From the NCBI GenBank assembly GCA_964304625.1, contig OZ199840.1, positions 177,795 through 241,794 on the forward strand: a DNA stretch of 64,000 bases, written 5' to 3'. Numbering within the stretch: position 1 is the first letter of the stretch; each line of letters starts with the position of its first letter. A program made the translations under genes and the position numbers. This document shows, piece after piece, positions 1 through 64,000 of this stretch. Under the pieces are notes generated by a model. It was not told the origin of the DNA. It ran no database searches and saw nothing but the letters and a program-made list of their open reading frames with translations. Source of the DNA: Kudoa neothunni (lineage: Eukaryota > Animalia > Cnidaria).

Positions 1-1127
1 CATCAATATTTAACACATATGAAGATGCTGGATCAACCAATAGGAAAAATTTTAAGTCATAATTTGCTATTTTTTTTTTATAATCGTCTAAAATAAGCCA
101 ATTGCTCATCAAGACGTACATTCTCTCCGGGGTTATTACATTTTTTCGCCACGTTGACCCAAATGTCCCATATTTCTCTAATTGGGCAAAATTGTTCGTG
201 CTACCGCCGTTCCTTCCTAGATTCTGCATTATCAATGTGGGATGCTCTTGTTAATTGCCTGAATATGTACAAGGAAAAAAGATATTTGTATATTTTCCTA
301 CTTTCGTCACAACTAAACATGTCAATAATAGCGTCTTGCCTATCCTTATGGATTGCCACGTACAATAAACAGCCAATAAAACCATGCATTTCATCGACTT
401 CAACATCTCTCCATTTATTACCATAATGATTCTTACCACATTGATTGGTATACTTAATTGTTTGTTCCACTATTTCTATTGGGAAGAAATGATGAAAACA
501 TCATACAATACTAGAGATCTTTTGAGTGGCGTACACAGTCACACCTCGAAGAAAATTCATTTTATTTTCTGCAGCCACGTTGGTTTTTTTGGTTTTATTA
601 CACTTCATAGACAGTTATTTTTGTCTACAAGCGAATCGTTATTTTTATCACGCACAAGATTTTCTTCCTTCTCATTGCTGACAGTTTCCTTCAAATCCAC
701 TAGGTCCTCTGTTTCAGATTCATTAGTGTCAATACTCTCCTCGCTATTTCCTAAGAAGAAATCCATACTCTCACAACAGAAACTTGCACACTCACGTATG
801 CGCGAAATAAAATTGTGTGTTTGATTTTGGTATGTAAAATATTTTTAATGCCAATTTCCATCTGAAAATTAATATAAATAATAATATTCTTTTAAAATAT
901 CAAAAAAAAAAATGTTGGAATCCAAATGGATCCCAATTATACTCCGAAGGTGTTTTTGTTATAAAAATTTCTATGACGGATGAAAATTCCAATAAATCTA
1001 TTCCTTTAAAGATAAACATGTTTTACGGGAACAGAAGAAGTTTGAATTCTAATAATTATATAACGGCTGAGAAAACGGGGTGGAAATCTCGTTTGGGGTC
1101 CAAATGGACCCCAGTTTACTTTGAGGG
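1..1127 (-). mobile_element. piggyBac (PGBD4-like) transposon, left end plus decayed transposase 5' part, truncated by the window edge
   Basis: Ends ...tttgaggg followed by TTAA at 1128-1131. Subterminal palindrome ggggtccaaatggacccc (~1095-1112) and a second copy near 916-935. The minus-strand ORF 201-470 (EMHGFIGCLLY..., FRQLTRASHIDN) resembles the piggyBac transposase N-terminal region. Confidence 0.8.
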
Positions 1128-1366
1128 TTAATAAATCTAACTAATAGTTATGTGCAATAAGAAATAGTTATTTATTCTTTTTAATTTTACACTATAATTG
1201 ATCTTTTAGCAATTAAAAATTTATTGTTCGCCTCCTTAGTCATAACTTTGATACTACAAAATTTCTGTAACCTTCTGAGTCAGTGGTTGTGGGAGCTCTC
1301 TCTTGCAGTTTGCTTAAGCCCAAGTTAGAAAATATACGGCGGAAACGATACAATAATATGTTATGA

Positions 1367-2773
1367 CAGCGTTTCCCTTTTATTTTTTCCCCACACCCCC
1401 AAACGATTATCAAGTTCACTCTCGCACCCCTATGTTAATATTTATAAAAATATTAATGGTAAAGTTGTGTTTCCTTTTTTTTACTTTAAGTTTATATTCC
1501 AAATAATGCATTTTAATTTTGTAATTTTCAAAGAAATATATTAAAATAATTTTCATGAGTTTAGTCGATTAATCGCTACTACTTTATGAATAAAATTAAA
1601 AAAAGCATTCCTATGATAATCATACATTTTAAAAAGAAAGCCAAAACTCAGCATTTTTATTTTATATAACATTATTAATGAAAACTTTATTTATTTTATA
1701 AAACAATTAATAAAATATTGCGTATAGACAGATATCTAGTTAATATATATATATATATTAAGTTTTATATCAAATTCAGTCACTTTAATAGGCATATAAG
1801 AGACCAAAATTCAAAAAAATGATAACACATTTAAAAACTATTGAGTTTAATTTCGATTTATCGGCTTTCCCTCTCTTGGCGTTCTTCCACTAATAATTCA
1901 AATCGCGGTTCCACATTTGTCAATGCGATGCGTAAATCATTTTCTGTATTCAGTAAATTTCTATATTTATTTTTTAAATACAACGAAAGTGAAAATCCTG
2001 ACTCTCACAACCTGGTCGTTGCGAATGGGATAAAAATTTTCAATGCTCATTTTGCAAGGGAAGGGTAACTGCATTGGGCATTGCACTAAAAGTTCTCAAG
2101 TGAATTTTCATTGTAACTCAACTTCATTGTGTAGTTTTCTTGAAAATCTATTAATTACTCAGTATCATTATCATCATTATTCATATTAATAACATTAAAT
2201 GAAAACGGATCAATAATCCAAATATCAGAATTTGTAAATGGTCGGGAGAATAATAAGCATCAAAGGATAATCTCAATTTATTTGTGATACACGGTATTAT
2301 TCCTGATATGTTGCCTACAATGGTAACTCTTGTGAAGCCATACCGAGTATAATCCTCATTCCATTTTCTAACCTTTTGGGAGGCAACCATGATGATGCGT
2401 GTGCGATGTTAATTTGCACATTAAATACACAACATTAGGTTAACATCCGTTAACGTCCTCATACTCCAAGATACAAGTTGACAGTATTTTATTAATAATT
2501 AATAAGTTTTTGGTAAATAAGTAGCGATTTTTTTATTATAAATTTATATGATTTTAATGGAAAGTGCACTATATAAAATCTGTTATTGTTAGATTATTTC
2601 ATTAACAAAATATCCCATTATATGATATTTAATTAAATACGGTAGCTTCAAACTGAATTTCTGAACTCAAATTTTTCTTTCATTCATATAGTCAGGCTTA
2701 AATTCTTAATTCATCATGGGGTGCTCTCGCAACCCTAATGATTGCTTCATGCACCCCCTATAGGGAAACCCTG
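1367..2773 (-). mobile_element. Non-autonomous hAT (Buster-type) element, internally deleted, copy 1
   Basis: TIRs cagcgtttccc...gggaaaccctg. Retains the transposase start MVASQKVRKWNEDYTRYGF (2181-2390) and a hAT C-terminal dimerisation remnant (IPFATT..CESGF...KNKYRN). It is an inverted near-identical copy of 46776-48197. Confidence 0.85.
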
Positions 2774-4700
2774 CCCTACATTGTATATGTCGCACGGTGA
2801 TTAGTGGTACTTTTATTCGGGATTACGATTGAATTAGCGCAACAGCCCTGCTTCGCGTGAGTTTCCTTGCCCGGACACGCAGACTAAAACCTTGAGTAGG
2901 CCAAGGTCATTTTAAGTTCAAGTCAATTATAATTATTTTATCATTCTTTTGACGACAATGATGCTCGAAATAAACAGTAATAACCCGATCGTCCTCATTT
3001 CATTCTTTACTGGACTTTATTTTCATTAAGAAATCATAAGTTCTCACAACTCGTGTGGCGTATTAAGCATTTTAACTAACCCGTCGATGAACTAACTAAT
3101 CTAAAAGTTTGTTAATAATGTTTCATTTAAGTATAACGTTCTAACATCATTATATGTTTATTTAAAAAATATTTAAAACTTTTTATCTTTAATCAAACGT
3201 GCATATTAAATAATTTATTCGTGTGTACTAATCTCAAGTTTAAATAAAATATCTTCGTTTACATCGAATCCCAGCCTACGCAGGAACGAATGTTATAGAT
3301 CGTCTTAAGTACGTTCAAAGTAGAAAAGAATAAACTTGAAAAGTTTCAGTTGTATTTACATACAGAAAATTTGTGTTATTTATGGATATCATTGAACCTA
3401 TTAGCAAATCACATGATGAAGTAATCTCATTATCATCCGATCTAATCTGTTTACAAAAAGTTTACATTATAAATTCACCACTTTATAAGAAAGTAGAAAA
3501 TCCCGTTATATTTTTGTAGTAAATTTTGTATTTTTAAAGTACAAAAATAATCTCAAATACTCAAGAAAATATCTGTATGAAGAGAAGATTAGCGCGTACA
3601 CACTCGTAAGGACACTTCTGCTATATTTATTAGGATAGATAGTTATTCCGGTTTCCGGATATTCAAACATTTAATTTCAATAAAATCTAAATAAATTTTA
3701 AAATATACACCGGATATTGCGATTTCAGGACAATCGAGGTCCGACTTTATTTTAATTAATGACATGGAATATTTATATGGGAATGACAAAGAAAAGATTT
3801 AATAATTTATTGTTAATGTTACTTTCGAATTTAATTGTATTGAATGAGAGTCATTGATTTTATTTTAAAAAGTGAATATTTGTTTAATAAATGAAATTGG
3901 TATTCAGTGGTATTCAGAATGTAATAATGATGGAAATTTTACCCTAGGTAGACGGAAGAACATTAGCTCGAGTGTTTACGGTAATACTTATATTTTTAAA
4001 ATTTTTTCACAAACCGCATGAATCCCTTTACCGTCGGCTGAATATAATTGAAATAACATTTACCAAACTCGGTAATCGTACATGTAAGTTAGGTCGTAGA
4101 AAAAACAAATATAATTTTTATTCGAAAATATTTTTTACTCGTGTCTACCAACTTTTGAGGTCAATGAGGAGATTATAGTGATAAAATATTTTTTATTAAA
4201 AAATTAATATTAATTATTTTATAGTTGTGGAAAGGTTAAGATATAATTTTGTAACATAAAAATAAATATATAAGATAATATATTATTAATAGAAATTGTG
4301 ATTTGTTGTATAATTTGTTAAAAATAAAAAGAGTATTGTAAACTGATGAATGAAGCATTTGAAATAAGATTTTAATTAGAAGGAAACATTTAAATCATGT
4401 TTCTTTTACATAATAAATTCAAAAACGATATTCATTCAGAAGAAAAAAGATTAATTTTTAATTTGTATTATCATTTTGTGAGAACGTTTCCTATATCTGA
4501 TTAAAAAGGGAATGTTTGGCAAAAGTAAATGAAGGAAATACTCATATAACCCACTAGAACATGTATTATTGTAATAATCTTATAAGTTTTCCGTTTATTA
4601 ATTAATGATTTTTTAAGGGGATTATTATTTTATATATATGAATTGTTATTATCTATTCATATTTTATTATATAAGCCGATCTATTTCTTGTTCAACAACA

Positions 4701-7650
4701 ATGAAGATTCCTCTCGTCTTATTTAATATTCTGATTATATTTTTCTGTAATTTTATTACAATTGTCAAGGTATATTTAATCATTTGTAGTCATAAATAAG
4801 GATTCTGTGCATGCAGCTCCAGAGGCCTCTACCACACCTAATAAACAACTCTCATATAGCATAGCAGATAGAGAAAAATTGCATCTCACTTTATCTGGAG
4901 CGGTGTATGCTACCACAGGGAAAAAATGTCTTATAAGGAAAGGAAAAGAAGACAGTACTGATATTGAACAAATAACCCCATGTCCTGAAAGTGATGTTAC
5001 TGATGGAAATGGCAAATGCCTTCGTGCATGTTCCGGGAATGATATTAAACTTGCATTTAATGTCCTACCGCCTAGAACAAAATACATCTATGTATTTTCT
5101 GGGGATCAAGCTAATGCAATAAAAGATAAAAACAACGGCGGGGATGTGTTTGGGTTGGCAACTCGTATATCAATTTTACTAATTCAATAAAATAAATTAT
5201 AAATAGCACTCTTGGTTAATCCAGAAATGACAATTTCAACAGATGGTTCAAAAAATTAAAACTAGCAACTAAAACGTGCCCAAATGTTGCATGTCCTATT
5301 TTATACAAAGGTGTTGAATACGCCAGTGGTACTGCTGGTGGTACTTGTATAGTTGATAATGAAAATAATATGGTTGATTTTGATGTATTGATTCCTCATT
5401 ATGAGATGAAATGTACGAATTATCCGAGCTTTTTCTATCACATGCCAAATTCATATATGAAACAAAATATTGACATGTATAAACCTCAATATTATGTGAC
5501 CTACAAACATGGTGGGGGAGAAAAGAGAAATTACGTGCTTAAATTCCAAAATGCATTTCCCTCGGAAATTTGCCTCTTCCATATAAAGGATGCAGCAGGA
5601 AATGCTAATGGTAAAACAGCCAATTATACATCATCGTGTAATGCTGGAGCCGGGAAAAACTGTTATGCACCATGCGATAATGTTGAGTTGACACTTGCTG
5701 AAACTAAACCAATCGTAAAAATATTAATTCAAACTAGGCATCACAAGCTAGAAGCAACAAGTAGCGCCTTTGAAGGTTACGAAGAACGAAAATTTAGTAT
5801 AATTTTTAGTAATTGTGATATAATTATCGTTAATTATAGCTATCGTTGAGGCTGAAAATGAGAGCACACTTTTAACAACACATGCTACTACCGGAGTAAC
5901 ATTAAACCGATCCTTATTTAATCCAAATGGCGCAACTGTAAAATTCAATACTTGTGCATTTAAAGTCTTACCAGCCGATAAACTAAGAACCAGTGATGGA
6001 GTTGCTATTAAATGTTCGGATACGAACTGTGACAGTGAATGCTCAAAAAGCTCTGCTATTGGCGATTTGGCTCCAGGAAAAGCGTATATGATTGAAATAT
6101 CCGCGGGAAGCATAGATAATCACGAAGACTTCAAAGAATATTTATTTTTCAGAACAGGTATTGAAAGAGATAGATTACGTATGTCAAATATTTTTAGTTC
6201 AAAAACAAGGCTCAAACTTCGTCACTACAGTGCCTACAGCAACCGACGTGACTGCGACAGTCAAGGCGATCGACGGAACTGTGGAAACAGCAGCCACAGA
6301 ACCAACATGCTCATATTATATAAGTAAAACACGTAAGAACATTTTTGTGGAAGCAGAATGTGAAGATAGTAACCCATGCAGAGGATTTTGCAAAGATACT
6401 CAGAAACTGATAAATTTACATCCAAAAACAAATTATGATATTAAAGTCATTTCGGACAAAGATTACGGAATAAAAATATTCGAAAATGTTTCAACTAGTA
6501 AAAATTTGTTATTGCAATCTTGTTTAATTTATAATTATTAGCTTTATCGACCCTCACTCTATCTCTTAAATTCCCAGACAAAGGATTTCGAGTGGTCGGA
6601 ACGTTGGCAACTGCATTTCCAAAAGCAGTTTGTAGTTATAAAATTAAAGTCAAAAGTGGAATTAATTCAGAGATAGTTTATTCCTGTCCAACAGTTGATC
6701 CTCCTCCTTCACAGCACACTCCAACTACTACTGATACTGGCCAATCTTCCGAAAATGAAGAAACAGCAAAATCTAGGTTGATCAATGGGGCCAATTACCA
6801 CAATAATAGAATAGCAAGAGCAAGTCGTGGTGATGATATAACTCCAAGTTCATCTACGACCACTAAAATGTTACCGCTCCCGACGCAACAACTCAGTCTA
6901 AGTTCCCACCATGCAATAAATCACCATTATGTAGCAACATAATAATCAGTGAGGGTTACGAGGCTGATAAAGAATACCAAGTCTTGGTTACAGCTGTAGA
7001 CAGATCTGAAGAAATTACAATCGATATTCCTAAAAGTACAATATTTACCTACCGAATTATGAGGAGTTCTAATATATCACATATAAATAGATGCCCTACC
7101 TGAGAATCCCGAGGAAGTAGACAAACAAATCACAGTGATTATTGAAAGAGTTGGCGATATTTTAAAAATCACGTCATTGCTTCCGAAAGAACAGAAAGAA
7201 AATTCAGTGTGTCGATGGATATTAAAAAACATGAACGATCCTTCTTTGCCAATGGTGAAAAAATGTGGCACGGTTGGTAGCAATAGGTGTACACTTCCAA
7301 CATGCAAATCTTTCACAATTGAGGGCATAAGCGATATCAATGATTATAATTTAACGGTTATTCACTCCAGAGATCCTACAATTAAAGGCGTTGGAATAAT
7401 AAAACAAGGTAATTAACAATAATTAATTAACTCATAAATTTAGGAGAGACTTCCAATCAATCAAGGTAAAATTGTGCGAAAATAATATTAAATATCATTG
7501 ATTTATAGGGCCAGCACCAGCATGTATTAACACTACATTTGGTCGTGTCTGAATAAGATACCGTTTAGGATAATTAGGATTGTAATACCAATTGTTATAG
7601 TCGTTGTAACCGTTGGATTGTACTTTGGTTACAAGAAGAATATATCATAA
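4701..7650 (+). CDS. Cys-rich FN3-like multi-module type I membrane protein, family copy A (most divergent); 10 exons, two apparent -1 frameshifts in A-runs
   Basis: ATG 4701; signal peptide MKIPLVLFNILIIFFFINKDSVHA after removing intron 4747-4789. Exons are homologous to copies B-E with the same intron positions and phases. Micro-exons 7444-7465 and 7509-7523. TM IIRIVIPIVIVVVTVGLYFGY then KKNIS* (TAA 7648-7650). Frameshifts at ~5250-5255 and ~6865-6868. Confidence 0.8.
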
Positions 7651-7819
7651 GGATCGATCTTATCAATAATTTATTAATCTCACTAAAACAACGTTTTTTA
7701 CATATTAATATAAATTTTAATAATATTTTAAATCAATATTTGCGATACATATTATTGTTAATTGAACCAGTTTTATTCTGTGCAGAATTTTATTAAAATT
7801 TGTTAAGCTTATATTACAT

Positions 7820-8450
7820 ACTAGCGCTACTGACCAGCTTTGCCCGGGTACCATGTGATGGGAAATTTTAACTTTTATTTTTGTTTTGAATGGAGAAATT
7901 CTACGGAAGATTTCATCTAATTAGCACGTTAAACCCTGTAAATTTTAGTTTTTTGTTTTAATTGTTGCATTTTAAAGCTTGTCGTTATTTTTGCAATATG
8001 ATGATTTAGTTAAACAAAATTGTGTGCGCACTTTACATTCAAATATAAATAGAGGTATTGAGAGAATTAAATCAGTATTTTTAAGTTTATGTTTACAAAT
8101 TATTGACCAAAAATATGTCCTTAATTTTTTGAGCAATGTAATTAACGATTAAAGTTCATTTATTCACTATACAAAATCATTAAATGACTTAACTTAAATA
8201 GGACTCTTAGTTCTTTTAAAAATTTTTGCGATAAAAATTAACCTTCCTAGTTATAAAATTTATTATTAATCTACAAACGATTAAAAAAATAGACCTAAGA
8301 GGCGTCAGAAATAAAAGTATTAATTGTTACTCGTTTTTTTCAATTTTATAAAGGATGTTAATGATGCCTCAAAAAGCTGTAAGCGGTAACTTACGTATTC
8401 ATTACTTTAACGCAAATTTCCGATTTTTAAATAATGAAAATTTTCTTAGT
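7820..8450. repeat. Dispersed ~630-bp repeat, possibly a non-autonomous Helitron-like element; homologous to 62355-62990
   Basis: Colinear similarity to 62355-62990. Begins actagcgct...gctttgcccggg, resembling the reverse complement of a CTAG 3' end with an adjacent GC-rich segment. The repeat is clear; the class is tentative. Confidence 0.5.
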
Positions 8451-10701
8451 TTTTTTTTAATTTTTTTCAATAAAATCAAGCTCAAAATATTAATATTTTA
8501 ACCTGGAAACTCATTAACATGATTTGACCAGATTTCAAATTAATAAAAATTATAATTACAGTTAGAGTCACAAGAAACTAATTCAAATTTAATATATAAT
8601 GGAGAAAAATCTATTGAAATCACATAATTTTATAAAAATAAACGTCGGAAATCCTATTTTTTTCTCTAAAGCCGCAAACGAAATTCAAAAAATAATAAAT
8701 TCAGCTAATGACTTAAAATATCAAATAATTTCTGTCATAAATACTACCTATTAACTATAGTTAACGAAAATTAATTTAATCTCTTTTCTTCTTCAATACC
8801 ACGATGCCAATTATTGCAATAACCACAACCACAGCAACACATGCAATAATGATTCTAAAATCAGTTAATTCAATATATCAGCACTTAAAAATGTTTACAT
8901 AAGTTTTGTTTTATCCCTAAAAAATATTAAATTAAAGAAATCAGTTTACTAAGCTCACCCTGAACTACTCTTTGCTCCTACGATATATAACATTAAATTA
9001 CACTGTGAACAAATAATATACCTTGTTGTATGTCAGCACCGCCAAAAATTGTATCATCTTCGACACTGTAAACAGTCAAATAATAATCATTTCCATCAGG
9101 TAAATTATTTATTTTGAATTCTTTACAGGTCACAAAGGCTGCACATCTGTCTACGCTTCTTCCCATGCAAGATTTTACTACGGCATTTGACTTGACACTG
9201 CTGTTACGTAACTCCCATTTGCATTTTGATTTATCGTTCATACTGGATGGAACTGTGGTGGTTACAATGAAACTGTTCCCGTCACGTGTAATGACGACTG
9301 ATATCAATTTTGAGGAGTCAGTTGGGTTTAATTGTGGTGTACTAATATAAGTTTCGTTTAAGAAATTCTTAATAGAGACATTAATTGTAATACTTGATTC
9401 TATAATATGCTCTTTTTGTGAAGATTTTCCAATAGCTGTGACTAAAATTTTGTATGTATTTGCTGCTTCATACTCGGGAAATGTTATGGAACTGCAAAGG
9501 GGATTTGAAGAACATGTATTTGCGCTGTTCGCGACATCAGCAAGCTGTGTATCTGAAGTGCCCGGAACTGAAGATTTCGCTGCTGTCATTGGGCCACCAT
9601 CTGCTACTATTGGCACAGCGATTCTAGCTATGTTGAGATCTGCTGAACTTACACTGGGAGGAGCAGCTGAAGGGGGGTACTGGTGCTACTGGGGCGGTAA
9701 CAGGTGTCGTTACTTTCGGCACCACAGGACATGTGTAATAGTCTGTGTAATCGTTACCAGTCTTCTTTTGTACGACATAACTACAAGTTGCAGTTGGATC
9801 AACGGAATTTAATCTTGCCTTCAATGACAAACCATCCAAGGTGATCTTATGTGTTATCGTTAACGTTGTTAATGCTAATAAACAATTAAAGAGTAAATTA
9901 TAACTTCAATAACCTGTTCGTATATCTGTGTAATCTTTTATGTCGTAATCCTTATGTGCAATCACCCTGATGTCATAAGGTTTGTTTGGCTCGAGGTCTT
10001 CTATCGTAACTTGTTCACTACAAATTCCTCTACATGGGGTGTTGCCATTGCATTTCGCGTGGAAAAAGCTGTCCAATCCAGCCGGACTCACCAAATACTC
10101 ACAGGTAGGTTCGGTTTTCTTTTGTGCAGGGTCAGTTGTGATGGCAGCTATAGCTGTAAGAGAGACTGTAGTATCTGTTTTTGTAGGATCAGTAGTTCCA
10201 TACTCTTTACTTGCTCCCTTTTCTATATAATTTATTATTTTACAAAATAAATATATTGAATTACTTGTTCTTATGAATATTTGCTCTTGTAAATTATTTG
10301 GAATGGTAGTGCCTGTAAATGTGATCTCAATCATGTAGGCTTTTCCTGCTTCAAGTCCTTGAAGCACCCATTTTGTCGAACAATCAGCTTTGCACGAACC
10401 GCTACCGCTAGTGGAGGTTTCAACAGTGCACGTTGATGTTGTTGGAGATTGTGATGTGATTTTGTCTGCAAAATAGTGTTGAAGAGTACATGTATTGAAT
10501 GTTGGATTAGTTTTTCCTTGAAATACGGTACCATCAAACGTAACACCAACATTGGTATAAGAAGAAAGCAATCCTCCATCTGGTTCAGTAATCGCTAAAG
10601 AAAATAATAAAAAATGCTCGTTAACACTCCTACTGAGTTTGGGGTCAAAAGTGACCCCATAGAAAAGTTCATTTCTTAAAAGCTATAATGATCAGCATTA
10701 A

Positions 10702-13136
10702 CCGTCTAAAGAAGCAAAAAAAACTACCCTCCATTTAAATTGGAGTTAATATGACCCCAGATTTTTATTTGATAAATTTGATTAATAAATTTTTATAAAG
10801 TTATTGGTAAATTTTTGAATTATTTCTGTTAGTAGATTTTCGAATAAATTGATAATAAATAAGTAAAATTAATCCTTTTTAATCTCGATCGCAACATCGC
10901 GAGCTTCGTCGCACACTGTCGTAAAATTAATATCCTCAAGAATATCCACTTTTAGGATAAAAAATTGCATATCTATAATCTATATAAGAAAATAAATTAT
11001 ATAATTATATCCAAAGAGAATCTCTTTAATAATTAATTCAAACAATTGTAACATTTGTTGGATGAGTCTACTTGGCAATATGGTCTATTACAATTTGAAC
11101 AACGAAGGAAGGTTTTTTTTATCATTTCCACGAGGGACATAACTACATCGTGCTATTTGGTTTTTTACTTGGGAAACATTTGTAACTGATTCGGGGAAAG
11201 ATGATTTTCTTTTGACAACTTTGTTATTATTCAAATTTCGAGTGATTAATGGTTCGTAAAAAGCTTCAGCGATTTCTTTTGTAAAGATATGACGGGTTTC
11301 ATTTTGGCTATTAAAAATATTCTTGTATAATGCAAAAGCATTAATCAAGGATAGGTCGAGAATATTGAAAATGATTATCATTGGCTATCTGCGGTTGAAT
11401 CTGCGAACAGAAACTGAGGCAAGCATTCGGCCAATGGTGTCGACTCTACCCTTTGTTTTATTGTAGCAAATGATAACTTCGGATTTTTTGTGTGTGAGGT
11501 ATTGAGGATGCTAACATTAATGGTTCCAGTTGAGATTAAAATGACAGCTTTATCTTTTTTGTTGACATACGACGTTGATACATTTTTCTCAAACAAGAAA
11601 AAAGTTGTACCGTACAATTCCCTTTTTTTTGAAGCAAGCACAGAAGTTGGAAGTTCCCCTTTTTGTGGCGAATAGTACCCAAGTATGTCAATATTTTTTT
11701 GTAATAGCTTAGATGCAAGTGGACAAGAAGAAAAAAAATAATCAGGCACAATATTTCTTCCCGAATGATATATCGGTTCAGAGAGTGATAGGACAATACC
11801 TTTAGCAACATTTAGGATTCGTTCGTTATTTCCATTTTTATCCGGATACGGAGAGATATTTAAAACATACATTTTAATTGGGTCAACAAATAAAGAAAAC
11901 TTTAGGCCATACTTTTCTGGTTTCAAAGGCATATATTGCCTAAATGGACATCTTCCCTTGAACACAACCAACTACTTGTCAATTGTGAAGTTTTGATTTG
12001 GATAGAAACACTTTGGTAATTCTCTTGTCCACATTTCTCACACCTCACGTATTGGCAAAATTTATCCGTGGTTCTTCTCTCTGACCTAATTTTTATGTCA
12101 TCGAAATAAAGAGATCGTGAGATTTGGTAAAATCTTGTCCTTGAAAAAATTTGTCTATAGATTTCTCTGCCTTCAGACACACAGAACAATTCTGCCATTG
12201 GCTCTTCCTGATCCTTGTGAACAGACATAAGGATAAGAATGCCGAATTATCCATCAAAATCTGTGGAGTCGACGTCAGTCCAATTTTCATTAAAATGGCT
12301 ACGCCCCAAAATGTGTGTACATTCAATAATTCTCTCACAAATATTTGAAGTAAAAATTATGGAAAGACGGCCCAACATATTACAAACTCCCTGTAAACAA
12401 TAGGCCATAGGAACGGGATGCGAGTTCATTATATTTTCAGCTGATGTTTTAGAGATAACAGGTTTGGTTAAGCTCCAGGTGATTCCACCTTTACAAGTTG
12501 TGAAGCAATCGGTTTCCACAATTTCATCTGAAGATTCTTAAATTTCAGGCATAATGTCTTCAAACTCATTTCCTAACAATTCGCATTCACCACCACTCAT
12601 CGTCCCGCGAAAAAATTGCGTACAATGTTGAGGTTGCACATCCATTACTGTAATATAATGTTGAATAAAACATGATAATTGCTTTATCACATAATTTAAT
12701 ATACTTAAAATACAATGCGAAAAATATTATTTTCGTACTAACTCTTAAAGCAAACACAACGCTATTTTGTTAATTCAACGATCATGAATGAAATGAAGAT
12801 GCAGTAAGCCGATGAAGATTAAATGAGATTAATTAATGTATTTAATATCGTTTTACTCGAAATTCAACCATTAGAATTTTTTTTAATACGTTATCATTGT
12901 GATTATAAAAATTTATCAAATAAAAATCTGGGGTCAATATGACCCCAAAGTAATTGAAGGATAGTTTTCTTCATTAAATGTTACAGTCATTATTTTTTTA
13001 TTATTTTCCGTTTAAATTACCACTACGAAAATATAGGAGAATAGATAGAATCTTGTGACAAAAAGAAGAATCCTAACAAAGTTACTGGAAATCAATTAGG
13101 CTTTGAGGTCGTATTGACCCCAATGTCTTCAGAGGG
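10702..13136 (-). mobile_element. Full-length-sized piggyBac (PGBD4-like) with pseudogenised transposase, nested in the outer element
   Basis: TTAA at 10698-10701 and 13137-13140. TIR ccgtctaaaga vs ccctctgaaga. Inverted subterminal repeats 10745-10780 / 12910-12950. Transposase fragments 11088-12519 (FKGRCPFRQYMPLKPEKYGLKF; NILDLSLINAFALY). Confidence 0.85.
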
Positions 13137-13260
13137 TTAAAGCCTCAAATTTATCGTTGTTAATCCATCTCTATATATGTCATTTGATATGCTAAAGTAT
13201 CGTTATTAAATTTGAACCTATTCCATTTTTATTCACGTATTAACTTAAATTCACCTTTAA

Positions 13261-14175
13261 CCCTCGAAGGAAGGTGCTCGGAAAAATTCCACCGGGAACG
13301 ATGGGGCTCATTTTTGACCACAGTAATTTTAGCTTCTTATTGCGACTATGCGTATCAAATCTCATAATTACAATCAAAACGTTTAAAAACTAGTAATCTA
13401 TTTATTTCATGCTGAAAATAATTTATTTAACATAAAAAATGTAATAACCCCGCAGAATGAATGTTATATGCATACGAACAAATGTGACATGTATAAAACA
13501 AATCACTATCACGTACATCAAAATATACCAGAGTCTATCGCAGCAGGACAAAAAATAACAACGTTAAAACGCGTTTAAGGCACAAAACTCAGGAGTGACA
13601 TGATGACAGTATTACATCACGAGGCCCGATGAATAACGTCCATCTGGATGTTGCGGTTCTAGCTTCATTGTACATTTCTTTGTTTATGTTGCTAAAATAT
13701 TTAATCACAAGGCGAGAATAATTATATTAGTTTATTATTTACATATATTATCTATTTATTTAAAAAATTATTTTTCCATTACCTCTTGATTTTTTAAAGT
13801 ATTCCGTACATTGATAAAACACAAGTATTTATTACTAAAGATTCGATACATTTATTTCGACTATATATGTAAAAACTCAAACCATTCTACGGAGATTACA
13901 AGAAATTAAAACGATATAATAACTTAAGTTGTACCACAAATCGAGGAAATGTCTAAATTGGGGTCATTTTTAACCCTCAAATAATGAATTATATTGTAAC
14001 ATTAACAATTCGACATAATAAATAAGTTTAAATTTTATCTTTGACACTAGAATCTTTCTAATGTTTTAGACCCTTCTAAAATTTTCTAGAAGGATCCTGA
14101 ATTGCGGTAGGCATAACACGACCCCCTGGGTCGGATCTTGCCCCATGATGTTCCATTCGGCCATCGGAAGTGATA
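13261..14175 (+). mobile_element. Third, internally deleted piggyBac-like element inside the intron-3 insertion (right end uncertain)
   Basis: TTAA 13257-13260 followed by ccctcgaagga, the same start as the 40648 element. Short transposase-like remnant near 13430-13470 resembles the reverse complement of 121-150. A ggggtc...ccc motif lies at ~13960. Confidence 0.5.
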
Positions 14176-16555
14176 ACAAATCTACTATAGAACTCATCTA
14201 TTTGTGATAGATTTGGGATTTGGTTCCTCTCTAAGGTATTTTAAAAGCCAAACTAATATTAATTTATCCGTAAATATAAAGTTGCCATATTTATACCCAA
14301 GTTTAATAACTGTTAACGTTAGACTTACAATTAGAAACATCACCAGTTATTAAATATGGCTAATAATATTTAGAAAATTTGTAGGAATAAAGCATATGAA
14401 TTAACAGAAATATGCGGTGTCACACAAGCTATACAAACTGAACAATCAATAAAATTGTAGAAGGAAAATTCTTTATTTATATTTTTTTGAATGGCGCTTA
14501 TTATAACCAGGTTAGTCCTACTTTAAATAATAAAATTACTTCGCTACAAACTACCTGATTCAATCATATATACAAAAATCTATTGAAAAATGAGCAATTT
14601 AATTTATTAATTCGTTTGTGAAAAATCAAGTTCGAAATATATTCTGCCTTTTTCTTTTGTATTTGAAAAATAATTGCTAAACCAATCAAACATGTAATTC
14701 CTCCACATGATGTGTAATTTTAACCACAGCGGATACTGAAAAGCAAAAAATTGATAACGGGTGATTTGTTTTTAATAAATATTTGATCGAAACGTACTTA
14801 TTTGTACATACTGACCCCACGCTGTTTGTCCTATTTATCACCATATCCGTGCAGTACCCAAAAAATCAAATTTATATCTTTTATTAAATTTTGTTTAAAA
14901 TGCAATGCAATGCAATTAAATTTATATTAATATTAAATTCTTTTGAAATAATTGCTTCCAGACTTGTAATCAAATTTTTTTTATAAAAATCTGTCTCCGC
15001 AAAGATATAATTGTCCACCACTGAACATGAAGAAAATATAATGTTAGTATAATTGAAGAAATTTCAAACAAATATGACACAGGAAACGTTGCCAACAAGA
15101 CTCAAATTTCGCGAAAAAGAGGTTTAAATTAAAGGGTAAAATGTTCCATTTGCCCAAGAGAGCATCATAACAAACATTCAACTCGCCACTAAAATTGTAT
15201 GAAACCTATGTTTAACCCACATATACCGATATAATGTGGAAGTTGCATCTAAAATTAAAATTGATTATATTTTAAAAATTATAATTTTTCTTATTTTTGA
15301 TGGAGTAATTATTCATAAAACTACTATTTCTATCCTGGGGTCAAAAACGACCCCAAACTCATTTAAAGGGGAAAATCGTCGACTCAGTACGAGTGTTAAT
15401 AGAAGTATTACCATATTTAATTTTCGCGTAGCCGTCAAAATTAACAGTGGCTTGTATGTCGTGATGTCTGGTTTGGATCAAAATACCGTAAATTACTTTG
15501 CCTGTAATACCATTTAACACAACATCCTTACACGGAGCATAACAGCTTTTAACGTTACTACCACAAACAGACTTGTATGATTTATCGGTTGCTGTGTCCA
15601 GTCCATCTTTAAGACTGAACAAGCATATTTCAGACGACGGGGAGTTTGTGAATTTTATTCCCACCTTATTATCAGTTTTGGCAACAATATAAAACTGAGG
15701 CTCATAAATCGCTAAAGTTTTCTCCATATATTTATTGGGCATATTGTAGAAGAAGCTAGGATAATTTACACACCTTACTTCGTAATGAGGTAGCAATAAA
15801 TCAAAATCAACTATATTTTTAGTATTTTCGGCAATACAAGTGTCTCCTGCGGTACCATCATCATATTTAATATCTTTGTAATAAATAGGACAATTTACGC
15901 GTGCACAAGTTTTCGCCACCAATTTCAGCTTATTTGGGTCGGTACTGCCTGTAGACAGAGATACTGTAAATTGTGGATTAGCCAATAATGCTAAATTCGA
16001 TTGAGTTTTATATTAAATAATAATTATTTACGTATCGAATATCCGAATACTTTTGATTCTGCTCCTTGAGTTTTGGTTTTAACGGCAGCTGTGTCAGTGC
16101 CATCGTAGACGTAAATGTATTTTGTTCGTGGTGATAGCTGATCGTAGTTGACTTTATTGTCATCAGTATTACAAACGACAACACATTTATTAGCATCTCC
16201 ATCAGTATTGTCATGGGGAGGGCAGCTTGCGATGTCTACAAACGTATTTGCTGTTCCTGAACCACCAACTGATATTTCTGCTTCTTTAGATCGCATTAAA
16301 CGGCACTTTTTGCTAGCTCCATAATCGGAACCTTCAAGTTTGAGTTTAATTTTGTAGTCACCAGTTGTTTCCTTTACAATCTGGTATTTCAGCGTTTTCG
16401 TTGGAGGCGCAACTGCAGGTGAAGCTGCACCAGGAGAACCTGGATTTCCATTAGCATTGGCTGTGCTTGATATTAAAACACCTAAACTTACATTAGTATT
16501 AAAATTAACTCAGGAAGATACCTAAAACAAGGTAGAGAAATCCAACTATCCTCAT

Positions 16556-17034
16556 GATTGACAATTAAATGACCTACCAATTGATGATTCTGAATACAAT
16601 TGACCCGAATTTCACTCAATTGTGGATATAATGATTCATTCATTGTCAGATAGCAAAACTTAGAATAGACAACAATTATTCAAATGACTAAAAAATTAAT
16701 CTAAACTAATTTTTTGCCATAAAACTCAAATTGGTGTGGTAAATTAATTATGACATTTTAAGGAATAGAAGTTTTCACACGATATATTTTTTTAAGATAA
16801 TGTCGAAGTAAAATATTAAGCATTAGCAAAATAATCAGGCAATGCACTTTCGTGTATTCGTTCGTGTTAGTTTTTTTACGAATTAATTACCATGCCTAAA
16901 TTTTGGCACGAAATACGGACGAAATTTATTTTAACTATAAATTCCAATCTTGAATCGCGAAGGAAATCGAATTCATGGGTTTTATATGGGGAGGTTTAAT
17001 TTTTGGCACATATCGAAATAATGACTCAATAAAT
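16556..17034 (-). promoter_or_regulatory. Conserved upstream block of copy B, duplicate of 20068-20544
   Basis: Near-identical to the copy C upstream region over ~470 bp. The first ~200-280 bp are also conserved upstream of D and E. Regulatory function is inferred from position and conservation. Confidence 0.55.
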
Positions 17035-17067
17035 ACTACCTATTAACTACAGTTAACGAAAACTAAT

Positions 17068-20067
17068 TTAGTCTCTTTTCTTCTTCAATACCACGATGCC
17101 AACTATTGCAATAACCATAACCACAGCAACGCATGCAATAATAATTCTAAAATCAGTTAATTCAAATATCAGCATTTAAAAATGTTTACATTAGTTTGGT
17201 TTTATTCCTAAAAAATATTAAATTTGATAAAAGCATATTATTAAGCTCACCTTGAACTACTCTTTGCTCCTACAATACATAACATTAAATTACATTGTGA
17301 ACAAATAATATACCTTGTTGTATGTCAGCACCGCCAAAAATTGTAGCATCTTCAACACTGTAAACAGTCAAATAATAATCATTTCCATCAGGTAAATTAT
17401 TTATTTTGAATTCTTTACAGGTCACAAAGGCTGCACATCTGTCTACGCTTCTTCCCATGCAAGATTTTACTACGGCATTTGACTTGACACTGCTGTTACG
17501 TAACTCCCATTTGCATTTTGATTTATCGTTCATACTGGATGGAACTGTGGTGGTTACAATGAAACTGTTCCCGTCACGTGTAATGACGACTGATATCAAT
17601 TTTGAGGAGTCAGTTGGGTTTAATTGTGGTGCACCTAATATAAGTTTCGTTTAAGAAATTCTTAATAGAGACATTAATTGTAATACTTGATTCTATAATA
17701 TGCTCTTTTTGTGAAGATTTTCCAATAGCTGTGACTAAAATTTTGTATGTATTTGCTGCTTCATACTCGGGAAATGTTATGGAACTGCAAAGGGGATTTG
17801 AAGAACATGTATTTGCGCTGTTCGCGACATCAGCAAGCTGTGTATCTGAAGTGCCCGGAACTGAAGATTTCGCTGCTGTCATTGGGCCACCATCTGCTAC
17901 TATTGGCACAGCGATTCTAGCTATGTTGAGATCTGCTGAACTTACACTGGGAGGAGCAGCTGAAGGGGGTACTGGTGCTACTGGGGCGGTAACAGGTGTC
18001 GTTACTTTCGGCACCACAGGACATGTGTAATAGTCTGTGTAATCGTTACCAGTCTTCTTTTGTACGACATAACTACAAGTTGCAGTTGGATCCACGGAAT
18101 TTAATCGTGCCTTCAATGACAAACCATCCAATGTGATCTTATGTGTTATCGTTAATGTTGTTAATGCTATTAAGAATTTAAAGAGTAAATTATAATTTCA
18201 ATAACCTGTTTGTATATTTGTGTAATCTTTTATGTCGTAATCCTTATGTGCAATCACCCTGATATCATAAGGTTTGTTTGGCTCGAGGTCTTCTATCGTA
18301 ACTTGTTCACTGCAAATTCCTCTACATGGGGTGTTGCCATTGCATTTCGCGTGGAAAAAGCTATCTAATCCGGTTGGACTTATTAAATACTCACAGGTAG
18401 GTTCATTTTTCTTATCTGCAGATACAGTTGTGGTAGCAACCGTAGCTGTAAGAGAGACTGTCGTGTCTGTCTTTGTAGGATCAGTAGTTCCATATTCTTT
18501 ACTTTCTCCCTTTTCTTTATAATTCGTTATTTTTTAAAATTAATATAATAATTTACTTGTTCTTATGAATATATATTCTTTAAAATCACTTGGAAGATTG
18601 TCGCCTGCAAATGTGATCTCAATCATGTAGGCTTTTCCTGCTTCAAGTCCTTGAAGCACCCATTTTGTCGAACAATCAGTTTTGCACGTAGTGCCAGTGG
18701 AGGTTGCAGTGGTGCATGTTGATGTTGTTGGTGATCCTGATGTGATTTTGTCTGCAAAATAGTGTTTAAGAGTACAACTATTGAATGTTGGATTAGTTTT
18801 TCCTTGAAATACGGTACCATCAAATGTAACACCATCTTTGGCGTAAGAAGAAAGCAATCCTCCATCTGGTTCAGTAATCGCTAAGGAAAATAAAAAAACT
18901 CCCATTAATATAAGTATTACCATATTTAGTTTGTTTGTAACCTTCCAAACTAGCACCGGCGGATTCTATGTTGTGATGCCTTGTTTGGATCAAAATATCA
19001 TAAATCAACTTGCCTTCAATACCGTTTAACACAACATCCTTACAAGGAGCATAACATTTTTTAGCAGTATCACCACAAACTGAAGTATATTGTGAACTTT
19101 GTTCTGCAATCTTAGTATCTTTAAGACTGAACAAGCATATTTCAGACGATGGGGAATTGGTGAATTTAATTCCCACTTTGTGTTCAGCGTTGGCAACAAT
19201 ATAAAATTGAGGATTATAAATGGCTATGCTTTCCTTCATATATTGATTTGGCATATTGTAAAAGAAACTGGGATATTTTTCGCATCTTAATTCGTAATGC
19301 GGTAACAATAGATCAAAATCAACTTTATTAACGTTTTCGGTATTACAAGTGTTCGTAGTGGCAGCATCTGTATATTTAATATCTTTATAATAAATGTGAC
19401 AATTTACGGGCGCACAAGTTTTTGCACCGAATTTCAGCTTATTACTATCGGTAGTGTCGATGGACACGGCAATTTGTGGATTAGCCAATAATGCTAAGTT
19501 TTAATGATTTTTATATTAAATTTAATCTATTTACGTATTGAATAACCGAACACTTTTGATCCCGCACCTTGAGTTTTATCTTTAACATCAGCTACGGTAC
19601 CACCTACGTAGACGAATATGTATTTGGTTCTTGGTGACATCTCACTGTAATCAAAATCATTTGTATCAGTGTCACAGTTGACAACACATTTACCATTAAG
19701 AGTAGAATCATTAACTTTAGCAGCGCAGCTGTTGATGTCCGTAAACGCAGCTGCCGTTGTTGTACTCCCGGCACCCCCTGCAATTTCTGCTTCGTTAGAT
19801 CGTCTTATAAGGCATTTTTGGTCAGTTCCATATTCAGAGCCTTCCAATTTGAGTTTAATTTTGACTGGGTTAGGATTTAATCCTTTGACAATCTGGTATT
19901 TCAGAGTTTTCGTTGGAAGCGCAACTGCAGGTGAAGCTGCACCAGGAGAACCTGGATTTCCATTAGTATTGGCTGTGCTTGATATTAAAACACCTAAACT
20001 TACATTAGTATTAAAATTAACTCAGGAAGATACCTAAAACAAGGTAGAGAAATCCATCTGTTCGCAT
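17068..20067 (-). CDS. Family copy C, intact; 871-aa type I membrane protein with ~7 Cys-rich FN3-like modules
   Basis: Exons 20067-20034, 19993-19535, 19493-18921, 18880-18557, 18514-18206, 18166-17687, 17634-17314, 17269-17251, 17207-17190 and 17146-17068 total 2616 nt with an open frame and GT-AG introns of 39-52 nt. Signal MRTDGFLYLVLGVLISSTA; TM IIIIACVAVVMVIAIVGIVVL-KKKRD*. Confidence 0.9.
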
Positions 20068-20544
20068 GGTTGACAATTAAATAAACTACCAATTGATGGT
20101 TCTGAATACAATTGATCCGAATTCCACTCATGTGGATATAATGATTCATTCATTGTCAGACAGCAAAACTTATACTAGATAATAATTATTCAAGCTATTA
20201 AAAAATTAATCTAAACTAATTTTTTGCCATAAAACTCAAATTGGTGTGGTAAATTAAATATGACTTTTTAAGGAGTAAAGTTTTCACACGATATATTTTT
20301 TTAAGGTAATATCGAAGTAAAATATTAAGCTTTAGCAAAATAATCAGGCAATGCACTTTCGTGTATTCGTTCGTGTTAGTTTTTTTACGAATTAATTACC
20401 ATGCCTAAATTTTGGCACGAAATACGGACGAAATTTATTTTAACTATAAATTCCAATCTCGAATCGCGAACGAAATCGAATTTATGGGTTTTATATGGGG
20501 AGGTTTAATTTTTGGCACATATCGAAATAATGACTCAATAAATT
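20068..20544 (-). promoter_or_regulatory. Conserved upstream block (5'UTR/promoter) of copy C
   Basis: Shared with the B, D and E upstream regions (caattg repeats, gtggatataatgattcattcattgtcaga, ctcaaattggtgtggta). Confidence 0.55.
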
Positions 20545-20606
20545 TTATACTTGTAATAAATCAATCCTTAAGAAAGCAATAAAAAATATTGAATGAAATC
20601 TATATA

Positions 20607-21664
20607 GAGTCGAACCTTGTTTATCCGAAAATATTGAGACCTGGCATTTTCCTTTCGGATACTGAAATTTCGGTTAAACGCAGTTTGATGAATGCGCATG
20701 TGCACTGGTAAAAAATTGTAGTTTGGTTGCATACTTTAATTGCCACTATTTAATATTGGTTTTATATTTTTAGCGAATATTCTAACACATATATAAAAGT
20801 TATGCTAGGGAATATAATGTGAAAACATTAGTTTAAGGTACAGTAGTTTTATATCCAGTGTAGCCGGCGCACGCATACTACGGATGTGTGCGAATTTACC
20901 GCCGCTGCGCCATATTTGAATGATACATTCTAGATTCTAAATTATAGACTATTATTATTTTTTTATAATTTCTTATCAATATGAATATTGTGGGATGTAC
21001 TAATAATGGTGGTAAGAATAATTAAATTAACAATGAGGAATATTTTCCCAGAATTCTCCTTAACGGTATTTAGAATTTCCTTTTTAATTAAGATATGCTT
21101 TATTCCAACAATTTAAATTCTATTAATGATTGTTACGACTCAATAAGATTTAATAGCGGAGGTGTTATAGGAAAAGTAGATGTGTGAACAAACATTGTTG
21201 AATTGGTTCAACTCCGTGGATATATTGGTCTTTTGAACTCATTGATGGTTTTTGATAAAACATTCCAATAAATTTTATTTTTTATATTTTATTACTCATA
21301 AAAAGATGTAAGGGAATTTGTCGTTACTCAACATTTTTCTGTCCATTGTCAACATGATTACATTTCGAACGTGAAATGATATATTATCTATGTTTCTTTG
21401 TTTCTATTAATCGAGCATAAACTTAAATTGAATAAATAACGAACATATGTATCAAAAAAATAGATGTAGGTGCCATTTTAATCAGACACTAATCCAGATT
21501 TCAAGACATTTTTGTCCAAAAATTCCAGAAAAATTTGTTTCGGGATTGCGGTAGCTAAAATTTCTGCTAAACAAAATTTTTTTATTTAAAATCTATATAA
21601 TTTTAAAATAAATTTTAAACAATCGTTCGGATAGCGCGATTTTCAGATAAACTTGGTTCGACTA
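20607..21664. mobile_element. Tc1/mariner-pogo-type MITE
   Basis: Terminal inverted repeats agtcgaaccttgtttatccgaaaat / attttcagataaacttggttcgact, flanked by TA; no ORF. Confidence 0.65.
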
Positions 21665-22574
21665 TATATATATGTATATATAAAAGCAGAGACTATTGGT
21701 CAGACATATCAGTTTTACGATCGTTTCACGATTTTTTAATCTTAAAAAAGTAAGATTAAGATTTTTATTGCGAATTCTTAAATTACAACGTTTACAAACA
21801 TATTTTTAATATTTGAGTCGCTGCAGTTGGGAATTGTTATCGCCACATCGTGATTATCTTTTTCTAATATTATTTCTTTAACTTATATTTTATCGCGGAA
21901 ATTTGTGAATAAATCAATATGGTAATAGTATCTAAATAAAGCAATGGCATTAAATTTTATGAACCGTGTATTTCATGTAGCGTGGATATTCATACGCGAT
22001 GAACAGCAACGAAAGCGGTGGAAGCAACCATGATGTTAACACTAGCGAGAATGGCTTTTTTAAACCTCTAAGTCAGTAGTTATTAACCATTAGTCGCCGA
22101 ACCCCTACTACCTTATAAAAGGCCTCGTCGAACATAAAATTTTTTAAATTTTAAATAAAATGAATTATAATTTAATCAATATTTGGCACATCATAAAAAT
22201 TTCAAAATGTAAAAATCATATTAATATAAAACTAATTGGTGCGATTTTTTTCTTGTTTTTTTGTAACCAATTCCGTAATATGGGGAAAAATGTTGGAGAG
22301 AACAATTCGCATATCGCTCTCACAGAAAAGCCGATTTCGTAACTTATTTTTTATGGCGACCAGTCTTGAAAATGATTGTTCGCAAAGGTAGTTGTTACGA
22401 AAGAAACAAAAACTTCCAAAGCTTTCATCGAAATTGTAGGATATTTCTCAATTTAATTTATCAAAAAAAAGATCGATGGGTGAAACTTTCTCGAAAAGTT
22501 GTTTTTGAATTTTTTTATGTTGAAGTACGATAAGTTCATCAAGGTATTTATTATTGGCATCCTCAGCTGATGTA

Positions 22575-24177
22575 CAGTATTTCAAGACCTAAATGCAACT
22601 GCGTCCGATCAAAATGCAACCCCATGCAATAATGTCAAAAAAAGGAAATATGTTATCTTAAGTGATGATATGAAACAAATCGCAGTTTCACTCTCTGAAG
22701 TTCATAACCTTTTTCGTATAATTTCAAATTATTTCTAGAATCGACACTAACGAATACATTGCCGAGAAAATGGGTGTACATAAATCAACCATTGGGGGAA
22801 TTTTGAAGCAAAAACCGATGGATACGGAATTAAGGGCACCAAAAAAGAAAGGGGGGTGACAGATGGTCAAAATAGACTGAAACCCATAAATTATACATCC
22901 ACAAATTCGTGGACAAGGATTGTACCATTACATTAAATTCTATTACCGAAAAAGTTCTAGAATATTTTGGTATTAACGTTTCTCGTCAAACGATTGTGAA
23001 TTGTTTGAAAGATTTCCATTGTACCTCTAGAAAGAAATTCTTAGGATTGTTTTGAAACGAGAAAAAGGTATATTGTCATTTTAAAAAATTGCTCAAAAAT
23101 GAATAGATACGTGCTACCAATATCTTGAATTGAAGCCTCGTCATTCTACTGTCATCTATGTAGACGAATCAGGTTTTTCTTTGTCAATGAGAAGAACGTT
23201 TGGATGAGCACTTTCAGGGCCATGAGCGAACCTGAAATTGAAAAGCATTCGCTCTAAAAATATTACTTTAATCGCGGCCATAAGCTCGGAACGAGTGTGG
23301 GGCATTCCACGTAGAAAATGGAACTGTTAACCATCAAGTTTTTTCTATTTTCATAGATAAACTATTTTCCGACTTAAGTCGCAATGGGGTTGATAACGCC
23401 TTACTAATAATGGGCGATGTGAGATTCCACAAAATGGATCTAGTAAGGAACCAAATTCAATCTACAAACCATAGGTTATTATTTCTTCCATCATACTCTC
23501 CGCTCCACAATCCTATTGAAGAGTTCTTCCATAAAATTATGTCCATTGTAAGAAACAAGGGACCATCTAATCAGGAAGAAATTGATCAACGCAATTATGG
23601 CTAGCTCGGATGGAGTTTCTAATTACTAACTACAAAAATATGCGAATCATGCGGAATCCTATTTCGCAGCATGTATGTATTAATTCGGAAGAAATTAACA
23701 ATTAGGTTAATTTTACGTTTTTCTAAAAATATGAAGTTTAAATTGATTCCAATTAATATGTGACTTTTGTGTGTTGATGCCAATAAGATTACAAGTTTAA
23801 TAGTGGTAATTAAAGAAGCAGTAAAATCTTACATTGAAACAGTACATTTTTGAGAAGCGTAAGTATTGAAAATGTGACACCGTGATTAAATCTATGAGAG
23901 AAATGAATAAAAAATTAATTCTTTTATTTATTTTAAATAAATATGCATAAACTCTATGAGTGAAAAAAATTATTTGACGCGATTCGTTAATCACTTGTAT
24001 AAAATTCGAAAAATTATTCACTCTACCATAACTAACCATGTAGAATATTGTCAAAAAATATCTTAATTTGATACAAATTAAATCAAAAAATAAGTGAGTT
24101 GTTTATTTAAAAATTTGCATTTTGATTCGACATAACGGTTATCCGCGCGCTGGTTGCATTTAGGTCCTGAAATACTG
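22575..24177 (+). mobile_element. IS630/Tc1-like (DDE_3) transposon with pseudogenised transposase
   Basis: ~25-bp TIR cagtatttca(a/g)gacctaaatgcaac at both ends with TA flanks. Motifs VIYVDESGF, NITLIAAIS, MGDVRFHK and FLPSYSPLHNPIEEFF; stops and frameshifts. Confidence 0.9.
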
Positions 24178-24552
24178 TAATATTCTCTATAATTATAAAC
24201 GACAAAAAATCAAAATATATAATAAATAAAACTAAATCGATTTATTTAGATGTAAAATAAGGCAACTCTTCTGCCCAATAAACTAACCTATTTTACTTCT
24301 TGCTGATTTAGTAAAATCATTATATTAATTTAAGAAATTGTGCTAAACTAGTTTTTTTATTTTACTTATTATTTATGCATCATTTATATTAGCATAGTAA
24401 ATATAATTATTGATTTCTAAAATAATTTCAATAAAAATCAGTAAATTATCTTCATTTTGTATTAAATTGATAAAAATAGATTTAATTTTTGTGAAATATA
24501 AATATTTAACCATTTTTTATTTCTTTAAATTAATGTTGAATTATTTAAACTA

Positions 24553-26727
24553 CAGTAATGAATCAGCCCTACGTATCTCGTTCGTGCGTACATTTTATAT
24601 TATATGTATATTCAACGGTTTGATTATTTTAAAATGATTTTGAAAATTACATAATTAGAAAATGACTCGCTTTGAATAGTTTACAAGCATAAATATCACT
24701 AATAAACTAAAAATAAAAAGTAGCGTGAGGACCAGTCGTACGTACCTTATTTGCCTAGACATCAAAATTTAAATTTGCCTTTTTTCTGTTTCTAATACAT
24801 TCAAGCAATTATTTAGTTTTTATAATTATAAAAACAATAGTATAGCATATTCTATTTGCAATGGCGGGTATTAAATACATATTTAAATAAAGTGATATCA
24901 TAATTTATTTATTTAAATATATTAAATGATTGTTAAAATTATTACTATATAATAATAGCCGGCGAGATGATAATAACACACACCACGTTGTTGGTTTATA
25001 GCTTCAGTTATTTTATCATATCTAATTCCTAATGTCCCAAAACCGAAAAATGGCTATTTATAGATCTTTGAAATTAAAATATGATATAATAATGTATTAT
25101 GAGTCCAGGCGGAGCCTTGGTGCAAAAGCTGGCCCAGTACGACAATTGAAACGTCCTTCAACTTCGACATTAAATTTGGTTTAACAGCAAAAGCAGAAAA
25201 TTGTTTCTTCTGTTAGGATTGGTACTGCAAGTGTTAGTCGTAAAGCATTGTAAAATGGCTACAATAAGGAATTGGATGACGATGTTTATAATTGGATCCA
25301 ACACATAAAACCGAACAAAACATCACTTTCTGCTGGCGACATCGTAGAAAAATGGAATCAGATTGCAATGTCAGATTATGGAGGCAATTTTGATGTTACT
25401 AGAGGTTGGGTTCGTAGATTCTCAAAAAGATACAACATAAAAGGGGGAAACTTCCACAAAGAAGAAAATGAAATCAAATCTACTGATGTTGACGAATGGA
25501 TTCCAAAATTAAAAAGTATATTGGAAAAATACGATGAGAAAAATGTTTTCAATATTGACGAATCCACATTATTTTATCAACAGCGAAGAAGTAAATTAAC
25601 ATTTATTCTCTGTTATGACGATTGTTAGAGGGAAGCTATGGGACCTCACATGAATTCCAATGTAGGGGCTATAAGCAATCAAAAATAAGAACTTTAATAT
25701 TATTTGGTGCCTTTGTGCTCGGCAAAAAATTAGATCCTCCTGTTATTGAGAAATTAAAAGAACAAGATATTTCAAAAACATGAAAGATACACCATTTCCT
25801 TACGGAACAAATTCAAATGCTTGGATGACTCCAGAAATTTTTTCAACATATCACATTGAACTAACTAATAAATTTTCAAAATCAAATATAGAAATAGTTT
25901 TATTTCTTGATAACGCGAACTGTCATCCAGATATTCAACTATCAAATATTGATCTAGAGTTCCTTCCGAAAAACACCACTAATGTCTTGCAACCATTAAA
26001 CCATGGTGTCATACATTCATTCAAAACGAATTATAAAGGACATTTAATACAAAAATTTATCATAAATGTAGAAGAGGAATTACCTCTAACGCCACCTGAT
26101 ATATTACAAGCAATAATGTTAATTAAAAGAGCCTGGAATGAAGTTCCTGCTGAGACAATTATTAACTGTTTTAAAGGGGCTGGGTTTCAGAAGTCGGTTA
26201 CCGATTATTACTCTTCTGTAACTGAATTAGATAATTTTTTTCAGGATCCAATTGTAGTGTTTCAAGATGATAACAACAAAATAAACACCGAGATCAACAT
26301 TATGATACAAGAAGAGAAGAATGTTCCAGTATGTGTTTTTGAAAATGATGAATTAGAGCCTATTACGGTCGAAACGTAACATCGTTCCTCAGATTCAGAA
26401 TCTGAAGATTAATTAATTGATAAAAATGTTATCTCTTCAAAGACAGCCTTATTTTATTTAGACTTGTTTGGCAACTATTTTAAACACTATTGCTCAAAGA
26501 AGCGGATGTTAATGACTAATTCTACTGCAGACGTTTATTCAATATTAAATGCTAATTTTAAACAGAAAAAAATAACTGATTTTTTCCAGTAATGTTTTAT
26601 TTATAGCGAGTTTTGTGTTTTATTAGTTTTTGTACGCATGCTCAAAAAGTACGTATATCCAGCCGGGAACGGTAGTATGTACCGTTTCCACATCCCCAAG
26701 GGATTTTCGTACGACCGATCCATACTG
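24553..26727 (+). mobile_element. pogo/Tigger transposon with pseudogenised transposase
   Basis: TA-cagta...tactg-TA ends. ORFs 25272-25628 (GWVRRFSKRY, VFNIDESTLFY) and 25780-26379 (NAWMT, LFLDNANCH, FLPKNTTNVLQPLNHGVI). C-terminal KQKKITDFFQ* near 26560-26592. Confidence 0.9.
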
Positions 26728-27169
26728 TATATATTCTTGATATTTTTATCATTTGTCAATAAAACATCATATGACAATTATTCTATCATTGCAAAGTACA
26801 TATTTATTGAGAGACTCTATTTTCAGGGTAAACATTAATCCTAAACGGCATTTATATGCGCACTGAAAATTTTTAATTCCAACAACCTTACAGGTTGTTT
26901 ACAGATTTAATTCCTTCGAATCTGCCATATTTAATTATTTCTGACCCTAAGGATGAATTGATGGGATAGAAATACTTAAATATAGTCAAAATTAATGTCA
27001 CTTGAATATTATTTACGGTGCCAACAGCCATTTCCGTATTTATTTTCTTAATTTAATTACAAGTTTTATTATCACGCACATGCTTACACCGATATCGACG
27101 CAGGTTGTTAGGGATTGGAGTTTTCTCCAAGATCTTGGGATTTTTATGGTCATTTTGGGTTCTTGGGTG

Positions 27170-29590
27170 GAGGGAGCTATTGTGGAGTGTATGATTTCCC
27201 AATTTTATCGTTTTTTAAGACTTTTTTCGTTGAAAGTGGTTTTAAAAAATCTTAAATTCTCTTCTCATGTTGAGCGTATAAAAACTTTTTCTTAAATTAT
27301 AAAAATAAGTTTTTCTTCTAATCGCATATATGATGGTGAAGTCAACAACATAGTCCTCATGCTAAACACAGGTTTATATATTTTACTATGAAGGAATATG
27401 AATGTGATTACAATTGTTGCATTTAAATGTTTATTTTATTTTTGCATGGTATTATAACGAAAACAAATTGGAAATAGGTCATTTAAAACGGTTGTTGTCA
27501 GGCATGTAGAAGATTAAAATTTTCTCCATCCTCATAGCATTTTTTCATGTTTATTTTATCCTAATTAAAGCTATATAAGTATTTTTAGTATTATGAATTT
27601 TTATCGTCAAACGCTACACTATTAGAGGAAATTATTTGGCGTTATATTGATAAAATCTCCTAGACTGTGATTATTCATTGGAAACTTTGTATTTAACTAA
27701 AATAACAGTTACTAAAAAATTTAATAATTGAGAATAATCTTTAGAAATGAAATTTATTTGACGGATTATTGTTAATAGATAATTGAATATGTTGTACAAT
27801 TGAGTTTATATTAACTTTTTTTATTTGATTAATTTTTAACATCGATTTTTTATTCTCCGTTGATTGTAATATAATTACTATTTTGTATCATCAAATTTCT
27901 TACTTCTTCATGTTCTTGATTTTAATCGGAAAAAAGAAAGATAAATATTGAGTTAAGAATTTAATTAAATTAACTAAAACCTACAATAATATTTTAACTT
28001 TTCTTTGACTCAAATTTAGGTCCAACTTTGAAATTAAATACATATTTTATTTTTTTAAGTTTTATATCAAATATTTTGGTGAATATGGTATCAATTTAAT
28101 TATTATATTCTAATGATGTGGAATATTAATATTTTTTTGTAACAAAATAAATGCTCATAATTTGTTGTTTTTTGAAGGGTTTTTATAAAATTCATTCTTA
28201 AAATAGAAATCAATATATTTTCTATATGAATACAAAATACGATTAATTTTTCCACCACGGCAGGATCGTGGATTCTCTCCTCTTTATTTGTGGTGATGCA
28301 ATGGCGGCAACTTTTTTTTAACATATTAAGAAAGTGATAGAAAACAAGGAATTGGGATATTGTATAACATGTGATCTTTGAAAGTTAAGTAATATCACAA
28401 ATATTTATTTTACCCTATTTTGTTTAATATTTGTTTTATATAATTTCAATAAATTATATTAACGTTGAGATCATTTTGGAAATAATACTTTCAAACGATA
28501 AATGATATACGGTGCTAGATTTTTATTGAACTAGAGATAATTGTGAAATTATTTATAACCATTCTTGAGGGTATAAATCTGTCCGTGCGCTGCGATTCTC
28601 AGCCATTGGGACAATAAAAACATTCCCTACGAAAAGAAAACCAACTGCATGTTCTATAGCTGGCACAAAACCATCATCTGATAAGTGTATCGTGTGCATT
28701 CGTAGCCGGAATACTGAAAATGACAATGTTAGGAGAAGATGAATATTATGTTCTTGTGATCATTCATTGCAAACATTTTAGAAGTTATTAAAATAATTTT
28801 TCAGCTTTAATGATTGAAAAGTTTTAATCCGAATAATAAATATCAAGAAATAGAGTCTGCTTTGAATTATAATACTTTAATAGTCAAAATATGAAATTTA
28901 ATTCAAAAATATATTAATCTAAATTGAAAAATACTATATTTAGATAAAGACAAATAATTCGATGTTAACAACTGATCAAACAATAAAAACTTTATACAAA
29001 CATATTGTGTAATTATGTTGATTTTTCATGAATTATTACCGATCAAAGAAAATCCATGTCTGAAGATTTTTTTCATTTTTAAACATTCTTAACAATTATT
29101 AAGTTAGTTGTTTTTGCATTTTCCAGCTAATAATTACTTCTTAGAGTCAAGGTTAGGAGACAATTTACCAAATAACACTCAATAATTGCCTTAAACAATA
29201 GAGCATTTCGAATGGAAAGATATACAATACTAAAAAAGTCATATTTCTTTAATTAAGCAAAAATTAAAAAGCAAAGGTGTTATGAGTATGGACAAACTTT
29301 CAATATTCTATATTTCTGAACAACAGCCATTAATAATGATTTAATGCTAATTTTTTTAAAGATAATATCGTGGAAAAATAAAATAAATAGTTCGATGCAT
29401 GATTCGTATTCACATCCATATTCATATTCCTTCATGGTGAAATATAAAAACAAGTGTTTAACATGAGGACTATGTTGTTGACTTCACCATCATATATGCG
29501 ATTAGAAGGAAAATTTAATTTGGTAATTTTGGAAAAAAGTCGTAAAAAACGCCAAAAATGGGGAGCCACACGTTCCACAATTACCCTTGG
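27170..29590. repeat. Non-coding element bounded by ~200-bp inverted arms (MITE/foldback-like)
   Basis: ttctaatcgcatatatgatggtgaagtcaacaacatagtcctcatg (~27316-27361) is the exact reverse complement of ~29462-29507. Weaker inverted similarity continues both ways; outer ends are approximate. Confidence 0.65.
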
Positions 29591-30511
29591 GGGCTTGTTT
29601 CATTTTTTACAAAATATTGGGTTTATATTTTAAATCTGTAAATATTTAATAATAACACAAATTTTATTATGTGAGACATTAATATTTACATTTTTAATAA
29701 CGTATCGTATTCAGACTATATCATGCAGGGTTTAAACATTTACTGCATTGAACGACAGCACATTAGATTGTTTAACGTGACACGATTACATACTCGTTCA
29801 GTTAACATTGTCCCACATTATTATAAAATTTCAATGTTATTTCAAAATATATCTCGAACTATGGATGGATGAATTAATTAATTGTAAACATGTTGATCTA
29901 TACCAGACATTAAGTATGCGTGAATGTTCCTACAAAAAAATTGCAAAAATACGATGATAAATTTAAATTTAATATCCTAAAACGTTATTATAGGATCGGA
30001 AGATGATCAGGAACTTTAATAGATACGGTTCAATTTTTTTTACTTTAAATCAATGTTTTTCTCGACCTTGGGCTTTTTTACTTAGACTTGTGTTTTTTAA
30101 TAAACCCCCTTGGAAGTCCTGGATCGATGGCACGAGAAACGAACGGAAATTGTTTAACATGTAATTTATCTTACAATAGTCAAAGTTTTTCAACAAGAAT
30201 GTTATTTATTCATTAAAATTATATAAAAACTAACCTTATTACCTAAATTGTTTCATATATGTTCAAAATTATGAAATATCTCAGTAAGTTAACTTTTTAC
30301 GCGTCATATTAATAGCTGTACTCATGTTAATTTAAAATAACGGCCATATCAACTTCAAACTACAGTGAAAACAAATCTTTACTCATCTGATCACCTAATA
30401 TTATCATATTATCACAATCGACTTTCGCCTATTATTTGATTTTTAACCTAATAGACAATTAATCATGTTATCATTAATTACTAACTAATTAGTGTCAACA
30501 CTATTTTTTAA

Positions 30512-32914
30512 CCCTTTGACGCCGAATGTTGCCATATGGCAACATCGGATTGTTGTTATAATTCCTCAATGAGTATTATATTTAACAACTAAAGCATTAA
30601 AAAAAAGTTAAATTAATCTTTATTTTTTTATCAAACGCTAAATTAGATAATTTTTAAAATTTCTTAGTAAAAATACGTCATAAATTGAAATTTTTCAAAC
30701 AATAAAAAGGTCATTATATGGCACTAAATTTACAACCTAATAATTATTTTAACTGCATTAAAAAAATATATATTATAAAATGGTACATTTTTTCTACAGA
30801 AATTTGTATAGATCATATAATCTTAAAGAACTCTAGTTTGGAGTATTAGCTTAATGCTTGTTGCCATATGGCAACATTCGGCACACGGGCCGTTTTTCAG
30901 GATTAACATTGCGAAGGATGCAGATTTAGTGAAAAAGATAAATGTTGATTGTAAAATAGTTGAGGAATTAATATTGCTTCCAGATGCTGATAAATCTGAC
31001 GCCGGGAATATATCTGATGATGAAAGCAACAACCTACAATGTGATTCGCTTTCAGACGCCAGCACTGATAAAGAAGAATACAATAGTGATCATCCTAATT
31101 ACGTAAAAAACGTATCACATACAATCGAAGAAAGTTTATTATCAATCGTGGAATTTAAAATGGAACCAATATTGGATCCTTATTTATATTTCAATAGATT
31201 CTTTACAGATGAATTGTTCGAGCTCATATGCAAAGAAACTAATAATTATACCATAGAGAACAATTCAAATGTTAGAACCACAACAAACGAAATAAAATTA
31301 TATGTTGGGATGCTTATACATGTGTCAATAATCAAATTACCACGGATAACAAACTATTGGTGTAGTGAACTCAATTGTAGTTCAATATCCGAAAAAATGC
31401 CCTGAGATCGATTTGAGTTCATCCAAAGATATATACATTTTTGCGATAATAATAAACTAGCGACTTCTAGAACCAGTAAAGATCACGACCGTTTCTTTAA
31501 AATGAGACCCCTGTTAAATATGATAAGGGAAGAATGCCTAAAAATTGAACCTGAATACAACCAGTGTGTGGATGAGCAGATGATTCCAATTTAAAGGTAA
31601 GTCTGGCCTCAAGAGATACTTGCCTTCGAAACCTACAAAATGGGGCTTCAAGGTTTTCACTAGAAATGGCTCTGGTGGTATAGTGCACGACTTTTTTTTT
31701 TTGAAGATGGGGATTTTTCCCTACGATGGTGAAAGTTCTGGTTTTCACTTCTTTGACATCGTATTAAAATTAGCAGGATCCATAAAGAACGGAAGCAAAC
31801 ATCATTTTTATTATGATAATTATTTTTCCACGTTATCATTACACTCGATTCTGCTGAAGATGGGCCATCATTCAATCGGTACAATAAGATCGAATCGTCT
31901 TAGAAATTGTCCATTTAGTGATGATAAGATGTTTAGGAAGCTAAAATGAGGAAAGTTACGAATATGCTTAACACCTTGACGGGTTGTTATAAAACAAACA
32001 TTGCACGTTGGTTAGATGGGTCAGCTGTAACAATGACATCAACCGCTCACTCTATTTTCCCCTTGAGTTCTATTGATAGATATGATCGAAAGGCAAAAAA
32101 GGTTATAAGAATTGGACTGCCCCAATATAATTAAAATGTACAACCAAATATGGGCGGTGTAGATTTTTTTCGACATGCTAATGGTTCTGTGTAGACTTGA
32201 CCACAAGTCCAAAAAGTGGTACGAGAGAATCTTCTTGTGGGCGATAAACCAATGCATCCTTAACGGATGGCTCTCGTATAAACATCAATGTTCTTTACAT
32301 GAAATCCCAACAAAGAAAAGCTTGTGTTTGTTAGATTTCAGTGTTTACGGTAAGCGAACGATTGATGCATGAGAATCAAGTGGTAAGTGTTGCTAGTAAA
32401 AGAGGGAGGCCATCCACATAAGGTATCACTATCTCGATCCCTATGTCTAGTAGAATCTATCATCTACCAGAATCAAAAGTAAGTGCTATTGTGCGTTTTA
32501 ACGAAATTTCCTACTTCCCTTCATGTACATCAACGAAAGTTAGGTGTAAATTGTGCGGAATGCACTCTAGAATTGTACGCATGAAATATAAAATTCATCT
32601 GTGCTTAAATATCAAAGGAAATTGTTATTTAAATTTCCACAAACAAAATTAGAAATATTTGTTGTTATTAAATGTGTTTAAATGTGCGTAATTTTAAGTG
32701 CAAAGAGGTCTTCCTACCAACCGCGCGTGCGCAATATTGTTTTGGGGATTAAGGTGTCTCCGAATGTTGCCACATGGCAACATTTAATTAGATATGGTTC
32801 CTAATAAAATATTTCCGAAATTTTTATATATGTTGTTTATTACTAAAAATATAGATATTTTTCCGCCTTTAAAAAAAATAAATTATTACAGCTTGATTTT
32901 CAGGCATGAAAGGG
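30512..32914 (+). mobile_element. piggyBac (PGBD2/3-like) transposon with pseudogenised transposase
   Basis: TTAA-cccttt...aaaggg-TTAA. Palindromic repeat tgttgccatatggcaaca at ~30528, ~30859 and ~32765. Motifs LPSKPTKWGFKVF, YYDNYFSTL and GTIRSNRL, plus a C-terminal Cys-rich domain (CKLC...HLCL...CYLNFH). Confidence 0.92.
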
Positions 32915-34022
32915 TTAAAGAAACTAGCCCAACATTACAACCAATAATCTTCTGATAGGATTAATTCGGACTATATTTAATTATATAGATGATACATCGT
33001 TACGATTCTAAGGACCACAACTAATTACATATAACTGATTTATATAAATAAATTAAGTATATCATCTATAAGCACGAGTCGTTATTCTTTAAAATTAATA
33101 TTGCGCGCAAGCGCACACATTATCTAGGACGGCGCTTCTGAACAAAAAACAGGACCTCGCACCCCTTTGCATACGGTAAGGTGACTGACTCAAAATTTCT
33201 CAAAAATTAACTTCAATTTTGATCAGATCTCGTACTCCCAGTTGGGAACCACTGATTTAGGATTAAATTCGTTCGTAAAAATAGTCACACCCTGCTTAAC
33301 ACATTTTAATCTTGTTTGACGCAAACCGATCATTTAGGCTTCCCAACAAATTTTAGATAATCATTCTTCGCATCTATTTCGAAAATTTTCATAATTTTAT
33401 TAAAGTCGGTAAAGACTAAAGGAAAGATTCAATATATTTCTTCTTTATTATTTCATAAATAAATGTCGGCGGATTAATTAAATGTCGGCGGATTAATTCT
33501 TTTAAAACCTACCGCCACCGATAAAACTCCGCATGCCTTCGTAAGCTTATAATTTTACTTTTTAACAGCTTTGAATATCATTAAAAATAAAAAATAAATA
33601 ATTTGCAAGTAAAATATTCTCTTAAATAGATTGTTAGTTAACCTCAAATCATAAAATAATATAATAATAATAAATTTTCGCCACTTAAAATAAAGAGTAT
33701 ATTTATACAAAATAAGTTATTGTATTTAATATTAAGTAATTTGATTTATTATAGTAACTAATAACCTAATGCAATGTACGTTAAATAAGTCGCGCATTCA
33801 TCAATCCATTAGAGGCGGATTAGAGGTGTCGTCCGGGAAAACTAATCTCGAACGCATTAAAATAAACTTGGAGCCAGCGATTTATTGTCCTTTTTAAAAT
33901 GAGCCATATTAATTTATTAAATTGTGTAACAATTGGGTAACTTTTGAAAAATACAATAGTTCGGCAGATTTTATGCTCCGCGCAAATACCAACAAAATAC
34001 TCTCTTTATTAGTCGGACTGCA

Positions 34023-36311
34023 ATGAATGAGTGTTCCTACAAATTGACTAATTTTGAAGTGACCTCTAATGGAGTTGATTTGCCGGGAGCTACTAAAGCT
34101 ATTGATTGTTTTGTGACATTACAGTTAACCAATAATGACGCTCTCGTAGGCATCAAATTAGATGATTCAGCTGATCGAAGTAGAAATTTTGATTTTTGAT
34201 CGTTCAAATTAATCTCCCATCTAGTTTACAAGTTGGGTCATAAAGAAATTCAATTTGTTCGCAACCACGAAAATCATTTACAAATTTCTACCAATTCTAA
34301 TGTATTTAATTTTTGGTTCGAATCAGCTGAACAGAAATATGAGTTTGCCGAGCAATTGGAGTATTTGAAAGGATCGAATTTATCTCAGTTAAAAAAGAAA
34401 TAATGTAAAATCCTCCATTTCAGCGTTTGACAAACGAACTGAAAAAGAAGCAGCCAAGATCTACTTTGACGTGAGTTGTAGTTGGATGTCAACATTTAAC
34501 TAATAACCACTCATCGAATGTAGTTTTATGCCCAACTCTCTCAACAACAGAATATGTTACAGGTAAGTTTGGTCTCGATTTCAACTCATAAGACTAACTC
34601 ATGGCTCTGTTGAGCTAATACCATAATTCGTGGTTTTAGGATAGTATACGAACACACACCTACTTTGAAGCAATCATGCAAAATTCCATAGATTACAAAG
34701 ACAAAGTGGTTTTAGATGTTGGAGCCGGTTCTGGTAAGCGTTTCTATTTCCATTTCTGTTTTAGTTGTGTACTGGTACTGACTCACAACTAATAACATCT
34801 TAGGAATTCTTTCATTTTTTGCCGCCCAAGCAGGAGCTAAAAAAGTCTATGCTATAGAAGCTAGTGACGTCTCATTTTATACAAAAGTATTAATGCTTTC
34901 TCGACAATGAACCACGTGTAAAAATTTTTATTATCGCCTAGAAATTAATCCAACATAACGATCAATATTCCAATGTCATTGAGCTTATAAAAGGCATGGT
35001 GGAAGAAGTAATAACTCGATTTTTATGCGTAAACACATCACCACGTCGATTCCATTGTATATTGTAGATACAATTGCCTGAATTGGTCGACACGATTATA
35101 TCAGAACCTATTGGATATTTGCTGTTGAACGAACGAATGCTTGAATCATTCGTTCATGCGAAAAAGTTTTTAAAACCAGGAGGTATTAAGATGGGAGTGT
35201 CTATAGGCCCTTACAATTTTAATCCTTTACGTATAATATTAATTATTGTTAATTGTCTTTGACCTTGAGAGTCAATTTATCTATGAAAAAATAAGTTGAG
35301 GAATCTGGGTGAACCAAATAATGTTTATTACTATAAAGTATGAGCTATTAATGTTAAAATTGGACTCCGCACATACGCGTAACTTCTTCAGGATTAAATT
35401 TCTATGGGGCAAATAAACACAACCACTAAAATATGACTTGAAAGGTTGCATATTATGTGAGTATATTTTTTGGATTAGGAAAAATATTTCCTTCATATTC
35501 TATCCTATACTTCGTGCCATTTACCAATGAATATCTCTATTCGTACATTAGTAGTAGATGCTCTTTTTGGTCAAATACCTCCTTTTATGGAATCGACTTA
35601 TCAGTGCTTGGCGAAGATGCTCACAATGAGATCTTATCTCAACCTATTATTGTAGGGTGATATTTAAGGCAACTCATTTAATAATGTGCAATGTAGGATT
35701 GTGTTGATATTAAATCGATTCAGTCGGTTCCTGGTGAATATCATTTCGACTTCACTGTTCTAAACGAGAGCGATTTTTCTCGGTATGGTTTATATCGTTA
35801 GTGGAATGAGTTTGATGGAAAATTAACCATCTGTATTCCATTTTAGATTTGAAATACCATTTTCCTTTATCTGTGGTAATAGTGGTCTCACACATGGATT
35901 TGCTTTTTGGTTTGACGTTGGATTTGCCGGATCGAAGTTTTTTTGCTTTACAACCCCATTATCTAAGTTATATTTTAGAAAAGAGATCTGGCTTTCAACC
36001 GCTCCCAACCAACCTACCACTCATTGGTATCAGGTGAGTGTTGGATGTTTATTAACGATCTTTCTGATATCTACTTGTGTCTCTAGGTCAAATGTCTTTT
36101 CAACAAACCCATCAATTTTCAAATAGGCGACGTGTTAGTTGGGCAAATGATAATGATTCCAAACAAAAAGCAAAGTTATTTTATTGAAATAGAAGCATTT
36201 GTTGAGTCGAATCCTACGCTTGTTGCCAAAGCATATATTGATTTAAAGAATCCCATTGTTCTAGCAGGCTTTACTATGCCCCAAACCCTCTGTCATGTAT
36301 TGCCCTTCTAG
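34023..36311 (+). CDS. CARM1: Histone-arginine methyltransferase CARM1 / PRMT4 (about 12 exons)
   Basis: Spliced translation gives [111 protein letters not shown] and DLKNP, all CARM1 signatures. One apparent +1 in A-run 34391-34396. Confidence 0.93.
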
Positions 36312-36479
36312 CCAGCTTCAATTTAGCAGCGTGGATCAATAAGGAACGTTTTATTGTTACTGAATTTAATTTTCTTGATATAGCCTATAGAAATATTTTT
36401 TCCAGTCATCTTTTTTTTCGTAACCGATTATCTTGCATGATTTAAAGTGATTTAAAGGAGCGTTGTAACGTGCGTGGTT

Positions 36480-36985
36480 TTAATCGATGCTTGTGTTGCC
36501 GAGGACAGATAGAGCACATCTGTGTGACACTCGGGCCCAGAACCATGAGATAATGGGTTCGAATCCGCCGATGATCCGACTACTGTTTCCGTGTCGGTGG
36601 GTCTCTATCCCATATTTGGGAGCTGTGGTTACAATGTACGCTCGCTGTGGAGTGAGGTGCATTAGCAGCCAAATTCGCGTGAAATGGGGTGAGCGTAAGT
36701 AAGAGTTGGAATCTCCGAGACACATTGAAACATCGAAAGGAAAGTAATTTGTAGGCCTCACAGAGCCAACGTCCTTAAAGGGATAGGGTTTGGGTGGCGG
36801 TCGCCCCAAGCCGAGGATGATTAGCGGGTTAAAGTCACACACTACCGCATAAGGATAAGGGCGGGGTTTCATGTTATGTCCTGCGGTGCCTAAAGCATTA
36901 ATGGAAGAAGCCTGACCAACCAAAATTCCACAACCTAATAAGTTGCGCCGGGGGTTTTACCTTGTAAAAAATGGTTTTCGTCGTG
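36480..36985 (+). mobile_element. GC-richer SINE-like or LINE-5'-end-like insertion
   Basis: Abrupt rise in GC content; pol III B-box-like gggttcgaatcc at ~36555-36566; followed by a (TA)n tract; no recognisable protein. Confidence 0.35.
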
Positions 36986-36997
36986 AACAAAATGATT

Positions 36998-37023
<26 letters not shown>
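36998..37023. repeat. (TA)n microsatellite
   Basis: tatatatata... run of about 13 units. Confidence 0.9.
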
Positions 37024-37028
<5 letters not shown>

Positions 37029-37430
37029 ATAAAAACTAATCTTATTTGGCATGAATTATCATATTTATGTCTCTAATTTTTGGTGAAATAGTTTTTAGCA
37101 GATTGAACAAGTTTAAGGTGTATTTCGGCTGGGGCAAGTTAGTGATCCCAGTTGGTCACCCGCGTTCTGTTATCGTAGTTAGAACAGTAAGGGTTAATAA
37201 ATAATTGGGATCACAAAAAACAAATTCAAATTTAATATATAATGGAGAAAAATCTATTGAACTCACATAATTAATAAAAACATTGGAGATCATATTTTCT
37301 CTCTAAAGTCGCAAGCGAAATTCAAAAAACAATAAATTCAACCAATGATTCAAAATATAAAATAATGCTACGTGATCGAAAAATTTCTATCATAAATATT
37401 ACCTATAAACTATAGTTAACAAAAATTAAT

Positions 37431-40400
37431 TTAATCTCTTTTCTTCTTCAATACCACGATGCCAACTATTGCAATAACCATAACCACAGCAACGCATGCA
37501 ATAATAATTCTAAAATCAGTTAATTCAAATATCAGCATTTAAAAATGTTTACATTAGTTTGGTTTTATTCCTAAAAAATATTAAATTTGATAAAAGCATA
37601 TTATTAAGCTCACCCTGAACTACTCTTTGCTCCTACGATATATAACATTAAATTACACTGTGAACAAATAATATACCTTGTTGTATGTCAGCACCGCCAA
37701 AAATTGTATCATCTTCAACACTGTAAACAGTCAAATAATAATCATTTCCATCAGGTAAATTATTTATTTTGAATTCTTTACAGGTCACAAAGGCAGCACA
37801 TCTGTCTACGTTTTTTCTCATGCAAGATTTTACCACCGCATTAGACTTGACACTACTGTTACGTAACTCCCATCTGCATTTTGATTTATCGTTCATACTG
37901 GATGGAACTGTGGTGGTTACAATGAAACTGTCCCCATCACGTGTAATGACGACTGATATCAATTTTGAGGAGTCAGTTGGGTTTAATTGTGGTGCAGCTA
38001 ATACAAGTTTCGTTTAAAAAATTCTTAATAGAGACATTAATTGTAATACTTGATTCTATAATATGCTCTTTTTGTGAAGATTTTCCAATAGCTGTGACTA
38101 AAATTTTGTATGTATTTGCTGCTTCATACTCGGGAAATGTTATGGAACTGCAAAGGGGGTTTGAAGAACATGTGTTTGCGCTGTTCGCGACATCAGCAAG
38201 CTGTGTATCTGAAGTATCCGGAACTGAAGATTTCGCTATTGTCATTGGGCCACCATCTGCTACCATTGGCACAGCAATTCTAGCTATGTTGAGATCTGCG
38301 GAACTTAAACTAGGAGGGGCAGCTAAAGGGGGTGCTGGTGCTACTGGGGCGGTAACAGGTGTCGTTACTTTCGGCACCACAGGACATGTGTAATAGTCTG
38401 TGTAATCGTTACCAGTCTTCTTTTGTACGACATAACTGCAAGTTGCAGTTGGATCCACGGAATTTAATCGTGCCTTCAATGACAAACCATCCAATGTGAT
38501 CTTATGTGTTATCGTTAATGTTGTTAATGCTATTAAGAATTTAAAGAGTAAATTATAATTTCAATAACCTGTTTGTATATTTGTGTAATCTTTTATGTCG
38601 TAATCCTTATGTGCAATCACCCTGATATCATAAGGTTTGTTTGGCTCGAGGTCTTCTATCGTAACTTGTTCACTGCAAATTCCTCTACATGGGGTGTTGC
38701 CATTGCATTTCGCGTGGAAAAAGCTATCTAATCCGGTTGGACTTATTAAATACTCACATGTAGGTTCATCTTTCTTTTGATCATTTGTAGCTGCGGTAGT
38801 AGCTATAGCTGTAAGAGAGACTGTCGTGTCTGTCTTTGTTGATGCGGTAGCTGAAAATGATTTGCTTGCTTCTTTTTCTTTATAATTCATTATTTTTTAA
38901 TATAAGTATGATGATTTACTTGTTCTTATGAATATATTTTCTTTATAATTCGTTGAAACACCATTTACTTCTAATGTGATCTCAATCATGTACGCTTTTC
39001 CCGGTGTAAGTCTTTGAATCACCAATTTTGTTGTGCAATCAGTTTTGCAACTGCCACTTTCTGTACTGGTATTATCGCATGTTGTTGTTGTTAAGGTGTC
39101 TGGTTTGATTTTGTCTGCTAAATAATGTTTAAGAGTACATTTATTAATTATTGGATCAGTTGTTCTTTTAAACAGGACAATATCAAACGACACTCCCTCA
39201 TGTGTGTATTCTGACAGGAATCCTGAAGTTGGTTCAGTAATTGCTAAATAAAATAAGAAAAAAATGCATATTAATATAAGGGTTACCAATTTTAGTTTGC
39301 TCGTAACCTATCAAATTACCACTAGCAGGTTTTATGTCGTGATGCCTTGTTTGGATTAAAATTTTATAAATCTTTTTATCCGTGATACCATTAAGTTCGA
39401 CGTACTTACATGGGGGCGTAACAATCTTTACCGGCACCACCACAAACGGACGTATATGATTGATCAGTTGCTGTATTCAAACCATCTTTTAGACGGAACA
39501 AACATATTTCAGATGATAGGGAATTGGTAAACTTAACTCCGACTTTTCCTTCGGTTTTTTCTACAATATAAAACTGAGGCTCATACATGGCTATTTTTTC
39601 CTTCATATATTGATTGGGCATATTGTAAAAGAAACCGGGATATTTTTCGCACCTCACCTCGTAATGCGGTAACAATAAATCAAAGTCAATTGCATTTGCT
39701 GTATTATAATTAACACAGTCTTCCCCCTTGGTACCATCTGCATATTTAATATCCTTATAATAAATAGGACAATCTACTGGTGCACATGTTTTTGCTGCCA
39801 ATTTCAGTTTATTTGCATCGGCAGTACCTGTAACCATAGACACGCTAATTAGTGGACTAGCCAATAATGCTAAATTAAATTTCTTTCTATGATAAGTTAA
39901 ATTTATTTACGTATTGAATATCCGAACACTTTTGATCCAGCTCCACTAACTGCATTTTGAACATTAGCTGTTTCAATGTCAACATAAACATGTATGTATT
40001 TGGTTCTCGGTGACATCTTTTTGTAATCAAAGGTATTCGTATCAGTTTCACAGTCGACGACACATTTATTATTTTCAGCATCACTAACCTTAGCATTGCA
40101 GTTGTCGATGTTGGTAAACGCAGCTGGTGTCGTATTCGCAGCATTCGCTGCAATTTCTACTTCGTTTGATCGCCTTATAAGGCATTTTTTGCCAGCTCCA
40201 TATTCAGAGCCTTCAAGTTTGATTTTAATTTCGTATGTGCTATCAGATGCTTTTTTAACAATCTGATATTTCAGAGTTTTATTTGGCGCTTCAGCTGCAG
40301 GAACAGCCGCAACTGCACCTGGAGGACTTGATATTACAACAGTATTTGCTATACCTGATATTAAAACACCTAAACTTACATTGGTATTAAAATTAACTCA

Positions 40401-40443
40401 GGAAGATACCTAAAACAAGGTAGAGAAATCCAGCTATTTTCAT
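37431..40443 (-). CDS. Family copy D; intact except one +1 frameshift in a homopolymer in exon 3
   Basis: ATG 40443 (MKIAGFLYLVLG|VLISG). Exon ORFs 39406-39864/39234-39443, 38897-39289, 38561-38890, 37973-38494 and 37648-37962. Same micro-exons and TM-KKKRD*. G5 at 39412-39416 turns CYAPCK into CYAPM*. Confidence 0.85.
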
Positions 40444-40647
40444 GGTTGACAATTAAATGAGCTACCAATTGATGGTTCGGAATACAATTGACCCGAATTC
40501 CACTCATCTGTGGATATAATAATTCATTCATTGTCAGATAGCAAAACTTATGCTAGACAATAATTATTCAAGTTATTAAAAAATTTATCTAAACCAATTT
40601 TTTACCATCTAGCTCAAATCGGTGTGGTAGATTAATTACGACTTTAA

Positions 40648-42367
40648 CCCTCGAAGGACCGACCGTGCTGAAAAAACTTACGAGTGTAACAATGGGAATA
40701 CCTCAGGTATCCCAGGTATTTTCTATGATAGCGATTGTATTCCCTCTTAATCTTTTTTAATCACAAAGAGTAAATTTATGGCTATTAAAAAAGTACTTGA
40801 ATAATTAGACTAATAAGTGAATCAATTTAAAATTTCTAGAACATTTCAATAAGCGTTACCTATATTATCTCTTACAATCCATCTTATTGTTAAATAATAA
40901 GATAGAACCACCTAATCAAATCCGTTTCTATCGGTAGGAAATAAAATTAATGCTTATTAGTTCTTTTTTCACAAATAATAGGACAACCCTAACGAACCGC
41001 ATGATTTACGCATACGGTTGACCTCGGTAATCTATACGTTGATTGGTAGATTATATTTGATCTAATTCACTGAACGGAATAAAAATGTTATGGTCCAAGT
41101 TTTGATTAATGTTTATTTTAGGGGTTTCTTGTTAAGCTATATTTTCCCAAAATTAGTTAATTCTTTCCTCTATGAAATTAATTTCGCGCCACCCTAATTA
41201 ATCCTCCCGGGACCATGCGGGGTCTTTCGAGATCCCATTTTCTTAAATCTGTGTTTTTACTTATCAAAATTCTAAATTCTAACTTATAGGTTCGTGTAAT
41301 CTCCTATAATTATGTCGATTTTGTTTATATTATCTTTTGTAAAAAAGAGACGACATATATTCTGGTAAAAATATGTTCAATGTGTCGTCGGTTTATTAAC
41401 ACGCCTTAAAAATCATGTCTTAAGCGAATTATCAAATTTTATCTTATTATATAGAAATAGAGTAATTATAATGATAGGAGTGAACACAAAAATACAAGGA
41501 GAACTTTTCGGTTTTGATTTCCCTCATGTTGTATAATAGAATTCCGATGATGTCAAAGGATAATTTTAGGGATTCACATTAATAATTACCAAAACGTGTT
41601 AATTCTCAATAATTAAGGGTGGTATCATATTTTTGATATGTTTTTATAACATTCATTAATGATCATAATTTATTAAAATATGACGCTTCAATTCGTCCTA
41701 AAACGCCCATATATATTTCCATTCTATATTCAATATTATCATAATGGATTAAATTATGCAATTTCGATTCATCTTAAAATATTTGATTAGTGTGGCGCAA
41801 AAGTAATTGAATGAAGAAAAGAATGTACTAATTTTGAGAAAATAGGCTAAAATGCAGTTTAGCCGAGAAAATATAACAATAAAAAACCCGCAAAATAAAC
41901 ATTAATTAAAACTTGAACCATAGCGTACATTTTTATTCCGTTCAGTGAATTAGATCAAATATTATCCACCAATCAACGTAGAAATTACCGAGGCCAACCG
42001 TGTGTGTAACCCTGTGGATGCATTGCCGTTTGTGTTATTATTCGCGAAAAGAATAACTAGGAAGCATTTATTTTATCTTCTGCCGATCGAAAATAATTTG
42101 ATGTATTCGCATCTATCTCATAACTTAGAAATTAGATAGATTGTAAGAGATTATGTTGGTAATGCTTATTGAAATGTTCTTGAAATTTCCTATTGATTCA
42201 TTTATTAATTTGATTATTCGGATATCATTTTGAATATTCATAAATATACTATTTGTAGATTTAAAAAATAAAGAGAAAATACAATCGCTATCATAGAAAA
42301 CTTATGGAATACCTGAGATACCCCCATGGTTACTCACGTAAGTTTTTTGAGTACGGTCCTTCGAGGG
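40648..42367. mobile_element. Non-autonomous piggyBac-type foldback element with ~550-bp inverted arms
   Basis: TTAA 40644-40647 and 42368-42371; TIR ccctcgaaggaccg. 40648-~41200 is an imperfect reverse complement of ~41785-42367 (e.g. tttgatctaattcactgaacggaataaaaatgt). No ORF. Confidence 0.88.
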
Positions 42368-42439
42368 TTAATGGATGTAGTAGGAATATAAAGCAAAAAA
42401 TATCAAAAAGAGTGAATGTTTCACTGTCACTTATCTTAA

Positions 42440-42880
42440 ATAGGGGTTAACTTCCATCAGTTTTAATTGGTAAATTTCAAAATCCTGGGTGTTTTGACTG
42501 ATTTAAACTTCTGCCGCATGAGTATTATTCAAAAAAACACAAGGATGATGTGTAGTAGATTTATAAACATAATTAGAAAGTTGGATCAAAGAATGATAGA
42601 TGAGAGCAGAAAAGTTTTAATTTTGTTGGATTAATATCCTCTTCATCCCAAAAAATATTGATTTTTTTCAAATATCGAAATTATTTCCTGCAAAAAAAAA
42701 ACAACTGATGTTCTATCAACCTTAATTAAAGCATCATCAAATGCATTAAAAGTAAGGCAGGAATACACTGGCCAAACACACGGTTTTATGTGATGCTTTT
42801 ATCACCGAAAAATAAACATTACCAGATTCAACCATGCCAATAACAAAACTTTGGGAGAGAATTACGCCAAAAACAATTCA
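42440..42880 (+). mobile_element. Decayed pogo/Tigger transposase fragment
   Basis: Remnant motifs IGKFQNPGCF, RKVLILLD and TTDVL, with many stops and frameshifts. Confidence 0.55.
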
Positions 42881-43256
42881 CAAAGAAATATTTTATGTAT
42901 ACATAATTAATCTTTTTAAATGAATTCGAAGTTTACGAAAATATATTTGACGATGATAACGCTGCAACGTGTGAGAATCGAAATAATGACAGACTTTTTT
43001 ATAATGGGTTTTTTATAATAAATATTGACAAACGAAGGTTTGTCAATATTGAAGGTGTCAAAAACGAGGATGTAGAGATAGGCTAAGAACATTTCCGGCA
43101 AAACAGATAGAGAGGTTGGATACGTTAGGTTTTCATAATCAATTAGTATCCGAGGAAGAAAGAAACAAGCAATTTTTCAAGGATAAAATCAATGTCGTGA
43201 CCGATTATTTAGTTATTTATTTATCTACTGCGTATGCAATAGGCGGAATTTAAAAC

Positions 43257-43796
43257 TTGTTCAATTGGTGTTTCTCTCAGCAGCAAATTATAGTTAAAAC
43301 CAAACTAATAACTACAATCAAGCATATCGCAGAAAATACCGTATATCCAATCAATAAAGTATATGATATTGCAACTAATCAAGAAGATTTCCAAAAATTG
43401 CTAAATATTCCCAAAAAGTCCGTTTATCAAGTGATTGGGGATATAAGAAAACGAAAGAGCATTGATTTAAATCCTGAGAAAAATCTTTGCGGATCGATAA
43501 TGACCTTAAGAAACATAAATTTTTGTATATACGATTCTGGATCTGAGGGTAGTAATAGAATTATTATTTTTGCAACAGAAGAAAATCTTTCGCACTTAAA
43601 ACATTCCAAATTCTGGGTTTGCGACGGAACGTTCAAGGTTGTTCCGAAAACGTTCTTCCAAATGTACACAATTCATGGTCGCGTTTTTAACAAACTTTCT
43701 TACCTATTACATACAAAACCCCTTATCTTTGACAAATTCGTTATCGCATGCGCCTTTAGCCACCCATGGGTTTATATTACGGGTTTTTTACTTTAG
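43257..43796 (+). mobile_element. MULE (Mutator-like) transposase fragment
   Basis: RIIIFATEENLSHLKHSKFWVCDGTFKVVPKTFFQMYTIHG is the typical first-catalytic-Asp region of MULE transposases; truncated afterwards. Confidence 0.85.
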
Positions 43797-46775
43797 CGTA
43801 CGTATATAGATCTGTATTCTTGTAGCTGCAATAAAATTATTTTATTTTAGTTAATGAATTTTTTATATGGCGTTTATATTAGTTTCCTGTGTTTTATTTC
43901 ATGATAATACTTTTCTCATCGATCTACAAATTAAATTTTACAACCAACTACACAAACATATATACATTATTTTAAGTATTTTTAGGGTTAAAATAAATAC
44001 CTTAAACATGATTAAAATTAACTACATGTCAAACAAATAAATCTATAATTACCCAAGAAACTCAATTCATGTCTTAAAACTAAATGCAACATTTATTTAT
44101 AAACAACATAACCGCTTTTTCGCACATATACACATATATTCATTAATTAATCGGGCATGTTTTTACATATTCTGTATGCTAGGAAATGTAAACAAATATA
44201 TAAATTTAAATTATCGATGGAATGATAAACCTTTTTAAAATTTACAGATCAGAATTGTAGATTCTGCTTCAATTCCTTTGTTTTCCATTCGCTTGCATTT
44301 CATTTTTGACTGCTGTATTGAGTAGGATTGAAGATGTAATTGTGTCTTATGAAATTGGCTTACCTTATATAAAATGGAAATAATATCCCAAAAGGTTCAT
44401 CAAAAAATGACTATTCCTGTAAATGATAAGGTTAGCAAATTGTAAACTTGAACTTAGCTTTCTGGACAATGCTTAAACAAAACAAAAATTTGATGGGAAT
44501 GTTAAATTTAATTTATTCTTAAAACTGATTTATTTCAAGTTTTAAATCTCTATTTATCTTATTAAATCAAAACAAAAAATATTAAACTATTAACGAATGT
44601 GTTAAATTACCGTTATAGTTAATTAAATTAGAAAAAATATAAATTTAAGAAATCATGAATTTTTTGTTGAAAACTTTTAAATTATTCAATAGGATTCGGT
44701 AATAACTAAGTTAAGTAGTTACCATAAATTTGTGCCGAGGATAGTTATAGTTGTATTATCTTCTTTCTATAGTGTTGACAGAAATTAAAGACGAGTTGAT
44801 GGAAGATGGCGTCAAATGTAATATTCAATGGTTTTAACAGATTATAAATCCGACCTAGAGATTGATATTGACTTTTTAAATAAAATAATGAATTTATTAG
44901 ATACAAGCACAAATAATACATTTCAAATGTTTAATAATGTTAAAAAACGTAATATTTTAATAAATAGTTGGTTATTAGTATGTGGATATATATTTTAAAA
45001 AAGTATCAAACATTATATATTCTTAAAGTGTGCATAAAATTACAAAAATTGGTCCGCGTTGCATTTTAAGTATTTTTTGTCGAAGATAAAACAGGAAATC
45101 GGTTACATACTGTTTTAACCCTTATAATTCACTTTATGGGGAATAGTCATAAGAATTTATTCAAAAATTGTACCACAAAAATTAATAAATCTCATCGCTG
45201 GTAAATGCAGAATTCAAAGTGCAGTTTAATGATTAGAAATAATTAACAAATTATAATATTGTTACGTGCATAAAAATTTTACTTACTAATTGTACATGAT
45301 ATGGTTTATATAAACTTAAATAATAATATAAGAAGTATAGGAAACATTTAAAAAATGCATGTATATTACTATCGTATTTTTATTAGGTGAAAACAAAATA
45401 GATCGAAAAATTGTGGTATTGATTTTAATTTATTATAATCATATTATCTATTATCGTTAATCATTTGTTAAAGCTTGCATCATATTAAATATACAATATA
45501 AATTGTATATAACTTTTATTCCTTAACATCTTTCGTATATTATTATTAAATCTTAAGACTCAGGATAAAATTAAATTCACCCTCTCATATATATAATACT
45601 AAATGCCAAAAAATAAAAATAAAAACTTTATGGGATTAATTTTTAATTTTCATGTTTCTATTATGGTGAGTAAGTTGGATTTAAATATTATAAAAAAGAA
45701 CTAAATGATGCCGGCTTATAAGCAATGGTTTTGGCAATCAGTGTTTATATGCCACCAAAAATAAGTGATAATATTTACATACTTTCCATCAGTTTTAAGC
45801 ATTAAAATGATAACCGATTTAAATACAAATTCTACAATAGGAATATGAATTTTATTTTATATTGAAAACACACAAAAGCAAATAGCAACGCATATCATTG
45901 AGAAAAGAAAAGGTATGCATACGTGTCAACTGATCTATTATAATACACCAATTATACATTAAAAATAAGAATATCTATAATATAATTGATTAATGTACGT
46001 AGTTATTACATAACTATAATTTAAACCTACAAAAAGACTAAATAAAAAGAAACTTGGCAGGCGGATCTAGCGTAGAAATAGAAGGAAGCTTAAATTTACG
46101 AAAGGTAATATTTTTTCCCTCCTGTTTAGTATACTTTAATAAAATCAATAAATTTATATTTTGGTTTTATTATTTCCTCATTATTAAATTTTCCAGTCAT
46201 TATAAATGTAAAAAAAAGCACACCACTAAATCCACATGTAGCTGAACAATTACGGGAAATCGGTTAAGCGCCAATAATAGGAAAGACCACTATCCAGAGT
46301 TCAATTTTTAAAAAAGTTGTAAAATATTATTAAACGACAAATAAAATATATAGCTTAAAATATTAAAATAATATTTTAAGGGAAATAAGTCTGAAATTAC
46401 CGAAAATCTTTCATTACAGAAAATAGGTTACCTACTGTATAACCAAGACCGTTTGAATTACAAAATAGGATTTTAAGAAATAGACATAAAAAGCACGTAG
46501 TTGCAATGAATTGCAGTTTTACTAATCAATTATGACAATTAAAAAAATTTAGAAGTCAATTAGTTTTTGATGACCACCGATTAGTATTAATTTTTTTAAA
46601 ATATATTGCCTCACAATAGAAAGAGAAAGGTCGATGACTTTAGATCTATGGGTTAGGTGCTATGATTCTAATTATATTGGAAGAAAATAGAACAGGACCA
46701 CTATGGTTCTGTTCAGGTATTCGAATGTTAATTTAGGCATTGGCTATTTTACAGGTACCTAGTAATCCCCTAGCA

Positions 46776-48197
46776 CAGGGTTTCCCTATAGGGGGTGCAT
46801 GAAGCAATCACTGGGGTTGCGAGAGCGCCCCATGATGAATTAAGAATTTAAGCCCGACTATATGAATGAAAGAAAAACTTGAGTTCAGAAATTTAGTTTG
46901 AAGCTACCGTATTTAATTAAATATCACATAATGGAATATTTTGTTGATGAAATAATCTAATAATAACAGATTTTATATAGTGCACTTTCCATTTAAATCA
47001 TTCTATCTTTTAAAATCAAATAAATTTATAATTCAAAAATCGTTACTTATTTACCAAAAACTTATTAATTACTAATAAAATACTGTCAACTTGTATCTTG
47101 GAGTATGAAGACGTTGACAAATTTTAACATAATGCTGTGTATTTAATGAGCGAATTAACATCGCCTACGCGTCATCATGGTTGCTTCCCAAAAGGTTAGA
47201 AAATGGAATGAGGATTATACTCGGTATGTCTTCAGAAGAGTTACATTGTAGGTAAGATATCATGAATAATACCATGTATCACATAAATAAATTGAAATTA
47301 TCCTTTTATGGTTATTATTCTCCCGACCAGTTACAAGATTCTGATATTTGGATTGTTGATCCATTTTCATTTAATGTTGATAATATGAATAATGATGATA
47401 ATGATACTGAGGAATTAATAGATTTTCAGGAAAACTACACAATGAAGTTGAGTTACAATGATATCCACTTGAGAACTTTTTGTGCAATGCCCAATGCAGT
47501 TAACCGTCTCTTGCAAAATGAGCATTGGAAATTCTTATCCCATTCGCAACGACCTGGTTGTGCGAGTCAAGATTTTCATCTTTGTTGTATTTAAAAAATA
47601 AATATAGAAATTTACTGAATCCAGAAAATGATTTACACATCGCATTGACAAATGTAGTACCTCGATTTGAATTATTAGTGGAAGAACGCCAATAGAGGGA
47701 AAGCCGATAAATCAAAATTAAACTCAATAGTTTTTAAATATGTTATCATTTTTTTGAATTTTGGTCTCTTATATGCTTATTAAAGTGACTGAATTTGATA
47801 TCAAACTTTATATATTACCTAGATATCTGTCTATACGTAATATTTTATTAATTGTTTTATAAAATAAATAAATAAATTTTTTATTAATAATGTTATATAA
47901 AATAGAAATTTTATAAGTTTTGGCTTTCTTTTTAAAATGTATGATTATCATAGGAATGCTTTTTTTAATTTTATTCATAAAGTAGTAGCGATTAATCGAC
48001 TAAGCTCACGAAAATTATTTTAATATATTTCTTTAAAAATTACAAAATTAAAATGCATTATTTGGAATATAAACTTAAAGTAAAAAAAAGGAAACACAAA
48101 TTTACCATTAATATTTTTATAAATATTAACATAGGGGTGCGAGAGTGAACTTGATAATCGTTTGGGGGTGTGGGGAAAAAATAAAAGGGAAACGCTG
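46776..48197 (+). mobile_element. Non-autonomous hAT (Buster-type) element, copy 2
   Basis: TIRs cagggtttccc / gggaaacgctg. 8-bp TSD ccctagca / ccctagcg with central TA (Buster target pattern). Inverted copy of 1367-2773. Confidence 0.88.
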
Positions 48198-49089
48198 CCC
48201 TAGCGGAACTGGTTATTTCGCAGACAGTGAATATCTCTAAAAATAACAAGTCGAGTTTATCGAACATTTATATATCAACCCTCTAATATATTAAAATTCA
48301 ATTAGACTCCGATGAATTTGGAGTTAATTTAATCTATCAAGATGAATTGTTTGTACATTCTTAATCATAAACAGACGTTTATATGTAACCTTATAAACGT
48401 AGTAAAATCTTAATAAAAAGACAATTTTTATTTAATTTAGTGAATAGGTTTTAATACATTTCCATTTTTCGGATATAATGGTTTTAGTTTTTTTAATCAA
48501 CTTAATATTTATTTGTCAAATCCCGATTTATAAATGATCATGTTAAAATTATTTTTACATAAATTAACAAAAAATTTTGTTTAATCAACTGTTATATTAA
48601 AAAGAATTTCCATAATGTTTTATTAGTTCACATAATTTTATTTTATATGATGTATTAATTCAGAATTATCGTCCTCAAAACGTTAAATTTAATGGAAAAT
48701 CGGTATAGTTTTAAATCTAAATAATAAAAAAAATTGGTATGATATTTCACGGAGGTTTTCTTATTTCTAAGCTACTACTACGGGAAAATTTTCAATCTTA
48801 TTATTGTTTTTAACAACGAAAGATATACTCGATTAATTGATAATAATAGTTCCAACACGATTAAGAATCAAATTTTGAATATTATTAAACACGAATTACT
48901 TAATACAACTGTAATCCATCTTTTCTATTCGGAAGTTCAATTAAGCTGAACATTAAGTTTTACTTACCTACCTTCATCCATATCATTTCAATCTTCATAC
49001 CTCTTTCTTATCTCACTAGTAATTCAATATTATAAAAACCTCATCCTCAATAATTTTAGAAAGTCAAAAATATGACTTTCGTAATGAAA

Positions 49090-50461
49090 AAAACTATAGA
49101 ATACCATTAAGATTATATCCTATAAGCTATTATCTTGATAAAACGACAGCTGCTTGCAAAAAATTTGAGTACAGTGGGCCGGTGGGACTACCTTCAATAA
49201 CTTCCCGTCGTTAGAAGAATGCAACAAAGAATGTACTTAAAATTAATTTTACACTCCTACAATAATTCTTTTGAATATGACTACGCTAGTCGCGTTGATG
49301 TTTGCACAGCTGATCTTCAAGTCGATGGGACAAACGACTTCAATGTATATGAAAAAACTCAAGTAAACAGATATTATTTCAAGAGAGCTTCCGGTGGTGG
49401 TACAGGAGAATGCAAAACATATAATTATAAGGGATGTAATGAGCCAAATACTCATTTCCAAGTGGGGACGCATGTAATGGCAACTGTATAAGTAATTAAT
49501 TATTTATTTTTACTGTTATTAATCGAAAATGCAACTAATTAATCTCAAAAAATACTTAACAGAGTTGATTGCCAAGCGTGAGTTATGTTGAACTCCGCTG
49601 CAACTGGTACCGAAAGAGAAATCAAGATCGTAAGGGACAAGGAAAAGTCCACTTGTGTTCATGCGATTGTAAACAAAAGAGATGGATTACGTGGAGTCTT
49701 TGATTTATTTTCTCAATGCCAAAAGAAGTGTCAGGGTAACTCTAAAAATTAAAATATATGAACTCAGTATGTAAATTTAGCTGATGACGCGGCTATTAAA
49801 AGATGCAAATATGACCCATACCAACCAACCACCGAAGGGCACATGACAACCAAATATTATTATAATTCTACAAACCAGTTATGTATGCAAATGATGGCTG
49901 TTGATATTGAAGTAGATTCAACCAAAAATTGTTTCGATACAGCTGGAGAATGTATTAGTGCCTGTCCAGCTCGTATGTTTCTGTTATAACCTAAAATTAT
50001 ATTATTTAATTTTTAAAGTTAACGACGATCCAACAGAAACCAATTTTCCCGATATATCCCCCGTATGCAGCGAACCAAAAGAATCTGGTAATGGAAATGA
50101 AGCAAGCACACTACCAAGATGGTACTATAATGATACACAAAAGGCGTGTAAACGATTTGCATATACTGGAATTGGTGGAAAAGCGAACAACTTTAAAAGC
50201 GAAGCTCTTTGCGATTACCTTTGCATTGAAGGAATGACTGAAATTACTTTACCCGAACTAACAACTACCCCGGTACCTACAACTGAGACTACAACAACTT
50301 CTACAAGTGACGACGAATCTGAATCAACCTCTTCCGATACCCCTCCTGACTCACAAGTGGCTGAGGATATCGATAACCATGAAGATAAAACAAGTGAGCA
50401 CCAGCCCGCTGAAGCAGGGGAGGAAACCGAACAGCTGGATAATGCCCAACATACGATATAA
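49090..50461 (+). pseudogene. Multi-domain (about 5) Kunitz/BPTI-like protein with Thr/Ser/acidic tail; several indels and a stop; 5' end not identified
   Basis: Last exon CSEPKESGNGNEASTLPRWYYNDTQKACKRFAYTGIGGKANNFKSEALCDYLC. Upstream exons give YYLDKTTAACKKFEYSG..NNFPSLEECNKEC, RYYFK..ECKTYNYKGC..HF..GDACNGNC, TCVHAIV..VFDLFSQCQKKC and KYYYNSTNQLC..NCFDTAGECISAC, separated by short GT-AG introns. Confidence 0.75.
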
Positions 50462-51264
50462 CCTTATGAAATAAATACTTCCGAAGTAAAATATTTTACA
50501 GAATATTTTTGTAATTTATTAGTAAACATATAAATATTTAATGATATATTAGTTATTATATTTATTGATAACTTTATTTTATAGTGTGTGAATAGGTCTA
50601 ATTATTTTGTCATTTGAATATCATCCAATTAGTCAAACATTTTCTTAGAAAATTTAAACTAAGTTTATATTTTGAATATGCACAATTACTTTTATATAAT
50701 TCTTTGCAAAAAAGCCAGAAATACTATAATGGAACTATAATTTTGTCAAATAATTACTAAAAAATAATTTCTTAATTTATAAAAATTTATTTTGTATCAA
50801 ATTATAAAAAACAAATTCCAATTATACGTCGTCTAAATAATAAAGAATAATCAAATTTTACGGCGCTCCTAGTTTGCGCGTGAGTTATAAAAGGTTGTAG
50901 AATACACTAGTTATTAGAATTTTCAACTTAATAATATTAACGACATATTATCATTAAAATCTTATTCGCTTGAAAGAAGAAATTTGTCGTTAACTATAAG
51001 TACGTTAGAAATATACGAGGATTTTATTTTTGTAGGCATATTTTCAGTTGCATCATAGTTACTTCTTATACTACATCGATTATTTTAAGCGGTGGTTTAT
51101 TATTGTCAATTTATTGCGAAAAAGATGAATAATTAATCTAATGTCTTAAAAGGAGGAGAATTTTTAATTCTGACAATTTCTAAAATAAGGAGTAAAATCA
51201 ATTTATTGGATTTTCTCATTTTAAAATTATTATAGCTATTGATCGATTCAATTCTACTCTACAT

Positions 51265-52075
51265 TTGGTATTTATAGCGAATGATTATTCATGCAGAATA
51301 GTCGTCAAACTTGATTCTTGTGAATCCGGAAGTTCAGTGTCAATTTTAGCGAAGATTCTAAGCCACGCTTCAATCATAGATATTGAGTTATACGAGATGT
51401 TACCCTTGGACGAAGTTGAGTCTACCTCTTTTTATATATCTGCAGTATCAAAAGACACCAATATTGAAAAAGGAAAAAAATTGAATATGATTGACTATAA
51501 TAATTCCAAATACAAATAAGGCTTTTATGAAGAGCCGTTATCTTTTCCTGGCGACGGATTCGGTCGTATGGATTGTGTAGCACATAAAACAGTCAAAAAT
51601 TATTAACCTGTTGATTGTAATCTTGATTCCGAATAAATTGTAGAAAATAAACCCGACTATAATTAAAACTTGATTTATGTTACTGTAGACGGTTGTGTGA
51701 TTTGTTGGAATAGTATATATAATAAAAACAAGAATATAATTATCGACACTTTGGACACCACCTCAACATCAGTTTATTTCTGCAGAAAAAGTGTAGATTC
51801 GCCTCAATCGTTATCGTTAGTAATTGAGACCAACGATGGCAGCATACGATTCTTTTATAATGATGGTATAACAAGAACAACTGAAAGATTCGATCAATCT
51901 GTTGTCACCCCCCAGAACTGCTAGACATGAAGGGCGTGTATTTGGGCTGGTATGTCACGCTGTTGAAGCAAGCCCACATAGATTGCATTATTGTGCAAGC
52001 GTTGGAGAGGATCGTTCATATAATATGGATACAATGTGAACAATAGCTTACAAATAAAAAAGTCTATTTTACATT
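51265..52075 (+). pseudogene. Unidentified protein-coding remnant (possibly beta-propeller-like), with in-frame stops
   Basis: Two codon-like ORFs (51265-51519, 51670-51924) linked by short intron-like gaps; no family recognised. Confidence 0.3.
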
Positions 52076-52319
52076 ATCAAGATTTTTTCAGTGACGATTG
52101 TGCCTCATTATGATCACAATACAGATACAGACAACAACGGTTATTGGGTAGGTGGATATTGCGAATTTTTCGTTATGTATCATTATTTTATCGTTTTATA
52201 AGGTGCAGTTCTATGTTATAAGTCTTTAAGCTATTACGGAAACATTTTGAATTATTTATTAAAATAAATTTTTATATGCTGAAACTTTTTAGAGTGAATG
52301 AACTATATCTACGAAAAAA

Positions 52320-54381
52320 TCAGCCGAAAAAAGTCACGACATCATGCCGAATCTTGGTAGCCGGTAAGTACCCCATTACCCCAAAATATATATTTAAGCA
52401 ATCAGCAAATCCTTGTATTCTATGTGTTGCATAAGCAGTAACACCTGGGGATTTGTTTAAAATATTTTCTTTGCACACTTTCGATGCTTCCAGGACTTCA
52501 GTATTCCATATTATACCATTTTTGTCGGAGTATACATCAAGGGATTCAATATCATTATCATCAGATTCGAAAGAATTAGAAGAGTTATCGCTATACTGTT
52601 CCACAACAACGGATTCACTGCAGTAACTTTCAGAACTATCCGAATATAATAAGGTCTGCTATGTATTAGAGAAGGGACACGTATCCAAACCAACAAATAA
52701 TACTAATAACTAATAAGGCCCGATATTCACGTTCGGGGTCCGCAATATCTAATAAGGAATTTTAACAAACACTTTGTTTGTTATTTTTCCTCTCACAACA
52801 GTCTCGATATTGCGAGGTGTGATATAGGGTAGTCGACATTTTTTTCAGATTTCTGTAACCAACATTGTAACCTTTTCGATGTATATAGGCTTCTACTCTA
52901 GCGCTATACCTAAAGATACGAAATAACATTTAAAAAGTGCATTTTTTGTAAAATTCAGGGTTTTTTTATTGGACAGTGGTTACTTCAATTTTAATCCGAT
53001 GAATCCACAACATTACACATTCGAACGATCGGTATTGTGGGGAAGAAAAAAATTTTGTTACAAAATTGGAACTATTAAATATTATGATTCAATTATCTCA
53101 ACCTAAAATGCCAAAAAGTCCCTCTATAGCGCCAGAGGATACCATGAATTCTGTTATTGTGAGTTTTATTCAAATTAAAATTAGTTATCCTTCACTGAAT
53201 AGAATTGTATCTAATAAATCTGATATAATGAACTTCAATGTTGTTCTCTCAGTAAAGGAATTACAAATAAAAATACATTTAACTTCAAATTGTGTTATAT
53301 GTTTGGATTGTACCATAATACCAAAAAAGGCAAATATTCTAGTGTTTTCAACACTGAGAAAGCAAACTTTTCGCTAATGATCTTAAATTACTGGTTTAAG
53401 TGGAACAGAAGGTTTCCTTCAAAATTTAAAGATTCTCTGTTTTTTAAAAATTCACTCTTCCTGGAGAAAGGGGGAAAAGTTGACGATAATACTGTTACTG
53501 ATTAAGTAATTAAATTTTATAAGGTAAAAAGTAGATATGAAATATAAAACATTAAATCTCGATGAGACCGCTTTTTCCTACGAACAATGCACTCAACGAA
53601 CATATGATACAAAGAAAGAGTTGAATTAAAAGGAAATGAAACAATAAAAAATCATGAAATAGAATTATAATGTGCTTTATTTATAGGAATAAAATTTCCA
53701 CATAGTGTCATCGGTAAATTTAACGAGACAACCTGTTTTAAAGGAATTTATGAACTTTCTTTTAAATATTAACGATCAAAAAAGTGGTTGGATGTCTTCA
53801 ACTATCTTCATGATATTTTAAAAACCCTTGATGAAAAGTTCGTATATTATTAGATCGATGCCTTTCACATCTTTAATTTAATAATACAAACAAATAGGTG
53901 TTTTTCTAGTTGCGCACGCGCAAAACCCAGATATTGGGTAGTGATTTCTTATCAGGTAGTAAAAGTTCAGGTCCCGATTGAATTCGCAATATCGAGACCA
54001 TACTGTATATATTGTCGGATGCACTCACATCTACAGTGGTGTGATTCGATATTCTCTCCAGATTATCGTCGTTGTTTGTTTCGTTATTTTCTCTTATTTT
54101 ATTCGATAGAATCTATTTAATTTTAATAAGATGCGTATAATAATTTTTACACTTGTTTAAACTAATAAAAACGTGGAGTCTAATAGACCCCCAAAAGCGC
54201 AAAGTGTATTAAGTTTACTTATTTCCCTTATAACTTTAATATTTTTATAAAATAAAATAACATCCATATGTTCCTTTTTAGAGAATACACCGGATATAAA
54301 TCTTATCTGATTCCAATAAGTATATAAAGTTAGTAACACAAAATGCTTTGGGGTCTAATAGACCCCAAAGCGCTCGAAAGG
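52320..54381 (-). mobile_element. piggyBac (PGBD4-like) 5' remnant interrupted by a pogo element
   Basis: End ...cgctcgaaagg-TTAA (54382-54385) with palindromes ggggtctaatagacccc at ~54349 and ~54175. Transposase N-terminal remnant SDKNGIIW..ENILNKSPGVTAYA (52320-52604). Confidence 0.65.
52799..54005 (+). mobile_element. Decayed pogo/Tigger element nested in the piggyBac remnant
   Basis: Inverted gtctcgatattgcga / tcgcaatatcgagac-catactg-TA. Remnants NLDETAFSY and VIGKF..TCFKG. Left boundary approximate. Confidence 0.55.
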
Positions 54382-55366
54382 TTAAAACTTCGCAATTGTC
54401 ATAATTGAAAGTCATGGATGTTATCTTCTACATCAATGACTTTGTCAATGTTTTCTGGCGGTAAAATGACAATATAGGTACATTCATCAGGGAAAAATTC
54501 ATCAACCTGATCATATAGCATCGCTTAGTCTGACTAGCCTCTCGAAACTCATGACAGGGAATTAGGGAACCTCGTGGGTTAATAATAAAGACATAATATT
54601 GTGAAGCATTTCATCATATAAAGAATAAAACAACTTTTTTTAATTTTACATAAAATAAACTTTAAGTTATTTAGAATATTTTTAAATAAAACGTATTATT
54701 ATGAAAAAATTTCTGTTTTTCTATTTAAGTCAATTATTAGTAAGAAAATTTGAAAATGTGAGTACTCACCTATTATCTATTATGTATAAATTAACTTTTC
54801 ATAATTCTTAATTGCTACTTGAAAATCGTAAAATTTCGTCATTTCAAAATTTTTTTATAAATTTTCGTTAAATATTTAAAAAATATAGATAGAAACTTAG
54901 AAATTATTAAAATCAAGCATCACGATTATTTGAATATTCATTAATTTTAATATCGTCCACAATGTTACGTAAGAAGGTTCGTTTTATATTGACTTAGAAA
55001 ATTATATTATTCTCAATTAACAAGAATTATTTACTCAAGCTTTTTATCATAATTTTTTTCCAATAAAGTCAAGCTCAAAATATTAATATTTTAATCTTGA
55101 AATTTATTAACATAATCAAATCACAAGAGCTTAAACTATAATTACAGTCATAACAAACTAATTCGGGATTAATATAAAATAGATGAAAATTTATGAAATC
55201 ACATAATTAAAAAAAGCATAGGAGATCATATTTTCTCTCTAACGTCGCAAATAAAATTCAAAAAACAATAAATTCAACCAATGATTTAAAATATCAAATA
55301 ATGTTACGTGGTCGAAAAATTTTTATCATAAATATTACCTATAAACTATAGTTAACAAAAATTAAT

Positions 55367-58366
55367 TTAATCCCTTTTCTTCTTCATTACCACGATACCA
55401 ACTATTGCAATAACCACAACCACAGCAACGCAAGCAATAATAATTCTAAAATCAGTTAATTCAAATATTAACATTTAAAAATGTTTACATTAGTTTGGTT
55501 TTATTCCTAAAAAATATTAAATTTGATAAAAGCATATTATTAAGCTCACCCTGAACTACTCTTTGCTCCTATAATATATATAACATTAAATCACACTGTG
55601 AACAAATAATATACCTTGTTGTATATCAGCACCGCCAAAAATTGTATCATCTTCAACACTGTAAACAGTCAAATAATAGTCATTTCCATCAGGTAAATTA
55701 TTTATTTTGAATTCTTTACAGGTCACAAAGGCAGCACATCTGTCTACGTTTCTTCTCATGCAAGATTTTACTACCGCATTTGACTTGACACTACTGTTAC
55801 GTAACTCCCATTTGCATTTTGATTTATCGTTCATACTGGATGGAACTGTGGTGGTTACAATGAAACTGTTCCCATCACGTGTAATGACGACTGATATCAA
55901 TTTTGAGGAGTCAGTTGGGTTTAATTGTGGTACACCTAATATAAGTTTCGTTTAAGAAATTCTTAATAGAGACATTAATTGAAGCATTAATTGTAATACT
56001 TGGTTCTATAATATGCTCTTTTTGTGAAGATTTTCCAATAGCTGTGACTAAAATTTTGTATGTATTTGCTGCTTCATACTCGGGAAATGTTATGGAAATG
56101 CAAAGGGGATTTGAAGAACAGGTGTTTGCGCTGTTAGGCATCCTCAGCAAGCTGTGTATCTGAAGTATCCGGAACTGAAGATTTCGCTGTTGATATTAGA
56201 CCACCATCTGCCACTATTGGCACAGCGATTCTAGCTATGTTGAGATCTGCTGAACTTATACTGGGAGGAGCAGCTGAAGGGGGTACTGGTGCTTGGTGCT
56301 ACTGGGGCGGGTAACAGGTGTCGTTACTTTCGATACCACAGGACATGTGTAATAGTCTGTGTAATCGTTACCAGTCTTCTTTTGTACGACATAACTACAA
56401 GTTGCAGTTGGATCCACGGATTTTAATCGTGCCTTCAATGACAAACCATCCAAGGTGATCTTATGTGTTATCGTTAACGTTGTTAATGCTATTAAAAAAT
56501 TAAAGTGTAAATTATAACTTCAATAACCTGTTCGTATATCTGTGTAATCTTTTATGTCGTAATCCTTATGTGCGATCACCCTGATGTCATAAGGTTTGTT
56601 TGGCTCAAGGTCTTCTATCGTAACTTGTTCGCTGCAAATTCCTCTGCACGGGGCGTTACCATTGCATTTCGCGTGGAAAAAGCTATCTAATCCGGTCGGA
56701 CTTATTAAATACTCACAGGTAGGCTCTTCTTTCTTTTCTCCCGTTGAAAGTCCGGCCATAGCTGTAAGAGAAATTGTTATGTCTGTTTTTGTAGGATCAG
56801 TAGTTCCATATGCTTTACCATCTCCGATTTCTTTACAATACATTATTTTATAAAATAAATATAATGATTCACTCGTTCTTATGAATATATGTTCTTTAAA
56901 ACCTTGTGTAATATCAGTGCCTTCAAATGAGATCTCAATCATGTAGGCTTCTCCCGCTGAAAGTCCCTGAATTACCAATTTTGAGCAATCAGTGTTGCAA
57001 GCGGTGCTGCTCTGGGTGGTACATATTGTGCCGGTCAGGGTGGCTGGCTTTGGTTTATCAGCAAAATAATGTTGAAGAGTACATTTGGTCATTTTTGGCG
57101 CTAGGGTCCTCTTTTAATGAGGATCCATCAAACGTTACACCATCTTTGACATAAGAAGAAAGCAACTCTCCAGCTGCTTCATTAATTACTAAAGAAAATA
57201 ATAGAAAAATTCAGATGAATGTAAGAATTACAAAACTTAGTTAGTTCGTAGCCTCGCAATACTCCACTAGTAGCTGTTATGTCGTGATGCCTTGTTTGGA
57301 TTAAAACTTTATAAATCTTTTTCCCCGCAATGCCATTCAGTTCGACGTACTTACAAGGGGCGTAACAACTCTTTCCGGTTCCACCACAAACTGAAATATA
57401 TGATGGGTTGTTTGCTGCGTTCTGGCCATCTTTAAGACTGAATAGGCATATTTCAGATGATTGCGAATTAGTGAATTTGATTCCGACTTTGCCCGCAGTT
57501 TTGTCTACAATATAAAACTGGGGTTCGTAAATGGCTATTTTTTCCTTCATATATTGATTGGGCATTTTGTAAAAGAAGCTGGGATATTTACCGCACCTAA
57601 CTTCGTAATGCGGTAACAATAAATCAAAGTCAACTTTATTATTATTGTTTTCGGAACTACAAGTGTTCCCTTTGGTACCAGTTTCGTATTCAATATCTCT
57701 ATAATAAATAGGGCAATTTACAGGTGTACATGTTTTTGCTACGAATTTAAGCTTATTGTCGGTAGTGTCTGCAGACACCGTAATTTGTGGATTAGCCAAT
57801 AATGCTAAATCCATTTTATTATTTTGAAAAATTAAGTTGATTTACGTATTGAGTATCCGAATACTTTTGACCCTGCCCCGTTAATTGCGTTTTTAACATT
57901 ATCTATGCGATCGCCCGACGAATACATATATGTATTTGGTTCTTGGTGATAGGTTGTCATAAGTGATTGCATTTCCATCAGTTGAACAATCGATAACACA
58001 TTTATTAGTAGTACTAGCATCATTAGGAGGGCAGATTGCGATGTCTACAAACGAATTTGCTGTTTCAGAAGTATTAGCTAAAATTTCTGCTTCTTTAGAT
58101 CGCTTTATAAGGCATTTTTGCTAGCACCATAATCAGAACCTCCGAGGTTGATTTTAATTTGGTCTGGGCTATTAGTTTCACCTTTCACAACCTGATACTT
58201 GAGCGTTTTCATTGGAGTTAGAGTAGGAGATGCCTCCGCAGCTGCAGAATCTTGACTTATAGCAGCATTGGTTTTTCTTGACGTTAAAACACCTGAATAT
58301 ACATCAGTACTAAAATTAACTCATGATGATACCTAACGCAAGGTAGAGAAATCCAACTATTTTCAT
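55367..58366 (-). pseudogene. Family copy E, multiple frameshifts
   Basis: ATG 58366 (MKIVGFLYLALG). Exon ORFs 57182-57814, 56520-57092, 56256-56453, 55911-56150 and 55586-55900; TM-KKKRD*. Indels near 58115, 57920, 57110, 56290-56310 and 56140. Confidence 0.85.
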
Positions 58367-59479
58367 GGTTGACAACTAAATGCACTACCAATTGATGGTT
58401 CGGAATACAATTGATCCGAATTTCACTCATGTGGATATAATGATTCATTCATTGTCAGATATATAAAACATATACTAGATAATAATTATTCAAATTATTA
58501 AAAAATTAATCTAAACTAATTTTTTGCCATAAACTCAAATTGGTGTGATAAATTAATTATGACTTTTAATGGGACCAAAAGTGCTTCCATGGTACATTGT
58601 TTTTAGGGAAATATCGAAGTAAAATGTTAAGTTTTAGAAAAAATAATGACTCAATTATTTATTAAAGTAGGTAAGTATTTAGCGGTAATGGCGTACTTAC
58701 CGGTTATCAAAATTCGACATGATGTCGCGACTTTATACGAGATATAGTTTATTCACTCCAAAAAGTTGCAGCTTACAAAAATAGCTCAATTTTTTTGTTT
58801 CTAATGTTTCCTAAATTCAAAGCCATAATTTCCTATGAGTGATATTAATCACTTTTACAATACTATCTTAGGTATTGTTTTCCAATTTTAACATATTTAA
58901 ATAAACGTTTTTGTTAACTTATTCTATTTAATTACTAAAAAAACAATTTTTGAAATATGTAGAATCTATTTATTTGCAGATTTGATCAATCAAAAATGAA
59001 TCGTTTTACTCTGGAAATGTTGACAATACAGTCGAGATTGAATATTACGTGATTTGGCCTTTCGTAATTTAAGATTTTCATTTTGATAATAATTAAGTTT
59101 GAATTTAATTTTCAAATATTATCATAATCACGATTAATAAGTTCTTAATTTCAAAAAAACATAAATAATATTGTTTCTATATGCCCATGTCTCAGTATTG
59201 CGGTAACGAAAAAATCAACATGACTGGATATTGCGTGATTTTATCTTCAATATGTGGTGGAAACAGCATGATAATTCTACGAAAATCGGAATAATGCAGT
59301 ATTTCAATTGAATAAAAACTATAAAAGATACCAAGAAAATGACGGTTGAGAAATTTAAACTTAGTGGTATAGTTAGTTTAATTCTATTCTTAATATTTAT
59401 CTCCAGGGACATTCAATTCTTGGCAGGATTTCTTTCTCATGAAACCGAACTAAAAAATTCATACGTTACAAGGGATAGG

Positions 59480-59985
59480 AAGATGCATCCAAATGGAAGA
59501 TTCATCAACAAAGATGAAGAAGCTTCTCAATGGTTTATCAATAACCGCACGAATGGTTACATTATTTATGGAGACCATTCTTGAAATGGTACCATCATTG
59601 AAAAAATGGACGACGTTTAAAATTTTACAGCAAGTAAGGAAGGGTTAGGGGAGTTTAAAAAAAGATTAGAATTCATTCGTAAACATTTTCACCGTGAAGC
59701 TGAAAGCATTATCCTTATATCTATTGATTTGTGGATTTATGAAAATAAAAATTGGATATACACGAATATCCAAGAGACAATAAATATTGATAAAACTTCT
59801 TTTTTTTTGTTAACAGTTACAGAACAACAGTAATGTATTAAAAGAAGAAAATGACATAAAGATAAAAAACTTTAAAAAAAGAGTATCGATTTTGGTATCA
59901 TGCTCTAAAAGTTGAGAAACATTTCCTTTATTCATAATCGGAAAACGTCAAAATCCTACTTGTTTCAGAGGGTTCAAAATTTACC
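59480..59985 (+). mobile_element. Decayed pogo/Tigger fragment, target of the downstream piggyBac
   Basis: Remnants QWFINNRTNGYIIYG, NIDKTSFF and IIGKRQNPTCFRG. Confidence 0.55.
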
Positions 59986-59989
59986 TTAA

Positions 59990-62170
59990 CCCTCGCGGGA
60001 CGGTGTGGGGTTCACGCGGACCCCAATTTTTGTATTTTTGTGTTTACGCTTCGCTTTATGAATGAAAAAATTTTTTAATCCCGTGAACTCCAAACGAGGG
60101 TATCAATTTTTTTTATGTTCCTTTTAAAGTTTTTTTTATTTAAAATTAATCGAAATAAACTTACTTCTTTCGTTCATGTTTTGATAAAAGGGGTTATTTA
60201 GTTAGCCCTATTAATTGAGATTAATATATAAAATAAAATCATTAATGAAACTTCATTAAACATGTGTTTAATTATATTTTAAATCAGTATGCTTGTATTT
60301 TCTATCATTTTATATTATCGCCGACAAATACCGATAAATATGCCCATAAATTATTGAAGAATGATAGGCTTAAATTTAAATCCACGTTGTTTGTGTACAA
60401 TATAAGTAAATTATTAGTTATTGTTTTTTTAATTAAACTCGAATAGAAAAATGTCAAAAGAATATTCTGATGATTTATTAAGTGATCCTGTTGAGAATGA
60501 TGAAATTGACAGCGATCTTAATTTTGAGGGACCGCTATCTGATATTTCAGATTGCGATGATATTGTAGAAACAGTGGATTCCTCATCTTGCAACGAAGAT
60601 AATGAAGATTTAGAAAATTTAATGAAAATTTCTAACCCCAGCATTGGATTCAAATGGAGTTGCAGTGAAAAAATGAGGAGGAGAAAACAAAAGCAACAAT
60701 CTAGACTTGCCAAAACCTGGACTTAAAGAGGAGTCTAAAAATTTACAAACGATTATGGAAACATTATCTCTATTTTTTCGAGTATCATGTTGGAAAAAAT
60801 ATTATATTTTACCAATAAGTACTTCCTATCGAATGAAAAATATAGCGATAAGGATACCATAACAATGGAAGAGACGAAGGCTTTTATTGGAATCATGGTC
60901 ATATCTTGCAGATGTATTGGAGCCAAATTATCACGAAAAAATCTTTGGGATTTGAATCCGTTGTTCAAACATCATTTTTTCGATGGCTATATCGAGGGAT
61001 CGTTTTTTGTCAGATATACAGAAAGATTCGTTCTGATGATCGACTCACGAGAGCATCAAGAATGAGAACATCTGGCAACAAATTTGAGGCAATGCAAGCA
61101 ATCTTCGACGATTTAAATTCCTCGTTCACGCGGAATTATTCACCAGGTACACATATAACTGTAGATAAAAGAATGATTTCATTTCGCGGAAGGTGCCCTT
61201 TTCGTATTTACATGAAGAATAACCCGATCGCTTCGGGATGAAGTTGTGGGTGGCTTCAGATGTGGATACATCATACCTATTAAATACCCAACCTTACATT
61301 AGTAAAGTTAAGGTATCAGAGAGAAAAACCAAGGGGAACTAGTCGTCAAGGATTTAGTTTCTCCTTATTATTGAGGTCATCGTGGTATAACGACTAATAG
61401 CTTTTTTACAACCGTTCCTCTAGCCTTATTTTTTACTAAAAAATGATTTAATTCTGACTGGAACTATGCGGAAAAATAACCGATATATTCACAAAATATT
61501 CTTAGAGTGAAAGATCGTGATGAAAATTCCTCAATGTTTTGCTTCTCCGATGACTTAACCATAGTTTCATATGTTCCCAAGAAAACAGAAATATCATTTT
61601 ATTATCAACAGAGTTCCACGGTAGTGCCATCGAAAGAGGTGATAAAAAAGACCTGAACTTATCGTTTATTACAATCACACAAAAGGGGCAGTTGACAATG
61701 GAGACCGGATGACCAAATTTCAGGGCTGTTATAGAAGAACCAATGGTTGGTCATTCCATGTTTTCATGGATCTGATCGATATATCTGCGTTTAATGCACA
61801 TTTTATATGGACAACCAGATTTCCTAATTGGCATTCGAACGATCGCAGTCGACGTCAAACCTTCCTTCGAGAATTAGGGATTCAACTGGTCACCTCTAAC
61901 GTATTGCGTCTTCAAGAAACCATTACTAGGTACAATTCAGATTTAAAATACGGATTCAAAATGTTTAATAGCCATTTCTCCAATTCCAACACAAATATGC
62001 AAAATGGTTCAACATTATCTAAAAAGGGACGATGAGTATATTTGACCACGTAAAATGGACAGGAAAACCAAAACAAAATGTTCTTCTTGTAACGAGACAA
62101 TTTGCTCACTTCATAAAACCCAGAAAATTATAATCATTTGCCCAAACTGTCAAGATGATTTGAGTGTTAA
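59990..62170 (+). mobile_element. piggyBac (PGBD4-like) transposon with pseudogenised transposase; right TIR not found
   Basis: TTAA 59986-59989, then ccctcgcgggacggtgtggggttcacgcggacccc. Acidic N-terminus at 60451; YSPGTHITVDKRMISFRGRCPFRIYMKNNP; YNHTKGAVDNGD; RRTNGWSFHVFMDLIDISAFNA. Confidence 0.9.
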
Positions 62171-62354
62171 GTTGATTGTTGAATTATTATCCTGTCTAAC
62201 GATGGTTAAATATATTTTATATTGACTCATTCTTTTACTGCATTATAAAAAAATATTTTTAACTGGCGCAAAAGCCCCGTTTCGCGAAGGCTTCCTTGAC
62301 TAGCCAAGTAGGCTAAAACCTGGCGCAGAATAAAGCCTTGTTGATTTTAAGTAA

Positions 62355-62990
62355 ATAGAGCTAATGCCAAGCTTTGCCTGATACTGTGAGATGGAAAATT
62401 TTAAATTTTAGTTTTATTTCTGAATTTAGAAATTCTTCGATTAAATTAATTTAATTAGCATGTTAATCCCTGTAAATTCTATTTTTCTATTTTAATTGAT
62501 ACACTTTGAAGCTTGTCATTATTCTTGCAATGTGATGATTTAGTTAAACAAAATGATGCGCACATTTTCCATTCAAATATAAATAGAGGTATCGAGAGAA
62601 ATTAATTAGTATTTTTAAGTTTATTTTACAAATTATTGACTAAAAATATAATGAACTTAGTTTTATGAGCAATTTAATTAACGATTAAAGTTCATTTATT
62701 CATTAAACAAAATCATTACATAACTTAAAATGGGACTTCCAGTTCCTATTAAAATCTTTCGATAAAAATTAATCCTTCTAGTTATAAAATTTATTATTAG
62801 TCTACAAACGATAAAAAAAATAAAATCGACCTAAGGTGCGTCAGAAATAAAAATATTAATTATTACTCCTTTTTTGAAATTTTATAAAGGATGTTAATGA
62901 TATTTTAAAAAGCTGTGAGTGGTAACTTACGTCTTCATTAATTTAACATAATTTCCCGATTTTTAAATAAATGAAACCTTTCTTTTTACT
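62355..62990. repeat. Second copy of the dispersed repeat at 7820-8450
   Basis: Colinear matches such as cattcaaatataaatagaggtat, aattaacgattaaagttcatttattca and gcgtcagaaataaaa. Confidence 0.7.
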
Positions 62991-64000
62991 ATAAATACTT
63001 ACTGATTCAAATATATACAAATTTAATTAACTAAATAAGATTAAATCTAAAATGTAAAGGTGTTTTTGGTTTGAAAAATTATCGTTATGCTTAAATATCA
63101 ACTGGTTTTCTCAAAGGAGTGTACCTTTTTAAAATAAACGTACTGTATAATTGGCCCAAAAAAAATTTCTTCGTATTCATCTATTCTTAGTTTAACGAAA
63201 ACTTTGTGACAGTATCGGTTAGATCGATCGGACCAATAATTTCTTATTAACTTACATGACACGTATTGAGAGTGGACTGTATATTTTTCAAAGTGATCAT
63301 GAATATAAATTCTTAAACTACATATAGAATGATGTATCGCGTATTTTCATGCAATTTTTATATTATAATGAATAGAAAATTATATATTGATTCGAATATT
63401 AACCTTAAGGTTTGGGGGTAAGGAATAATTAGGTTACTAAGAACTTAAACATAATTTAAAGTTATCTCATCAAATATAAACATAAAGAATTAGTTTTTGC
63501 CTGCTGTTTTACAAGAAAGCTTAGGAAAACCAAAAAATGAGTAAAAACTTATCGAAATGATGAATATAATTTCACATTTAATCGAATGTTTGATTAACAT
63601 AAATTTTCACATCTCAGGAATTTTAATGAAGCATAATTTTCATTTAAGAAGGTATCACAAAAATTTAATTATTTGAAAACTGTACTTACTTCTTACATGG
63701 TTTTTAGAATGCGTATAGAGACTCAATTATTCCAACATGGCTACAACTTAAATCTCGAATTATGCGTTTTATTTAAAATGATCATAATTTTTTTCGCTTG
63801 ACTATATCCATAAAGCTTGAAAAATGAAGATATGTCCTAAATAATTTGGTTTCGCTTCAAATTTTAAGGGAAATGCAGCATTTCTTGTAAATTTGGCTCT
63901 AATGTCATTATCTGTCTTAAAATTACTCCAAACATATGTAACATTTCTAAACATTATACATCATATTTAGCAGATTCTCTTTGTATAAAATGAGTAAAAG

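Follow-up and report, generated by a model that had tools for sequence, protein, structure and literature searches.

A very large family of predicted type I membrane glycoproteins with four-cysteine FN3-like modules in Kudoa neothunni: a possible variable surface repertoire

Several described systems offer points of comparison for the gene family considered here. In class I cytokine receptors, the first domain is typically a four-cysteine fibronectin type III (FN3) module. The taeniid proteins EG95, 45W and TSOL18 are surface or secreted FN3 proteins of small multi-exon gene families; we know of no four-cysteine pattern, polarised divergence or conversion-homogenised anchor in them. Cnidarians have genomic clusters of genes for polymorphic recognition receptors; the Alr proteins of Hydractinia combine Ig V-set-like or I-set-like domains with long tails bearing ITAM/ITIM-like motifs. 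In the var, rif/stevor, VSG and Pneumocystis Msg families, hundreds of copies lie in arrays, many of them pseudogene-like; the ends are conserved, the core varies, recombination is segmental, and switching has been demonstrated, mostly at subtelomeric expression sites. Finally, in VSPs a signal peptide precedes a variable ectodomain, which is followed by a conserved transmembrane (TM) helix and a basic tail of ~5 residues; VSP-like genes have been reported in Sphaerospora molnari, and antigenic variation in myxozoans other than Kudoa (preprint 10.64898/2026.02.11.705288).

The window analysed is a stretch of 64,000 nucleotides from Kudoa neothunni, for which a preliminary description had proposed a five-copy family of Cys-rich, FN3-like surface proteins. 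Five paralogues, A to E, were located between 4701 and 58366 (Table 1). Each comprises ten exons with GT-AG introns of 39-52 nt, and each encodes the elements first described, from a signal peptide through seven four-cysteine modules to a single TM helix followed by a basic tail of 4-6 residues. The shared ten-exon layout yields a clean model in copy C; only there, however, is the reading frame uninterrupted as assembled. Splicing of copy C joins 871 codons across nine introns (40, 41, 40, 42, 39, 52, 44, 43 and 43 nt), 9/9 of them GT-AG; its six module exons are phase 1-1, with lengths that are multiples of 3 nt. The signal-peptide exon opens with MRTDGFLYLVL in C and with closely similar sequences in B, D and E; the TM exon ends in KKKRD in copies B-E and in YKKNIS in copy A, and both tails had been noted before. 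No direct in-frame GT-AG splice leads from exon 7 of copy C to the TM exon, and micro-exon 8 is required because the frame is otherwise lost. The splice sites of micro-exons 8 and 9 are conserved in four subfamilies; an indel in micro-exon 9 of subfamilies III and IV leaves whole codons.

Table 1. Coordinates of the five copies and associated features in the window
Feature	Position	Strand	Description
Copy A	4701-7650	+	Divergent subfamily III member; tail YKKNIS
Copy B	8776-16555	-	Split by piggyBac insertion in intron 3
Copy B, 3' part	8776-10620	-	Exons 4-10, TM, KKKRD tail
Copy B, 5' part	15400-16555	-	Exons 1-3
piggyBac-type transposon	10625-15395	-	4,771 bp; inside intron 3 of copy B, at TTAA
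Copy C	17068-20067	-	10 exons, 871 codons
Copy C exon 1	20034-20067	-	Signal-peptide start, phase 1 donor
Copy C exon 2	19535-19993	-	Signal-peptide remainder, Pro/Ala/Ser-rich tip, module 1 (variable, FN3-like, 4 Cys)
Copy C exon 3	18921-19493	-	Modules 2 and 3, predicted tandem beta-sandwich pair, 8 Cys
Copy C exon 4	18557-18880	-	Module 4 (variable, 4 Cys)
Copy C exon 5	18206-18514	-	Module 5; nearest to FN3 by sequence
Copy C exon 6	17687-18166	-	Module 6 with Pro/Thr/Ser/Ala-rich insert
Copy C exon 7	17314-17634	-	Module 7, membrane-proximal, near-invariant Trp
Copy C exon 8	17251-17269	-	19-nt micro-exon
Copy C exon 9	17190-17207	-	18-nt micro-exon
Copy C exon 10	17068-17146	-	TM helix, KKKRD tail, stop codon
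Conserved 5' flank, copy C	20068-20500	-	Same block upstream of B (16468-16991), D and E
Copy D	37431-40443	-	Single frame break, exon 3
Copy E	55367-58366	-	Frame breaks in exons 2, 4 and 6

The copies differ in state. Copy A, 32-46% identical to copy C over exons 2-5 and 7, has a readable ATG, signal peptide and tail, the tail being of the type found in the array at C2:9.79-9.87 Mb; its frame is broken once, by an A-run (near 6865-6868) inside the low-complexity insert that exon 6 carries. Copy B, whose exons 6-7 are 99-100% identical to those of C, is shifted in exon 6 by a C6 run (9672-9677; C6 versus C5). The transposon that splits it is flanked by duplicated TTAA (10621-10624 and 15396-15399), has 14-nt inverted ends with 13/14 bases matching, and contains an ORF (11381-11971) that matches DDE_Tnp_1_7 (E 1.8e-21); the region is crowded with piggyBac, pogo and Tc1 elements. 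The break in copy D falls in a C5 run (39412-39416); two contigs of source run X2 omit one base at 39412, which would put the copy in frame, and the break may be an assembly error. Copy E, with at least four frame breaks, looks like a pseudogene. The 5' flank of copy C is 94% identical in nucleotides to that of B, 91% to that of D and 86% to that of E.

The four-cysteine pattern and the module-end motifs first quoted are real: Cx3C is found in 31/32 copies of exon 2, 45/47 of exon 3, 31/34 of exon 4 and 33/36 of exon 5. 'Cys-rich' was an overstatement; the ectodomain has 28 Cys in 871 residues (3.3%), exactly four per module, and CxxC occurs in 2/36 exon-5 copies and in no other exon. The four invariant cysteines of a module would pair into two disulfides. 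Most modules lack the B-strand Trp, as had been remarked, but it is near-invariant in exon 7 (CKWEL or CRWIL, 31/32 copies). Module 6 has, between Cys 2 and Cys 3, an insert of ~70 residues (56% S, T, P or A) that may be displayed as a mucin-like loop. In alignments, exon 3 is the part most conserved between subfamilies, and with MAFFT distant exon-5 sequences align onto exon 4 with Cys and Tyr columns in register.

The modules are predicted to be FN3-like beta-sandwiches, as first suggested. Structural models were built from paralogue-only alignments and are of moderate confidence (pLDDT 71-78); the Z-scores obtained with them, 5-7.6, lie in a range that the alignment tool itself rates as middling. 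For the exon 3 model (pLDDT 77.7), the top Foldseek matches are two-domain cytokine-receptor ectodomains (IL-17RA, gamma-c and IL-7Ra; E 7e-5); VIA-align places its residues 85-190 on gp130 and 10Fn3 (Z 7.6; rmsd 2.5-2.9 A over 80-86 residues), and the best ESM Atlas match is a gp130 homologue (TM 0.57). An exhaustive structure search with the exon 2 model (pLDDT 71, pTM 0.67) gave as best IFNAR1 and other cytokine-receptor FN3 domains (Z 5-6.9). Exon 5 has sub-threshold Pfam fn3 matches in 9/16 members (23.7 bits in copy C, cut-off 25), and a profile search with it finds FN3 domains of titin (2.7e-5), NCAM2 and Dscam.

Cytokine receptors (gp130, gamma-c, IL-7Ra, G-CSFR, IL-17RA, IFNAR1) are thereby the best structural matches for exon 2 and the two-domain unit of exon 3. 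Like them, the Kudoa proteins are predicted to be type I membrane proteins with FN3 modules stapled by four cysteines, an arrangement less atypical, given the receptors' first domain, than the preliminary description held. However, WSxWS occurs in no module of the family, no sequence-level match to cytokine receptors was found (identity 5-15%), and the 4-6-residue tail has nothing of the cytoplasmic Box1/Box2; the receptors, moreover, have a ligand-binding pair plus stalk, whereas the family has seven modules and hundreds of paralogues. The likeness is regarded as a probable shared fold, not as demonstrated membership.

The count of five was roughly a hundredfold too low. With three chromosomes and a mitochondrion (40.26 Mb, one TAAACC telomere), the genome holds about 300-480 exon copies of the family: candidates number 476 for exon 3 and 309 for exon 7. 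All 150 of the 150 exon-3 candidates scored lie at E <= 4e-48, and the similarity is not due to chance: exon 3 finds matches inside the genome at E 5e-142 to 4e-48. Arrays occupy all three chromosomes and are partly chromosome-internal; there is no telomere repeat at the scaffold end of the window. Protein identity between subfamilies is 35-55%. Searched with a profile, 1.84 billion proteins yielded 20 unnamed fragments, and no description of the family was found in the literature covered. These searches support the earlier suggestion of an undescribed family restricted to a lineage, probably Kudoa and its relatives.

Divergence among the copies is polarised. Within three separate arrays, identity is 55-76% for exon 2, 60-66% for exon 4 and 90-96% for exon 7 (mean for exon 7 inside a subfamily, 90%), and dS drops from 0.75 to 0.13 in the 5' to 3' direction. 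Identity is also mosaic: C and D share 64-84% of nucleotides upstream and 100% from ~18400 to 18140 (C coordinates), introns included. Over exons 5-7 the source runs give a word depth of 100-400, versus 3-20 over exons 2-4. This pattern points to homogenisation of the 5' flank and exons 5-10 by gene conversion, whereas exons 2 and 4 are variable; the outer half of the predicted rod thus varies and the inner half is near-identical. Strand codons have dN/dS of 0.13-0.33, and the beta-strands are under purifying selection; in exon 2 the ratio is 0.33 in strands and 0.92 outside them, in the loops. Overall dN/dS stays below 1 everywhere and no partition exceeds 1, so positive selection is not demonstrated.

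One way to understand this arrangement, to which we give a probability of about 0.5, is as a very large Kudoa-lineage family of type I membrane glycoproteins that would act as a variable coat or as a repertoire at the host interface. The ectodomain, following the signal peptide, would be a rod of seven FN3-like modules anchored by the single TM helix and a basic tail which, as already noted from its length, is too short to hold a signalling domain. The family would have grown by tandem duplication; segmental gene conversion would keep the 5' flank, signal exon and exons 5-10 near-identical, and the membrane-distal cassette would diverge, modules 1 and 4 especially, mostly in loops. That the organism is a fish-muscle parasite, and that other myxozoans have been reported to vary antigens, both count for the variable coat. 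Against it, Kudoa neothunni develops within muscle fibres and should meet little antibody pressure there; subfamily I and II tails fit the KKXX pattern of ER retrieval; frame breaks, as assembled, affect 4/5 window copies and 10/30 sampled genes (all six module exons are open in the other 20/30); and dN/dS nowhere exceeds 1.

The comparisons with VSPs and Alr made at the outset serve as analogies, the defining features of each being absent. The large VSP families of Giardia and Spironucleus are likewise parasite families and share the layout from signal peptide to basic tail, but VSPs exceed 10% Cys with many CXXC, against the low figures above, and lack the FN3-like fold and ten exons predicted here. 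Taeniid oncosphere antigens, compared by description, are also FN3 proteins of a metazoan parasite, with one or two FN3 domains and a handful of genes as opposed to seven modules and hundreds. The var, rif/stevor, VSG and Msg families agree with the Kudoa family in copy number, arrays, pseudogene-like members, conserved ends, variable core and segmental recombination; their folds are unrelated, and some of the Kudoa arrays are chromosome-internal.

A second perspective, which seems unlikely, supposes a repertoire for parasite cell-cell adhesion or self/non-self recognition, on the model of cnidarian allorecognition or of Dictyostelium Tgr proteins: binding would take place between rods, or between a rod and a partner on another Kudoa cell (primary/secondary cells, neighbouring plasmodia), and variation would allow kin discrimination, not host evasion. 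Kudoa is itself a cnidarian, and the family, compared with Alr by description, shares clustered paralogues, single-pass topology and hard-to-detect tandem beta-sandwiches of which the distal ones vary; the short tail, too, would suit pure adhesion. However, known allorecognition depends on allelic polymorphism at few loci, and Alr comprises ~40 genes in one complex, whereas hundreds of paralogues on three chromosomes are found here; nor are V-set/I-set-like domains or long tails with signalling motifs seen. Cnidarian allorecognition is treated by Huene et al. 2022, as cited in PMC11792419.

It is also rather improbable that the proteins form a constitutive structural coat (a glycocalyx, or the surface layer of spores or valves), with copies for dosage or stage versions and variable modules simply under relaxed constraint. 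The dN/dS values, about neutral in exon-2 loops, would agree with this, as would the conservation of exon 3 in all subfamilies; a mucin-like insert on a disulfide-stapled rod would suit a protective layer. But modules 1 and 4 vary in three independent arrays with the intervening exon 3 conserved, for which relaxed constraint alone is insufficient, and dosage seldom yields hundreds of 50-75% diverged copies.

Doubtful to a greater degree is residence in the ER or early Golgi, with a role in the secretory pathway or on an internal membrane and the C-terminus as a di-lysine (KKXX) retrieval signal. The tails KKKRD, KKRG, KKKN, KKKH and KKKK do keep Lys at -3 and -4 as other positions vary; subfamilies III and IV, however, end in YKKNKS, YKKNIS or WKNKN, neither KKXX nor KXKXX, a short basic stretch behind a TM helix is equally the usual stop-transfer signal, and a variable ectodomain of seven modules would be puzzling in a resident ER protein. 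That the copies are mostly dead DNA, decaying duplicates or mobile-element cargo functionless at present, is very improbable despite the frame breaks, the abundant transposons and a published repeat content of 45.6%: in two of every three sampled copies the frame stays open through six exons and ~2.5 kb of coding sequence, splice sites, cysteines and micro-exons are conserved across the divergent subfamilies, strand codons are constrained, the repeat unit is a head-to-tail tandem duplicate with its own conserved 5' flank and no transposase, and some breaks lie in homopolymers of an assembly at ~7x coverage, one of them contradicted by source-run contigs.

If the variable-coat reading is right, the repertoire would be expressed on the parasite plasma membrane, where it may act in immune evasion, variable binding of host ligands, or both, possibly with switching between copies; the conserved ends would serve as recombination anchors by which the variable cassette is shuffled. 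The family would then be a new, previously undescribed variable family of type I surface proteins.

Read as six-frame open stretches, the window holds five multi-exon paralogues, one on the + strand (copy A) and four on the - strand (copies B to E), set amid transposon remnants (see table). The five paralogues of the preliminary description are thus confirmed, but not its 'five-copy family': searched across the genome, exon 3 of copy C has 476 candidate sites, clustered on each of the three chromosomes, and an exon-7 profile has 309. All of the 150 exon-3 candidates that were scored gave E values from 5e-142 to 4e-48. The six module exons (exons 2 to 7) follow one another in identical order, over about 2.6 kb, in the roughly 30 genes fetched; all six are open at full length in 20 of 30 sampled genes. 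Four subfamilies can be told apart by their C-terminal tails: KKKRD/KKRG; KKKN/KKKH/KKKK; YKKNKS/YKKNIS, to which copy A belongs; and WKNKN.

The ten-exon layout proposed earlier closes completely in copy C, though this copy alone is open throughout as assembled. One short GT-AG intron closes each junction between its successive open frames (40, 41, 40, 42, 39, 52, 44, 43 and 43 nt, in order); the product has 871 codons, and all six large exons are phase 1-1, with lengths divisible by three. An in-frame direct splice from exon 7 to the transmembrane (TM) exon was sought in copy C and none exists; therefore both micro-exons are required in the predicted gene. The support for them is comparative: their splice sites, and one codon-preserving indel, are kept across the four subfamilies. 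Each search, and each structure model, was made from one exon or one natural open frame.

Exons of copy C and transposon remnants in the window
Feature	Position	Strand	Basis or remark
Copy C exon 1	20067-20034	-	open-frame + GT-AG model
Copy C exon 2	19993-19535	-	open-frame + GT-AG model
Copy C exon 3	19493-18921	-	open-frame + GT-AG model
Copy C exon 4	18880-18557	-	open-frame + GT-AG model
Copy C exon 5	18514-18206	-	open-frame + GT-AG model
Copy C exon 6	18166-17687	-	open-frame + GT-AG model
Copy C exon 7	17634-17314	-	open-frame + GT-AG model
Copy C exon 8	17269-17251	-	19-nt micro-exon
Copy C exon 9	17207-17190	-	18-nt micro-exon
Copy C exon 10	17146-17071 plus stop codon	-	TM exon
DDE_3 Tc1/mariner remnant	23284-23601	+	Pfam
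DDE_1 pogo/Tigger remnant	25750-26376, within stretch 25254-26376	+	Pfam
DDE_Tnp_1_7 piggyBac remnant	31584-31946	+	Pfam
DDE_Tnp_1_7 piggyBac remnant	61646-62032	+	Pfam

Copy B carries a piggyBac-type element of 4,771 bp (10625-15395) inside its 40-nt intron 3; it has TTAA target duplications, 14-nt inverted ends that agree at 13 positions and, internally, a DDE_Tnp_1_7 ORF. The element looks complete, and its presence there suggests recent transposition in this genome. Exon 6 of the same copy has a C6 run for C5 (9672-9677). In copy A the frame breaks at an A run in the exon-6 insert (about 6865-6868); copy D has one extra C in the run at 39412-39416 of exon 3, and copy E has breaks in exons 2, 4 and 6. 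The breaks of A, B and D each come down to one base more or less in an A or C homopolymer; they could be low-coverage assembly errors or real inactivating changes, single breaks of this kind being uncertain in an assembly built from roughly 7x HiFi coverage (PMC12239612). At the copy D site, two contigs from one of the source runs lack the extra base, a difference that would bring the exon back into frame. Elsewhere in the window, an ORF at 204-500 (-) is piggyBac-like in appearance, and another at 43254-43793 has a MULE transposase-like look, with no Pfam match. A Kunitz/BPTI protease-inhibitor gene (49201-50458, +) lies between copies D and E, with one module at Pfam E 2.4e-16 and an acidic Thr/Ser/Glu-rich tail after the modules; fragments of a protein arginine methyltransferase, a conserved housekeeping gene amid the family copies, are found at 33960-36123 (+; PRMT_C, E 2e-8).

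The genome amounts to 40,260,978 bp, in large sequences of 17.15, 12.04 and 11.05 Mb and an 18.2-kb mitochondrial contig; the window is C3:177,795-241,794, and nuclear GC is about 30%. The K. neothunni assembly of Weber, Paulini and Blaxter is given as 40.2 Mb at 30.41% GC, in three chromosome scaffolds (N50 12.0 Mb) with a circular mitochondrial genome; its median intron is 49 bp, and only one chromosome end has a (TAAACC)n telomere (PMC12239612). The chromosome sequence C2 ends in 90 GGTTTA units and has two stray copies of each motif at its start; a telomere repeat array is absent at the five other scaffold ends, so the true chromosome ends may not be reached. A subtelomeric location for the family is unsupported: the repeats occur at the C2 end only, many arrays are internal, and chromosome 3 begins, 178 kb away from the window, without them. 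The mitochondrial contig (18,219 bp, GC 44%) reads TGA as Trp and carries very divergent cox1 (2629-4005, -) and cob (7805-8830, +; contig positions); within the first 10 kb ARAGORN predicts no tRNA.

The family proteins are predicted to be type I membrane proteins, rods of fibronectin type III (FN3) modules with a signal peptide, a TM helix and a short inside tail. These terminal features had been described before and can all be read. In copy C the signal peptide comes from exon 1 and the start of exon 2 (MRTDGFLYLVL, then G-VLISS); those of B, D and E are near variants of it, and that of A differs and is also hydrophobic. One module each is encoded by exons 2, 4, 5, 6 and 7, and two by exon 3. 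In the exon alignments the cysteine count is exactly four in every one of the seven modules, and a Tyr-bearing strand motif stands at the module end; module 6 has a Pro/Thr/Ser/Ala-rich insert of ~40-90 residues between Cys 2 and Cys 3. Exon 10 encodes the TM helix and then a basic tail of 4-6 residues in all four subfamilies, with no cytoplasmic domain after the helix in any of them. As to the tyrosine-corner signature, the F-strand Tyr is invariant across every module alignment; the B-strand Trp, said to be lacking, is indeed absent from modules 1-6, but module 7 (exon 7) has it in 31 of 32 copies.

The exon 3 model (51 sequences in the alignment, pLDDT 77.7) is all-beta. Its best Foldseek matches in the PDB are two-domain ectodomains of cytokine receptors, namely IL-17RA, gamma-c, IL-7Ra, G-CSFR and gp130 (E from 7e-5), and its top ESM Atlas match is a gp130 homologue (TM 0.57). 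VIA-align superposed residues 85-190 on gp130 D5, 10Fn3 and monobodies (Z 7.6, rmsd 2.5-2.9 A, 80-86 residues) and residues 1-80 on Ig-like sandwiches (Z about 7.3), Z-scores in a range the tool itself calls middling. The exon 2 model (24 sequences, pLDDT 71, pTM 0.67) gave no Foldseek match better than E 0.15; a consistent FN3 list came from the exhaustive VIA search only, headed by domains of IFNAR1, IL-20R2, IL-23R/IL-12Rb1, prolactin receptor and gamma-c at Z 5.4-6.9, likewise middling (residues 28-152 against IFNAR1 SD3: Z 6.9, rmsd 3.3 A, 93 residues). The modules folded are those of exons 2 and 3, from alignments of paralogues only, at moderate confidence (pLDDT 71-78).

Sequence profiles add a partial signal. 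Exon 5 of copy C, the highest-scoring exon of that copy, reaches 23.7 bits against Pfam fn3 (PF00041), below the gathering cut-off of 25, and exons 2, 3 and 6 of that copy have no Pfam fn3 match; at E <= 0.01 the profile finds nine of 16 exon-5 members (best E 2e-5), one of 26 for exon 4 and none of 28 for exon 7. The exon 5 profile also matches FN3 domains of titin, NCAM2 and Dscam. The earlier assignment therefore stands as to the beta-sandwich topology of the exon 2 and 3 models, together with the sub-threshold exon 5 match, but no sequence score rises above the Pfam gathering level. That independent modules and methods return the same FN3 answer persuades us that the modules, as modelled, are FN3-like beta-sandwiches of shared fold. 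Compared profile to profile, exons 5 and 7 match at E 0.008 with a probability of 4.8%; the internal homology of the modules thus rests on their common Cys and Tyr pattern, not on statistics. Joint folding of exons 3-5, or 4-5, with a mixed alignment was dropped, as MAFFT aligned remote exon-5 sequences to exon 4 and the alignment was spoiled; this overlay does show a sequence pattern common to the modules of the two exons.

We read these matches as a shared fold and do not claim membership in the cytokine-receptor family. Class I receptors have WSxWS in the second FN3 domain and cytoplasmic Box1/Box2 for JAK binding, whereas the 212 exon translations of our family contain no WSxWS and its tail of 4-6 residues has no Box1/Box2. 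The likeness to Giardia variant surface proteins does not extend to their cysteine content: these, of which one is expressed per cell, with switching, have >10% Cys and multiple CXXC motifs; here the four-Cys modules are real, but Cys totals 3.3%, so that 'Cys-rich' was an overstatement, and CxxC occurs in two of 36 exon-5 copies and nowhere else. Compared by the features described for it rather than by sequence homology, Hydractinia Alr also differs, with Ig V-set or I-set-like domains and long ITAM/ITIM-like tails against FN3-matched domains and tails of 4-6 residues. What the family does have in common with variant surface antigen systems in general is large size, variation in the part predicted to be exposed, conservation of the anchor and recombination by segments.

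The variation is unevenly placed. Among close paralogues, amino-acid identity over exons 2 to 7 is 55, 71, 62, 80, 82 and 90%, and dN/dS is 0.67, 0.24, 0.70, 0.30, 0.47 and 0.39, in order; dS falls from 0.75 at exon 3 to 0.13 at exon 7. Two other arrays give the same ranking, with exons 2 and 4 most variable and exons 5-7 most conserved; between subfamilies, exon 3 is best conserved. In sliding nucleotide comparison, copies C and D are ~91% identical in the 5' flank, 64-84% in exons 2-4 and, with the intron counted in, 100% between about 18400 and 18140; beyond that they stay at 92-100% as far as the stop codon. For C and B the identity is 100% between about 18075 and 17480. That introns are identical and dS is low speaks for gene conversion, not selection alone, as having homogenised the 3' part of the family; word depth in the source runs agrees, at 100-400 over exons 5-7 versus 3-20 over exons 2-4. 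With strands taken from the models, dN/dS in exon 2 is 0.92 outside strands versus 0.33 within, and in exon 3, 0.35 versus 0.13; this fits relaxed or diversifying selection on loops, the latter not being proven.

The family was not recognised as a described one, and this holds. A profile of 18 diverse exon-3 sequences, run against 1.84 billion representative proteins, found only 20 matches; the ten examined, all unnamed, are singleton ORFs from short contigs of ENA or Logan and represent at least four samples (SRR31175926, SRR33849685, ERZ795007 and ERZ28624939). One 4.6-kb contig (GC 17%) carries the same module-exon series at 26-38% identity; relatives thus exist in other genomes, probably myxozoan. 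In the SRR33849685 relative (protein P0002), a single open frame runs through the equivalents of exons 2 and 3 and lacks the ~13 extra residues expected from intron read-through; therefore intron 2 seems absent in its species. A protein search with a 445-residue open frame over exons 3-5 found nothing at E <= 0.001, in a length window of 245-779 residues that excludes full-length proteins of ~870, and so weighs little. The literature yielded no description of an FN3 surface family in Kudoa or in myxozoans at large: the K. neothunni genome paper is silent on gene families, on surface proteins and on fibronectin, its supplement holds no relevant term (PMC12239612), and the VSP-like, RIFIN/STEVOR-like and ETRAMP-like genes of Sphaerospora molnari belong to different families (10.64898/2026.02.11.705288; PMC11792419).

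What emerges is a large, mostly intact, lineage-restricted family of predicted type I FN3-rod proteins, with an anchor apparently homogenised by conversion and a distal cassette that diverges. The function that fits it best, at about even odds, is that of a variable surface coat or host-interface repertoire; the odds are no higher because K. neothunni lives inside muscle fibres and the expression, surface location and selection of the family are putative. Other perspectives would have the proteins serve recognition between parasite cells or kin, or form a constitutive structural coat. Retention in the ER through a KKXX tail would account for only two of the four subfamilies, and KKXX was rejected as a family-wide feature. 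That these are dead repeats is contradicted by the conserved splice sites, the cysteines and the purifying selection on strands. On the variable-coat reading, the 5' flank with the signal exon, and exons 5-10, would be recombination anchors between which a hypervariable cassette, modules 1-4, is swapped. A bolder proposition, and one we think unlikely, is that several hundred FN3-rod genes give this cnidarian parasite a true system of antigenic variation or variable receptors, in which only one or a few members would be expressed per plasmodium; to our knowledge no var/VSG-style repertoire has yet been described in a metazoan, and this would be the first.

At 300-480 copies of ~2.6-3 kb, the family would take up roughly 2-4% of the 40-Mb genome, and would raise the published gene count of 5,316 by several per cent (PMC12239612). 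The published annotation was seeded by protein hints from other species; such hints offer no starting point for an orphan family whose genes have 40-nt introns and contain micro-exons. Reads from parasite transcripts were very few in that study (PMC12239612). A metatranscriptome filed under the host's label (run X11) gave 0 reads for the family, a count that carries no weight against its expression. The FN3 rod would here have been turned into a diversifying repertoire through conversion-anchored cassette divergence. Myxozoans, Kudoa especially, cause large fishery and aquaculture losses through post-harvest muscle liquefaction, and one species causes food poisoning; their surface molecules are, as far as we know, almost wholly uncharacterised. 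If the FN3-rod proteins are on the parasite surface, they would be obvious candidates for the host interface, diagnostics and immune evasion, and would for the first time make the antigenic variation that is reported for other myxozoans testable at the molecular level.

Follow-up and report, generated by a model that had tools for sequence, protein, structure and literature searches.

Within a stretch of 64,000 nucleotides from the tuna parasite Kudoa neothunni (contig OZ199840.1, positions 177,795 to 241,794 of the forward strand; hereafter, the window), four paralogous genes, B, C, D and E, differ strongly over the exons that encode the outer part of a predicted membrane protein and very little next to the membrane. 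The question raised by this locus is whether the outer loops have been driven apart by diversifying selection, as a preliminary description of the window had proposed, or whether the contrast stems from the way in which the copies exchange sequence.

Of the four, gene C alone keeps its reading frame throughout in the assembly. Its 10 exons encode 871 amino acids and, as read from the sequence, a signal peptide is followed by six exons for predicted beta-sandwich domains, two micro-exons, a transmembrane (TM) helix and the tail KKKRD. Each large exon is phase 1-1 and the introns measure 39-52 nt. A search of RNA runs gave none that contains this gene. The TM exon had been recognized in the preliminary description, with the exon total now corrected to 10 and two micro-exons placed ahead of the TM exon. 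The features of gene C are as follows.

17068 to 20067, minus strand: gene C, with frame and GT/AG boundaries kept in the four-gene alignment (B-E)
20068 to 20270, minus strand: conserved 5' flank (promoter and 5' UTR), 0.88-0.93 identity among B-E, B-like in the mosaic scan
20034 to 20067, minus strand: exon 1, inside the homogenized 5' block
19994 to 20033, minus strand: intron 1, 0.80-1.00 identity among B-E, inside the same 5' block
19535 to 19993, minus strand: exon 2, disordered N-terminal stretch and membrane-distal beta-sandwich domain
18921 to 19493, minus strand: exon 3, second ectodomain module, 191 codons
18557 to 18880, minus strand: exon 4, FN3-like domain, a B-like segment in C
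18672 to 18719, minus strand: Cys-bounded exon 4 loop (TCTTAT...CKTDC), S/T/G/D/N-rich
18206 to 18514, minus strand: exon 5, FN3-like, holding the switch from variable to homogenized sequence
18393 to 18446, minus strand: exon 5 loop (ATVATT...NEPTC), the second loop named in the preliminary description
17068 to 18412, minus strand: homogenized 3' block (rest of exon 5, exons 6-10, introns 5-9)
17687 to 18166, minus strand: exon 6, 3' block
17314 to 17634, minus strand: exon 7, 3' block
17251 to 17269, minus strand: micro-exon 8, 3' block
17190 to 17207, minus strand: micro-exon 9, 3' block
17068 to 17146, minus strand: TM exon 10, 3' block

These genes belong to a family of predicted type I membrane proteins, in which six beta-sandwich domains, each encoded by a single phase 1-1 exon, stand between a signal peptide and a TM helix with a five-residue tail. 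Based on exon 7 matches, the family has at least 150 copies in K. neothunni, and 28 of the matches lie in dense arrays within the first 460 kb of C3, near the chromosome end. The relatives found by sequence search are all unnamed, and the words surface, fibronectin and gene family are absent from the K. neothunni genome paper (PMC12239612). The family is very large and undescribed; the mechanism acting on it is ordinary. The following members and associated features, besides gene C, are found in the window.

4795 to 7410, plus strand: gene A, a distant family member (30-47% amino acid identity), convergent with B
8718 to 10612, minus strand: paralogue B, exons 4-10, with two 1-nt changes, an insertion within a C run of exon 6 and a deletion where exon 7 begins
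10613 to 15395, no strand assigned: 4.8 kb insert in intron 3 of B, bearing a piggyBac-type transposase ORF and without counterpart in other paralogues
11378 to 11971, minus strand: the transposase ORF of this insert (Pfam DDE_Tnp_1_7, E 1.8e-21)
15396 to 16791, minus strand: paralogue B, upstream region and exons 1-3
37392 to 40645, minus strand: paralogue D, with one frameshift in exon 3 (C5 run, 39412-39416)
55328 to 58567, minus strand: paralogue E, with assembly frameshifts in exon 2 (two), exon 4 and exon 6 (+8 including a 7-nt duplication, then +1)

Among B, C, D and E, identity is 67-89% from exon 2 through the first third of exon 5 and 91-100% from approximately 18412 to the stop codon, introns mostly included. 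The polarized divergence that had been described, variable from exon 2 to mid exon 5 and near-uniform at the membrane end, is thereby borne out. The switch does not fall on the exon 5/6 border where it had been drawn but within exon 5, near 18412 (exon 5 identity 0.67-0.85 ahead of this point and 0.91-0.99 beyond). Introns follow the same partition, with 48-91% identity for introns 2-4 in the variable block and mostly 0.86-1.00 for introns 5-9 (0.78-0.87 for introns 5 and 8 of B), as does the silent-site divergence of the window genes (dS 0.38-1.1 in exons 2-4 versus 0.015-0.115 in exons 6-7). Exon 2 is the most variable exon of gene C. The DNA upstream of B and C, reported as nearly identical, has an identity of 0.92-0.96, and all eight loop strings that had been quoted are present in the sequence, although the translation given for the exon 4 loop of E, correct in its letters, crosses a frame change because E has an assembly frameshift in that exon. 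The exon 4 loop has 7-12 residues between its cysteines and an S+T content of 47%. Substitutions and indels had been described as concentrated in loops, and we find the variation and all internal indels outside predicted beta strands: across 26-29 paralogues, 0/40 and 0/39 strand columns are gapped versus 34/122 and 8/73 non-strand columns. The statement that the indels are in frame does not apply to B, D and E as assembled, where E is frameshifted in exons 2, 4 and 6, D in exon 3 and B twice.

What kind of domain carries these loops was addressed by searches and fold predictions run, like the codon analyses, exon by exon. For exon 4 (AF2 pLDDT 77.7, pTM 0.70), FN3, monobody and Tencon structures make up nearly all of the 20 best Foldseek rows (probability 0.97-1.0, TM score 0.55-0.66), at E-values of only 0.03-0.3. 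The model thus resembles an FN3-like seven-strand beta sandwich and superposes on solved FN3 structures. The exon 2 model (AF2 pLDDT 73.9) retrieved only generic beta sandwiches with TM below 0.5 from the PDB and ESM Atlas, with no clear structural match, and a word-based protein search with exon 3 gave no match. At the profile level, Pfam fn3 (PF00041) matches exon 5 with E 6e-5 and 23.6 bits, under the gathering score of 25; fn3 was not matched in exons 2, 3, 4, 6 and 7 of gene C nor in the 28 and 29 family members scanned, and this sub-threshold hit is the sole Pfam match over every exon and 57 family members. The exon 7 profile matches a titin Fn3 (E 0.0019), and among the six domain exons the best hhalign result joins exons 4 and 5 over 29 columns (E 0.0026); a common origin of the six domains is plausible on these profile comparisons. 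Rfam and tRNA scans of the 64-kb window gave no matches.

The structural part of the earlier CDR-like reading agrees with these models, as the variable segments are the loops of predicted beta-sandwich domains and exon 4 is best matched by FN3 and monobody structures. By topology, these inter-strand segments would be the BC, C-E and FG loops, those diversified in monobodies. The Kudoa domains differ from FN3 domains and monobodies in their extra disulphide-type cysteines and long C-E excursion, as well as in the fn3 score, which lies below the cut-off and is reached by exon 5 alone.

The preliminary description had further argued that the loops are more diverged than neighbouring non-coding DNA and, from this, that diversifying selection acts on exposed CDR-like surfaces. 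In such a scenario, host immunity or partner recognition would have driven the outer-domain loops apart, with the membrane end merely conserved. The premise does not hold inside the variable block, where introns 2-4 (48-91% identity) and silent sites (dS 0.38-1.1) match the loops in divergence, and the near-identity upstream of B and C is accounted for by mosaic ancestry (see below). The step to selection is not supported either. For exon 2, the M0 omega is 0.69 (0.29 for exon 3), with 0.32 for structure-defined strands and 0.89 for loops; the exon 4 loop class gives 0.71, and strand omega across the two exons is 0.28-0.32. In sister pairs, dN/dS is 0.79 for exon 2 loops and 0.73 for exon 4 loops versus 0.21-0.34 for strands, and nucleotide diversity (pi) in loops, including the named exon 4 loop, is about equal at codon positions 1+2 and at position 3. 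High silent and intronic divergence with a dN/dS of one or less, the outcome that had been specified as speaking against positive selection, is essentially what is observed for both named loops, with an omega of 0.71 for the exon 4 loop and 1.57 for the exon 5 loop (2dlnL 5.5 against omega=1), the latter signal being gone once gap-adjacent columns are masked. Pairwise dN/dS of the two named loops from B-E alone was discarded as too noisy (16-18 codons; dS from 0.17 to saturated).

Site models, in which a single scale factor was the only freedom given to branch lengths, gave the results that favour selection. M2a assigns an omega of 1.9-3.2 to 4-20% of sites, the control exons 6 and 7 are not significant, and all candidate selected sites (posterior >0.9) fall outside predicted beta strands, in exon 2 at 19/122 non-strand versus 0/40 strand columns (Fisher p 0.004); the exon 2 candidates include alignment columns 45, 47, 79, 120, 148 and 151. 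The M1a/M2a likelihood ratios are nominally significant. They were not taken at face value, as a simulation of mosaic genealogies with no selection reaches a 2dlnL of 24.8 (range 0-24.8 over only 12 replicates of one arbitrary recombination scenario) and itself returns an omega2 of 1.75-2.0 for 3-25% of sites. Against this null, the exons divide: exons 3 (2dlnL 4.1-13.2), 4 (0.8-8.6) and 5 (3.3-22.5) stay within it, with the signals of exons 4 and 5 vanishing after masking of indel-adjacent columns, whereas exon 2 (66.0; 32.0 gap-masked) exceeds all 12 replicates and is the only exon to do so. Thus, selection on the loops is in our view an unlikely explanation of the overall pattern. As a class, the loops evolve near the neutral rate and selection for their diversity is not demonstrated. 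Given the exon 2 result, it is not established either that each loop site is purely neutral.

Another possibility is that B, D and E are pseudogenes in decay and that the four copies differ through the relaxed drift of dead genes. The frameshifts of these copies in the assembly and the transposon-bearing insert of B would fit such a view. We consider it very improbable, as strands are under purifying selection across the subfamily, the individual exons are open in most of the 29 paralogues, and intact copies show the same pattern. The assembly, moreover, rests on about 7x HiFi coverage (PMC12239612). The frameshift of D is a matter of homopolymer length and is contradicted by two X2 read contigs (depth 17.6 of 17.6), which are one letter shorter there and yield the family motif CYAPCK; a certain pseudogene status of D was accordingly dropped.

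The uniformity of the membrane end was examined in the alignment of gene C with its neighbours. Throughout the 3' block of C, D-like and B-like tracts of 99-100% identity alternate, with 79 informative sites falling into 11 runs (permutation p<1e-4). Three conversion tracts stand out.

18093 to 18384, minus strand: D-like tract in C, 21 consecutive informative sites
17432 to 18075, minus strand: B-like tract in C, with windows of 100% identity and 28 informative sites split over two runs
17103 to 17354, minus strand: second D-like tract in C, 16 informative sites

Exon 7 dS is 0.08 within the cluster at 186-460 kb of C3 versus 0.20-0.23 elsewhere, and exon 2-3 dS is 0.5-0.65 whatever the location, with no proximity effect. 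Read-contig words have a depth of 50-370 in the 3' block and of 3-21 in the variable block, which would follow from the presence of the 3' words in many copies. All of the signatures considered for gene conversion were found, namely lower silent-site divergence, identity through introns and UTR, clustered tracts of alternating donors, and dependence on proximity. Given the low dS of exons 6-7 and the alternating 100% D-like and B-like tracts, the membrane end is kept uniform by copies overwriting each other, and the homogenization mentioned in the preliminary description is supported. A small part of the lower 3' dS could be owed to silent-site constraint; intron identity argues otherwise. That a gradient of protein constraint alone, with purifying selection strong near the membrane and weaker outside and without gene conversion, produced the profile is contradicted by these data and is the least credible reading. 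Amino acid identity between chromosomes does climb from ~55% (exon 2) to ~85% (exon 7) and exon 7 has the lowest dN, but the 3' block has a 5-10 fold lower silent-site divergence, its introns 5-9 match the exons in similarity, 100% identical tracts switch between two donors, and exon 7 dS depends on physical proximity.

The variable block has a different history. Exon 3 of gene C is nearest to L021 and L020, paralogues on other chromosomes, with a dS of 0.22 to L021 versus 0.63 to B (0.22-0.29 versus 0.42-0.63 over exons 2-3). The mosaic scan orders the segments of gene C as B-like, L021-like, B-like and L008-like, and giving each alignment segment its own tree improves lnL by hundreds of units. 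The near-identical upstream DNA of B and C reflects mosaic ancestry and belongs to a separately homogenized flank.

The explanation that we regard as probable combines homogenized ends with an old pool of cassettes. Copies often convert one another or exchange sequence unequally, which keeps two blocks uniform, one formed by the 5' flank with exon 1 and the other extending from mid exon 5 to the 3' UTR, with introns and silent sites evidently homogenized together with the coding sequence. Exons 2 to 5a would represent an old, well-mixed pool of diverged cassettes, among which exchange is rarer and also occurs between chromosomes. Within the cassettes, strands are evidently under purifying selection, and the low-complexity loops drift approximately neutrally and absorb slippage-type indels. 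Additional diversifying selection on a minority of exon 2 loop sites is suggested only.

Similar arrangements exist elsewhere. Noonan et al. 2004 reportedly described restricted gene conversion in the variable exons of clustered protocadherins. As in those genes, tandem paralogues encode multi-domain ectodomains in which conversion would homogenize the membrane-proximal 3' part and leave the outer domains diverse. The fold differs (cadherin versus FN3-like), and the Kudoa family has one phase 1-1 exon per domain and exchange between chromosomes, and is without shared constant-region exons or an alternative-promoter system. The Hydractinia allorecognition (Alr) complex, said to be a set of immunoglobulin-superfamily genes (Huene et al. 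2022), is likewise cnidarian and, compared by architecture only, shares clustered type I membrane proteins, tandem beta-sandwich domains barely recognized by sequence profiles and variation concentrated in the outermost domain; the Kudoa exon 4 domain, however, matches FN3 and not V-set folds. With the variant surface antigens (Trypanosoma VSG, Giardia VSP, Plasmodium var/rifin), the Kudoa family has in common its size, its single-pass surface-type architecture in which the outer part varies and the membrane end is conserved, mosaic copies arising from segmental gene conversion, and a location in dense arrays close to a chromosome end. It differs from them in loops without demonstrated positive selection and in lifestyle, as Kudoa plasmodia live inside muscle fibres. 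Neither its sequence nor Pfam scans of the gene C exons and 57 members connect it with VSG, VSP, var or rifin. Families of the VSP and RIFIN type have been reported in the myxozoan Sphaerospora molnari (bioRxiv 10.64898/2026.02.11.705288).

Judging from their architecture, we infer that the family members are surface proteins that meet host cells or other parasite cells. A more far-reaching proposal, which we consider doubtful, is that the family constitutes an FN3-scaffold myxozoan system for surface variation or for Alr-like self/non-self recognition, in which the conserved 5' flank and 3' half would act as homology arms, allowing diverged outer-domain cassettes to be traded among more than 100 copies across all chromosomes, with selection keeping the exon 2 loops diverse. 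What appeared to be a signature of diversifying selection is mostly one of mosaic ancestry and gene conversion, and standard site-model tests are inflated in arrays of such mosaic, converting copies. Myxozoans are economically important fish parasites whose dealings with the host are poorly known. The Kudoa family, with its more than 100 FN3-like membrane proteins and their cassette-like mosaics, is a good candidate for mediating interaction with the host or between cells, which makes it a target for expression and localization studies.

Gene C of Kudoa neothunni, a myxozoan, i.e., a parasitic cnidarian, lies in AT-rich DNA (~30% GC in the window) and comprises 10 exons and 871 codons, with phase 1-1 throughout the large exons and introns of 39-52 nt. 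As read from the sequence, its protein is hydrophobic at the N-terminus, has a further hydrophobic stretch of 21 residues close to the C-terminus, and ends in the tail KKKRD.

Features of gene C and its surroundings (window positions)
20067-20034, minus strand: gene C exon 1
19993-19535, minus strand: gene C exon 2
19493-18921, minus strand: gene C exon 3
18880-18557, minus strand: gene C exon 4
18514-18206, minus strand: gene C exon 5
18166-17687, minus strand: gene C exon 6
17634-17314, minus strand: gene C exon 7
17269-17251, minus strand: gene C micro-exon 8
17207-17190, minus strand: gene C micro-exon 9
17146-17068, minus strand: gene C exon 10
4795-7410, plus strand: distant copy A
8718-10612 and 15396-16791: paralogue B, split in two
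10613-15395: 4.8 kb insert in intron 3 of B, parting its halves
11378-11971, minus strand: piggyBac-type transposase ORF within the B insert (Pfam DDE_Tnp_1_7, E 1.8e-21)
25780-26379: DDE_1 (pogo/Tc-like) endonuclease ORF, DNA-transposon remnant between C and D
30854-31405: N-terminal piggyBac transposase fragment, DNA-transposon remnant between C and D
37392-40645: paralogue D
49958-50461, plus strand: ORF with a Kunitz/BPTI protease-inhibitor domain (E 2e-16), between D and E
55328-58567: paralogue E

The 4.8 kb insert of B compares with ~40 nt for usual introns of this genome. Between exon 7 and the transmembrane exon (17147-17313), micro-exons of 19 and 18 nt keep the frame in 4/4 copies; in intron 8 and exon 9, ~17% of positions set B apart from C, D, and E. 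Two segments, 16803-17034 (downstream of C and upstream of B) and 20312-20543 (upstream of C), share 98% identity, which delimits a tandem duplication unit of ~3.5 kb.

The loop sequences quoted in the preliminary description for B, C, D, and E are exact, and the polarised divergence it reported was recovered: the stretch that begins with exon 2 and ends one third into exon 5 shows 0.67-0.89 pairwise nucleotide identity among B-E, versus 0.91-1.00 from there to the stop codon, introns 5-9 included. The boundary falls within exon 5, near 18412, and similarity is regained (0.80-1.00) at the 5' end (flank, exon 1, and intron 1). The uniformity of the membrane end is the product of gene conversion or unequal exchange, and not of protein constraint alone, as shown by several observations. 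Among the window genes, dS drops from 0.38-1.1 in exons 2-4 to 0.015-0.115 in exons 6-7. Within the subfamily, exon 7 dS depends on proximity (0.08 within the cluster at 186-460 kb of chromosome C3, 0.20-0.23 otherwise), and exon 2-3 dS is 0.5-0.65 independent of location. The 3' block of C holds 79 informative sites, which group into 11 runs (permutation p<1e-4). The read contigs have a word depth of 50-370 over the 3' block of D versus 3-21 over its variable block, as expected if the 3' words are common to many copies. Finally, a sliding nearest-relative scan resolved gene C into a patchwork of its relatives, including the further paralogues L007, L008, L020, and L021.

Nearest copy along gene C
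5' flank and exon 1: B-like
Exons 2-3: L021/L020-like (other chromosomes or distant sites)
Exon 4: B-like
Start of exon 5: L008/L007-like
18384-18093: D-like, 99-100%
18075-17432: B-like, 100%
17354-17103: D-like

In exons 2-3, the dS between C and L021 is 0.22-0.29, and between C and B 0.42-0.63.

Diversifying selection had been proposed on the grounds that the loops diverge more than neighboring non-coding DNA. This inference fails, since the upstream DNA that B and C share almost unchanged is part of the homogenised flank, not of the region where the loops diverged, and the introns of the variable block have diverged too: with splice signals trimmed, identity in intron 2 is 48-68% across B-E, and family-wide intron distances, from introns with only ~30 usable bases, are 0.22-0.33.

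Selection was assessed with our own codon-model likelihood, validated against IQ-TREE (equal lnL, -5514.91). Omega over whole exons is 0.69 (exon 2), 0.29 (exon 3), 0.53 (exon 4), and 0.44 (exon 5). For structure-defined classes, strands give 0.32 (exon 2) and 0.28 (exon 4), and loops 0.89 (exon 2, not different from 1) and 0.71 (exon 4, below 1). Phylogenetically independent sister pairs, which require no tree, give loop dN/dS of 0.79 in exon 2 and 0.73 in exon 4; among the youngest pairs, the value is ~1. Codon positions 1+2 are as diverse as position 3 in loops, and far less diverse in strands. The outer loops vary at an approximately neutral rate.

M1a/M2a comparison, 2dlnL (exon tree; window-specific trees; gap-masked with window trees)
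Exon 2: 56.9; 66.0; 32.0
Exon 3: 14.1; 4.1; 13.2
Exon 4: 16.5; 8.6; 0.8
Exon 5: 44.4; 22.5; 3.3

The control exons 6 and 7 gave 2.8 and 2.6 (all columns, window trees). For the null, exon-2-sized data were simulated without positive selection on nine block genealogies and analyzed identically; the 12 replicates gave 2dlnL of 0-24.8, exceeding 5.99 in 8, with fitted omega2 of 1.75-2.0 for 3-25% of sites. This null spans the statistics of exons 3, 4, and 5. Diversifying selection is not demonstrated for the two loops singled out earlier: their omega is 0.71 (exon 4) and 1.57 (exon 5; 2dlnL 5.5), and exons 4-5 lie inside the null. As exon 2 alone exceeds it, residual signal is confined to this most distal domain, involving ~9-20% of codons at omega ~2-2.5 (e.g., alignment columns 120 and 148); the signal, obtained with approximate methods, is only suggestive of diversifying selection there.

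Protein searches and AlphaFold2 models from family alignments were run exon by exon. The exon 4 model (pLDDT 77.7, pTM 0.70) has as best PDB matches nearly exclusively fibronectin type III domains, monobodies or Tencon (prob 0.97-1.0, TM 0.55-0.66, with weak E-values). Exon 2 (pLDDT 73.9) is predicted to open with 24 disordered residues at the N-terminus and to continue as a beta sandwich, for which structure searches with this model returned no clear match. The sole Pfam hit for gene C is a sub-threshold fn3 on exon 5. All internal indels and candidate selected sites fall outside predicted strands, so that, on these models, the label "CDR-like" is apt in a topological sense. The loops are low-complexity (the Cys-bounded loop of exon 4 has 7-12 residues, 47% Ser+Thr), a make-up consistent with slippage indels and perhaps also with O-glycosylation. 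In its alignment, the membrane-proximal exon 7 domain (17314-17634) has a C-x-W motif and four cysteines that are invariant; its profile weakly matches multi-CUB proteins (a BMP1-like protein, P0018, in 5 stretches) and a titin Fn3 (E 0.0019), and one family member matches Pfam CUB_M02D8_5_3rd (E 0.0034).

Among B-E, only C has an open frame in the assembly. B has two frame changes, E has changes in exons 2, 4, and 6, and D has one, in the C5 run of exon 3 (39412-39416, minus strand). In the Pro/Ala/Ser-rich linker of E exon 6 (55914-56519), a +8 shift including a 7-nt tandem duplication is followed by four stops before a +1 restores the frame ~165 nt on. Contigs from four read runs of one specimen were aligned to D; in one run, the two contigs that span 39412 both lack one letter of the C5 run (depth 17.6 of 17.6), which gives the family motif CYAPCK. 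An in-frame D is thus present in the reads, and the assembly frameshift is an error or a variant. The assembly (40.2 Mb, three chromosomes) derives from Thunnus albacares HiFi data at ~7x coverage (PMC12239612), so other homopolymer frameshifts of this genome may also be errors.

A genome search with the exon 7 peptide gave at least 150 matches (302 candidates) on all three chromosomes, 28 of those listed lying in the first 460 kb (37267-460614) of the 11 Mb chromosome C3, hence an array near a chromosome end; the window occupies C3 positions 177795-241794. Of 29 close copies retrieved, the majority are open, exon by exon, and in every one amino-acid identity to C follows the same gradient, from 50-72% in exon 2 through 43-79% (exon 4) and 68-91% (exon 5) to 84-99% in exon 7. 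Against 1.84 billion proteins, the exon 7 profile yielded 24 hits, mostly short unnamed ORFs (26-61% identical) from AT-rich metagenome or Logan contigs, with no named relative among them; one contig shares the short-intron layout. Relatives thus exist outside K. neothunni, probably among other myxozoans. Two contigs of other samples, L051:1-2036 (Logan SRR33849685) and L050 (ENA ERZ28624939), code for relatives of exons 5-7 that are 27-47% identical to them; these contigs have 24-33% GC, their ORFs lie 30-70 nt apart, an exon layout as in the C family, and they probably stem from other myxozoans. The words surface, fibronectin, and gene family are absent from the genome paper (PMC12239612), and a preprint on Sphaerospora molnari reports variable surface families of other types (VSP-like and RIFIN-like; bioRxiv 10.64898/2026.02.11.705288). 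The C gene family appears to be undescribed. Its pattern is of a known kind, comparable to clustered protocadherins, to parasite variant-antigen families and, in architecture, to the cnidarian Alr genes.
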